64,000 nucleotides of DNA from Thalia democratica (lineage: Eukaryota): positions 17,608,001 through 17,672,000 of the forward strand of contig OZ241830.1 of assembly GCA_965202585.1 (NCBI GenBank), in the 5' to 3' direction. Shown piece after piece: positions 1 to 64,000 of this stretch (positions within the stretch are counted from its first letter, which is position 1; every line of letters begins with the position of its first letter). Under the pieces are notes generated by a model. The model was not told the DNA's origin and searched no databases. It saw nothing but the letters and a program-made list of their open reading frames with translations. The position numbers and the translations under genes are program-made.

Positions 1-57
1 TGTAATAACGTTATAAAGACTTCATTATTTGTTGTATACTTATTTTTTATTTTCTAG

Positions 58-962
58 GTGCAGAAACAAATGAAATTGAAAGTTATATATACATTAGCGG
101 AGGAAAAAATGATGAAAAAAGTTACGAAAACTGTGTTTTGAAAATGGGCGCAAACATGGGTAAATGGAATCATTTTAAAACTATGGGTACACGTAGATGT
201 CACCATCAGTCCTTAATAAAAGGAGATCAATTGTATTTGATAGGCGGATATAATGGATCAGACTACGTTGATTCCGCTGAAAATGAGATTGTATCTCTTA
301 GTGAGGAATTAGCTACCAAAACGTTTCCAAAAATGCACAACAAACGGACAAACTTTGGAATGTGTTCTTTAGCAGAATGTGTTTTTGTCGGAGGAGGATT
401 TAAAATCTCTTCTGGAGATTTAGACAAATGCGAAGTCTACAGTTTTGAAACTTGTGAATGGACTGAAGTTTCTAGTATGAACACTAAAAGAAGCGAATTT
501 ACTCTGACTTATTTTCAAGGAAAAGTCTGGGCTATTGGCGGTTTTAACATCTCAAATGACACAGATACATGGCTGGACACAATAGAAACATTCGATATTA
601 CACAAAACAAATGGAAAACAAGCAATTTGAGGCTCCTAACTGAACGATCTGGACATAGCACTGTTGCTTACGACAGAAAACTCTTTGTTGTTGGTGGCTA
701 TAAAAAAGACTCATTTTTAGCTTCTGTTGAAGTTTATTCAAGCAAAACCAATCAGTTTAGTTTTGTTGCTTCAATGAATATCTCACGATGTTATTTTGGA
801 TGCTGCGTTGTAAATTCAAGTTTGTATGTGATTGGAGGTAGTTTAGATTACGGCACTCTAACAGATGAAGTTGAGATATACGACATTGAAAAAGATGAAT
901 GGAGAAGAGGTCCGAGTTTGCCTTTGAAATTGGCTGATTTTGCTTGCTCAAACACTTTATGA
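58..962 (+). CDS. Terminal (Kelch) exon of RING-coiled-coil-Kelch gene copy A; upstream exons lie outside the window
   Basis: Acceptor TTTCTAG|GT at 57/58 (phase 1) is in frame with ORF 138..962. Six Kelch GG motifs (YISGG, LIGG, FVGGG, AIGG, VVGG, VIGG) with downstream Y/W. Homologous to 58401-59293 and 26674-27581. Confidence 0.92.
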
Positions 963-3837
963 CCAGTTCTCATTTTACAACTCTATAATTTTTTTTTGCT
1001 CTGAAACTTTATAATTTCTGCTCATATTATAAGAATCTGCTAGTTATATGTTATCTAATAATATTTTTAGTTTCATCTTGTTAATAAAAAAGTTTAAATT
1101 TGTCTAGCTCTAAACGAAAGCTTGTACAGTTTTAACAAGTATAATATTTTTGTTAACTATAAAATCTTAAGTGATTGACTCACAATATTTTTCTTGTTTT
1201 CAATAAAGTTGTTAGTGTAAAACTCAACTATTTTTGTTTTAATAGGCTTTATCTATACAAATAACTTTTATCTTTAAAAAAATTATTTTTAACAAAATAT
1301 AAATTTAATAGTTAAAATGAACACCTTAATTTTTATTTATGAACACTCTATATTCTACACATATTGTTTTAATTTACTATGTGTATTTTCCTTTACTTGC
1401 TTTTTTTTTGTTTCGTTTGTTTTTTCTATATAAAAAAAAAAAAAAACTTTTTTTTTTATTGTGTCTAAGTATGTGTAAATAGTTCTAATAAAAAATAAAC
1501 TAGCCATCGAATTTACTATAAGAAAAGTAATTTTTTATAGTCCTGTAAACTCCAAGCTGAAAAAATGCCCATATTATTATGAACATAGTATAAAGAAATA
1601 ATTGCACAAGAGTTTCCAGAGTGTTAAAATAGATTAATAAAACATTTCTAAATTAAGTAACTTTAGTTATGTCTTAACTGCAATTGTTTTTATTACTCTT
1701 GGCGCTTAAAAATATAAGCTTATGTAAAACTCCAATGTATTTTTTAGTATAATTATCTCTTCTTTCAGTAGTAAACATTTTGTTATTTATTTTAGTATGT
1801 AGCTTGCTATTCAAGAACTTACTCTTATATTTTAAAATAAATTATTTTTATAGATTAAGTTTTAATTTTTTGTTAATTTTAATATATAGCTTGAAAACTT
1901 GATCTATAGGAAGTAAGTTATTATATATTAAAACAGTAAATTTTTGAAAAGGAACCTAATGATTGATATTAATAGTACAAATTGCGAAAATGTTAAAACT
2001 ATGCTGTAAGGGGTTGGCAACGATTTTAGTCGGCGAGCTAGGTGCGAAAAAATTAATTTGTGTATAATCTAAAGCATTTAAGTTGCATTCAGGAAAATTA
2101 CTTAGTTATTCAGCGACAAATGATAATTTTAGATCACCATTCTATTTTATATCTGAATAAATTTTAAATTTTTTACAAGTTTTACTTAAGCTTGTTTTTA
2201 TTCTCTTTATTTTAACTATCAAAATATTAAGAATAAGTTTCAAAATTCGGTTTAGAGGGCCAGATTCACAAGCTTGCGGGCCGAACTTATATTTCTTTCA
2301 AGCTGGATTCTACTTAGATATTCGAAATGTTGGCGGGTTGCTGATTTTCGTTTTACATTTTTTAGTTATAGCCATCATCGTTGCAAAAATACATTCGAAA
2401 CTGTTGCTAAATTGGATTTGTTTATATTGATACTATTTTTATCAAACAATAAAATATACAATAAAAACAAGAGAGTGGTTAAAATTTATTTTACAGTAAA
2501 TAAGTTATTTGAATTAAAGGTCAATAAACTAAATTCAAAACTTAATAATTACATTGATACAATAAAAACTAATAACGGAGCCAATAAGTTTGATCAGAAC
2601 TATTCAATTAAATCAACCAATGGTGGTTACTGTTTTGTCTGCATATTTTTGCTGTTATTAAAATTTAATTTTACTTTTCTATTTGATGTTCACAAAGAAA
2701 AGACAAGTGCAGTAGTAATTTATCAATCTTCTGTCCTTACAGAGAAGGGTCAGCAACATTTTATGAAGAACAACTGAATTTACTTAAAAGGCTATTCGCG
2801 GGCCACGATGTTTTGAAAAGTTTTAATTTTAAAATAAGTGTCAAATACAACTGCGAATAATTAATAAAATAAACATTATTTAGGCAGCAGTTTACTGACG
2901 AGAAGGTTTTTTTTTCATTATCAATTAGCACCAATTGCTTTTTTTTCATTTAATATTTTAAAGCAAACGGCATGCCAATTATTTTTTAAGGTCATATTTT
3001 ACCAAACAATTTATGTTTAAACTCAAAGTAAATTATTCAAATTTTATCAGCAAACTTTAGTATATTTACTATAATTAAATAACAAATACAAATAACTTGT
3101 AGAAATTTATTTAACTATTTAAACTATAAAAGTTTTAGACTTTAATTAGTTTCACGATTTGTTTTAAGCTAAGAAAATACGTTTTCTTTTAAGCCCCGCC
3201 TATAGGACGTAGTTCTCATACCCCAGGTCTAATTAAAGTTATTATTTAATTTAAAGTTTTTATATAATCTAAATAGTTAAAATTGTGCAGACCAAGTCTT
3301 ATCTACGTTTTTTTTAATGCGATTCCGGTAGATCACTAATCTAAAAAAATATTTAAATTAAAATCATACCTAACCTTTATCAATATAAAGTAAAAGAATT
3401 TAAGGTGAGCAATTATTTTAGCTTATGCGCAAATATAGTTTGTGTATAAGCAATGACAAATTCAAAAGAAGCCAATAAAAACAATTTTTTCCTTCAATAA
3501 TGCTATAACTAGTCGGCCGTGTTTATTTCGTTTGTTCTCCTTAATAGTTTACTTTTATAAACATTATAAACAGCTAATTCTAGGTTAATTTTACCAACCA
3601 ACGGACCTCACGAGTCTTTCTTGTCCATTCATATGTGTGGTGATATGAAGAAAAATTAGCTCCCTGTCTGTTTAAACCTTTACGAAGTTTACTTTATAAG
3701 CTGATAAAATCTTGGAACTAAAATTTTTCATTACATTATTTTCACTAATACAATTATGAATTTTAAATTAATATAATTACCCGTTCAGAGCATTTATGTG
3801 ATCTTACACGAGGTTCCAAGGGGGGAATCTAAAATTT

Positions 3838-3851
3838 GCGCCATCTCCTGG
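3838..3851 (-). promoter_or_regulatory. CTCF-like motif CCAGGAGATGGCGC (copy A)
   Basis: One mismatch to the CTCF core consensus CCASYAGRKGGCRS; identical 14-mer in all three amplicon copies. Confidence 0.4.
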
Positions 3852-4239
3852 TTTCTCCAAACTTTTATTTTCAAACATTGTCATTAGACAGTCTTTTAAA
3901 ATAAAGACAGTCTACAGAGCCTAAGCTTGGACTTTTGTATGCCGTGAAAATAGCTCAAGTTATCAAAAAGTTTTATCATACCAATCCGATCATCAGACAT
4001 AAATCTCAGTCTACCAAAAGCTTGTTGTCTGATGATCGAATAGAAATGACCAATCTTTTAGTTACTTTGATTTATGTGTGTAAATTTTAACGTGTACAGT
4101 TTTCTTAACTGACTAAAAAGTAATAGCTGTTATGGTTTCATTTTTAATCACACAATTTTTATAAGTTAAAACAATTTTTTCGTCACGTCAAATAGTAATT
4201 TTGGTAGAAAAAAAATGTCTAAAAATTCATTCAGCTCAA

Positions 4240-4410
4240 CGATCAATAACACGCATGGCATGGAAGTAGAAACTAAGCTGCTTCTTTCTGCTAATAATTT
4301 CAATAAAGTTCACTCACAAGTCAAGAAAAGACGCAATAGAAAGGAAAATTCCTTACCAGGTTTACCTGAAGCGCCACACGGACAGACTCTTTGTAAAACG
4401 AGTTGAAAAA
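4240..4410 (+). pseudogene. 5' fragment (signal-peptide region) of the trypsin-like protease gene, a tandem duplicate
   Basis: About 4060-4410 is a direct repeat of about 4730-5070. ORF 4215..4406 retains VHSQVKKRR, matching VHSEVKKRR of the other copies. Confidence 0.6.
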
Positions 4411-4910
4411 CTAAACTTTCGCCTACTTTGTCAATACTACTCATTTCGTACTTTGTCAATATTAGGAAATATATTTTTAAATGTGCAAATGTTTCTGCTT
4501 AGCTATTATTGAGCTTCGTAATTTGGTTTGGTTGTTAGAATTGTATTAATATGTACTTTTGTTTTAGGTGTATGTATTTGATATTTAGTCCTCAGCAAAG
4601 AAAAATTAGAAATCTGAACAAAAGTACATACAAATCAAATTCTAACAACCAAACCATCTTACGAATGACTACTTTAGAAATTTTACTGTAATTGTGTTAT
4701 GTCTTACATTGGTGTTATTTAAACAGATCAGTTTTTTGATTTATGTGTGTAAATAGAAAAGTGTGCAATTTTTATAAAAACTTGCCTTAAAAGTTATAGC
4801 TGTTATGTTTTTATTTTTAATCACACAATTTTTATAAGTTAAAAAAAAATCGTTTGTTACGTCAAGTAATAATTTTGGTATAAAAAAATGCTATAAGTTT
4901 ATTTAGCATC

Positions 4911-6420
4911 GTGATAAACAACAGTTGGAAGTACAAACTAAGCTGCTTTTTTCTTTTGATATATTTTCAACTTATGTTCACTCAGAAGTCGGGAAAGGAC
5001 GCACGAGAAAAGGAAAACGAGAAAAGAGTAGCGCCACACGGGCAGAAGTCTGGGGAAACCGAGTTGAGACTAGAAATATTTACTTAGCTGACAACTACGC
5101 GCTGGTGTTGAACGCCATATACTGCTTGGGAATTAAAAACATTTTCGTGGACGTGTACAAGATCACAGCGGGAAGCATGTATGCCCACAAACAAAACAAC
5201 GACACTCGGAGAAAACTTGCTTACTCTAGGGGTATTACGAAGGTTACAGGGACAAAAAACAAATTAGGTGGAAGACCTCGACAGGAAAATAGCGTGATTG
5301 GAACTATTCGGCAGTTTTGAACCACTTTAAAATTGATAATCGGTTGAAGCTGCAGGAACTCGGGTTGAGTTGGTGAACGGAAGAGCGCAGCAAGTGAATG
5401 CTTTGCAGGGGAAGAAATTATTTTAGTCGATGGTCGCCTCTGTGCACAACTCGTTCAACGACGGCAATTACAAAAACAATTCTGCCGACACAAATTCAAG
5501 TTTCGAGTTCCAGAGCTCCTGCAAAGGCGACTCGGGCAGTCCGGTGGCTTGCAGGCAGTCGAAAAGTGTCCACTTCGATATTTTGGTGCATCATTTTATG
5601 CGGAGGTTTTAACATTCAAACTACCGGTAGCATTGGGCAGACGTGCGTGGCACCTTTTCATCAAACCACGTAGAGCGGATTGATGATAAGTTGAGGACAG
5701 TTTCTCAAAACTTGATTGTTAAGAAGCATAAAGGATCGGACGCGGGAGTGGGGGACGCTCTTTATCATGCTCCTTATTTCAGCAACAAAAACATAATGTT
5801 ATAGCTTGCCAAGGAGCCATCCTCAGCAAAAGATGGGTTCCAACTGCAGCGAGTTGCTTTAACAATTATCATTTGCAGCACACAGAAGGACCGTTCTAAT
5901 TTCTAAGAAGATCCAAAAGATCTTGAAGAAAGTCGGGTTGCACCACAGGGGTAGCTTGCAGGAAAAGTTTTAAGTAATTTGTGCCAAGACGAAGACTATC
6001 AAAATGACAACTATGGTAAGCACAACATTGCAGTGATATTTCAGTTGATTTTCAAGCTGAGTTTGACAAGCAGTTGACAATGATTACTGGTATCGATGTG
6101 AAAGACTGCAAAGTGTTTAGATGGAAAGATAATTGTGAAACTGAAACTACAGAGTACGAGAATCCTCTGCAAGTAAGCAAAGTAGGTATCTTAGAAGATA
6201 AAAGGTGCAGCTCTCTTATGATAAACCTAAAGTGCTATGCAGTTGCTTTATGGTCATCGAGTTTGTACTAAACAAGAACTTAGGACACCTACCATCAGTG
6301 TTAAAGCAGGGACTAGTTTAATTTACAAAGATTATCTACATACCATGGAATTTACGAAGTTGCATCTTTTAGTGGATACCTCGATTCGAAACAACTCCGT
6401 TCACTAAATTATCGGCAAAA
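4911..6420 (+). pseudogene. Intronless secreted tandem (two-domain) trypsin-like S1 protease pseudogene, copy A
   Basis: SSCKGDSGSPVAC (Ser codon 5532-5534) fits the PROSITE trypsin-Ser pattern. Degenerate His region VLNAIYC and CRNSG*VG (GWG with W to stop). Second domain: GSDAGVGDALYHA, CQGAILSKRWVPTAASC (5807-5857), HNIAVI (6021), PLQVSKVGILEDKRC, HGIYEVASF. Several frameshifts and stops; start ATG appears changed to GTG at 4911. Confidence 0.8.
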
Positions 6421-6439
6421 GTCTGTTAGATTAAATTAT

Positions 6440-6929
6440 CGAATTGGACACTTTTCGACTGCTTCCAACAGGACTGCCTAAGTCGCCTTTGCTCTGGAAC
6501 TCAAAACTGGAGTTTGTGTCAGCAGAAAAACTTTTCGTTATTGTCGTAGCTGAACGTGTTGAACACAGAGGCGATATCGTAGATCACAAACATGTCTTCT
6601 CCGATAAATTATCCGGCTTCACTTGCTGCTTCGTTCACAATTCCATGACCGAAATCCTGCAGTTCCAATCGATTATCAATTTCAAAAGGGCTCAGAACTT
6701 CCAGTTGGATTCAATCACGCTATTTCCCTGTCGAGGTGGAGCTCAAATCGGATCTATCTTCCGCTCACATTTGTTTCCGAACCCTGTAGCCTTCGTAAAA
6801 GCTCCTTGTATGTTTTCTTTTCTCTATTTCTCGTGCGTCGCGTCTTTTCTTGACTTCTGAGTGAACACAAGTTGAAAAAATCAACAGTAAAAAGCAGCTT
6901 AGTTTGTATTTCCAACTGCTGTAAATCAT
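6440..6929 (-). pseudogene. Truncated inverted copy of the protease gene (signal peptide plus part of domain 1)
   Basis: ORF 6765..6986 contains MIYSSWKYKLSCFLLLIFSTCVHS-EVKKRR (signal-peptide-like). Internal deletion of the His region; the GDSG motif reads GDLG. Confidence 0.75.
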
Positions 6930-8187
6930 GATGCTAAATAAACTTTTAGTCATTTTTTGTAACAAAATTATTATTTGACGTAACAAACTACTTGTTTTTA
7001 ACTTATAAAAATTGTGTGATTTAAAATATAAAAATAACAGCTATTACTTTTAAGGCAAGTTTTTATAAAAGTTGTACAAATTACAGTTTACACGCATAAA
7101 TCAATGAAAACTGATTAGTATAAATAACAACAATGTAAGACATAACACAAGTATAGTAAGATTTCTAAAGTAGTGATTCGTAATATGGTTTGTTTTTAGA
7201 ATTGTATTGTATGTACTTATGTTTAGATTCCCAATTTTTGTTCGCTGAGGACTAAATATCGAAAACACTTCAAAAAAAAAAAAAAAGATAATCAAAAACA
7301 TTTGCATACTTTGATAACGTATTTTTGTATATTGACAAAATAAAAGATGATGAATAAAAACTGTTGACGTACCAAGACGATTTAGAACCTAACAAAATAT
7401 TATTTTATTACAGTAAGATTATAACAAATCAAAATAAGATACATTATTTTGAGTGTTTTAATCAATGCTAATTTCAGACTATAAAAATTATTTTTATTTA
7501 AAAAGACACTTTCTGTGTAACTAAAACCAAATGAAATTAAAATTGATTAAAACTAGTATTTTTTTAAATAGAACATATCTATGTTCAATTGCTTTTAGTT
7601 TTCTACGATTATCTTTTACAAAACAGTTTATTAATAGAAGTTTTTTGCTATATCTATGCAACTGTAACATAAGTATCTAATTTGAACTACTTAAAAACCT
7701 TAAACACTATTAAACAGTCCAATATAATATGTAATATCACATAATTAACTTCTTGGCGTTAACATTTAGAAAATATTTTTAAATAACGTATGTATGACCT
7801 AAATCTAGCAGTTGTAAATATTTTTTTTAAACTTCAAGCGCCTGACCGAGAAAAGTTAAGGTAAAAAGCAGTTTGAGTTTCTTAAAGATAGATTTAATAA
7901 ATTTTCATTTATAATAGTTTATCTTTGGAAAATAATTAGTAAAAATCCAGAATAAAGTAGTTAGTAATTGTGTGCCAAGTATGGTATACAATATACATGA
8001 CAAATTTAACACAGGCCCAAGTCTCTTTATCATGTTATATTATCTTTTAACATAAAGAAATAAAGTGCAATCTGCAGCTAGAATCAGAGTTTTAATTTAA
8101 GAAATTTTTTTTAACTTAAACGTTTTCTTAGACGTCTGTTTTGTAATGATTACTTATATTTTAAATATAAAGTATCACAAATAAATA

Positions 8188-8740
8188 TGAAGTCAGCAGA
8201 TACTGATGGCTCAGTATCTGCATGACCCGTTAACTTATTTTTATGTCTTAAGCCCTTCTTAGTCTTAATCATTCTAATGGTATAGTAATCACTTAAATAG
8301 TAGCTTAAACTAAAAACAACCGGTTATAATTTATACAGCACAGTTTAATCAACAATATTTAATAACAAATGTGATTTAAAAAATACGTATTAACTCAAGT
8401 AAAAATTATACAAAAAGTTGATAAAGCTAAAGAATAATTTAATAATTTCTTCAATAAGCAACAAAGTTTAATCTATAATTTGGTACTTCTTTTAAAGTAA
8501 CAAATTTACAAAAGTTTAAACACTCAACTGCAATCCACTCAAAGTTCCAATTCAATGTCATCAACAAGAGTTCATAAATAAAACTGACCGTTGCTACAAC
8601 AAGAATAGCATTTTGTACTAAAAATTTGTCGTTAAGCAAACGTCATAGTGCTTTAATAAATTTAAACTTGTCAGTGTTTACAACTAGTTATTTTGTAAAT
8701 TTATTAACTATTATCACAACGCAGGGCAGATAGCGTTACA
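8188..8740 (-). repeat. 3' LTR
   Basis: No difference seen by eye from 13875-14427; starts TGTAACGC and ends GACTTCA on the minus strand. Confidence 0.96.
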
Positions 8741-8760
8741 TTTTCCTTTCTTTTTATCCT
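8741..8760 (-). other. Polypurine tract (PPT)
   Basis: AGGATAAAAAGAAAGGAAAA immediately precedes the 3' LTR on the minus strand. Confidence 0.9.
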
Positions 8761-9302
8761 TTTTTTGGCATTCTTGGCCAGGCTCCAATGATAAGCATCA
8801 AGGTCATGAGTAGACAGGAAAGAAAAATCGAACATACTGGTTTGCTAAACAACTACTGACGTAACTCATGAAACTGCTTCTTTTCTCTTGCAGCTGAAAC
8901 AGGTTGCCCGCCTGCAACTCGTCACACTTCTCTAGACACTGCTGGCGATTTCAAAAAATGTCACGAATCCATGACTTGTCAGTTTTTTTTTTTTTTTTTT
9001 TTTTTTAGTACCAAATTAAAAATTAACCACTTTCGAAGATATGAAAAAAAAGAAAAATTAATTAAAAAGAAGAGAAAAACTTTATTAAATTTGTACAGGT
9101 ATTTTAACCAAAAATAATATTTTAATTGCAACAACTAAAAAAAAAAATCAACTACTAATAAATCATTAAATAAACTAGTTACCAAAGAAAAAAATAGAAA
9201 GAAAATAAAGTTATAACCAGTTGTTTTCCATTCACTACCCCTAAATATACATAAACGCTTAAAAGCAGTAAAAAAAAAAAGATACTTACGCCGAATGAAC
9301 GC

Positions 9303-10301
9303 TTAGAATTCATCTGAGCTAGATGCTTCGGCATAACTTATGGGGACTTCTCGTTCCCTTAAATTGTATGTTTTAGTTTCCTCACAAGTTGTAACTCTGG
9401 GAACATACGCTTTCACGTTCCTTATAGAAACCTTTACCAACCCAGAATTCTTTTGAATAATCATACTTTGCTCTGAACAAGAAAGCACTTTATATGGACC
9501 ATGGTAGAGTGTGCTAAGTTTTCGCTTGTTTTGTCTCCTAAGCCAAACCCATTCGCATTCGAAAATCCCTGGTTCATAGTATGATTTATTATTGTGGCGC
9601 TTAAATTGCTTACCAATTTTAGCCATCATATTCAAAAATACTTTAGTTTCTAGAGTGTTGGGTGTGGTGATAATGTCAGTACCCTCAAATTTGTCGAACA
9701 TTACTCTCCCCGACAGATTCTGGGCCGTCCCTAGAGCATATTGAGCTGGGGTATAAGGTGAACCTTCAACGAAGGTATTGTTTAAAGCTGTCGTTATCAG
9801 AGGCAAATGCAAAGCCCAGTTTGTCTTATCAGATAACGCGCGAAGTGCAACATTGATAGTCTTATGTTGCCTCTCGATGAAACCGTTAGATTGAGGGCTG
9901 TATGGGGATACCAAACGATGATCTATTCCTAACTGCTCGAACGCTTCGGTTAACACGGTGTTAACAAATTCACGACCGTTATCAGAAACAACTACTTGAG
10001 GGACCCCGAATGGACCAACCCAGCAATGAAAAAAAGCATTCCTGACAGTCAAAGCTTTCTTATCTGTGATCGGCATAGTTACAAGAAACCCTGTGGCTCG
10101 GTCTTTGGCAGTTAAAATATACTTATTATTACAAGATGACTCGTTTAAAGGACCGACAAGATCTATGTGAACAAACTGGAATCGTTCCGTATTGTCTGGA
10201 AAAAAACCAATTTTTGGACGATTATATCTTGTTACTTTGTCGCTTGACATACCACACAGCTTTTGACCCAATGAGTCACATCTTTTATCAATGTAGGCCA
10301 A
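9303..10301 (-). CDS. pol: Integrase core and GPY/F region of pol, separated from RT-RH by a 1-nt frame break near 10237
   Basis: HIDLVGP...SDNGREF...NGFIERQHK (intact D,D-35-E) and YHGPYKV. The HHCC finger (AHNRLHLG...CVVC) is in the upstream frame. Confidence 0.92.
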   Translation of the reverse strand: MAYIDKRCDSLGQKLCGMSSDKVTRYNRPKIGFFPDNTERFQFVHIDLVGPLNESSCNNKYILTAKDRATGFLVTMPITDKKALTVRNAFFHCWVGPFGVPQVVVSDNGREFVNTVLTEAFEQLGIDHRLVSPYSPQSNGFIERQHKTINVALRALSDKTNWALHLPLITTALNNTFVEGSPYTPAQYALGTAQNLSGRVMFDKFEGTDIITTPNTLETKVFLNMMAKIGKQFKRHNNKSYYEPGIFECEWVWLRRQNKRKLSTLYHGPYKVLSCSEQSMIIQKNSGLVKVSIRNVKAYVPRVTTCEETKTYNLREREVPISYAEASSSDEF

Positions 10302-12838
10302 TAATAGTCTTTTGCAATAGACTCGATTGTTTTATCAATTCCCAGGTGCAACCTATTATGGGCCACATTAAATGCTGTTAGGCGCATAGATTCGGGCAGA
10401 ATGATTCGCTTATTATTTTCGTCTACCACTACCGCTAAATTATCTGGTTGTAAATATTCGACCGTTTTCTTCATATTACGTGCGGTATCTACTAGCCCCG
10501 GTTCATTACATTGCAAGACCGCAATAACTTCCCTATTTATCATATTAAAGCTAGTCGTATTTTCCCCGATCACTTCATTTAACGGACTACCTAAAATTTC
10601 CTCTTCACCGTCTAAATCACCGTAATCAGACTCGCTGTCTTCAGCCTCTGACTCAGACGTATAAACAAAATCAGAATCCTGGTTATACGCACGAACATGC
10701 ATTGCCGACTGTGGGGGTCGGCTTAAACTATCTGCTACTACATTATCATGGCCATCTATATGCCTTACTATTGGATTAAATTCCTTGATTGCGCATATCC
10801 AACGTTGTTCCGCTGGAGAATGATTACCCATTTCGTTTTTAATGGCCCTTTCTACTGATTTACTATCAGTACGTATTATTAAGGATCTCCCCAATATTCT
10901 GCTTTGAAAGTGCTTAAGAGACAAATACACCCCGCGAAGTTCCTTATAAAAAGTAGAACGTACTTGCTTAAATGGAGGGAGCTTTTTTGAAAAAAACGCA
11001 AGCGGTTGCATTCCCCCATTTCTCCCTTCTTGTTCCAGAACTGCGCCAACGTGGCTGTCGGAAGCGTCCGTGAAGAGAACTAGGGGTTTTGTGTGGTCTT
11101 CATAGCTTATTGTTGCTGCTTTAACTAACAGAGATATTGTGTCATGATAAGCTTTGATTTGGCCATCAGTAAGTTTAATAATTGCCCTATTGCTTGCCTT
11201 AGATCCCCCCGAAATTTCATTAAGCGGAGCCATTACTTCGGCCAAGTTTGGTATAAATCGATGATAGTAATTAATCATACCAATTACCCTTTTTAACTCT
11301 TTGCGCGTGTTTGGTAAGGGTAATTTTTTTATAGCTTCTACCTTAGATTCCATAACATCAACCCCGTCAACACCTACTGTATGACCTAAAAAATCTACCT
11401 TAGTTCTAGCAAAAGAACATTTTGCTTGATTTAAAAATAAACCGTTTGTCGATAATGTTTCTAAAACCTGTTTTAAATGTGATATGTGACTGTCCGCGGA
11501 ATCTGAAAACACAAGAATATCATCTAAATATACAAAAGTGAAAGCCCCACAAGAGGACAAGATACTGTCCATAAACTGCTGAAAACGTGTTGGCGCATTC
11601 CGCAACCCGAAAGAAGTCACCTTAGGGACGAATACCCCGGAATTAGTTATGATAGCAGCATATTTTCGTGAGTTTGGATGAAGAGGTAAGCTATAGTAAG
11701 CTTCTTTAAGATCTAACGTGCTGAAAAAACGGGTACCTTCCGGAATTCTTTCCGAGAGCGTATCTATGCGCGGTAGCGGGTATGAAAATGGGCGTGTGTG
11801 GGCATTCAAAACTGTATAACCAACACAAATACGCAAATCACCATCTTTTTTGGGCACTACCGTGATTGGTGATGCACACATGTCGGCATCCCCCTTTACA
11901 ACAGCACCTCTCGCAATTAGGTCTGAATAATTTTTATCTACCTTTTGTTGACAAGTTAAATTACATCTTCGCGCCTTAATCATTCGCGGTTTATAATTGT
12001 CAACTATAATTTCTAGAAAGTGGTTGTGTTTTCTAGGAGCAGTATAATCAGGAGTTTTTGTAAGCTCAGGGTAATTCAACAGTAGTGCTTCACACTTGGT
12101 CTCTAACGTAGCTATGTTATTACTATCCTTAACTTCCCCCGTATTAATTGACACAACTACCGACGCAGGCAAGTCAGCGGCCCTAAACAGTTTAGTCGTT
12201 TTGTTAGACAATTGATGCGTCAATTCTAACGTGAAAGGGCATATTAACAGTTTGTTTGACATTAAAATGTCCATACCTAAAATGCCATAACTCCTATACT
12301 CTTGAGTAACCCAAAAATTATGTTTAATGGTTTTTAAATTACCTAGCTTAAGGTCAACGCAAGCACTCCCTATGGGGTGGATTTCATTGTCGCCAATACC
12401 CTTTATAGTTCTACTGAACGGCTTAAAGTAGTGGTTTATGCCATTTGTTAGATTCTTAGGCAATATAGAAACTTCACATCCAGAGTCAATTAAGAAAAGA
12501 ACGTTTGTAACATTGTCCTTTGCAAATAATAGACTTTGAGGCAAGGTTTTTGGATTTATAGACGATTTATTTGAAATAGCAAACGACCAATTAGTTTTTA
12601 CAGTTAGTTTTGTCGTGATATCATTACGCAATTGAGAGTGAGAGTTTGTTTCAGGTGATGGCTTTTTAGGCTGCCATGGTTTGGCAGAGGGACGAATTGG
12701 TACGGATTCTACAGGCTTATTAAGAGGAACTCTGTTCCCATCCTCATGTCCTCTCATTGTTTTGAAGATGGGAAATCGTTTTTTTGATCGTGTTGTTGCC
12801 GTAACGGGGACATAGGGCAAGTTGAAACTGCAGCACAA
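10232..12838 (-). CDS. pol: Pol: aspartic protease, reverse transcriptase, RNase H, integrase HHCC
   Basis: LIDSG protease site, PLPRID, LDLKEAYY, FGLRNAP, VYLDDILV, TDAS and DSLSR (RNase H). Confidence 0.96.
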   Translation of the reverse strand: MCCSFNLPYVPVTATTRSKKRFPIFKTMRGHEDGNRVPLNKPVESVPIRPSAKPWQPKKPSPETNSHSQLRNDITTKLTVKTNWSFAISNKSSINPKTLPQSLLFAKDNVTNVLFLIDSGCEVSILPKNLTNGINHYFKPFSRTIKGIGDNEIHPIGSACVDLKLGNLKTIKHNFWVTQEYRSYGILGMDILMSNKLLICPFTLELTHQLSNKTTKLFRAADLPASVVVSINTGEVKDSNNIATLETKCEALLLNYPELTKTPDYTAPRKHNHFLEIIVDNYKPRMIKARRCNLTCQQKVDKNYSDLIARGAVVKGDADMCASPITVVPKKDGDLRICVGYTVLNAHTRPFSYPLPRIDTLSERIPEGTRFFSTLDLKEAYYSLPLHPNSRKYAAIITNSGVFVPKVTSFGLRNAPTRFQQFMDSILSSCGAFTFVYLDDILVFSDSADSHISHLKQVLETLSTNGLFLNQAKCSFARTKVDFLGHTVGVDGVDVMESKVEAIKKLPLPNTRKELKRVIGMINYYHRFIPNLAEVMAPLNEISGGSKASNRAIIKLTDGQIKAYHDTISLLVKAATISYEDHTKPLVLFTDASDSHVGAVLEQEGRNGGMQPLAFFSKKLPPFKQVRSTFYKELRGVYLSLKHFQSRILGRSLIIRTDSKSVERAIKNEMGNHSPAEQRWICAIKEFNPIVRHIDGHDNVVADSLSRPPQSAMHVRAYNQDSDFVYTSESEAEDSESDYGDLDGEEEILGSPLNEVIGENTTSFNMINREVIAVLQCNEPGLVDTARNMKKTVEYLQPDNLAVVVDENNKRIILPESMRLTAFNVAHNRLHLGIDKTIESIAKDYYWPTLIKDVTHWVKSCVVCQATK
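12721..12784 (-). other. -1 ribosomal frameshift signal (A_AAA_AAC plus H-type pseudoknot) at the gag-pol overlap
   Basis: Heptamer 12784-12778 is in gag phase. Stem 1 is UUCCCAUCUUC/GAGGAUGGGAA and stem 2 is UGAGAGGA/UCCUCUUA. Pol is in the -1 frame. Confidence 0.8.
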
Positions 12839-13959
12839 TAGTCTGCCCTATCTCCAAACTTTGCATGTTTGTGACAAAGCGCGTTTTGTTCGTAATTCGT
12901 GCGCTTGTTATACCCTTCCCCGAAATACCCCTGACTACGACTGTGTTCATAGCTGCGGAAATGTTCCCTTTTTTGTGGAATTTTCTCATGCCATTTTTGT
13001 TTGTAATATCTCTTATTGTGCTTAAATCGCTGAGGTTCGTATGAAAAGTTTTTAGCATTTTCAAAGACCCTCTGTTCTTCAATGTCGCATATAAATTCCG
13101 TGCGCCTAATAAACTCATTATATTCAAGCCCAAAACATTCCTTTATTTTGTTTTTTAAATTATTAGGGGCATGTCTATGCATAAAGTATTTAATTCTGTC
13201 TTCCTCTTTAGACTTTGCCCATTGCTTAGCTGCCAAAAACAAGTCCTGGAATTGAACTGGCTCTGGCCATGATGGGCTTGCACCTAATATGCGAGGCAAT
13301 TTGCTTCCTTTCCCTTGTAAAAAGTTAACAAGACTGCTATAAGTTCTGTCTTCGTCGTGTGTTTCAACGAAGTCAATTATATCTGAACGGGGCCAAATTC
13401 TCTGGAGAATTTCAAACTTCTCCATTTCAGATGTTATACCATAAGCCGTACACCGGTCTTCAAAAAAACGTAACTCCACAGCCGGATCGCGTACGGCATC
13501 AATTTTTTGAAAAAGCTTACAATTTTCAAGAGTTTTTTTCTTGAAACTTATTTGTGTTGACATTTCACCTAAAGCGTGCGAGGTGTGATTGTTAAGGGTG
13601 AGGCCGCTGTCATTTATGGTCTTATTGGTATCTAATCTTCTATAAATAGCTTTTAGTTCATTTTTTAGTTTATTTTTTTTCTCTAAAACCTTAGCTTGCT
13701 CTAGTAAGTGAGCTAAATCCTCAACGTCTAAGTCAACTTCATCTATAGCATTAAAATCTACAATTTCATTATTGTCCCTAGTCTGCGCGCTTACTTCTGT
13801 TTCATGAGCGCTGTTTATTGTCGCTTGAATATTGCTGGGAGATTGTGAGTTCGATATCAAGTCAGAGTCGCCATTGAAGTCAGCAGATACTGATGGCTCA
13901 GTATCTGCATGACCCGTTAACTTATTTTTATGTCTTAAGCCCTTCTTAGTCTTAATCAT
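12754..13959 (-). CDS. gag: Gag
   Basis: 401-aa ORF with capsid-like ELRFFEDRCTAYGITSEMEKF and a C-x2-H-x9-C-x5-C knuckle (12817-12876). Confidence 0.9.
   Translation of the reverse strand: MIKTKKGLRHKNKLTGHADTEPSVSADFNGDSDLISNSQSPSNIQATINSAHETEVSAQTRDNNEIVDFNAIDEVDLDVEDLAHLLEQAKVLEKKNKLKNELKAIYRRLDTNKTINDSGLTLNNHTSHALGEMSTQISFKKKTLENCKLFQKIDAVRDPAVELRFFEDRCTAYGITSEMEKFEILQRIWPRSDIIDFVETHDEDRTYSSLVNFLQGKGSKLPRILGASPSWPEPVQFQDLFLAAKQWAKSKEEDRIKYFMHRHAPNNLKNKIKECFGLEYNEFIRRTEFICDIEEQRVFENAKNFSYEPQRFKHNKRYYKQKWHEKIPQKREHFRSYEHSRSQGYFGEGYNKRTNYEQNALCHKHAKFGDRADYCAAVSTCPMSPLRQQHDQKNDFPSSKQ
13863..13873 (-). other. Primer binding site, probably tRNA-Arg(UCU)
   Basis: TGGCGACTCTG lies 1 nt after the 5' LTR and is complementary to a tRNA ending CAGAGUCG-CCA, as in metazoan tRNA-Arg(UCU). 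The isoacceptor assignment is from recall, not a search. Confidence 0.7.
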
Positions 13960-14427
13960 TCTAATGGTATAGTAATCACTTAAATAGTAGCTTAAACTAA
14001 AAACAACCGGTTATAATTTATACAGCACAGTTTAATCAACAATATTTAATAACAAATGTGATTTAAAAAATACGTATTAACTCAAGTAAAAATTATACAA
14101 AAAGTTGATAAAGCTAAAGAATAATTTAATAATTTCTTCAATAAGCAACAAAGTTTAATCTATAATTTGGTACTTCTTTTAAAGTAACAAATTTACAAAA
14201 GTTTAAACACTCAACTGCAATCCACTCAAAGTTCCAATTCAATGTCATCAACAAGAGTTCATAAATAAAACTGACCGTTGCTACAACAAGAATAGCATTT
14301 TGTACTAAAAATTTGTCGTTAAGCAAACGTCATAGTGCTTTAATAAATTTAAACTTGTCAGTGTTTACAACTAGTTATTTTGTAAATTTATTAACTATTA
14401 TCACAACGCAGGGCAGATAGCGTTACA
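13875..14427 (-). repeat. 5' LTR
   Basis: 553 bp, matches 8188-8740; contains a TATAAAT-like box and an 11-bp perfect hairpin (13883-13908). Confidence 0.96.
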
Positions 14428-15458
14428 AATAGTTAAAGTACAGTTTGAATGAAACTTATAGCATTCATAAGTTACCATAATGAATCCTATTGACGCCATG
14501 TTCATTTATCTAAAATTATCCAAGCATAAGTTTTAATTTTAAAACTAACGAATGTTTATTATTAGTTCTAAATCCTTCTTCTTAAAGTTGTAGTAAGTCA
14601 TCTTTAAACAACAAAGTTTCAATATTTTATAAAATATTTTAAGTTTGTTGTTTGTAAAAAGATAACTTGCATTTTAAAAGTACTACAAAACTTTGAACAT
14701 CTCTTGAATTGAACTACATTTAAAATGCTTTTTTTTTATTTATATTGTTTATCAAATTATATTATTTCCAAAGAAGTTATCTATTAAAAAAAATATTTTT
14801 TTTTATTAAAAAATAAACAATGCAAATATAAGCATTTCAAATTTTTACATATGCTAAATCTTGTGCTTGGTTATCAGTTTTTTAAACTTTGTATGTTTAC
14901 CTGAAACAATATAAAGAACCATTAACAACGTTGCCAAAAGATCAGGAAAGTAAGGATAAACTAAAGAAATGAAAAAAATCAGAAAAGCATCTTTAAATTT
15001 AAATTTTTGTTTTTAAAGATTAGGTTTATTTAGTTTACTAAAACTTCGAGGCGTGACTACTGTCTTGGTATTTTAAGCACTTCTTGTTTATAAGTATTGA
15101 AAGTTTGAAACTCTTTTTTAAGAGATAGAAAAGTCTACTCAACTTGAAAATATAAAGAAAACATCATTTGTTTAAACAAATTTTTAGTTTATGTCATAAT
15201 TTTAAAACCAGTAAAAACAAATTAAAATTTAGAATTTTGTTTTAGTTAACTTTTAGTTTTTTTAACTTTTCATACTTGATGATATGTGCATAGGCGGCTT
15301 AAGACTTGTTCGCTGGTATTTGTTACCTTAAAAGTAAAAGATCTTAGGTTATCAACTGGAAAAATTTGATATAATTTTTACATATGTATAATTTTGTACT
15401 TGGTTATCAGTTTTTTGAATTTTGTATGTTCACCTTTAACAATATGAATAACCATTAA

Positions 15459-15750
15459 CAGGGTTGCCACAAGATCAGCAAAGTAAGGTAAAACTAAAAA
15501 AAATGACAAAAGTCACGAAAAAATGGCAGTTTTTGAAAAAAATTTTTGAAAAGTGATTAAACTTGATAAAATTTTAAAATTTCAAAATTTTTTTGTTGAA
15601 AGTTTACGAAGTCCCTTACTTTTCAAAGCTTTCTGTTGTAAAACATTAATAAATAATTCAAGTCAGACTAAAAATGATTTCTTAAAAATTTACAAAACTA
15701 CTTAATTTCCAATGCCTTCATCGGTATAGTTAATAAATATCCTTTAGAAA
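15459..15750 (+). mobile_element. Truncated 292-bp end of the CAGGGTTGCCA MITE, cut by the palindrome junction
   Basis: Starts CAGGGTTGCCAC; mirror of 17638-17929; the rest of the element is absent on this side. Confidence 0.8.
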
Positions 15751-16765
15751 TAAGACTTTACTTTTCTATTCAAATAATTTACTAAAAGTTATTATTAAGA
15801 TGCACTGTTTTTAACGGGAGAAATTTTTGCTACTTTATTTAAAAATAAGTTTAAAGAGTAAAAGCACCTCTGGATCTTAGTAACCTTAAAAAAAAAACAA
15901 TGAAAAAATAAATTAAGTGAAAGAAGTTGCTTTGATATAATCAGTTTGTAAATTTGAAAAGTTATGAAAGGTTGTGTGAATTTAAAGTTGCATGTTTAAA
16001 AATAATTTTAAGCACCTTTGCTAGAAGCCACTTTTGCACGGCGTCACGCTTGCACAAGTAACTTTTGCAAGAAGTGACATTTTTATTAATAAAGAAACTT
16101 TTGAACTGGTTTAATTTTCTTTTTAATTAAAATTATATACAATTACTGTTACCCCTTACCTTTACCCTAGGCTGGTTATATTTTTCTTGTAAATATTATT
16201 AAAAATTTTTTTTTTTACTATTACTGTTACCCCAAACCCATTTCGTTGGTCTTCTTTTTTGTTTAATTTTTTTTATTTAAATTTATTTTTCTATTACTTA
16301 AACTGTTACTCATAAGTGTAAATTTTACCTTTGGTCGGTTATTATTTTTTTTTACTCCCTAAAAATTGACTCTTTGTGCATATTTGAACATTGATCAAAA
16401 GTATTTTCGTTCATGTTTGACGCATCTCAAATTTAAAGGGCCTTCCAATAAATGGTTGACATTCTTGATGACAAAACAGCCAGCCTAAATGATCAAAAAT
16501 TAGGCTGAGTTATATATCTAGCCTGAGTTAGTTTGAACTTATAATATAATTCGATATGATATAGTTTAAGCCAAAAATTTAAAAACTATTATTTATCAGT
16601 TTATATTTGTCTAAAAACCAAAATATTTCAAAAGCCACTTTAAAAACATAAAAATAAAGGAAAAAAAAAAGATGAAATAATTCCTGATAAAATAAAAGTA
16701 AAAACTATTTACTCCGAGTACTCCGAGTGTTTTAAGTTTAAGACAACGTTTTCATCATTTTAATG

Positions 16766-17929
16766 CGGAATTGCCACATATCAAGCTTAGAAAAATTTCC
16801 TGAATTTTTACTGACACTTTCCTGGCTAAATTATGCTACAAAAAGCTAAAAATAACTATATACTTCTTATATAAATACTTCTTATATCATTTATTATAAA
16901 TATTTTCCAAAAAAAATAGTATTTGATAATATACTCTTACAAATTTTACAAACTTCATTAATTCTACAAAATATTATAAAAAAATTAAACATAACCATAT
17001 CCTGTTATGAGAATATTTCTTATATCATTTGAAAATAATCCTTTAAACTAAAAAAGTAAAAGTTAAACAAAAGTTAAACAAAAGTATTTATACTCTTACG
17101 TACTGTAAAAACTTAACAATATTTATAAACAAAAAACAATAAACATCTGTTTAAAAAAATATTTCCTCTATTTGTTTTCAAATTATCTCTAATATACAAA
17201 ACTTTACAACACAGTCTGTTTTTACTTAATTTTATTATTATAGTTTATTGAACGACAAAAATACACGTTCAAGTATTTTGGTCTTGAGAACTGGTGCACG
17301 AAAAAACCTTTCAGTTATCGAGTTGCATACCATAAATACCTTTTAAAGTCTTGTCAAGGACACTTAAAATTCAGATAAAACTAAAATTAGATAAAGTATA
17401 CACATAAACTTGTTAAATGGAATACTAAACTAAGTGCTTATTTAGAAAGAACTTGAGCATTTATTTAAACAAAAAACACTTTTGTTCTAAATTTATGCAA
17501 GATAAGCCTTTGTGTTTATACTTCAGTTTCACTATAGGAGTGTCCTTGCCAAAAACCATCAATACTAAAAAGCTTACAAAAACTGCTTTTTTTAATTACG
17601 GTAGTTGTTCAATATGTTAATAGGCAAATATTGTAGTTTTCTAAAGGATATTTATTAACTATACCGATGAAGGCATTGGAAATTAAGTAGTTTTGTAAAT
17701 TTTTAAGAAATCATTTTTAGTCTGACTTGAATTATTTATTAATGTTTTACAACAGAAAGCTTTGAAAAGTAAGGGACTTCGTAAACTTTCAACAAAAAAA
17801 TTTTGAAATTTTAAAATTTTATCAAGTTTAATCACTTTTCAAAAATTTTTTTCAAAAACTGCCATTTTTTCGTGACTTTTGTCATTTTTTTTAGTTTTAC
17901 CTTACTTTGCTGATCTTGTGGCAACCCTG
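16766..17929 (-). mobile_element. Non-autonomous DNA transposon (MITE-like), CAGGGTTGCCA TIR family, 6-bp TSD
   Basis: Ends CGGAATTGCCA and TGGCAACCCTG; TSD TTAATG on both sides (16760-16765, 17930-17935); homologous along its length to 47408-48371. Confidence 0.8.
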
Positions 17930-18960
17930 TTAATGGTTATTCATATTGTTAAAGGTCAACATACAAAATTCAAAAAACTGATAACCAAGTACAAAATTAT
18001 ACATATGTAAAAATTATATCAAATTTTTCCAGTTGATAACCTAAGATCTTTTACTTTTAAGGTAACAAATACCAGCGAACAAGTCTTAAGCCGCCTATGC
18101 ACATATCATCAAGTATGAAAAGTTAAAAAAACTAAAAGTTAACTAAAACAAAATTCTGAATTTTAATTTGTTTTTACTGGTTTTAAAATTATGATATAAA
18201 CTATAAATGTGTTTAAACAAATGATGTTTTCTTTATATTTTCAAGTTGAGTAGACTTTTCTATCTCTTAAAAAAGAGTTTCAAACTTTCAATACTTATAA
18301 ACAAGAAGTGCTTAAAATACCAAGACAGTAGTCACGCCTCGAAGTTTTAGTAAACTAAATAAACCTAATCTTTAAAAACAAAAATTTAAATTTAAAGATG
18401 CTTTTCTGATTTTTTTCATTTCTTTAGTTTATCCTTACTTTCCTGATCTTTTGGCAACCCTGTTAATGGTTCTTTATATTGTTTCAGGTAAACATACAAA
18501 GTTTAAAAAACTGATAACCAAGCACAAGATTTAGCATATGTAAAAATTTGAAATGCTTATATTTGCATTGTTTGTTTTTTAATAAAAAAAATTATTTTTT
18601 TTAATAGATAACTTCTTTGGAAATAATATAATTTGATAAACAATATAAATAAAAAAAAAACATTTTAAATGTAGTTCAATTCAAGAGATGTTCAAAGTTT
18701 TGTAGTACTTTTAAAATGCAAGTTATCTTTTTACAAACAACAAACTTAAAATATTTTATAAAATATTGAAACTTTGTTGTTTAAAGATGACTTACTACAA
18801 CTTTAAGAAGAAGGATTTAGAACTAATAATAAACATTCGTTAGTTTTAAAATTAAAACTTATGCTTGGATAATTTTAGATAAATGAACATGGCGTCAATA
18901 GGATTCATTATGGTAACTTATGAATGCTATAAGTTTCATTCAAACTGTACTTTAACTATT

Positions 18961-19513
18961 TGTAACGCTATCTGCCCTGCGTTGTGATAATAGTTAATAA
19001 ATTTACAAAATAACTAGTTGTAAACACTGACAAGTTTAAATTTATTAAAGCACTATGACGTTTGCTTAACGACAAATTTTTAGTACAAAATGCTATTCTT
19101 GTTGTAGCAACGGTCAGTTTTATTTATGAACTCTTGTTGATGACATTGAATTGGAACTTTGAGTGGATTGCAGTTGAGTGTTTAAACTTTTGTAAATTTG
19201 TTACTTTAAAAGAAGTACCAAATTATAGATTAAACTTTGTTGCTTATTGAAGAAATTATTAAATTATTCTTTAGCTTTATCAACTTTTTGTATAATTTTT
19301 ACTTGAGTTAATACGTATTTTTTAAATCACATTTGTTATTAAATATTGTTGATTAAACTGTGCTGTATAAATTATAACCGGTTGTTTTTAGTTTAAGCTA
19401 CTATTTAAGTGATTACTATACCATTAGAATGATTAAGACTAAGAAGGGCTTAAGACATAAAAATAAGTTAACGGGTCATGCAGATACTGAGCCATCAGTA
19501 TCTGCTGACTTCA
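18961..19513 (+). mobile_element. Solo LTR at the site mirroring the full element in arm A
   Basis: TGTAACGC...GACTTCA, 553 bp, flanked by TATT on both sides. Left flank mirrors 14428 onward and right flank mirrors 8187 backward. Confidence 0.96.
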
Positions 19514-20771
19514 TATTTATTTGTGATACTTTATATTTAAAATATAAGTAATCATTACAAAACAGACGTCTAAGAAAACGTTTAAGTTAAAAAAAATTTC
19601 TTAAATTAAAACTCTGATTCTAGCTGCAGAGTGCACTTTATTTCTTTATGTTAAAAGATAATATAACATGATAAAGATAATTGGGCCTGTGCTAAATTTG
19701 TCATGTATATTGTATACCATACTTGCCACACAATTACTAACTACTTTATTCTGGATTTTTACTAATTATTTTCCAAAGATAAACTATTATAAATGAAAAT
19801 TTATTAAATCTATCTTTAAGAAACTCAAACTGCTTTTTACCTTAACTTTTCTCGGTCAGGCGCTTGAAGTTTAAAAAAAATATTTACAACTGCTAGATTT
19901 AGGTCATACATACGTTATTTAAAAATATTTTCTAAATGTTAACGCCAAGAAGTTAATTATGTGATATTACATATTATATTGGACTGTTTAATAGTGTTTA
20001 AGGTTTTTAAGTAGTTCAAATTAGATACTTATGTTACAGTTGCATAGATATAGCAAAAAACTTCTATTAATAAACTGTTTTGTAAAAGATAATCGTAGAA
20101 AACTAAAAGCAATTGAACATAGATATGTTCTATTTAAAAAAATACTAGTTTTAATCAATTTTAATTTCATTTGGTTTTAGTTACACAGAAAGTGTCTTTT
20201 TAAATAAAAATAATTTTTATAGTCTGAAATTAGCATTGATTAAAACACTCAAAATAATGTATCTTATTTTGATTTGTTATAATCTTACTGTAATAAAATA
20301 ATATTTTGTTAGGTTCTAAATCGTCTTGGTACGTCAACAGTTTTTATTCATCATCTTTTATTTTGTCAATATACAAAAATACGTTATCAAAGTATGCAAA
20401 TATTTCCGATTATCTTTTTTTTTTTTTTTGAAGTGTTTTCGATATTTAGTCCTCAGCGAACAAAAATTAGGAATCTAAACAGAAGTACATACAATACAAT
20501 TCTAAAAACAAACCATATTACGAATCACTACTTTAGAAATCTTACTATACTTGTGTTATGTCTTACATTGTTGTTATTTATACTAATCAGTTTTCATTGA
20601 TTTATGCGTGTAAACTGTAATTTGTACAACTTTTATAAAAACTTGTCTTAAAAGTAATAGCTGTTATTTTTATATTTTAAATCACACAATTTTTATAAGT
20701 AAAAAACAAATTGTTTGTTACGTCAAATAATAATTTTGGTACAAAAAATGACTAAAAGTTTATTTAGCATC

Positions 20772-21260
20772 ATGATTTACAGCAGTTGGAAATACAAACT
20801 AAGCTGCTTTTTACTGTTGATTTTTTCAACTTGTGTTCACTCAGAAGTAAAGAAAAGACGCGACGCACGAGAAGGGAGAAAAGAAAACCTACAAGGAGCT
20901 TTTACGAAGGCTACAGGGACAGGAACAATTGTGGGCGGAAGATAGATCCTATTTGAGCTCCAACTCGACAGGGAAATAGCGTGATTGAATCCAACTGGAA
21001 GTTCTGAGCCTTTTTGAAATTGATAATCGGTTGAAACTGCGGGATTTCGGTCATGGAATGATGAACAAAGCAGCAAGTGAAGCCGGATAATTTATAGGAG
21101 TAGACATGTTTGTGATCTACGATATCGCCTCTGTATTCAACACGTTCAGCTACGACAATTACGAAAAGTTTTTCTGCTGACACAAACTCCAGTTTTGAGT
21201 TCCAGAGCAAAGGCGACTTAGGCAGTTCTGTGGTTGGAAGCAGTCGAAAAGTGTCCAATA
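20772..21260 (+). pseudogene. Truncated protease copy (mirror of 6440-6929)
   Basis: ORF 20715..20945 contains the same signal-peptide-like MIYSSWKYKLSCFLLLIFSTCVHSEVKKRR; GDLG motif; frameshifted. Confidence 0.75.
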
Positions 21261-21279
21261 AGATAATTTAATATAACAG

Positions 21280-22816
21280 ACTTTTGCCGATAATTTAGTG
21301 AACGGAGTTGTTTCGAATTGAGGTATCCACTAAAAGATGCAACTTCGTAAACTCCATGGTATGTAGATAATCTTTGTAAATTAAACTAGTCACTGATTTA
21401 ACACTGATGGTAGGTGTCCCAAGTTCTTGTTAAGTACAAACATGATGACGATAAAGCAGCTGCAGAGCACTTCGGTTTAACATGAGAGAGCTCAGCCTTT
21501 TTTTATTTAAAATACCTACTTTGCTTACTTGCAGAGGATTCTCGTACTCTGCAGTTTTAGTTTTACAATTATCTTTTCATCTAAACACTTTGCAATCTTT
21601 CACATCGCTTCCAGTAATCATTGTCAACTGCTTGTCAAACTCAGCTTGAAAATCAACTTCACTGAGGAGAATTACCAACGCAATGTTGTGCTTACCATAG
21701 TTGTCATTTTGATAGTCTTCGTCTTGGCACAAATTATTTAAAAGTTTTCCTGCAAGCTACCCCTGTGGTGCAACCCGACTTTGTTCAAGATCTTTTGGAT
21801 TTTCTTAGAAATTGAACGGTCCTTCTGTGTGCTGCAAATGATAATTGTTAAAGCAACTCGCTGCAGTTGGAACCCATCTTTTGCTGAGGATGGCTCCTTG
21901 GCAAGCTATAACATTATGTTTTTGTTGCTGAAATAAGGAGCATGATAAAGAGCGTCCCCCACTCCCGCGTCCGATCCTTTATGCTTCTTAACAATCAAGT
22001 TTTGAGAAACTGTCCTCAACTTATCATCAATCCGCTCTACGTGGTTTGATGAAAAGGTGCCACGCACGGCTGCCCAATGCTACCGGTAGTTTGAATATTA
22101 AAACCTCCGCATAAAATGGTGCACCAAATTATCGAAGTGGACACTTTTCGACTACCTGCAAGCCACCGGACTGCCCGAGTCGCCTTTGCAGGAGCTCTGG
22201 AACTCGAAACTTGAGTTTGTGGTGGCAGAATTGTTTTTTGTAATTGCCGTCGTTGAACGAGTTGTGCAAAGAAGCGACCATCGACCAAAATAATTTCTTC
22301 CCCTTCAAAGCATTCATTTGCTGCGCTCTTCCGTTCACCATCTCAACCCGAGTTCCTGCAGCTACAGACGACTATCAATTTTAAAGTGGTTCAAAACGAC
22401 CTGTTAGTTCCAATCACACTATTTACCTGTCGAGGTCTTCCAACTAATTTGTTTTTTGTCCCTGTAACCTTCGTAATACCCCATCAAGTAAGCAAGTTTT
22501 CTGTGAGTGTCGTTGTTTTGTTTTGGGGCATACATGCTTCCCGCTGTGAACTTGTACTCATCTACGAAAAAGTTTTCAATTCCCAAGCAGTAAACGGCGT
22601 TCAACACCAGCGCGTAATTGTCAGTTAAGCAAATTTTTCGTGTTTGAACTCGGTTTCCCCAGACTTCTGCCCGTGTGGCGCTTCAGGTCATATGTAATAA
22701 TGGACAAATGTTAGGAAGTTTCTTTTTTTCGTGCGTCCTTACTTGACTTGTGAGTGAACATAAGTTGAAAATAAAGAAGCAGTTTAGTTTGTAATTTAAA
22801 GCGTGTTGTTAATCAT
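21280..22816 (-). pseudogene. Tandem trypsin-like protease pseudogene, copy B
   Basis: Mirror of 4911-6420. ATG retained at 22814-22816; SCKGDSGSPVACR is followed by TAG; domain 2 reads HNIALVILLSEVDF. Confidence 0.8.
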
Positions 22817-24230
22817 GATGCTAAATAAACTTATAGCATTTTTGTATACAAAAATACTATTTGACGTAACAAAAAGATTGTTTTTAACTTATAAAAATTG
22901 TGTGATTAAAATCATAAACATAACAGCTATCACTTTTATGGCAAGTTTTTATTAAAATTGTACATATCAAAATTTAAACACATAAAACAAAGAAAGTAGC
23001 TTTGTTTAAATAATTAAAATAAAAGACATGACACAGCTATAGTAAAAATTCTTTAATAGTGATTCGAAATATGGTTTATTTGTTAGAATTTTATTTGTTT
23101 GTCTGTACTTTTGTTCGGATCGTAAGTTTTTGCTCGCTGACGACTAAATATCGAAAAACTTCGAAAAAAAATGTACATAAAATCACAACTCTAACAACCA
23201 AAACATAACACAAAGATAAATAATGGCTAAGCAGAAACACTTGCATATTTTTAGAATATTTTTTTTTTGAATATTGACAAAGTACGAAATGTAAAATAAT
23301 ATTGAAACACTAAGCGAATTAAAAAAATATAGTTTTGTTACAGTAAGATTATAACCAATCAAAAAAAACACTGAAGCTTTACAAAAATGAGAGGACAGTA
23401 AAAACATATAAAGGACACGTAAATTGTTTTCATGAAAAATTTTGTACTTCTTTTTGTTACTGTTTTTAGAATAATATAACAAACTAGTTAAAATAAACTC
23501 TTAACATTAATATTAAATAAAGCCCTTCGAGGTAAGAAATGATAAAGAATTTTTATTAAACACCTTCAATTGGCTGATAATGATGAAAAGTTTTTTTATC
23601 AAATTTTGCGACTTTAGTTCTTATAAGTTTTTTATATAGCTTTAACATTATTTTTTACTAAAACAAATTATAAACATTAGTCATTTTCGATGTAGGTCTT
23701 TAAAACATCAAACTTAAACACAAACATTTAAATAGTTCTGAAATTTTAGTAAAACATCTTAAATGAAAACCATGTTAAATCGTTTTTTTTATTTTGTTTA
23801 TTCCAGTATTTTCCGGGGTTGCACAGGAAACCAGTCAAAACACGCCTCTAGCCTTAAAATATTTTTAAGACAACTTCTTTTGTAGACGGTCCTGCATATT
23901 TAGAATATTCTTCTAAATATTTATAAATAACTTTGTAACTTATATATTTTACTTATTGATAAATTAGATACGAAATAAATTTTGAAAAAAATAAACTGTT
24001 TACATACACGTCTACAGCAAATTTTTATAAAAAAAAAATATTGTTTAGTGATTAACATGCAAACAACTTAAAAAAAATTTAATAAATTTAAAGATAGCGG
24101 GAGTGAGTTTTAGAAAGAAAAGAAAAGTAGACAATTTTTTATTCTACATTTGTGAAACACAAAAAGTTCAAATGCTTTATTTCAGAAGACTGTCCGATGT
24201 TACTGTATTCAAAAAAAAAGTTGGGATAAA

Positions 24231-24244
24231 CCAGGAGATGGCGC
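24231..24244 (+). promoter_or_regulatory. CTCF-like motif CCAGGAGATGGCGC (copy B)
   Basis: Identical to copies A and C although the surrounding sequence is visibly diverged. Confidence 0.4.
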
Positions 24245-26673
24245 AAACTTAGATTCCTCACTTGAAACTTCGTGTAAGATCACATAAATGCTCTGAACGG
24301 GTAATTGTATAAATTAAAAATTCATAATGACATTAGTGAAAATAATGTAATGAAAAATTTTAGTTCCAAGATTTTATCAGCTTATAAAGTAAACTTTGTA
24401 AAGGCTTAAACAGACAGGGAGCTAGTTTTTCTTCATATCACCACACATATGAATGGACAAGAAAAACTCATGAGGTCCCATGGTTTGTATAGTTAACCTA
24501 GAATTAGCTGTTTATAAAGTTTATAAAAGTAAACTATTAAGCAGAACAAACGAAATAAACAATGCCGACTAGTTATAGCATAATTGAAAAATAAACTGGT
24601 TCGCATTGGCCTCTTTTGAATTTTTTATTGTCTACACATAAACAATGTTTGCATATAAGCTAAAATCAGTGTTCAATATGCTTGCTGATAAAATTTGAAT
24701 AATTTACTTTGAGTTTAAACATAAATTGTTTGGTAAACCTTAAAAAACAATTGGCATGCCGTTTACTTAAAAAAATCAAATGAAATAAAATCAATTAGTG
24801 CTAATTGATAATGAAAAAAAAAACCTTCTTGTCAGTAAACTGCTGCCTAAATAATGTTTAATTTATTAATTATTCGCTGTTGTATTTAACACTTATTTTA
24901 AAACTAAAACTTTTCAAAACATCGTGGCCCGCGAATAGCCTTTTATAGTGAATTTGGTTGTTCCTCATAAAATCTCATTGACCCTGCTCTGTATAGACAA
25001 AAGATTGATAAATAACTACTGCATATGTCTTTTCATTGTAAAAATCAGGTAGAAAAGTAAAATTATATTTTAATAACAGCTAAAAATATGCACAAAAAAT
25101 AGTAACCACCATTGGTTGATTTACTTGAATAGGTCTGATCAAACTTACTGGCTCCGTTGTTAGTTTTTTTGAAATAATGAAATTATTAAGTTTTGAATTT
25201 AGTTTTTTGACCTTTAATTCAAATAACTTATTTACTCTAAAATAAATTTTAACCACTTTCTTGCTTTTATTGAATATTTTATTGTTTGATAAAAATAGTA
25301 TCAATATAAATAAATCCAATTTAACGATAAAATCGAATCTATTTTTGCAATGATGATGGCTATAACTGAAAAATGCAGAACGAAAACTAGCAACCCGCCA
25401 ACATTTAGAATATCTGAATAGAATCTAGCTTAAAAGAAATATAAGTGCGGCCCGCTAGCTTGTAAATCTGGCCCGCTAAACAAAATTTTGAAACATATTG
25501 TATATTTTGATAGTTCAAATAAAGAGAATAAAAATAAGCTTAAGTAAAACTTGTAAAATATTTAAAATTTATTTCAGATATAAAATAGAATGGTGATCTA
25601 AAATTATCATTTGTCGCTGAATAATTGAGTAATTTTCGTGAATGCAACATAAACACTTTAGAATATACACAAATTAATTTTTCCACACCTAGCTCGCCGA
25701 CTAAAATCGTTGCCCATCCCTTATATACAGGATAGTTTTAAAGTAGTCGCAACTTGTACTATTAATATCAATCATTACGTTTCTTTTCAAGAAGTTACTG
25801 ATTTATTATATAAAAATTTGCTTTCTATTGATAAAGATTCAAATTTTTTCTCATTTTTAGTATGTAGTATGATAACTCTTAAATGAAAAGATAGTTATAC
25901 TAAATGTTACACTAGAGTTTTACACAAACTATTTTTCAAGCACTAAGATAAATATATTCGCAGTTAACATATAACCAAAATTACTTGATTTAAAAATTTT
26001 TATTAATTTTTTTAACACTCAGTCAACTCAGGTGCAAACACTTCCTTATATTATTTTTATAATGACACGTGCATTTGTGCAACTTGGAATACAAAGCACT
26101 ATAAGAAATTATTTTTCTTTCAATAAATGCGGTAGGTAGTTTATTTTTTAGAAGGGTTATTTACACATACTTAGATGAAATTAAAACAAGTTGCTTGGTT
26201 TGAAATTTTAGACAGTAAAAACAAACAAAAAAAAGAAACTAAATGAACATACACATAGTAAAATAAACCATTAAGTCAATTTAATATGTGTAGGACATTG
26301 TAATGGAAAACCACTTACTGAGTTAATTTTTAGCGTTATATGGATATTTTATTCAAAAAAGTTATTTTCATTCTAAGATAAAGGTTTTTCGTTTGAAAAG
26401 AAAATTATTGAAACAAAAATAATTGTTTTGTACACAAACACCTTTATTGAAAACAAGAAAATTCCGCTTCGTCAGTCACTTCAGTTTGTTTATATTTAAT
26501 AAAGATAGTATACTTGTTAAAACAAAGTAATATTGCTAGTTGTGAAAATAAAGTTAAAACGGTACAAACTTTTATTTAGAGCTAGGAAAATTAAAATTTT
26601 TTTGAAAACAACGTTGGAACTAAAAGTTATTAAATAATATACAACTAGCAGATACTTATGAAATGAGCAGAAT

Positions 26674-29600
26674 TCATAAAGTTTCACAGAAAGAAAAATC
26701 AGCCAATTTTAAAGGCAAACTCGGACCTCTTCTCCATTCATCTCTTTCAATATCGTATATCTCAACTTCATCTGTAGGAGTGTCGTAATCTAAACTACAT
26801 CCCCCAATCACATACAAACTTGAATTTACAACGCAGCATCCAAAACCAATACGTGGAATATTCATTGAAGCAACAAAACTAAACTGATTTGTTTCGCATG
26901 AATAAACTTCAACCGAAGCTAAAAATGAGTCTTTGTTTTCGCCACCAACAACAAAGAGTTTTTTGTCGTAAGCAACAGTGCAATGCCCAGACCGTTCAGT
27001 TAGGAGCCTCAAATTTCTTGTTTTCCATTTGTTTTGTGTAATATCGAATGTCTCTATACTGTCAAGCCATGTATCTGTGTCATTTGAGTCGTTAAAACCG
27101 CCAATAGCCCAGACTTTTCCTTGAAAATAAGTCAGAGTAAATTCGCTTCTTTTACTGTTCATACTAGAAACTTCAGTCCATTCACAAGTTTCAAAACTGT
27201 AGACTTCGCATTTGTCTAAATCTTCAGAAGAGTTTTCAAATCCTCCTCCGACAAAAACACATTCTGCTAAAGAACACATTCCAAAGCTTAGCCGTTTGTT
27301 GTGCATGAAAGGAAACGTTTTTGTAGCTAATTCCTCGTTAAGAGATATGGTCTCATTTTCAGCTGATTCAACGTAGTCTGATCCACTATATCCGCCTATC
27401 AAATACATTTGATCTCCTTTTATTATGGATTGATGGCGACGTCTACGTGTAACGAAAGTTTTAAATTGATACCATTTACCAATTTTTGTGTCCATTTTTA
27501 AAACTCTGTTTTCGTAAGTTGTCTCATCTGATTTTCCTCCGCTAATGTATATATAATTTTTAACCTCATTGTTTTCTGCACCTAAAAAATAAAATGAAGT
27601 ATACAACAGTTCAGCAAGTTTTTATAAACACGAAATAAAAATCTACATTTAAAAAGAAAACATCGATATTAGACATCAAATCTAAAGCCTTGACTATAAT
27701 TTATCGAAAAATACTAGAAATTAACTTAAAACAAAATTATTGGGCGAAAGCTTTTAGTAATTAAAACAAAACCTGCATTTGCTGAGAGCTTTGGTTTGAT
27801 GATTAAAGTTTTAAGTGCAACAAAAGAACACAACCTTAGGTATTAAAAAGTTGTAAAAATTCTATAAATAAAGAAAATTTTATTATTGTACCATTAATTG
27901 AATAGCAGTATGTGGTCTGAACATCGTTAATACTATTATCTGATATTTCGGCTGCGTTTCTTGATAACATTTTTAAATTAGTTTTTATCCGTTTTGTAGT
28001 TTTTAAATCAGCCAATAAATCGTTATTTTCTGACTTTAAATTTTTGTAATGTTTTTTCAAGCACTCTGCTTTGTTTTGCGCCTGTCTGAGCGAATTTTCC
28101 AAAATTTCAAGGTATTTAGTTACTACTTTGTTGTTTTGCTGCAATGCCTTGTTTTCAACTTCTAGTTCGACAGATTTCGTCAATATTAAATCACTTAATT
28201 TTTCATCGTTTACGTGTAGTTCTTTCATATTGTTTTCAACTTTATTTAAAAGCCCTTCATGAAGTAAATTTTTTTTCAACCATATTTTCATGTTGTAATC
28301 TAAAGCTTTCTTATTTCCACTAAAAACTTCATTTACTTTTTCATTGTCAGTCCCTTCAAAAAATTCCGATTTTAAAGATAATATGAAACTAAAAACCATA
28401 ACAATATTAATTTAAAATTTTTATACTGAGAACTATTTCTACTCGACAAAACTAATATTTAAATTTTTAATAACGATTTCTAATCAATAACTACTGAACT
28501 TCAAGACTGGCTAACAAAAATAAACTCAGGATATTTTAAATTAATATTCGACAGTTTCCAGGTGTTTTTTAAATAAATTTCAACTGTTTGTAAACAATTA
28601 AGGTAATTTAAAGTATCTTAGGCTATTTTCGGTTAAATATGCGTTTAAAATATAAAATTGAAATTAAAAACAAGGCGATGCATCTCAAAAAGTATGATAT
28701 AAAACAGTATTCGGATGCAGGTATAATTAAACAGACTATAGTAGTAAAAAAAAAGAGAAAATTTTAAAAAAAATTCAAAATTACATATTAATTTTTTTTT
28801 TTAGTTTTCAAAAATACAATAATAAACAATTTAACAAAAAAAGTAGTGAAAAAAACAATTACTAAATTTTGAAGAACTAGAATTAGTTTTTGGAACAAAA
28901 ATTGTCAAGTTACTAATTGTCAGAACTAAATAAGTAGTGCACCTATAAAATGAAATCCTAGTACGTGTTTCATGAATATAAATTTTTAATTTATTAACAA
29001 ATTAAACAAGTAATATTATTAATTAGTTTACAACTTCATAAAATTTGTTACACAGTGTTAAACAAAGAATGTTTAAGTTAGTAGTCTTAAGAATAGAAAA
29101 AGAACATAAAAATTTATAAGAGAAAATGAAAATTTATTTTTCATGCAAAACGACTGTATAAACATATTTTAATAATCAGTAATAACAATAAGGTATATAA
29201 GATATAAATAAAGATATATTAATCATAAATTTAGGGTCATGCAAAAAAAAATTATTTTTTATTTTTTTAACTAGTTTTTAAAAGCTTTAAAAATAATGTG
29301 AAGATTGTCAATTTTATTTGTAGAAGTATCTAAAACTGTAAACTTAAAGTGATTTATAGTTTTCTTTGATCTATGTATTATCAGAGGTTGTTTTGCATTT
29401 GATTTAATGATAATATCTCACAATATAGAGTTTTAAACTTTGATAATTTCAAACTTATTTATCTGGACCTTATTATAAATTGATGATCCTTATGAATCCT
29501 GGTTAAACTTAAAACTATAAGTACAACATATATAATTAAGCTATTTAAACAATAACAAAGAAACAAACCTTTACTAATTACTGCTTCAATATTGTTGATA

Positions 29601-30151
29601 GCATCTTCACAAGTATTTACATCAATTTCGTTTTCTTTAACTTCTAACTTTTGCTCTTCAATAGTTTCTTCTTTTTCATTAAGCAATCTTCTTTTCCTTT
29701 TCAACCCACCCTTTGTTAATTTTAGCTTACTGATTTTTTCATTCAAGTTTTTAATTTCTTTCTGGAAACCTCTCAAGAACACCTTACACAAGCTGTATCC
29801 TTTACAGTTGGTTTTGTAAGTTTCCTTTAGACGGGTATTTTCTTTATCTAACTTCTTAATGATTTTTACCATGGTCATCCTTTTGTTTGCTTCATACTCA
29901 ACAACTTTATCAAAGAAGCTCAAAGTATCATTTGAACAATCACTGTAGTCAAGTTCTTTATTAACATTAAAGTGAACTTTAACTATCGTTTCTTCCTGTA
30001 ATTCTTCTCTACATATTGGACATTTCTTATTGCCACCTTTCATTACGTTTGATATGCAGCCTTTGTGAAAGGTATGACCACACGGTGTGACAGATACTTC
30101 TGTGTCTACTTTGAGTAATCTATCCAGGCATATACAGCATTCGTACTCCAT
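26674..30151 (-). CDS. RING-H2 / coiled-coil / Kelch x6 protein (putative E3 ubiquitin ligase), copy B; exons 30151-29569, 28353-27892, 27581-26674; 650 aa
   Basis: C-x2-C...CGH-x2-H-x2-C...CPIC RING-H2. Both introns are GT-AG and phase 1 (AAAG|GTTTGT, GAAG|GG, AATG|GTACAA, TTAG|GT). Exon lengths 583+462+908 give an open frame. Confidence 0.9.
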
Positions 30152-33100
30152 TATTACTTTTAGTTTTAATATTTTAAAACTTTAAAATCTGTTTAAAGTG
30201 ATTATTAAACACCTTTAAATTTACTTTTTAAGTAATAATAATACTAAAATGAAAGAAACGTATGAAAATTTTGAGTATTTTATTTAAAAAATATAAAACA
30301 AATTAACTTTGTTAAATTTTATAACAAAACTCTCAATATCATATTTTAAGTCAAAACCTTAAGTCTAGTCTAGTTTGCTTCATAGCTTAAAGCTGTACTT
30401 TTCTTTGAAGTAACGTAAAAAAATGCCTAGTTTTTTAAAAATACTTTAGAAATTACTTATTGCTCTAGGTGTTTAATAGTAAAATGCTCTGCAAGATGGT
30501 TGTAATACTAGTATGCATAAAAAGTATTTTATTGTGCAAAGAAGTTTTTAATAACTTTTGTTTTTCTTATTTTACTATAAAAATTTAATCAGAACAAATA
30601 TTTAAAATGTACTTAATTAGTGATCAATACATTAAGCCAGTGATCTTCAAGCTAATCAGAACCTGTGTACACAAAACTGCAAACATAAATTGGGTTCCCC
30701 AAGATATTATTTTAAAAAGTGCCGCTAGTGGTAGGACTACGTAAACACTTTTATTAGTATATTTCTTTTTAAAAAGATGTTTTTGAAGCTATATGTTAAT
30801 GAGATATTTTTTCATGGAACCCACTAGCGGCGCTAATATATCATTACTAAGTTTATATTAACATGAAAACCTTTAGATAACATAAGCTGAAATTTAATAT
30901 TTCATCTTAGTTTTAAAGAACATTTTTATTTAGTTTAACTTATTTTCACAGTGATATTTTAGTTATATGGCTTTGTCTTACATACTTATTAATTGAGCAC
31001 ATATCTGCAATCACCACAAAATCCCCAGTGTAGTATTCTTAAACTATTTTATTTAATATTGAATACATGCTTAAACTAATTCTTTATCTTTTACTTTGTG
31101 AGTATTATCTTCCTTAAAAATGATATTAAACTAATATAAAAATAAGAACAAAAAAAAAACGAATTAAAAACAGCTAAATTCAAAATAATGTATATCTTTT
31201 TATCTCTGTACAGTTGATGCTGAATTTTTTTCTTTCATAGACTGAATTTTTATATTTCAAAATAAGTTCAGGGTTGTAACTGATTGTCACTTCTTTCTGT
31301 TATAGAAATAAATACTTTAATTTTAACTATATTTTCTTATGAGGTTTTTTACAAATAAGTACTGTATTTTAAGATTTTAGCAAGGCTTAGCAATTTAGTT
31401 TATAGTTTGTCACTCTTTCAAATAAAAAAAAAACAATATTAATTGACAAAAAAACAGTTTGTAATTCTTTATGCTAGTTTAAATAAATAAAAAATATTTG
31501 TGTTTGCTAAAAATTTAATAACAAGTTAACAAAGCTTGAATGAATCTAACATCAATTAATCAAAAAATAGCCAATATAAAAAATAGTCTAACATACAGAA
31601 AAATATTTATCTATTCTAAACTTTTTAATAATATTCAAACAAACATGTGTCAGTATAAGTTTTTAAAAATAATTACTGTGCTTAAGTCTCCAAACTTTTA
31701 AAATAGCATTAAAGTTATCCTGAGTAGTTTGAGTGTAAACTCTGTTTTTTAAACAACTAAGTTTCATTATTGCTTTCTAATCTAGTATAATTAATATCTA
31801 CAAATATCAATAATTGCGCTGTCGATTAAGATCGTTTTTGTACATTAGATCAGGATATCTTACTGTAAATATTTAAAACTTGATAATGTGTTGATTTTTG
31901 ATTTTAGCTTAGTTTATTAAAAGAAGTTAGATAAAAATCAGAAATCTAGTAATTAAATAATTAAAATACATAAAAAAAAGTTAAAATGAAAATCTAATAA
32001 TTTGAAAAATAATAAATTTAGTTGTACTTTCACCAAAAGAAAATGATTTTATTATTAAGTCAAACATTGAAAGTAAAGTTTATTAACTAAGTTTGACAGT
32101 GTTGTAATCCTTTTAGTCAAAACTGTTCCGATTGATTAGAAAATATCTTGAATGATTTTGAACTTACCTGTAGTCACCCAGGACTACTTTTCTTTTATCA
32201 GTTTAAATTTTTGAAAGCCAAGAAAAACCAAGCTCTTCAACAAATATTACAACAAAGTAATAAAATATTGAAACTAAACCAACTATATCTCAATTAAAAA
32301 GTAGAAAAAACTGACTTGAAATTTCAAATCTATATTGAGATAAAATAACCTCTCTGAGCAAACTAGAGTTTTGAAAACAAATTTAAAACTTATTCAGTTA
32401 TCCTGTGTCATACTGAGATTTTAAAAAGTTACAAAGTATCCGGGATTATTCTTAATTTGTGGCGACCTTTTTAATAACCTGAACTATCATAGTTATAACA
32501 GACTGATTATTTGAAACATTTATTTTGAGGCAAAAAAGGTTGTTAATTAAAATTAATAAACAGCCTTAAGTTCAAAATAAAATATTATTAAACTAACATG
32601 AAAACTTTTAAAATCCATATGACTTTAAGTTTTAATTAGAATATCAAAATACCTCTAAGTACCTTTATTTTTGCAAGTACAAAATAAAAAGTTTGGGAAA
32701 CCATGGTTAAGATATAGTATTTTTTCTCTTGAAAAACTTTTTTTGTGAATCATTGCAGAATTAATTTTCATATTGGCTTAAATTTACAATGAATTTATTA
32801 CAATTAAGTTGTTGTAACTCTGAAAGTAAATTATTCTTTACAATAAGAGCTCTAAGGTTAAGAGCAAGTAAGTATAACAAGACATTTTTATTCCAGACTT
32901 AACTGTTTTATACTACTAACAATTTATAAATTCTATGTTTAAAATTGTCTTATTATGGTTTAAAATAGTTGCTCCTACCACAAGGTTGCCATTTTTTAAG
33001 GCATAATAGAACATTTGATTTACGAAAACTGAATTAAGTGGTATCAATTTAGCCTGAGGTGTTTTCAGTTTGTACAATAATTTAAACAACTAAATAAATA

Positions 33101-35479
33101 AAAAGTTTGAGAATTTACTTCTGATCAAGTATGAATACCAAATAATTCAAAAAAGTAACCAAATTGTTACAATAAGAAATATAAGAATAAAAGAAATTTA
33201 AATTTCAAGGAAACATTTAAATCATAAAATAAAGATTAATGTATAAAAAATTTTCCAAATTATTAAAAAAACTTAAGTTAGCCTGAGTTGCTAAAAAATG
33301 TAATAGTTTTAGACTTAAAGCACTTAATTTAAAGTTGTTATTAAAATATCTTATTTTTTAACAAAAAAAACTCTACTTGATTAAAAAAATACTAGACAGT
33401 AGAACAGCCTCTTGATTTAATAAAATTTGAACATTTAAAATCAAAGGTAAAACAAAATATATAAAAAATTACAACATGTTAAAAAAAGTTTAAACACCTA
33501 TTTTAACTAACCACTATACAAACTAAAAATATATTTCGCAATTTAGTTTAAGTTTTCTTTTAAATAACTTTTAATAATTTATAAATATACTGCAACAACA
33601 TAGTTAACTTAGAACAAAAAGTTAAGTACATGTACTTTTAAAGTGCTCCTAATACAGGGTTGCAATTTTTTAAATAAAAAACAGCCAGCATTAATAACCA
33701 AAGCTTAGAATGAGTTACATTAATATAGTAAGAGTTAGCTTCAGCTATTACTTATAATATTTTTATTTAAACTTTCTCATAAGTCTTGTAATTAAAAACT
33801 TCTGTTTATGATGTATAACAAAAATTAAATTGTAATTAAAGTTCAATTTAAGGTCAAGGATCTTAAAAGAAACATAATGTTCAATTAAAATAAATACTTA
33901 AAGTTATAAAACACAAAGTTTATATAAAAATGTCCAAACCAGCCTGAGTTTTTAAAAAATTTATCAAAAAATCCTGAGTTTGTCTAAACAAGCCTAAGTT
34001 ACCCAAGATTTAAAAAAAAATAGTTTGAAATATTCAAAGTAACTTAAAAGTAAGACAGCCTTTTCATCATTTAAATGATTCTTTATAACCTTGTTTACAT
34101 TTTTAAAGTCAATAATCAAAAAACAAATACTGGTAAATAAGCACAAGCTTTAACAAGTGTAAAAGTTAAAAGACATTCAAGTATGTAGAGTTTTTTTTTC
34201 TCTCCTTTTTTAAGGACGGCACATACATCAGTAAACAGTTCTAAAGTGGCTCATACTACATGCATAAAAAGCAAAATGTTAGTGAGAATAAAAGTACACT
34301 AAAACAAAAATCTAAATATCAATATAATTTCTCTGTTATTGAAGTTATGTTATAAACTAGGAATGTGTAAAAACAGTTTTTAAAATTATATTACCTATAA
34401 GTTAATTTGGCCCTACAAAATATTTTAAGGTATTTTATTAGAAGCTAGTACAAAAGTACTCTGTTATCTAAAAATATTTTGGATGTACTACCCCACTTAA
34501 AGACCAAGACTTGAGACTCGCCTCTACTTTTGTAGCTAAATGAATAAAAATTTAAAAGTCAAAATAAAAACAGAGCAGAAAAAAAATTTAATATGCTTAA
34601 GTATGTGAAAACCTTGTTTAATACAGCTTATTTATAAATTCTATAAAATAAATTAAATTTTTACGTATAAATTAGTTATAAACAAATAGTTAAGTATGGT
34701 GATACAACTTGAAGATAAAATTAATCATTACTGAAACAAAACTAAATATCAAGATAGTGAAAAGTTTACATATTTAATAAATTGCTAATAGTGTTGTTTT
34801 TTATAGAAACCTTCTTTTATCAATTTTCACAGGTCTGATTTTCATTTAGGCTTTGATTTACTAAAAATTTATTAAATTTATATTATTAGTAAGTTTAGGT
34901 GCAAGTAAGTATAATATTTTATTATATCTAGAATTAATTGTTTCATACTTTTAATAATTCATAAGCTTTTGCTACAATTTTTCTTGTTCTTATCTAAAAC
35001 AAACGTTCATACTACACTGTTGCCATTCTTTAAGGCAAAACAGAATACTTGATTTACTAAAACCAGACTGATGTTTATCAATCTAGCTTAAGTTGTCTTC
35101 AGTTTGTAAAAAAATTTAAACAACTACACTGTCAAAAAGCTTTATAAACTACTTTTATTTAAGTAAAATCACTTATAAATACAAAACAATAAACAAAGGT
35201 TTAAATGAAAATATAGCTCTCGGCAAAAGTTTCATAAAACAACTCAAGTGATTTTTAAAAACATATCTAAACTAATCTAAAGTAATATCAAATTGATATG
35301 TTCTTAAAAAAATATCATTACATATATTGTATACCATATTTATTTAAACGTAATTTAAAGGGATAAAAATATCTCTATCTTTAACGGGTATAAATAGGTA
35401 TAGCAACTTAATTTAGTTATAAAATAAACAACAAAAACTATGTACAATTTATTACTTTCACAAACGAACGATTCAAAAT

Positions 35480-35815
35480 GGTGCGCGACGCTTAAGTTTT
35501 CTACACATTAATCTTATACGAACTTCAATATCGATAAAATTGGAAAATACAATATTTATGAACGTAGAAGTCCTATCAAAATTGTTTCATATCGTACCAC
35601 AGCTTACGTCTTCGGCCTCGAAGTCTCACGTAAGCTGTTTTATATCGTTCTATAGTTAACCTCTGCGGCCGCGCAGTCCCAAGCCAACTATTTTGTATCG
35701 TATTGCCATTCACGTCTCCGGCCTCGAAGTCTCACGTGAAAAGCTGCAACTACTTCCACGAAGGAAGGGTCGCCCCGTTGAAGCGGCCTAGGTCCGCTCC
35801 GTAGGGTAGTCGAGG
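35480..35815. promoter_or_regulatory. GC-rich island with promoter-like motifs and duplicated hairpin-forming elements
   Basis: CAAAATGG (YY1-like), TATCGATA (35529-35536, DRE-like), TCACGTGA E-box, and a duplicated core of about 27 bp at 35600-35637 and 35709-35740, all in a low-GC background. Confidence 0.45.
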
Positions 35816-35872
35816 TATAATAACCTAATTTGTAGATGTGCTTCATCGTTTATATACACTTTTACTCTCTCT

Positions 35873-36000
35873 TTTGCAGGTGTCTCGTTGCATGTTGGAA
35901 GCTGCAAGTGTTTCGGCATGTTGGTATATGCATGTTGGAATCTGCAGGTGTCTCGGCATGTTGGAATATGCATGTTGGAATTTGCAGGTGTCTCGGCACG
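35873..36000 (+). repeat. Minisatellite, about 40-bp unit, about 3.3 copies
   Basis: Units of TGCAGGTGTCTCGGCATGTTGGAATATGCATGTTGGAA(T/G); the first unit is shorter. Confidence 0.85.
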
Positions 36001-39000
36001 GTTTTAATAGCCAGCTTACATACTCACCTGGTTTTGCAAACGGCAATTAATGAATACAAAATTGTATTTATTTTGCCTTTGTCAATCAAAAAATATCGAG
36101 TAGAGTTTAAAATATAAATTAGAGAACTGTTGTTATTATTTATTTGAAACTTGTCTTTTTATAAAAAACTTTAATTTAAAAAGTTTTAAATTTTATTCTA
36201 ATGCATGCATCGACATATGGACAATTGAAGTGAAATAAGTATAATTTCACATAAATGTCCAACACATATATTAAAGCTTTTGCTTTCTTACCAAATTTTA
36301 TCTGTTGTATTTTAAACTTATAGAAATTAAACATTATATGAGAAATACTATTTCAATAATGACACTTTTGTCTCAACACAAGCTAGCTAGTATTATTTCA
36401 ACATTCAAATCTTGTTTGACATTATTTTTCATAAGTTTACTAGTGTGAATATTTTTCTTACATCTAAGACTTTATAACTAAAGTGGTTTTTTTACGTAAT
36501 GTTTCCAAAGTCATTTTTTACTATTTTAATATTTTTAAGTATTTATTTTTTAAAATGAAAATTTTTCATTTTTTTTTCTCATACTATTTTATTTAAGTTT
36601 ATTACAAGTCTAAGCCTACTGAGTCTAGCTAGATTCTCAATTAAGCTTTTAGTCAATAAGTGCAGCTGTTTTTGTTGACATATGACATTTTATATATTAA
36701 ATCTTAAAAGGAAATAACTTAAAGACACATATTTTTGTATACTAAGTAAAAATGATCTAATAATAAACTTTTAAATAATGATAACCAAAATGAAAAAGAA
36801 TTTGCATTAATTTTACAAACTTTTTCAACTTTTAAATTGGCAATATTAAAGCAGGTTTTAATTTTTTTAAGCGTGTAGTATATTTTTTACACTTACTATT
36901 GTTTTATTTCAACTTTTTATTCTGTAGTACACTAAAATCCAGAGGTGTATCTACCAGCGGCGTGTTTTGACTGGTTTCCTGCTCCCTGTGTACCCCCTGA
37001 GAAAAAAAAAAGAAAAAGGAAATAAATATTTTTAGAATTTCACTAAGACGTATTTAATTGATTTTGTTTCGGTTATTTGATAAACTTTGAATAATGAACG
37101 TTGAATACAAAACAATGACAGATTAAAAAGTTGCAATAACAAAAAATACTCGTTTTTGCCCATCTAAAATAGATTTTAAAAAATTATAACTGTGACGTCA
37201 TAATAGGTAAAAGTTTAAAAGTAGCATTTTTTCTAGGAAACTTTTTACTAAAATGCTTTTAGTTCCCATTATAATTGTTAATTAGTGTATATAACTTTCG
37301 ATTAAGTGTATTGTTTTTGAACTAGTAAGTACAATTTTACTTATAAAATGTCCAACATAATCACTAAAGCTTTATTTTAATTAGTTTATTGTATATAATA
37401 ATGTTGTGTTTGTACTTGAACTTATATATTATTTGTTTTGGGTCATGTCTTAGATAAAAATAGTTGTGATTAAAAAAATGTTAACCATTTGAATATTATT
37501 ATTTAAGTGTATTAAAATACACTAATTAACTTAATGTACACTTAAAAGAATATATTGTTTATTTTTTCTATTTTGCAACAGTGACCGTTAGAAAAATGAA
37601 TGTTTTTCAAATTTACAATCAGGGATATTTGTATATCCCGAAAAAAAGCACTCGAAAAAACTAATGACCTATGATTAACTTTTGGCAATCCCAAAACTTA
37701 GTTGCCAGATTTCTAAGAAAACCTCTTGACCAAGAAAATTTCAATAAGAACAAGAAAACAGAATTTTTACTTCTGGAATTCTAAAGACCCTGCCCTAAAG
37801 TATCTTTTTAACTTTAAGTGTAAACACTTTATATATATATATCTAGAATGAGGAAAGTACATTTGAAGTCCTTCTGAGCTTAAAAATGCTGAGTCAGGAA
37901 ATTTTTTTAATTATTTTTTTATTATACTTTATCCCTTAACCTGCCTTAATTAAATTGGTCAAAACAAAGCAGAAAACTTAAATTAATAAAACTAAAAATA
38001 ACATGAGAAAAAAACTTCTTTTTGTGCTGACTAGGTTTTTTCAGCTCAGACTGACCTTTCAGAATAGTAGAACTTGCATGACAAGTCTAAGGAATATTTA
38101 GAATGTGATTGTAAAACTGTCATGTTTTATTACAATTAATTAGTTAATATGACATGATCAGCTAATACAGGGATTAGCAAACTGCGGAATGCGGGTCAAA
38201 TTAGCCTTTAAAGACAAACATTGTGGCCGTAATATACTTTTCAACTAAAAACATACTTTTCTAAAACAATATAAGTACTTTTATGGTGAAACTTACAATT
38301 ATTCTCTAAAACTAATCTCTTTTTATTGTTATATTTTTTCTTTTAATAGTATTTATGAAACTGTTTTTTTTTTCTATAAATGATGGAGCCAGAAATTCTA
38401 TCAAGCTTTTTAAAAGTATTTGTTGTGGTTATCTGTACATTTTATTACTAAAAATTTTAAGAAAATAATCATTGTTTAATTGTTTATCATAAATTTGTAT
38501 ATAATAATCAAGTATTAGCTTTGAAATAGTTTTTTACACTCTTTTTAAATTAACTGATCATAATTAACTAAGAAAATTTAAAGCTTAAGTATTTTATTCA
38601 TTTTTTAAAATGGTTTGATTAATCTTTTTGTTTAATTTTTAGTTTTCATATTTTATACTAATTTCAACTTAAACTTAAATGTATATTAAATGTTTTAAAG
38701 AGATCTCAACTACTGGAGGAGAAATAATGAATTTATTCTTTAAAGAATTTATTTTTTAATATAAGTTTCGGTCAAAGACCTCGTCAGTGCTTAATTAAAT
38801 CTAAAAAATATGTGACAATCATGGAAATAGCATTTAAACAATTTAATTGAAATAAAAACAAATTTTTACTCAATGTTTTTACTTGAAAAACAAAACAAAT
38901 TCAATTTAAGTATTAAAATTGAGTTTAAGTCAAAGCAAAAACTTAGTTAAATGTATATTTTAAATAAAAATATCAAAATAAAAACAAGCATAATAAAATA

Positions 39001-39439
39001 TGCCTCAATCAAGATTTAGTTTTAATGAAAATAACATTTAGTTGTCTATTGGCTTTCAAAATATATAAAAATGTTTTCAGAGATCATGCGCATACTAAAA
39101 TCATTAAACACTTAGAAAATACATAATACTATTTCAGTTCTATATTGTCACAATTTATTAAGAACGTCAATTAAGTTTAGTAACATATATCAGTTATAGA
39201 ATTAAGTTTATAAAAGAATTAAAAACCTTTGAAATTGGTATTAACTAATCATACTATGTTAAAAAAAGAAACGCGGCTTTGAGCTAGTTTTAACAAAAAA
39301 TATCAAATAATTGGAGGTGTAAGGAATGAGAAATTATACTTTTAAATTTTAAAATTAAATAGGTCAATGTGAGGTTCTTAACAGTTCTAATAAATAATTT
39401 CATTAGTATCTAAAAAAAAGTTTCTATTATCTATCTCCT

Positions 39440-41415
39440 TTACCAAGCATTGTTATTGCGACAAGGTTGGTGGTTCCTACCTAAAGTATTCATGCTCCTT
39501 ACATCCTTCTTAGATTTAAGAACTTTAGCTCCTGGTGGGGGTTCAATCCTCCTTGGGGGTTCATTTACACGAGGCATTGAAGGTTTCGGTATACAACTTG
39601 TCGGCCTTTTATTACCAGGAATGATTCTTCTACCGTTCCTATGCAAAGGATTTTTCGCAGGTGGGGGAGGTAATGTGAGGTAGCTAGATTCAGGTTTAGT
39701 CATTTTCTTTGATGCAGTGACTTGAGACGCTGCTGCTTGTTTTGGTTTGGCAGCCTGACTCGAAGGTGTGTTTCCATGGTTGTTGCATTGAGCTGTTTTT
39801 GCTGGTTTTGCTTTAGACCCAGCTGCTTGTATTGGTTTGGCCGCCTGACCATAAGCTGTGTTTCCAGGCTTATTGCATTGAGCTGTTTTTGTTTGTTTTG
39901 CTTTAGACCCAGCTGCTTGTATTGGTTTGGCAGCCTGACTGTAAGCTTTGTTTCCATTGTTGTTGCATTGAGCTGTTTTTGTTGGTTTTACTTTAGACCC
40001 AGCTACTTGTTTTGGTTTGGCCGCCTGGTTATATTTATTTCCAGAGTAATTACTACAATCTGTTTTTCTTCCATCTTCTTTTGGTTTGACCTTTTGACTG
40101 TTCCTGTTGTTTCCACCAAACAAATTGTTAAACGAAGGCTTTGCGTCTTCCAGAACTGGAAAGTCATTAGGATTTTTTGAAGGTTGAACATTTGGCTTAT
40201 TAACCCATTTCGGATTCAGAGGGAGTTGAGGTTTAGGAGTATTTGTTTCTGTGTTTAATCCAGGATAAATTTCTCTACTGTTAATTTCAGGAACTGGTGC
40301 AGGAGTTTCATTATGTTCTGGTCTCTGATTTCCCATGTTGCGTCTTCTTGGAGCTTCTACTTGAATCATTCTTTCTTCTCTCTGTTTTTGTTTACTCATA
40401 CTATCCTTGTGGTATTTCAGGTTGTGAACTTGCAAGTCAAATTGCGATGCAAAAGCATTAGTGAATTTATCATTTTTACAGCTGGCTTTTTCACATACAA
40501 AATGGTTTTCCTCGAAGTGCGTGCGAAGATCTTCATATTTTATAAAGTAGTAGTTGCTCTCTTTAATAGCTTCAATATCATCTCGTCTATCACAAATGTG
40601 ACAAAAGAAGTGATCTTTGCGCCGATGTTTGTACAAATGATCTTTGTCATAAAAGCGATGCCAACATAACTGGCACTGAGGATGTCCCTTATGAGATGTG
40701 TTTTTACCTTCACCTACACATTTGTGGATGTCTAGTTGTTTATCGGTATAATAACTGAACTCACTGTAGAATTGGTGGTCATGGGTTAAACACAAGCCAC
40801 AATATTGTACATTATGTTGTTCTCTCATGTGTTGTTTGGTTTCGCAAATTGTTTTGTCAGCAGGCCTGTCAACACAAATGGGACACCTTGGAGCTAGTAC
40901 TTCATCAAACAATTCTTTCAGTTTTTCTGAAGTAAAAAAGTAAGCTGCTTTATCGTACTTCTTAGAACAGCCATGTTCTAACAAATTTAACAGTATTGTG
41001 TTTGTTAAGCTAGAAAAAGGTAACAGTTTATCAGATATTATAACTTTATCGAGCTCAGCCTTACAAATTGGACAACTGTACTCTTTCGAAAGTATTCGCA
41101 TCTTCATTGAACACTTCATGCAAAGTGTGTGATTGCATTTAGAAATGGCGTACTGCTGTATTTCATCACTGCATATAACGCAGATGTTGTCAGAGTCATC
41201 AAAATCAGCCTGATGTTGATTTACATCTTCTGCTTTACTTTCTACGTGAGTTTTTCTGCTGAAGCCACTTCTTTCAAACCCTTGATTTGCTTCGTGATCA
41301 TTACCGGGCGTCCAGCAATATCTCTAAAGTTTTTAGTCTTAGAGCTTTTTTCATACTGCTCATGACTAGTAGAGGTTTTATCTGCTGTTCTGCTTGAGGT
41401 TTTACAGTCAGTCAT
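39440..41415 (-). CDS. ZNF598: ZNF598/Hel2 family RING E3 ligase (ribosome quality control); start ATG (41415) is out of frame with the RING-containing ORF (open 41323-39440)
   Basis: RING CVIC...CNHTLCMKC...CPIC is encoded upstream of the called ORF start. SHKGHPQCQLC, HRRKDHFFCHICD and HFEENHFVCE...FTNAFASQFDLQVH match the ZNF598 C2H2 cluster. Confidence 0.88.
39728..40035 (-). repeat. In-frame 90-bp (30-aa) tandem repeat, about 3.4 copies, within ZNF598
   Basis: QAAKP(K/I)Q(V/A)AGSK(V/A)K(P/Q)(T/A)KTAQCN... units; CAG codons are 90 bp apart (40025 to 39755 is 270 bp). Confidence 0.92.
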
Positions 41416-43515
41416 TTTTAATTACTACAAAATTTGCTGGTAAAAGATTGAAGTTAATTGTTTGTTTTAGGTTAAAAATGACATTTATTTAAAAGAAATT
41501 TTAGCTAAGTAAATTTAAATATTTTAATAATATTATAACTACAACATTCCTGTTTCATTAAACAAAAACAATTCTTACTTATTCATGCAGTAGAACTTAG
41601 ATTTTAAGGAGAGATTTGTTTAAATAAACGTCTTGTTATTATATACATAAAAAACACACATGCAAGCATATTCATAAAATAAATTTTAATTTAGAATTAT
41701 TAAATTTATGTAGATACTATTCCAATCAACTGTTTTCTTCTACTGAATGCCATAAATCAGAGTTGCTTTATATGTACTAACTTGTGAAATATTTTTATAA
41801 TTTTTCTTTTCAAAAACATTTATAATTAGCTTTAAATTTAAGCACTTTGAGTCGTATATCGTTTTGAAAAAGAGAGAAGCAAAATAAGACTAAAAAATTG
41901 TTTACAGAAAAACGATATAATACTAAAATACAATATAACTTAAGAATTTATTATAAAAATTATCAAATAAATTATTTTTGATATTTTTATTTTAAAGCTA
42001 GCTTGCTGTTAACTTAAAACTAAATGGTTGTCAATCAAACAAATATAGTCTAGTTTGCACAGATTTCAATTACCTTGAAGACCACTGAACAATATGCAAC
42101 TAAAAAACATTAAATTAAAAGTTTTCATGATTTCATCTTTTATTTTTGTACTATTGAGATCTTCAGTTTTAAACTATAGAGGAGCCTTTTTAACAGTGGG
42201 CATACAAATCTTTAAGATTTACCCACTGAGTCTTTTAAGCAAAAACTTAAAGTGTCTTAAAACAACTTACATAAACAAGCAAGCTTTTAAGAGAAAGTTA
42301 AGCAAAAATAGTAAAAGCAAAAACTAATATTAATCAAGCTAAAATACCTTAAATTATTTTAATAAGCATTTAAAAACTTAGTAACTAGTAAAACACTAAA
42401 TTAAAAATTTTGTTGTAAACACCTACCTTAACTTAATTTTAAGAAAAACTTCCGTACAGCCCTGAACTCTATATAAAAACTTTAAAAAGGCAAAGTTAGT
42501 CTGATTATATTAAATATTTTTAGAGAGTTCAACTAACTTGAGTAGGTCTAAATCTTTAAAGCATTTGAAAATAGCTTGAAGGGAAGTCTGAGTGGATAGC
42601 AATTTTGAACTGCTTTAGTTATAATAATAAAAGTAAAGTCCATGTATTTAAATAAAATCTTTTTAGATTTTACTTGATATTCAGTTTTCTAGTATTTACT
42701 TCGATACTTTAAAATTAAAACTGCAGTATAAGGTGAATTTTTGCTTACATACATTCATAATAAGCATCCCAATCTTTAAGTCAAAAAAGTCTTAAGTGTC
42801 AAAAACTGTCCTAAGTAAACTTAAACTGTCCTTAAACATCTTGAGTTTTTTCAAATCCTTAAAAAAAAATTTATTTTAAAATAAATTAAAAATAAGTTTT
42901 TCATCAAAATTGGTTACAAAAGAACAAAATATTGAAATTAAATTAATTAAACCTTATTTTTTAACATTTTAAAAACTGTCCTGAAATTTTAACACTATCT
43001 AAGTTTACAAAATTATACAATAACAAAACCCTAGTTAGTCTGAGTTTTAATAAAACATTTTCTGTTTTGAGTCACCCAATATATTCAAAAGTTTTCAAAT
43101 TATCCTGAGTGTTTGGCAACCATGTCATAGCAAATGAGAAAAGCATTTATTATTTGATAGACACCTTGTACCTATTTACTAAAATAGAAATATGTACAAT
43201 TAATTGCTAATTGTCAACAATTTTTTTTTATACATTAACAACCCCTCCCTCAAAATTCTAGTTTTTAATTTAAATATTTTTCACTAGTTTTACCTTCAAT
43301 CAAACTGTAAAATTTTTGAAAGTTGAAGGACATTATGTGTTAGTAACTTTTATCTACCATATTTAAACAACATCACTAATGTGATAACTACTGGAAAATA
43401 ATAATTTGACAAATTGACAAAAATATTTTAACTGAATTAAAAAATATTGAATTGTTCAGTGATACAAATGTTAGTAACTATAAAAACTTTATTGTACTTA
43501 AAATATAACTACACA

Positions 43516-43791
43516 CAAGGTTGCCACTGGTGAAAAAAAATTTCAGAGTGACTAAAAATTGTTCTGAGTAATCTGGAACTTTTCAAATTTATTGAAAATA
43601 AACTTTTTTAAATCAATAAAAATTAAATTTATCAGCCAAATTGTTTATAAAATTACAACAAATTTAAACAAAATCTTCTAAATGTCATTCAAAATCTAGA
43701 AAACTGGTCTGAAATTTTAAGAAACCTACAATTGTTTTGAATATTTCAAAAAAAAACTGGCCTAAGTTTTCATGAGTGTGTGGCAACCCTG
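43516..43791. mobile_element. MITE-like element, CAGGGTTGCCA TIR family
   Basis: CAAGGTTGCCA...TGGCAACCCTG termini; no TSD recovered. Confidence 0.55.
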
Positions 43792-44003
43792 ATAGTTTTT
43801 TATATAGACAGTATTTAGATCAATATAAACTGTATATTATAAAAAACAACTATTGAATTTTATTTTTATTTATCTATATTTTACTTATTTTTAACTTAAA
43901 TATTTTCTTTTTTTATTTAAAAATATCATCTAATTTAGTTTTTTTTTCGAGCTAGCTAGTGTCAAAGTGTCAACTATTTGAAACTTTCTACAAACTATAC
44001 TTA

Positions 44004-44363
44004 CAGGGTAGTCAAACGTTTATAGTTAATTTTTTCGAGGTTTTCAAAAATTAATCCAGGTTTTAAACAGTATACAGTTTATAGTCTATGTTTACTTTAA
44101 AGTGAAGTTTTAGTTAAAAAACTGTGTTAGATAGTATAAAAACATTCAATGATACTGTAAAGCTACTTCAAATGTGTTTTTTAATAAAAAATGTTGATGA
44201 TGACAAAAAAATGTTATCTACATGTTAGGTATTTTGTGTCAAATTAAAATTCCTCTACTTAACATGTAAAAATTGTTTAAGACTCCACCTTTTTCCAATC
44301 TTTTTTTAGAAAATTTCTCAAATTCCAGGTTTTTCAAGGTTTCCAAGTTTTTTGGCAACCCTG
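44004..44363. mobile_element. MITE-like element, CAGGGTTGCCA TIR family
   Basis: CAGGGTAGTCA...TGGCAACCCTG; 6-bp TSD TACTTA/TAATTA (5 of 6 match). Confidence 0.7.
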
Positions 44364-45328
44364 TAATTATTAGCTTTTTTAGAAAAGTTTGGTTACCAGC
44401 TTTTCGAGGAAAAAGAAGCTTAAGTATAGATGAAATCTATTTTTTTAAGAAGTAAAAATAAAAGTGGTAATATATAATTAAAATTTGAGTAAAAACACAG
44501 ACCAATTTTTAATTAAAACTAAACTTATGATGAAAATAATATTTTAAAGATGTAAAACCTTACTAAAAATACATTCTGAAATCTATTAACAATTTTCCGA
44601 CCATGTATTAACTATTACAAAGCATATTTATTTTATTAAATGAAGCCTGTATGTTTTAGAATTGAATGAAGTTATTTCAATGACGATTCTGATGCAAAGC
44701 TCTAGATAGAAACTGTTTCATAAACAATTATGCATAAGGGTCAAAGTCTAAGTAAAGATTTATTGACAAACACATAATAAAATAAAATTTAATGTACAGG
44801 TATAAACATTAAAAAACAATTTTTGATAGAAAATTTTAAAAGTTTCATTAGCTTGGCAGTTTTTTTTTTATTGAAATCTATGAAAGTAAAATTAAGTTGT
44901 CTAATATACAATTTCTTTTTAACATTTCTTTTTTATTAATTTAACCTGATGTTTTAATTATCGGTTAGACAAAACTTATATCTAACATAAGAGGTTATTA
45001 ATTTTTAATTAATAGTTTCTGATACTTTCTGAATATAAAATATTTGTATCAACTGCTTACTAAAAATATAAAAAAATACATTTTATGGCATAACATAAAC
45101 ATTATTTTTCATTCCCTTATTATAAATATTTTCACCTCTAAACATTTATCATACTTTTACCATTAATTTTAGTAATTAAGTTTAGGTAAACTATGTTAAG
45201 TGGAAGAGTAGTAAAAAAGTTGTATTAAGAAACAAAGCAAGAAAAGAGTTCAAGAGGTATGCTGTATAAAGTGAGGGTTTTAATATATAATTAGGTGATA
45301 AAGTGTAACATATCCACAATGAAATTAA

Positions 45329-45602
45329 CAGGGTTGTCACTTGTTTTTTCAAAAAATTTTCCAGGGATTTTAAATTTTTTCCAGGTTTTTAAAAGTACAC
45401 ATTTTTGGGTCTATTTTTAGTTTTTAACCTGAGAAAATTAATAAAATTCCAGGTTTTTCAAAATTTTAAAAGTGATTTTTGTTCAAAATTCCAGGTGTTT
45501 CCAGGTTTTTTTTTCAAATTTTCCCAAATTCCAGGTTTTTTCAGGTTCTTTTTGCCTAAATTGTCAAATTCCAGGTTTTTCCAGTTAAAAATTGCAACAT
45601 TA
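45329..45602. mobile_element. MITE-like element with internal TTCCAGGTTTT repeats
   Basis: CAGGGTTGTCA left end, degenerate right end TTGCAACATTA, AATTAA on both flanks. Confidence 0.6.
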
Positions 45603-47407
45603 AATTAATTAATTAAATATTTTATAAAATGAATTAAGATTTTTCATGATTCATTTCTATCAAATTTAAAAAAAAGTAACAAATATATTTAGCACAACCT
45701 CAAGCTTTAATTATTTAGTAAATAGTCATGCTAATAAATTCCTATTTACAGATTTTATTAAATATATTTCATAACATGTCTTAAGTAAGAGACAGGACGT
45801 ATATACAGTCTACATATACTTCATCTATAGAGTAAAAGTGTTTTGTAACTCAAATGACAGCTAACTTTATTCAATTGGGTTGTCTTCACAAAGTTTTTTT
45901 AACATGCTTGCAGAAAACAAAATGGTTTAATTTCAAAGAACAAATTTAAACAATAATGAGTAAAATAAAAGTAAGAAGCTTTGAGATTTAAATTTTTTCA
46001 GACATAGAATAGAAAATAGCCAACAATAAAAATATATTTCCACGCATTTATTTTATACTAACGGCGTTTTTTGCTTTTCTATTAAAGTAAGAATATTTAC
46101 TTTAGTTAGATATTGACTGTTTCAAAATAAAAACATAAACTTTAAGGACCATTAAAGATCGACAACCGATCATAAAAAGTTTGATATATTTACTATGAGC
46201 TGGATTGCAAAATCATTTAAAACAATAAATCTGAATACTGAGTAAATGTTAGTTTAATTTAACTTGAATTTTAAAGCACGAACAATTTTTGACAGTACGT
46301 TTATCGTCACTATGACATATAATTTGTTCTCAACACCATTACACGCTGTTTAAACTTTTTAGAAGATTAAGTGTTATTCGTTTAAATTTTTTGGTTGACA
46401 CATTTTTTTACTTGTTATAACAAATAGTGTTTTTTTTGGTATTTTTCATAAGATCTAAAACAAATTAAAATAATTAATTTGGTAATATTTTAAACTTTCA
46501 CAAATTTAAATAATTCAAACACTCATAAGTATTATAATTAGTGATTTTTTTTTATCTTTTATTTAAAATTTATATTATAGTTTAAAAAATAAGTTTTAAA
46601 GTTTATTTGTATATTCTTATTACATCTTTTTCCTAGTTGGGCATCTACAAAATTTTTCTCTGTTTCTTTTAGTTTTGAACATTGAACAAATAGTATTAAT
46701 TTCAGCAGCAGACACAAACCGTGTGTATAATATTATAAAAAATTATAAACTTTGCTTTTTCAAATAAATAAAAAATAATATCAAAAATTTTCACTAATTT
46801 AACACACAGCTTTATTGTTATTTCATAAAGCTGCCGTTTTAAATAACTCTTTTTATAAACATTAGGTTTTTAATTAATATTTTAATTAATATTAAATTGG
46901 GAAAAATAAATTGAAGAAAAAACATTTTTATAATAATCTATAATAGTATTTTTTTTTGGTATATATTTACTACTTTTATTAAAACAGCTCAGAATGTTGG
47001 CTGTAGTTGTAAGATTATGGAAATGTCTTCATTCATTATATTGTTACAGCAAATGAGGTATTTTTTTCAAGGTAGAATAACATCAGAAGAACTTACTCTC
47101 CCCTCTGCAACTATAAAAGTTTTCTGAAGATCAAGTGAATTTGAGCTCATCACGCATTATCCCACCTGCCCTATCTTTTAACTTATCAATTAAAAATTTT
47201 ACATTTTAATTTAAAAAATTAAAATTAAATCTATCTATAAACAAAAAAAGTAGAGCTATTAACTAACCAAATTAAAAATAAAAAAAATAATCCTAATCCT
47301 TTATTGAAAAAACCACTGGTAACACGTTTTTTGGCAACCACTTACAAGGTTAAAATCTCAACATTAAAAACCACATAGTGTAGAAAAATCCTAAAGCTCA
47401 AATCAAA

Positions 47408-48371
47408 CAGGGTTGCCACTCGGTCAGGAAAAGTCAGATGATCAGGAAAAATTTAAAAAAATGACAAAAGTGAGGAAAAAATGGGGGGTTTGAAAAAAAG
47501 TCAAAAAATTTGATAAGATTTTAAAAAAGTCACATTTTGTCAGTTTAAGTTTACGAAATTCTTTGTTTTTCAAAGCCTTCAAATGGTAGAAAATAATTAA
47601 AAGTCGTTTAAAGTCTAAAGTTTAAAAAAACTTCCAAATTTTTCTAGAAAATTACAAAAATATTTAATTTTTTTTTCCAATGCCTTCACCTGGTCTAAGT
47701 TAGTAAAATATCCTTTATAAAACTGCAAAAATTTTCTATTAACATATTGAACAAGTACCCTACTTGAACAAGCAGGTTTTGTAAGCTTTTTAGTATTGAT
47801 GATCTGTAGCAAGGACACTTCCATAGTGAAACTGTAATATATACACAAAAGTTTATCTAGCATAATTTTAGAATCAAAGTGTTTTTGTTTAAATTATTGT
47901 GTTCTTTATAACTAGGCAGTTAGTTTAGTATTTTATGTAACAAGTTAATGTGAATACTTTACCTCTTTATAACTTTTTCAGAAATGTTAAAATTTATAAA
48001 TTAAGTTATAAGAGAGGTATATGCCAAGATTAAGTTTACTTATTGTTTGTGTTTTTTGTAGAGTAACTTAAGTTTTTAAAGTAAATAAGAGTATAGTTAT
48101 TTGTTACAAATTTTATACTAAATGATAGGAAATATTTTATACAACAGACATATAGTTTACTTTTTTATGTCTTTTTTTACAGTTACTTAAATATATTCTT
48201 TTTGTATTGATTTTCAATTTAAGATTTTATATTAAATAAATTGGGTAGTGTTTTTTTAAACTAAGTGAACAATTCATATAAGTAAAACTGATTTAGAAAA
48301 GTCAGGAAAATTTTGGTAAAAAGTCAGGAAAAGTCAAGAAATTTTTCTAAGCTTGATCAGTTGCAACCATG
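47408..48371 (+). mobile_element. MITE-like element homologous to 16766-17929
   Basis: CAGGGTTGCCA...TTGCAACCATG; 6-bp TSD ATCAAA/ATCAAA. Confidence 0.78.
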
Positions 48372-49393
48372 ATCAAATGATAAATTAGCTGAACATTAAG
48401 AACATCTATACCCTTACCTTTAACCCATCTCACCATTTTTTTTAATCTTATCCATTTCTTCACCCTTATCCCTAACCCTCTTTACCCAAGCATAAAAAAA
48501 TAAACCAAATACAAAAGATCCATTACCTAAAACTTAAAAAAAATAAGTAATATATTAGCCAATCAGAAGCAGTCTTAGAACTGCATCCCTCAATGTGAGG
48601 CTCAATGACTAAAAGGTTTTTCTCCACATCCATCCATTGACCATAAGTGTGAGGTTTCACACATTTTTTCTCTCTCTCAAGATATATCTTATCTGCACAC
48701 AGATTAATTCATATCTGTTTCAATTCATAAATAAACACTTTTGAAAATTTTCTTTTAAAGTTAATTTCATTACTACAGTTTTTTTATATTTCAGCCAATG
48801 TTTTCAATCTTGCTAAGTTCAACTCAGATAGTATTTAAAGCCGTCATTAAGACCCCTAGGCCATCAGGCAACATTAATTTGCTTTGCTATAAACATACAT
48901 AAGTAAAAGTCTATAGTTTGCAAAAACCATTTAATAGAAAAATGTTTTTTAATTAAACTACATCTATCAAAACTTTGTTAACACTACTAACTCTTAAAAT
49001 GATTTAACCAAAAGGTTAAGGTTCTTTTCTTCACAAGTTTATCTGTTTTCAATACTTTTACATAGCTAGTAGTTGGCTTAAAAATACAAAGTTTAAAATT
49101 AGTTTGATAAATTAGAGCACAGATTTGGAGAGTTCAATAGGTCCATTATGGAAGGACAAAACTAAGGGGAAATAAGGTTATTTTATCAAAGGTTTATCAT
49201 TTTATCATTCATTTTCAGTAGTTGTAAAACAACATGTTTCTTTCCTTTAAAAGTTAAACAGCTAAAATTATTCTGTATTGATTAGGATAAAACAACAATG
49301 TATATATTTTTACTATTAGTTAATGTATTAAATAAAAGTCTGTATAATAATTAATGATTTCATTAATAATTAAAAATTGTTGTTGTCTTTATA

Positions 49394-49737
49394 CAGGGCT
49401 GCCACACGCTTAGGAAAAATAAAGAAAGTTTGAAATTTTTGAAATATAATTATAAATTAAAATAGTTTAATATTTTTTTAAAATCAGAATGACCCAAGTT
49501 AGTTTTTTTAAATAAAACACTTATGACAGTTTTAAGATTTCTCAACATCTCAGAACAGTTTTTTACTAGTTTTTAATGAAATTTAGTTTCATTGTTTGGT
49601 TAGTTCATAAACATTTTTTTTGCAACTTGATTTTATTGATTTTGATAAAAAAATGAGGATTTGAAAAGACTCTGTATGTCTCAAGACAGTTTATGGTCAC
49701 TCAGGACAGTTTTTTGGCCCAAAGAGTAGCAACCCTG
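49394..49737. mobile_element. MITE-like element, CAGGGTTGCCA TIR family
   Basis: CAGGGCTGCCA...TAGCAACCCTG; decayed 6-bp TSD TTTATA/TGTAAA. Confidence 0.6.
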
Positions 49738-52700
49738 TGTAAAGTACTAAACCTTAGTAATACAACATTTTGAGATGCATCAAAATATTATTAAGAAATT
49801 TTTTCTCATAAATTAAATTTTGCTTTATAATATCATAAATAATCAATTGGGTTATATTTAAACAGATTTCTGCTCACATTTTATATTTTGTTATTTAGTA
49901 ACATACAGTTATGTTAAATATATAGTATAATCTTCTTGTTTAAATTATTATTCTTAACAGTTTAAGGTTCTGAACTATTTTAAAATATCGTATTACAAAT
50001 ATCAGTTAAAATAAAATTAAATAAAATACGCAGTTTTTTGTAAATTTTTACATAAAACTTATCAGTATTTAAAATTTTGCAAATTTGCGTTGACACAAAG
50101 CTAAATGTTTTTAAATAGCTAAAAATGAGGTAAAATACACTAAAGTTCAACTTTAGAAACTTTATTTAAAATCTAAATGTTTTCATTATTATAAAGACTG
50201 CATTTTTGTCTATAAAAATTATTAAAATCAATTAATTTGAATATTATTTTTGTGACCCAAAAGTATAACTATATTTATACATTCATTACATATTTCAGTA
50301 TTACAACATGGACTTTTCTAAAACAGGTTATATATTTGTTTTTTAAGTAAAATTAAATGTTTAAGAAAAGTTTTTGTATTTTAAGTAAGGCTATGAAACT
50401 TTAATTTTTAGAGAACATTCTAAGTTGATTTAAATATTTTTTAGTTTTAGATAATATTAAAACGATACATAAATACTGAAACGCTAAAATTTTTGTTTGT
50501 TAAAATTTTGACATTTTACAAACAACAGAATGGTCTTTTTATCTGGAAAATTGTAATTTGAAGTTTTAGTTGCAAGAACATTTCCTTAAGTTTTAAGTAA
50601 GTATTTCAAAAACGTAGAAGGAGAGAGACTTTAGTGATATAGTTTTTTTTGCCGTTTAGTTTGCGCCTCCCATAGGAAACCTATTGTACTCTTTGGCTTC
50701 AACTGACTATATCTCAGAAACTAGTTTGAATTTCAAAACCCTTATAAATGAACTTCTAGCTTAGCGGAAACGTTACAAATCAAGACAAATATATTAAACA
50801 AGTGATTTATCTTTGGTAATTTTTTAAGGTAATTAGATTAAAAATAGTAACTATGCTAGTGTATGTCTCTTAGATACACTACATATAACTTAAACTACAT
50901 GTAAAAGTTGAATGTTTTTTTTCTGTCTAAATATTGCACATAATAATATTTTCAGAAATAGTTACAAAACATATTCTAAAAACTGAACTAAAGTTTTTTA
51001 ACAGTTAATTTTATACCAATATCACAGAAAATAAACTAAAATTATATTTGAACTTAAGCTATTAAACTATTTAGACAAGCTTATATTTAAATTTATTTGT
51101 CTTTAAACAAGAGAGCCATGTTACTTGGAAAAACTTAAATCTAAATATTTGTTGAAAAACATAAAAATTTTGAAATATTAGATGAAAAACATCATAAAAT
51201 ATGGATTTTTTACACAATTCTATATGTTAAGTTTTATATTATGAGAGATTTATTTATTTTTAAAATCTTTAAAGAAGTTTAGTAGTATTTTTTATACTAC
51301 AGAATACATTTATCTACACCTCAAATTAAAACCTGGAAGAAATTTGTACAAAACTAGTGACCACTTCCACTACAATAAAAATATAAATTAGTAGCAATGC
51401 AAAATGTTTTTTTGTATTCAATTGTAAGTGATCTTTATTGTTAAGAAAGGTCTGTATTTAAATCCAAGCTTTCATGGTCAAAGATTCATTTAAGTTATGT
51501 TTTTTACTAAATGAAGCTACCAGAAGATTCAATTTTTTTGCATTTGTGAAAAGAAACCTTTTACTTTATTTTTAAACTATTTTTATTTTCCATTATATTT
51601 TAAATTTTAAAACAAAAAATGTTTTAAACTATTTAAAGAATACTTTTTTTTAAGAGAAAAATGACAAAAAAAGTTGTGCTCTTTGTTTTTGTATAAAAAT
51701 TTTTTTACAAAAAAACCTCTCAAGTTAATTTAATTATTTTTTTTATTAAACTTATAGTTTATATTTAAAGCTTTCATATGATTAAATAGTGCATATAAAG
51801 TATATAGAAATAATAGGTTTTAGTTAATACAGAGTTGTCACATACTGAGGCTAGTTTGTGTTTTGTAAAGGTTTTTCAAAAAAATCAGGCTGGCTCATCA
51901 TATTCTTGGGTTCTTTTGGAAATCTCAGGCTAATGAGGTATGCTTTTTAATAGATTTTTAGCTACTTAAGTTTATTATTTTTAAATTTTAAAACTTTGTT
52001 CTTGAAAATTATCTTTATTTTTTACCTATTTTAATCTGTTGTTCTGGCAAAAAAAGACTACTGTTTATTTTCGCGTTTTAATTTCTCTTATAATTTTTTT
52101 TTTAATTTTCTCTCATTGATTAGGATGACTAGAATAATTTGATGTAACTCGGATAGATTTTTTTTACTCTCAACAAAGATTTTCGCTCTAAAATGTTGAA
52201 AACCTTTTAGATACCAGTTTAAGGTATTAGTATGATTTAGAGTTGTCACACACTCAGCCTAGTTAAACTTTTCTTAAAAATACAGTTTTTCTAAGTTTTT
52301 TTTCTTGCAAAAAGTAGTCTAGTTTTGGAATTTCTTTTAAATTTCTTAATACATTAGGTCAACATTTTTTTTTAAAAGTATGGTTTTTTTTTTGATTTTT
52401 TTTTTCAATCGTTATGATACTTTAATCGTACTAGTACATACTTTTCAGCTTTTGCTTTCTCTTTTCTATTTTAAACTTTTTCTATTTTAAACTGACCCAC
52501 ACTTGTTTGTTGAAAATCATGCAGAGTCACACACACTTAGTATAACTCAGGACAGTATATATCATTTTAAATTCTCAGGATAGTTTAAAAATTTTGAACC
52601 TTATTTCAATGCTTTTTATTTCATTGAATGTAATATATTTGTTGTAGCTTCAATTATATGTTTTTTCTTAAATTTCAATTTTGTTGAATAACTAAAATTT

Positions 52701-53107
52701 CTTATTTTAAAGATCATTTATTTTAAATATTTTTTATAAATAATTAAAAATTTAAGGCGCAGGATAGTGTTTTGACTTAAAGAGTAACAACCCTGCTTAT
52801 ACTTGTTACTCAGGCTGATTTTGTTTTAGTTTTAAGAAAAGCAAACTTAACAATTATAATTGAACTGCCAACTAGAGATCTAAGTTCTTTTATTTATGAA
52901 ATATATAAAGGCAGCAATTTTAATAGTTTTAATTTAATATTTATAAATTTAAAAGATTTAAAAGATGATGTAACTTCATGTTTCACAAAAACTTTTAAAA
53001 AAGATAAAAAGTCATGTTTGTGTTTTATTAATATATAATTTTTCATTAAGAATTAAAAATCTAGTGTTAGTGAAACATTTAGTTATTTCTTTCTGTTTTA
53101 ATTAGAC

Positions 53108-53804
53108 TAGGGGTGAGCAACGTACAGCCCGCTGGCCGGATCCGGCACGCAGAGTGAAAATGACCGGCCCCCGACCGATTTTCAAACTTTTATGTGATCC
53201 GGCACGCAAATAAAAATGATCGGCCCGCAAGCGAATCTACAGGCCCGCAAAGGGTTAATATTACAACAAAGCAAGACTGTAAGAATTTGACTTCAAAAAT
53301 ATTTTAATAAGTTAATGTGTACTAATAAATACACCATTTTGTCCTAATACTTTGTTGTTGTTCTAACTTAAATAGAATATCTTGTTGTAAAATTACCCCG
53401 AGTAAAATATTTTTTTAAGTACGATATTCTACATACGTACCTTTGTCAATTACAATGTCAATTCTAATTATAGACATTATTGAAACATCTGACATATCTT
53501 GATCTACATCTTATATTGTTAGGTTTGAGTTTTTTTTTGAATTTGAAGGCTTTCAAAAAGTGATCAACTGTCTCTATAAAATTAGATTACGGCTGGATCC
53601 GAAACTTTTATTTATATTAGAATCCGACGGGATCCGTATCTCGACTTAAAGTTAGTTTTCAGTCGGATTTCGATCTAAATAGTCATTATTCGGCTAGATC
53701 CAGATACTGGATCTAGTAAATCACTAATTCAAAGTGCTCCGCCCCGCAAAAGACTAAATTTTTCCGGATTTGGCCTGTTGATAGAAAAACGTTGCCCATC
53801 CCTA
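53108..53804. mobile_element. Non-autonomous hAT-like (Charlie/MER58-type ends) element, with a nested CCGGA-rich fragment ending at 53726
   Basis: TIR TAGGGTGAGCAAC / GTTGCCCATCCCTA, GGCCCGC-rich subterminal repeats, degenerate 8-bp TSD AATTAGAC/AATTATTC; absent from the mirror position in arm B. Confidence 0.7.
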
Positions 53805-56338
53805 AATTATTCCAAACTAAAATATTAATTTAATGTTTTAAATGTTTTAAAATATATTACAGTTCCTCAGTTGTTTCACATTACTTAAGCTTTAAAAAAA
53901 CTGTTAATTGATATCTTTTTCAGTGTTTTCATTATGTAATTACAAAAAAAGGTAGTTAAAAGGTATTTTGATATTGTAATAAAGACTTAAACAAAATTTT
54001 TTTTAATGTTCATGTTAGTTTACAATTTTTTTACTGAACTTAAGGTTTTTTTTAATTTTAGTTAACAACCCTTTTTGCCTTAAAATAAATATTTCAAATA
54101 ATCTGATAATTATAACTATGATTTTTCAGGTAACTAAAAATGTTGCCACAAACATAGAATAATCCTGGATAATTTGTAACTTTTCAAAATCTCATTGTGA
54201 CACAGGATGACTCAAGAATTGTTTTTTTTCTAAACTCCGCTGGCTCAGATAGTTTTTTATCTCAATATAGTTTTGAGATTACAGGTCGGTTTTTCTCTAC
54301 CTTTTAATTGAGATATAGTTGATAAAAATTGAATTGTTTATTACTTATTGATAACTTTTGTTGAAAATCTTGATTTTTGTTGCCTTTGGAAAGTTTTAAA
54401 TTAAAGAAATAAATAGATCCCTATTTGACTACAGGTCAGTTGAAAGTCATTCAAGACAGTTTCTAATCAATCAGAACAGTTTTGACTAAAATAATTACAA
54501 CCCTGTCAAACTTTATTAACAATTTTTACTTTAAATGTTTAACTAAATGATAACAAAAAATTGTTTGGTGCATACTTGATTTATCTTTATTTCAAACTAT
54601 TAGTAGTCTATTTAACTTTTTTTTTGTATTTTACATTCGTTAATTACTAGATCTCTCAGTTTACTTTTACAGTACCAATCTTAAAAGTCAGCATAATTAT
54701 TGATATTAATTAAACTAGACTAGAAAGCAATAATGCAACTTAGTTATTTGAAAAACAGAGTTTTCACACACTCAAACTACTCAGAAAAACTTTAATGCTA
54801 TTTCAAAGGTTTAGAGACTTAAGCACAGGAATTTTTTTTTGAAAACCTTATGCTGACACATATTTGTTCGAATATTATTGAAAAATTTGACTAGGTTGAT
54901 ATTTTTCTGAATGTTAGACTATTTTTTCTATTTATTATTTGTTGAGTTAATTAATTTTAGATTAATTTAACCTTTGTTAATTTTTTATTAAGTTAATGGG
55001 CAACATGTTTATATTTTTCTAGTTCAAATTAACTTAAAGATTTACAAACTTGTTTTTGGTCAATCAGGATTGATTTTTCACTTAAAAGAGTGACAAACTC
55101 TAAACTAAATTACTAAGCCAAGTTAAAATCTTAAAAACAGTACATACTTATTTTTAACAAACTTCATAAGAAATTATAGTTAAAATCTCAGTTTTTATTT
55201 TTTACCAGAAAAAAGTGACAAACAGTTACAACCCTGAACTTATTTTGAAATGCAAAAGTTCAGCTTATGAAAGAAAATTTTCAGCATCAACTGTACAAAG
55301 ATATAAAGATATACATCATTTTGAATTTAGCTGTTTTGAATTCGTTTTTTTTTGTTCTAATTTTTATATTTGTTTAATATCATTTGTAAAGAAGATAATA
55401 CTCACAAAGTAAAAGATAAAGAATTAGTTTACGTATGTAGTTAATATTAAATAAAATATTTTAAGAATACTGTACTCGGGAATTTGTGGCGATTGCGGAC
55501 ATGTGCTCAATTAATAAGTATGTAGACTAAGCCATGTAACTAAAAAATCATTGTGAAATTAAGGTAAACCAAATAAAAAGGTTCATTAAATTTAAAATGA
55601 AATATTAAATTTCAGCTTGTGTTATCAAAAGGTTTTCATGTAAATATAAACTTAGTAATGATATATTAGCGCCGCTAGTGGGTTCCATGACAAAATGTCT
55701 CATTAACATAAAGCTTCAAAAATATCTTTTTAAAATGAAATATATTAATAAAAGTGTTTACGTAGTCCTACCACTAGCGGCGCTTTTTAAAATAGTATAT
55801 TGGGGACCAAATATATGGTTTGCTGTTTGGTGTACACAAATTCTGATTAGCTTAAAGATCACTGGCTTAATGTATAAATTACTAGCTAATTACATATTTA
55901 ATATTTGTTCTGATTTCTGTTTTATAGTAGAATAAGATAAACAAAAATTATTAAAAACTTCTTTGCACAATAAAATACATTATATGCATACTAGTCTAAC
56001 AACCATCTTGCAGAGCATTTTACCATTAAACATCTAGGGACATAAACAGAGTTTATAATATTTTTATAAAACTAGGCATTTTTTTACCTTACTTCAAAGG
56101 AGCTTTAAACTATGAAGCAAACTATACTTAAGGTTTTGACGACAAATATGATATTGGAAGTTTTTTTTATAATATTTAACGAAACTAATTTGTTTTATTT
56201 TTTTTTATAAAATTGTCAAAATTTTCACACGGTTCTTTCATTTTAGTATTATTTAAACTTAAAATGTAAACTTAAAAGTCTCTATTTATCATTTCAAACA
56301 GATTTTAAAGTTTTATAATATTAAAATTAAAAGTAATA

Positions 56339-59293
56339 ATGGAGTACGAATGCTGTATATGCCTGGATAGATTATTCAAAGTAGACACAGAAGTATCTGT
56401 CACACCGTGTGGTCATATCTTTCACAAAAGCTGCATATCAAACGTAATAAAAGGTGAGAATAAGACATGTCCAATTTGTAGACAAGATTTACAGGAAGAA
56501 AATATAGTTAAAGTTCATTATAATGTGAATAAAGAACTTGACCACAGTGATTGTTCAAATGATACTTTGAGCTTCTTTGATAAAGTTGTTGAGTATGAAG
56601 CAAACAAAAGAATGACCATGGTAAAAATCATTAGGAAGTTAGATAAAGAAAATACCCGTCTAAAGGAAACTTACAAAATCAACTGTAAAGGCTACAGCTT
56701 GTGTAAGGTGTTATTAAGAGGTTTCCAGAAAGAAATTAAAAACTTGCATGAAAAAATCAGTAAGCTAAAATTAACAAAGGGTGAGTTGATTGCTGAGATA
56801 ACAAGATTGTTTAATGAAAAAGAAGAAATTATTGAAGAGGATAGTTTAGAGGTTAAAGAAAATGAAAATGATGTAAATATTTGTGAAGATGCTATCAATA
56901 ATATTGAAGCAATAGTTAGTAAAGGTTTGTTTATTTGCTATTGTTTAAATAATTTAAATGTTAATGTTGAACTTACAGTTTTAAATAGAATCAGGATCCA
57001 GACTGATCTTCAAATTGTAATAAAGTCCAGATGAAAATTTGAAAGTATTAAAATGTTAAGTCTTTTTAAAAAGATATTATCATTAAATTCATAGCAAAAC
57101 AACCACTGATGATACATAAGCTTAAAAAAAACTATTAAGCACTTAAATCTACAGTTTTAAACACTTTTTCTAATAAACTGACAATTTTGTAAACATTTTT
57201 ATTTTGTAATAGCTTTGAAAACTAATTAATAAAAATTAAAAGTAAACTTAATCGCATAACCCTAAATGTATCATTAATATATTTTTATTTATGTCTCATA
57301 TGTATTATTATTTATGATAATTAAAGTATATTTTTACAATAATTTAACTAGAATTTTATACTTTAAATACTCATTTAACCGAAATTTAGCCGAAGTTACT
57401 TTGAAATATTTTATTGTTTATAACCTATTGCAATTTAATTAAAGAACTTCTGAAAACAGAGGATTATGAATAATAAAATTCAAATTTTTTATTAACTAGC
57501 GTGTCCTGTAGATTAGTAGTTTTTGTTTTAAAACTTTTATAAAAATCTAAGTTTCGAATTGTGTCAATTAGAAATAGTTCTCAACAAAGAATTCTTACTT
57601 TTTTTTTATGTATTAATTTTATCTTTGAAATCGAAATATTTTGAAGGGATTGACAATGAAAAAATAAATGAGGTTTTTAGTGGAAAAAAGAAAGCTTTAG
57701 ATTACAACATAAATATATGTTTAAATAAAAATTTACTTCATGAAGAGTCATTAAATAAAGTTGAAAACAATATGAAAGAACTACACGTAATCGATGAAAA
57801 AATGAGTGATTTAATATTGAGGAAGTCTGTTGAACTTGAAGTTGAAAACAAGGCGTTGCAAGAAAACAACAAAGAAATAACTAAATGCCTTGAATTTTTG
57901 GAAAATTTGCTAAGACAGGCTCAGAACAAAGCGGAGTGCTTGAAAAAAGATTACGAAAAGTTGAAGTCTGAAAACAATGATCTAATTGCTGATCTAAAAA
58001 CAACAAAACAGATAAAAAGTAATATTAAAAGTTTATCAAGAAATGCAAGCAAAAAGGAAAATGATAACATTAATGATGTTCAAAGAACAAACTGCTATTT
58101 AATTAAAGGTACTTCTTTTTATTATTACTACACGTTTTACATCTTTATATTACTTTATTTATATATTGTATACGTAGTTATTTTAAAGCAATTTAAAGCT
58201 TTAACCATAAAACCAAATCTCTCAGTAGACGCAGATTTCGTTTTCATTGCAAAAAGATTTTGCTTAATATTTTACTAATTTATAGTTTATTTTACGACAA
58301 ATCAAACCCTGCACTGATTACTATTGCCGACGTTTTCTTTTTATTGTAATAACGTTATAAAAACTTGCTTAACTATTGTGTACTTATTTTTATTTTCTAG
58401 GTGCAGAAAACAATGAAGTTAAGAATTATATATACATTAGCGGAGGAAAATCAGATGAGACAACTTACGAAAACTGTGTTTTGAAAATGGACACAAAAAT
58501 TGGTAAATGGAATCATTTTAAAACTATGGTAACACGTAGAAGTGAACATCAATCCTTAATAAAAGGAGATCAATTGTATTTGATAGGCGGATATAATGGA
58601 TCAGATTACGTTGATTCAGTTGAAAATGAGACCGTATCTCTTAACGAGGAGTTAGCTACTAAAACGTTTCCTTTCATGCACAACAAACGGCTAAGCTTTG
58701 GAATGTGTTCTTTTGCAGAATGTGTTTTTGTCGGCGGAGGGTATCGAGAAGAAAGCGAAACCTTAGACAAATGCGAAGTCTACAGTTTTGAAACTTGTGA
58801 ATGGACTGAAGTTTCAAGTATGAACACTAAAAGATGCGAATTCACATTGACTTATTTTCAAGGAAAAATCTGGGCTATTGGCGGTTTTAATGACACAGAT
58901 ACATGGCTGGACACTTTAGAAACATTCGATATTATACAAAACAAATGGACAACAAACAATTTGAGACTTCTAACTGAACGATGTGGACATAGCACTGTTG
59001 CTTATGAAAAAAAACTCTTAGTTGTTGGTGGCAAAAAAAAAGACTCATTTTTAGATTCTGTTGAAGTTTATTCAAGCGAAACCAATCAGTTTAGTTTTGT
59101 TTCTTTAATGAATATTCCACGATGTAATTTCGGATGCTGCGTTGTAAATTCAAGTTTGTATGTGATTGGAGGTAGTTTAGATTACGACACTCTAACAGAT
59201 GAAGTTGAGATATACGACATTGAAAAAGATGAATGGAGAAGAGGTCCGAGTTTGCCTTTAAAACTGGCTGAACTTGCTTGCTCAAACATTTAA
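56339..59293 (+). CDS. RING-H2 / coiled-coil / Kelch x6 protein (putative E3 ubiquitin ligase), copy C; exons 56339-56924, 57647-58108, 58401-59293; 646 aa
   Basis: Same RING-H2 and the same phase-1 GT-AG introns as copy B. Exon lengths 586+462+893 give an open frame. Confidence 0.9.
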
Positions 59294-62092
59294 TGACCAG
59301 TTCTCATTTTACAACTCTGTAATTTTTTCTTGCTCGGAAACTTTATAATTTCTGCTCATATTATAAGAATCTGCTAGTTATATGTTATCTGATAATATTT
59401 TTAGTTCCATGTTGTTAATAAAAAAGTTTAAATTTTTCTAGCTCTAAACAAAAGCTTGTACAGTTTTAACAAGTTTAATATCTTTGTTAACTATATACAA
59501 ACTTAAGTGATTGACTAACAATATTTTTCTTGTTTTCAGTAAAGTTGTTAGTGTAAAACTCAACTATTTTTGTTTTAATAGGCTTTATCTATAAAAAAAA
59601 CTTTTATCTAAAAAAAAATTATTTTTAATAAAATATAAATTTAATAGTTAAAATGAACACCTTAAACTTTATTTTTTTACTATATCCTACACATATTGTT
59701 TTAATTTACTATGTGTATTTTCCTTTACTTTCTTTTTTTTTCTTTCGTTTGTTTTTTCTATATAAAATTGAAAAAAAAATACTTTTTTAATTGTATCTAA
59801 GTGTGTGTAAATAATCCTAATAAAAAATAAACTAGCCATCGAATTTACTATAAGAAAAGTAATTTTTTATAGTCCTTCAAATTCCAACCTGAAAAAATGC
59901 CCATATTATAATAAAAATAGTATAAAGAAATAATAGCACCAGAGTTTCTAGAGTGTTAAAATAGATTAATAATACATTTCTAAAATAAGTAATTTTTAGT
60001 TGTGTCTTAACGTCAATTGTTTCTATTACTCTTGGCGCTTAGAAATATAAGCTTTTGTAAAACTCTAGTGTATTGTTTAGTATAGTTAACTTTTCATTTA
60101 GTAGTAAACATTGTTTTGTTAATTTTAGTATATAGCTTGCTATTCAAGAATTTACTCTTTTATTTTAAAATAAATTATTTTCTATAGATTAAGTTCTCAT
60201 TTTTTGTTAATTTTAGTATATAGCTTGCTATTCAAGAATTTACTTTTTTTATATTAAAATAAATTATTTTCTATAGATTAAGTTTTTATTTTTATCTTAA
60301 TTTTAATATACATCTTTAAAACTTGATCTATAGAAAGTAAGTTAATTTAAATAAATAAGTAACTTCTTGAAAAGGGACGTAATAATTGATATTAATAGTA
60401 CAAATTGCGACAATATTAAAACTATGCTGTATATAAGGGATAGGCAACGATTTTAGTCGGCGAGCCAGGTGTGAAAAAATTAATTTGTGTATATTCTAAA
60501 GCTTTTAAGTTGCATTCACAAAAATTACTTAATTGTTCTGCAACAAATTATAATTTTAGGTGACCATTCCTTTTATATTTAACATAAACTTTAAATTTCT
60601 TACAAGTTTTACTTAAGCTTGTTTTATTATCTTTATTCAAACTTTTATAATTTTAACAATAAGTTTCAAAGTTTAGTTAGCAGGCCAGGTTTAAAAGCTT
60701 ACAGGTTATATTTCTTTCAAGCTAGACCCTGTTTAAATATTCTTTATGTTGGCGGGTTGCTAATTTTTACTCTGCATTACATTAGCTATAGCCATCATCG
60801 TTGCAAACTTATACTAGAAATTATCCCTAAATTGGATTTATTTATATTGATATTCTTTTTATTCAACAATAAAAATATACAATAAAATCAAGAAACTAGT
60901 GAAAATCACTTTAGAGAAAATAAATTATTTAAACTAAAGTTACAAATAACTTAATTCGTAACGTAATGAATCTAATCATACAAAAAAACTGGCAATAAGA
61001 TCCAGTATGTTTGATAAGAACTTTTCAATTTAATTAACCAATGGCGGTTACTGTTTTGTCTGCATATTTTTAGCTGTTATTAGAATTTAATTATATTTTT
61101 CTATTTGATGTTTATAAGTAAAAAGACAAGTGCAGTAGTTATTTATCACTCTCTTGTCTATACAGAGCAGGGTCGTCGATATCTTATGAGGAACAACCAA
61201 ATTCACTATAAAAGACTATTATCGGGCCACGATGTTTTGAAAAGTTTTAATTTTAAAATAAGGAATAAATAAAATAACGAATAATTCATTAAAAAAATAT
61301 TAATTAGGCAGCATTTTACTGACAAGAAAATTTTTTTTTAGATTAGCACCAATTTATTTTTTTTTTCATTTGAATTTTTTTAAGTAAACGGCATGCCAAT
61401 TGTTTTTGAAGTTTATATTTCACCAAACAATTTATGTTTAAACTCAAAACAAATTATTCAAATTTTATCAACAAAATTTAGTATAATTACTGAAACTAAA
61501 TAACAAATACAAATAACTTGTAGAAATTAATAAAAGTTTTTTTTACTATAAAAGTTCTAGATTTTAGTTTGTTTCACGATTTGTTTTAAAATAAAAAAAT
61601 AATTAGTTTAAAATCATACCAAACTATTATCAATATAAATTGAAAAAATTTAAGTTGAACAATGATTTTAGCTTCTGTGCAAATATAGTTTATGCGTAGG
61701 CAATGATAAATTCAAAAGAGGCCAATAAAAACAAATTTTTCCTTTAATAATACTATAACTAGTCGGCCGTGTTTATTTTGTTTTTTCTTCTTAATGATCT
61801 ACTTTTATAAACTTTATAAAAAGTTAACTCTAAGTTAACTTTACAAACCAACGGGCCTCACGAGTCTTTCTCGTCCATTCATATGTGGGGTGAGATAAAG
61901 AAAAATTAGCTCCCTGTCTGTCCTAAACCTTTACGAAGTTTACTTTATATGCTGATAAAATCTTGAAACGAAATTTTTCATTACATTATTTTCACTAATG
62001 TCATTATAAATTTTAGATTTATACAATTACCCGTTCAGAGCATTTATGTGTTCTTACACGAGGTTCCAAGGGGGGGGAGAAATCTAGAGTTT

Positions 62093-62106
62093 GCGCCATC
62101 TCCTGG
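62093..62106 (-). promoter_or_regulatory. CTCF-like motif CCAGGAGATGGCGC (copy C)
   Basis: Identical to copies A and B. Confidence 0.4.
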
Positions 62107-62469
62107 TTTCTCCAATTATTTTTTTGAAAACATTGTCATCAGACAGTCTACAGAGCCGAAGCTTGGACTTTTGTATGTCGTGAGACTAGCTCAAGTTATC
62201 AAAAAGTAATATCATACCAATTCGATCATCAGACATAGGTCTTAGTCTACTAAAGGCTTGTGGCCTGATGATCGAAATAAATGACCAATCTTTTTGTTAC
62301 TTTGATTTATGTGTGTAAGTTTTAACGTGTACAATTTTCTTAACTGACTAAAAAGTAATAACTGTTATGGTTTCATTTTTAATCACACAATTTTTATAAG
62401 TTTAAACAATTTTTTTGTCACGTCAAATAGTAATTTTAGTTCAAGAAATGTCTAAAAATTCATTTAGCC

Positions 62470-62640
62470 CAACGATCAATAACACTCATGGCATAGAAGT
62501 AGAAACCAAGCTGCTTCTTTCTGCTAATAATTTCAATTAAGTTCACTCACAAGTCAAGAAAAGACGCAATAGAAAGGGAAATTCCTAACCAGGTTTACCT
62601 GAAGCGCCACACGGACATACTCTTTGGAAAAGGAAATAAA
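62470..62640 (+). pseudogene. 5' fragment of the protease gene (equivalent to 4240-4410)
   Basis: GTTCACTCACAAGTCAAGAAAAGACGC is shared with 4309-4335; in-frame TAA just upstream. Confidence 0.55.
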
Positions 62641-62893
62641 AAACAAAATTTTCGCGTACTTTGTCAATACTACTCAATCCGTATTTTGTCAATATTAGAA
62701 AATATATTTCTAAATGTGCAAATGTTTCTGCTTAGCTATTATTTAGTTTCGTAACATGGTTTGGTTGTTAGAATTGTATTGTTATGTACTTTGTTTTAGG
62801 TGTTTTTGATATTTAGTTCTCAGCAAAGTAAAATTAGAAATCCGAACAAAAGTACACACATATACAGTTTTTGCAGCCAAACCGTATTACGAA

Positions 62894-63050
62894 TAGTGAT
62901 GTACCGGACTCACTATCCGGGTCCGGCTTGATATTGCCATTTTTGTCTGATATCCGGATCCGGCCGGATTCTAATTTGAAAAAAATGTCCGGATCTAGTT
63001 AGTAAAAAAGAGCATACTGAAAAGTATTTTTTCTAAATCAAGCCCTGCAT
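62894..63050 (+). mobile_element. Left end of a probable hAT-like insertion interrupting arm C
   Basis: TAGTGATGTACCGGA terminus with multiple CCGGA/TCCGG subterminal repeats begins exactly where similarity to arm A stops; the right end is not identified. Confidence 0.55.
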
Positions 63051-64000
63051 AAATTAATAAGAGTCATTTTCGTCAGTTAAAACTAAACACCTACCGTGAT
63101 TGGCTCATTTTGTACACGTGACTAATTTACATTTGTTTACATTTAAATTATGAAATAAACATTTCAGAAATACAACTTTTTACATATGTTGTGAAATTGA
63201 AAACTTTGGAATGAATACTTGCATTATTTATTGTTTAAAGTAGAGCTCAGAGAATATTTAGAGTTAGTTCGGTTGAATGTACGAGCCAATAAAAATCATA
63301 TGACGAAATGTTTCAAACTAAATACTGATGCAACAAAACATCAGAACATGACAGGCAGTTTATATGTAAGCAGTTAGTTAGTTTGGTGTGCAGCTTGAAG
63401 CAACAAAATATCTTGAACGTTTTTGTGAATGCTTATTGTAAGTAGTGTTTTGTTTTGAAAGTGAATATTTCAACTGGTGTTTAATTGTTTAAATATTTAA
63501 GCCAGGTTTATAGTTAAATAGTTTTTTAAAAGTTTTACAGTTTCCTGTTTACTAAAAGTTTTATTTAATTTTTAGTTTATTGTTTTAAGTCTTTTGATAT
63601 AGATTTAAAGAGCTTCCAGTTTTTAAAGTGTTACCAAAGTAATTAATAATTTTGTATATGCTAGTATTTCTTGTTGTGTTTTATATAAAAGATTCATCAC
63701 TCAAAACTGTCGTGTCTGATTATAGAAAATAGTCTCAGTTAGAATTTAGTATTTGTTAGATATTAATTAAATAAGGTAGGATTTAAATATGATGGGTATT
63801 ACTAATAAGATAAGTGTACCACAATCAGTCCACAACTTTACAACCAAATTGTCAACCTTTGCTAGCTGTTCTACTGATTATAAGATTAAAGTAATTTTTT
63901 CAGTTTTTAAAATATCTTTCTGACTCAGGCTTGTTTATACTCACTCTAGATAGTTTTAATGACGTAAACAGTGGCCACCCTGCTAGTTTGAAATTTTTTG

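Follow-up and report, generated by a model that had tools for sequence, protein, structure and literature searches.

INTRODUCTION

In animals, Kelch propellers have a known role as receptors for substrates, in which they depend on BTB and BACK domains and on cullin-3, the arrangement found in the KLHL and KEAP1 adaptors. Other ligases carry the RING and the recognition domain on one chain. In COP1 (RFWD2), the N-terminal RING is followed by a coiled coil through which the protein dimerises and then by a seven-blade WD40 beta-propeller at the C-terminus, whose top face binds short substrate motifs. A RING and a coiled coil followed by a C-terminal recognition domain are also found in the TRIM-NHL and TRIM-SPRY ligases (TRIM2/3/32/71; TRIM5alpha and the fish finTRIMs), some of which show lineage-specific expansions and positively selected loops in the recognition domain; to our knowledge, no described TRIM class uses a Kelch in this place. 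TRAIP/NOPO proteins have a RING-H2 at the extreme N-terminus directly before a long coiled coil. The nematode F-box and MATH-BTB families and the plant F-box-Kelch family are large, clustered, fast-turnover ligase-specificity families in which variation lies on the substrate-binding surface.

Here we describe a family of predicted proteins from Thalia democratica that combines features of these systems. The window (the whole stretch of DNA analysed, 64 000 nucleotides) holds two complete copies (B and C) and one cut copy (A) of a three-exon gene. The predicted chain follows the same domain order as COP1, and presumably the same logic of target binding, but ends in a six-blade KLHL-type Kelch rather than a WD40 propeller, and its gene is one of multiple copies that differ at the binding face, whereas COP1 is a conserved single-copy gene. 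Measured against the TRIM/RBCC definition, the RING and the coiled coil are present and the B-box is absent, so the copies are not TRIMs; we nevertheless find the parallel with TRIM-SPRY and TRIM-NHL drawn in the first-pass annotation apt, given the RING, coiled coil and C-terminal recognition domain in the copies. They share the six-blade Kelch with the KLHL and KEAP1 adaptors, by sequence and by fold, yet RING and coiled coil replace BTB and BACK, and for this reason no cullin should be needed. Unlike the F-box, MATH-BTB and F-box-Kelch families, which are cullin-ligase adaptors, the copies are predicted to carry a catalytic-type RING on the same chain. The earlier label ‘TRAIP-like’ holds for the layout of exon 1 only. 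Where TRAIP has a tail with a PCNA-interacting motif, the copies have a Kelch propeller as their C-terminal half, and no TRAIP stands among the PDB matches listed for exon 1 (best 60 of 93) and for P0154.

RESULTS AND DISCUSSION

Gene models of three copies

Copy B occupies 30151-26674 on the minus strand (650 aa, CDS 1953 nt) and copy C occupies 56339-59293 on the plus strand (646 aa, CDS 1941 nt), both with no internal stops. All introns of B and C are GT-AG, in phase 1 and then phase 1 again, and with the open frames this bears out at the sequence level the earlier proposal that the three ORFs can be joined in compatible phase. Exon indels between copies are all multiples of 3. The features are as follows:

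Copy C exon 1: 56339..56924, plus strand; RING-H2 (residues 5-47), conserved post-RING motif and long helix; the exon ends in phase 1 at the donor AAAG/GTTTGT
Copy C exon 2: 57647..58108, plus strand; second coiled-coil segment, 462 nt, 154 codons; acceptor GAAG/GG and donor AAAG/GTAC, phase 1 kept
Copy C exon 3: 58401..59293, plus strand; six-blade Kelch propeller and stop codon; acceptor TTCTAG/GT
Copy B exon 1: 30151-29569, minus strand; RING-H2 and helix, one codon fewer than copy C exon 1
Copy B exon 2: 28353-27892, minus strand; coiled coil, 462 nt
Copy B exon 3: 27581-26674, minus strand; Kelch propeller and stop codon
Copy A Kelch exon: 58-962, plus strand; frame intact, acceptor TTCTAG/GT as in copy C

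Copy A is truncated at the window start, and the exons upstream of its Kelch exon fall outside the window. It is present as the Kelch exon that the first-pass annotation had counted, but sits outside the interval (26674-59293) in which the family had been placed. A tblastn search found no further copies or fragments within the window.

Joining of the three ORFs into one gene

Six TARA Oceans contigs (L002, L003, L006, L007, L008 and L009), at 62-74% exon identity, carry the exons in the same order and orientation with the same splice sites and phase. Two relatives, P0165 and P0238, have the RING, coiled coil and Kelch within one uninterrupted ORF, and a third, P0053, has the coiled coil and Kelch within one ORF. 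A search of sequencing runs for RNA evidence found no RNA run; two DNA-like contig runs aligned to 3.2 kb yielded fragmentary contigs with 0 exon-exon joints. Junctions for which no RNA evidence was found would also fit two neighbouring genes, one TRAIP-like with RING and coiled coil and the other a Kelch gene on its own, that were merely duplicated together. We regard such a pair of genes as very improbable, since the Kelch exon lacks an ATG ahead of blade 1 and begins with a conserved polypyrimidine-AG acceptor whose phase fits that of the donor upstream, these sites and phases are kept in the six diverged metagenome loci, relatives with all three parts in a single ORF exist, and stops at the ends of the coiled-coil exons arise only from reading through into the intron. 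The conclusion that the three ORFs act together as a single gene, with co-splicing predicted from the sequence, is supported.

Domain architecture and predicted structure

Pfam searches matched zf-RING_2 in the first exons (E 4e-12 and 7e-12) and Kelch_1 in all three Kelch exons (E 1e-50 to 1e-56 over 4-6 stretches, with 7.5e-56 for exon 3 of copy C), and returned no family for exon 2. There was no Pfam match to B-box, BTB or BACK in any exon, with zf-B_box giving none at E <= 0.01 in exons 1 and 2. The architecture first proposed, a RING-H2, a coiled coil and a KLHL-type six-blade Kelch with neither BTB/BACK nor a B-box, is therefore borne out by Pfam.

In the AF2 model of copy C exon 1, residues 1-60 form a RING fold and residues 74-165 a helix (pLDDT 95-98), which begins 14 residues past the RING. 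This helix is ~90 residues long with heptad periodicity in copies B and C, and the periodicity goes beyond that of shuffled sequences in both coiled-coil exons. Exon 2 of copy C has a heptad score of 0.78 against 0.54 +/- 0.09 for its shuffles, 4 of 200 of which reach 0.78, and has no proline or glycine beyond residue 60. The Kelch model of copy C (pLDDT 93.6, pTM 0.91) has six blades with a C-terminal strand that closes the ring, and Foldseek aligns it with the Kelch domains of KLHL3, KLHL12, KLHL17 and KEAP1 at TM 0.89-0.92. By sequence the Kelch is also of the KLHL type, matching KLHL3 (E 3e-42) as well as KLHL2, KLHL20, KLHL12 and KEAP1.

All 8 zinc ligands of the RING (C3H2C3) are invariant in 23 family sequences, where Ile7 and Pro45 also show little or no variation. 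In RING heterodimer partners, a RING is used for dimerisation or docking rather than catalysis, and the copies might likewise be non-catalytic scaffolds or adaptors in which the RING dimerises or docks on another ligase while the Kelch tethers a cargo, for example a cytoskeletal one. The family RING lacks the Trp following the sixth ligand that is typical of many active RING-H2 domains and that is kept in the intronless subfamily and in arthropod RING-coiled-coil proteins, and association with actin is common among Kelch proteins. We consider this reading extremely improbable in view of the conserved zinc ligands, Ile after the first Cys pair and Pro of the C-P-x-C motif, and of the closest RING matches by sequence, which among the matches listed are the active E3s RNF4, RNF125, Arkadia and TRIM21. 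A self-contained ubiquitin ligase remains our preferred reading of the chain.

Extent of the family and searches for named homologues

Queried by word search, the Kelch exon matched 63 distinct 90%-identity clusters of unnamed ENA metagenome proteins at 39-80% identity; beyond these, the search found distant Kelch proteins only and no named homologue. About 900 contig pieces match at >=90% likeness over 3.2 kb, mostly on exons. Both counts hint at the size of the family. A full scan with exon 1 found unnamed fragments and generic RING proteins with no named homologue among them, and searches with P0165 and with a profile of four such single-ORF proteins found bacterial Kelch proteins only, with no named protein having both RING and Kelch. 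The word-indexed searches among these could miss distant relatives. Outside the family, the closest proteins with a name of any kind come from arthropods: RING and coiled-coil proteins of 380-430 aa, uninformatively named, with 25-29% identity over the RING and helix. A full-text literature search found no description of a RING-coiled-coil-Kelch family. Within the literature and databases searched, we came across this architecture in no named protein and in no paper, and the nearest analogues are COP1 and TRIM-NHL.

Segmental duplication and mosaic ancestry

Copy C lies in a segment that recurs around the other two copies:

Duplication unit with copy C: 55300..64000, plus strand; based on repeat families D2-D12 and I3-I25, windowed identities and shared-state runs

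This unit is homologous to 1-6900 (copy A) in direct orientation and to 20500-31200 (copy B) in inverted orientation, with mosaic ancestry. Within the duplicated unit, the flanking ORFs at 2274-2777, 4925-5320, 5398-5673, 6444-6860, 23183-23482 and 60619-60885 have no Pfam family. The Kelch exons of A and B differ at 51 amino acids; those of A and C differ at 48 and have 4 further gap columns, and those of B and C at 47 with 5 such columns. The earlier estimate of about 94% identity in adjacent non-coding DNA holds for the A-C 3' flank only (0.89-0.94 per 250 columns) and not elsewhere, as the B-C introns are 0.72-0.78 identical with large indels and the 3' flanks of copy B are 0.73-0.80 identical. 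Shared-state runs show that, on passing along the exon and flank, B and C are closest at first, then A and B, and finally A and C.

The first-pass annotation had taken a diverged exon beside a conserved flank as evidence of selection. We rejected this argument. The A-C dS of 0.19-0.22 is above the flank divergence of ~7%, and because synonymous divergence too exceeds that of the flank, we ascribe the contrast to a mosaic produced by recombination or gene conversion.

Variation and selection on the Kelch face

All of the motif variants listed in the first-pass annotation (RCH/RRR/RSE, FKISSGD/FENSSED/YREESET and others) were found in the copies. The annotation also claimed that differences concentrate on the ligand face. 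For copies A, B and C, the fraction of variable positions is 25% in BC loops, 28% in DA loops, 29% in bottom loops and 17% in strands, and the top loops are not significantly enriched over the rest (Fisher p 0.10). A narrow set comprising the 3 residues after each conserved Arg and the 7 after each GG is enriched among the same copies (22/57 versus 47/239 variable, odds ratio 2.6, p 0.003). For these three copies the claim is thus weaker than first stated, holding for the narrow set only. In an alignment of 51 family sequences, BC or DA loops hold 27 of the 30 columns that vary most. At the level of loops, the variable positions probably correspond to the BC loops and post-Arg residues that contact peptides in KEAP1 and KLHL3.

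Pairwise gene-wide dN/dS is 0.33-0.65, below 1. When omega is fitted per structural partition, it reaches 0.77 in BC loops, 0.54 in DA loops, 0.34 in bottom loops and 0.28 in strands (LRT p 2.5e-15), with a dN/dS of 0.67 for the top-face loops. The suggested M7/M8 comparison was run with our own implementation of the site models, which uses NEB rather than BEB, on nine sequences, some of them metagenome contigs that may be chimeric and whose orthology is unknown. M8 was favoured over M7 (2dlnL 23.3) and over M8a (18.6), and M2a over M1a (22.9), with p ~1e-5; segment-specific trees gave 2dlnL 15.7 (p 4e-4), and the 16 null simulations reached 3.5 at most. These models place 57-62% of the Kelch codons at omega ~0.1, 38-43% at omega = 1 and 1-3% at omega 3-8. 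All 8 candidate sites (posterior > 0.5) are on BC or DA loops, where the ligand face is assigned from AF2 strand topology and not from measured geometry. The two strongest are:

Strongest selected site: 58544..58546, plus strand; copy C Kelch codon 48, posterior 1.00 with M2a, M8 and segment-specific trees
Second strong selected site: 58751..58753, plus strand; copy C Kelch codon 117, posterior 1.00 with M2a, M8 and segment-specific trees

Codon 48 is in the blade 2 DA loop, two residues past the conserved Arg, and reads H/R/E/G/E/Y/G/N/Y across the nine sequences. Codon 117, in the blade 3 BC loop four residues past GG, reads S/S/E/E/P/I/E/F/E.

Recombination is demonstrably present in the sequence set and can inflate site-model tests.

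Young duplicates drifting under relaxed constraint, with loops that tolerate change, pseudogenisation ahead and diversity that is unselected, would also account for an overall omega of this size, for the share of codons at omega = 1, for bottom loops that vary as much as top loops in A, B and C, and for our finding no RNA evidence. We judge this explanation unlikely. Copies B and C retain 646-650 open codons, every splice site and every zinc ligand, 57-62% of the codons are strongly constrained, M2a and M8 beat their nulls by far more than any null simulation did, and the loops that hold all eight sites make up 43% of the residues (0.43^8 ~0.001). Diversifying selection as originally suggested would apply to a small class of sites and not to the gene as a whole. 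Selection on these sites is the reading we retain: that a few positions on the predicted target face are under positive selection, in copies that have also been shuffled by gene conversion, is partly supported by the sequence comparisons.

Proposed function and significance

We think it probable that the copies are paralogues of a lineage-specific multigene family of single-chain RING-H2/coiled-coil/six-blade Kelch proteins, most likely self-contained ubiquitin ligases. The N-terminal RING would recruit a ubiquitin-charged E2, and the helices, of ~90 residues in exon 1 and ~100 in exon 2, would pair as a coiled coil to form a dimer. The top face of the Kelch, made of the BC loops after GG and the first DA residues after Arg, may bind a short target motif. 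The RING-coiled-coil-Kelch chain would thereby stand in for the BTB-BACK-cullin-3-RBX1 assembly that KLHL proteins require. Copies sit in direct and inverted segmental duplications and swap segments by gene conversion or recombination. We infer the ligase activity, dimerisation, targets and expression of the copies.

If a coiled coil indeed links a Kelch directly to a RING on one chain, this would be a third independent solution to linking RING, coiled coil and recognition domain, beside those of the TRIMs and COP1. The large copy number, the variable face and the exchange by gene conversion make the family a candidate for a diversified recognition system. A more specific and rather doubtful possibility is that it serves a planktonic chordate lineage as a repertoire for recognition inside the cell, with well over 100 RING-coiled-coil-Kelch restriction factors directed against viruses or mobile elements and with faces diversified by substitution and gene conversion. 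Innate immunity in this host group is poorly known, and such a repertoire, if real, would be an independent, Kelch-based reinvention of the role of TRIM5/finTRIM-type ligases in vertebrates. As compact single-chain putative Kelch ligases, the copies can be tested directly for target specificity.

Gene copies and their arrangement in the window

Base composition across the window is AT-rich, with 22-40% GC in each 2 kb. Three related segmental duplications lie in it, in direct and inverted orientation, each with one copy (A, B or C) of a gene family encoding predicted ubiquitin ligases. Exon 1 of these genes encodes a RING-H2 domain and a helix, exon 2 a coiled coil and exon 3 a six-blade Kelch propeller. 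Beyond these copies, tblastn with the three exons detected no other copy, whole or fragmentary, across the window.

Duplicated units and gene copies
1-6900, direct: unit 1 (copy A), segmental duplication
20500-31200, inverted: unit 2 (copy B), segmental duplication
55300-64000, direct: unit 3 (copy C), segmental duplication
58-962, + strand: Kelch exon of copy A, cut by the window start
30151-29569 / 28353-27892 / 27581-26674, - strand: three exons of copy B
56339-56924 / 57647-58108 / 58401-59293, + strand: three exons of copy C

Between copies A and B, LTR retrotransposon ORFs (protease, reverse transcriptase, RNase H and integrase; 9303-13959, - strand) sit within a 99%-identical inverted repeat pair, with repeats at 6828-8740 / 18961-20873 and 13875-15750 / 17638-19513. 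Between copies B and C lies a 559-aa ORF (39440-41119, - strand) that encodes a C2H2 finger and a RING of the ZNF598 type (E 3e-8); three tandem repeats, each about 30 aa long and with abundant A, K, P and Q, follow. It looks like a gene for a ZNF598-like ribosome-quality-control ligase and is unrelated to the RING-Kelch family.

Evidence that the three exons form one gene

Frames, splice sites and relatives provide indirect evidence that the RING, coiled-coil and Kelch exons belong to one predicted gene. Every intron of copies B and C is bounded by GT-AG, phase 1 holds at the end of exon 1 and at the start of exon 3, and exon 2 is 462 nt long; the joined coding sequences (1953 nt in copy B, 1941 nt in copy C) each contain a single, terminal stop. 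The Kelch exon has no ATG ahead of blade 1 and starts at a polypyrimidine-AG acceptor whose phase matches the upstream donor. Comparison of B with C gives 82-96% identity in exons, where all indels are in-frame, versus 72-78% in introns, where indels are large. No RNA run covering the stretch was found, and the two sequencing runs that do cover it consist of DNA-like contigs without exon-exon joints.

The same exon order and orientation were found on six contigs from TARA Oceans and other marine metagenomes (L002, L003, L006, L007, L008 and L009), which have the base composition of the locus (25-30% GC) and amino-acid identities of 62-74% in exons 1 and 2 (RING and coiled coil) and 68-73% in exon 3 (Kelch). 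Donors and acceptors occupy homologous positions with phase unchanged; in L002 and L003 the exon 2 donor lies 4 nt further 3', giving one extra codon with phase 1 kept. Among more distant relatives, the metagenome proteins P0165 (507 aa) and P0238 (549 aa) carry RING, coiled coil and Kelch in a single intronless ORF, with the Kelch part 33% identical to that of copy C, and P0053 combines coiled coil and Kelch within a single ORF.

P0165 (L004:2714-4237) and P0238 represent an intronless subfamily from a TARA Oceans metagenome, in which the RING has a 3-residue insertion with the Trp retained and the ORF also includes a KKKRRK basic patch. Given a contig GC content of 34%, this subfamily may come from another species or a retrocopy lineage. 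In P0053 (L001:52-1518, on a contig of 46% GC) a single exon covers the coiled coil and Kelch, immediately preceded by a stop and a probable acceptor; thus, intron positions differ between lineages of the family.

The Kelch exon as query retrieved 63 distinct clusters, defined at 90% identity and sharing 39-80% identity with it, every one of unnamed ENA metagenome ORFs; exon 1 retrieved 35 clusters, defined at 50% identity, with E <= 1e-10. About 900 contig pieces with at least 90% likeness align to 3.2 kb of copy C, a figure that is not a copy number; the summed depth over exons of this copy is about 5-6 times that over introns and also greatly exceeds the depth of single intron contigs.

Domain composition and predicted structure

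Each search used a single exon or a database protein as query. Residues 4-48 of exon 1 match Pfam zf-RING_2 (E 4e-12 and 7e-12), the remainder of exon 1 and exon 2 have no curated Pfam match, and all three Kelch exons match Kelch_1 (E 1e-50 to 1e-56). In 23 family sequences, little or no variation is seen at the C3H2C3 ligands, at the Ile that follows the first Cys pair or at the C-P-x-C Pro; a family-specific motif, E-L-x-Y-S-D-C-S, comes after the RING. The AF2 model of exon 1 shows a RING fold and then a single helix (residues 74-165, pLDDT 95-98); next come a low-confidence acidic linker and a helix up to the exon end. The a/d heptad periodicity of both coiled-coil exons is stronger than that of shuffled sequences (observed score reached by 1-8 of 200 shuffles), and beyond residue 60 they have no proline and 29-40% charged residues.

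The Kelch exon, modeled with 51 aligned relatives (pLDDT 93.6, pTM 0.91), folds into six blades with blade 1 closed by the C-terminal strand. In Foldseek this model matched Kelch domains from KLHL3, KLHL12, KLHL17 and KEAP1 with TM scores of 0.89-0.92, and the closest natural structures by sequence are KLHL3, KLHL2, KLHL20, KLHL12, IVNS1ABP and KEAP1. No B-box, BTB or BACK was among the Pfam matches of the exons. The family is therefore neither a TRIM, which requires a B-box, nor a KLHL adaptor, which has BTB and BACK. The first-pass annotation had called the RING part TRAIP-like, a description that fits the layout of exon 1 and goes no further. Among the PDB matches listed there was no TRAIP. 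Of the named outgroups, the nearest are arthropod proteins of 380-430 aa that combine a RING with a coiled coil and whose names are uninformative.

Mosaic ancestry of the copies

Kelch exons of the copies differ at 47-51 of about 300 amino acids, in agreement with the first-pass count. That annotation had set 51 changed residues against a 94%-identical flank as a sign of selection, an argument that does not hold in that form: synonymous divergence between A and C (0.19-0.22) is also high, roughly threefold their flank divergence. Identity between A and C is about 93% in the 3' flank and 89.6% (nucleotide) in the Kelch exon. Pairwise dN/dS is 0.33-0.65 for the Kelch exon and 0.36-0.42 for the whole gene (B versus C); dS varies strongly by exon (exon 1, 0.09-0.14; exon 2, 0.39-0.42; Kelch exon, 0.22-0.26).

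Segments with shared derived states
58401-58700: B and C
58701-59000: A and B
about 59000 to 60200: A and C
60494-61393: A and B
61994-62293: A and C

The pair sharing derived states changes along the sequence and tree topology differs by segment in the same manner, so the copies are mosaics of gene conversion or recombination, in which copies outside the window were probably also involved. In the last third of the Kelch exon, within an A-C tract, A-C divergence falls to about 6%, the flank level. Synonymous divergence among the copies is 0.17-0.27 in codons of the BC and DA loops and 0.12-0.14 in strands and bottom loops, which suggests that loop variants were moved around by conversion, beyond point substitution alone. 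This excess could come from micro-conversion of loop segments or from homogenization limited to conserved segments.

The RING exons (56339-56924 versus 30151-29569) and 5' flanks (55300-56338 versus 31200-30152) of C and B are 92-96% identical, and the RING exon with its promoter-side flank (dS 0.09-0.14) is much closer than exon 2, where dS is about 0.4. Recent homogenization seems to have affected the 5' end of B and C but not the coiled-coil and Kelch parts.

Kelch variation and selection on the ligand face

In Kelch propellers, BC and DA loops lie on the ligand face, and AB and CD loops on the opposite face. We took strands A-D of each blade from AF2 secondary structure and assigned the ligand face by topology, not coordinates. 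Variable positions among A, B and C make up 25% of BC loops, 28% of DA loops, 29% of bottom loops and 17% of strands, with no significant excess in top loops versus the rest (p 0.10). Enrichment is seen in the narrower set from the first pass, namely the first three residues past every blade Arg plus the seven past every GG, where 22 of 57 positions vary versus 47 of 239 elsewhere (odds ratio 2.6, p 0.003), although this set holds only one third of variable positions. Of the 30 most variable columns in an alignment of 51 family members, 27 fall on BC (18) or DA (9) loops; DA variation is at the one to two residues after Arg, with the remaining loop conserved.

Codon models (GY94/F3x4 with pruning, our own implementation, NEB posteriors) were fitted to nine Kelch exons, those of A, B and C plus those of six metagenome loci with amino-acid identities of 68-84%, an alignment of few sequences with recombination and possibly chimeric metagenome contigs. 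Overall omega is 0.45 (M0), and by structural partition it is 0.77 in BC loops, 0.54 in DA loops, 0.34 in bottom loops and 0.28 in strands (LRT p 2.5e-15). M2a is favored over M1a (2dlnL 22.9, p 1e-5; 0.9% of sites at omega 7.9), as is M8 over M7 (23.3) and M8a (18.6; 3.4% of sites at omega 3.4). Because of the mosaic ancestry, we also compared M2a with M1a using separate trees for three segments, which gave 15.7 (p 4e-4) and recovered the same two sites; 16 simulations under the fitted M1a gave statistics of at most 3.5. These sites, codon 48 (blade 2, two residues after Arg) and codon 117 (blade 3 BC loop), have a posterior of 1.00. Codons 69, 145, 214, 235, 261 and 264 also exceed 0.5, and all eight are on BC or DA loops. 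There is evidence, then, for the diversifying selection proposed in the first pass, but the site models point to just a few ligand-face positions, and the signal is entangled with gene conversion.

Relation to known ligases

No named RING and Kelch protein was among the hits reached, and no literature describing a RING-coiled-coil-Kelch family was found, within limited searches that do not prove absence. An immune or genetic-conflict function is speculation. The family is real and its genes are intact; its architecture appears undescribed, yet follows a known design, and in working would be closest to COP1 (RING, coiled coil and WD40 propeller), alongside the TRIM-NHL and TRIM-SPRY ligases.
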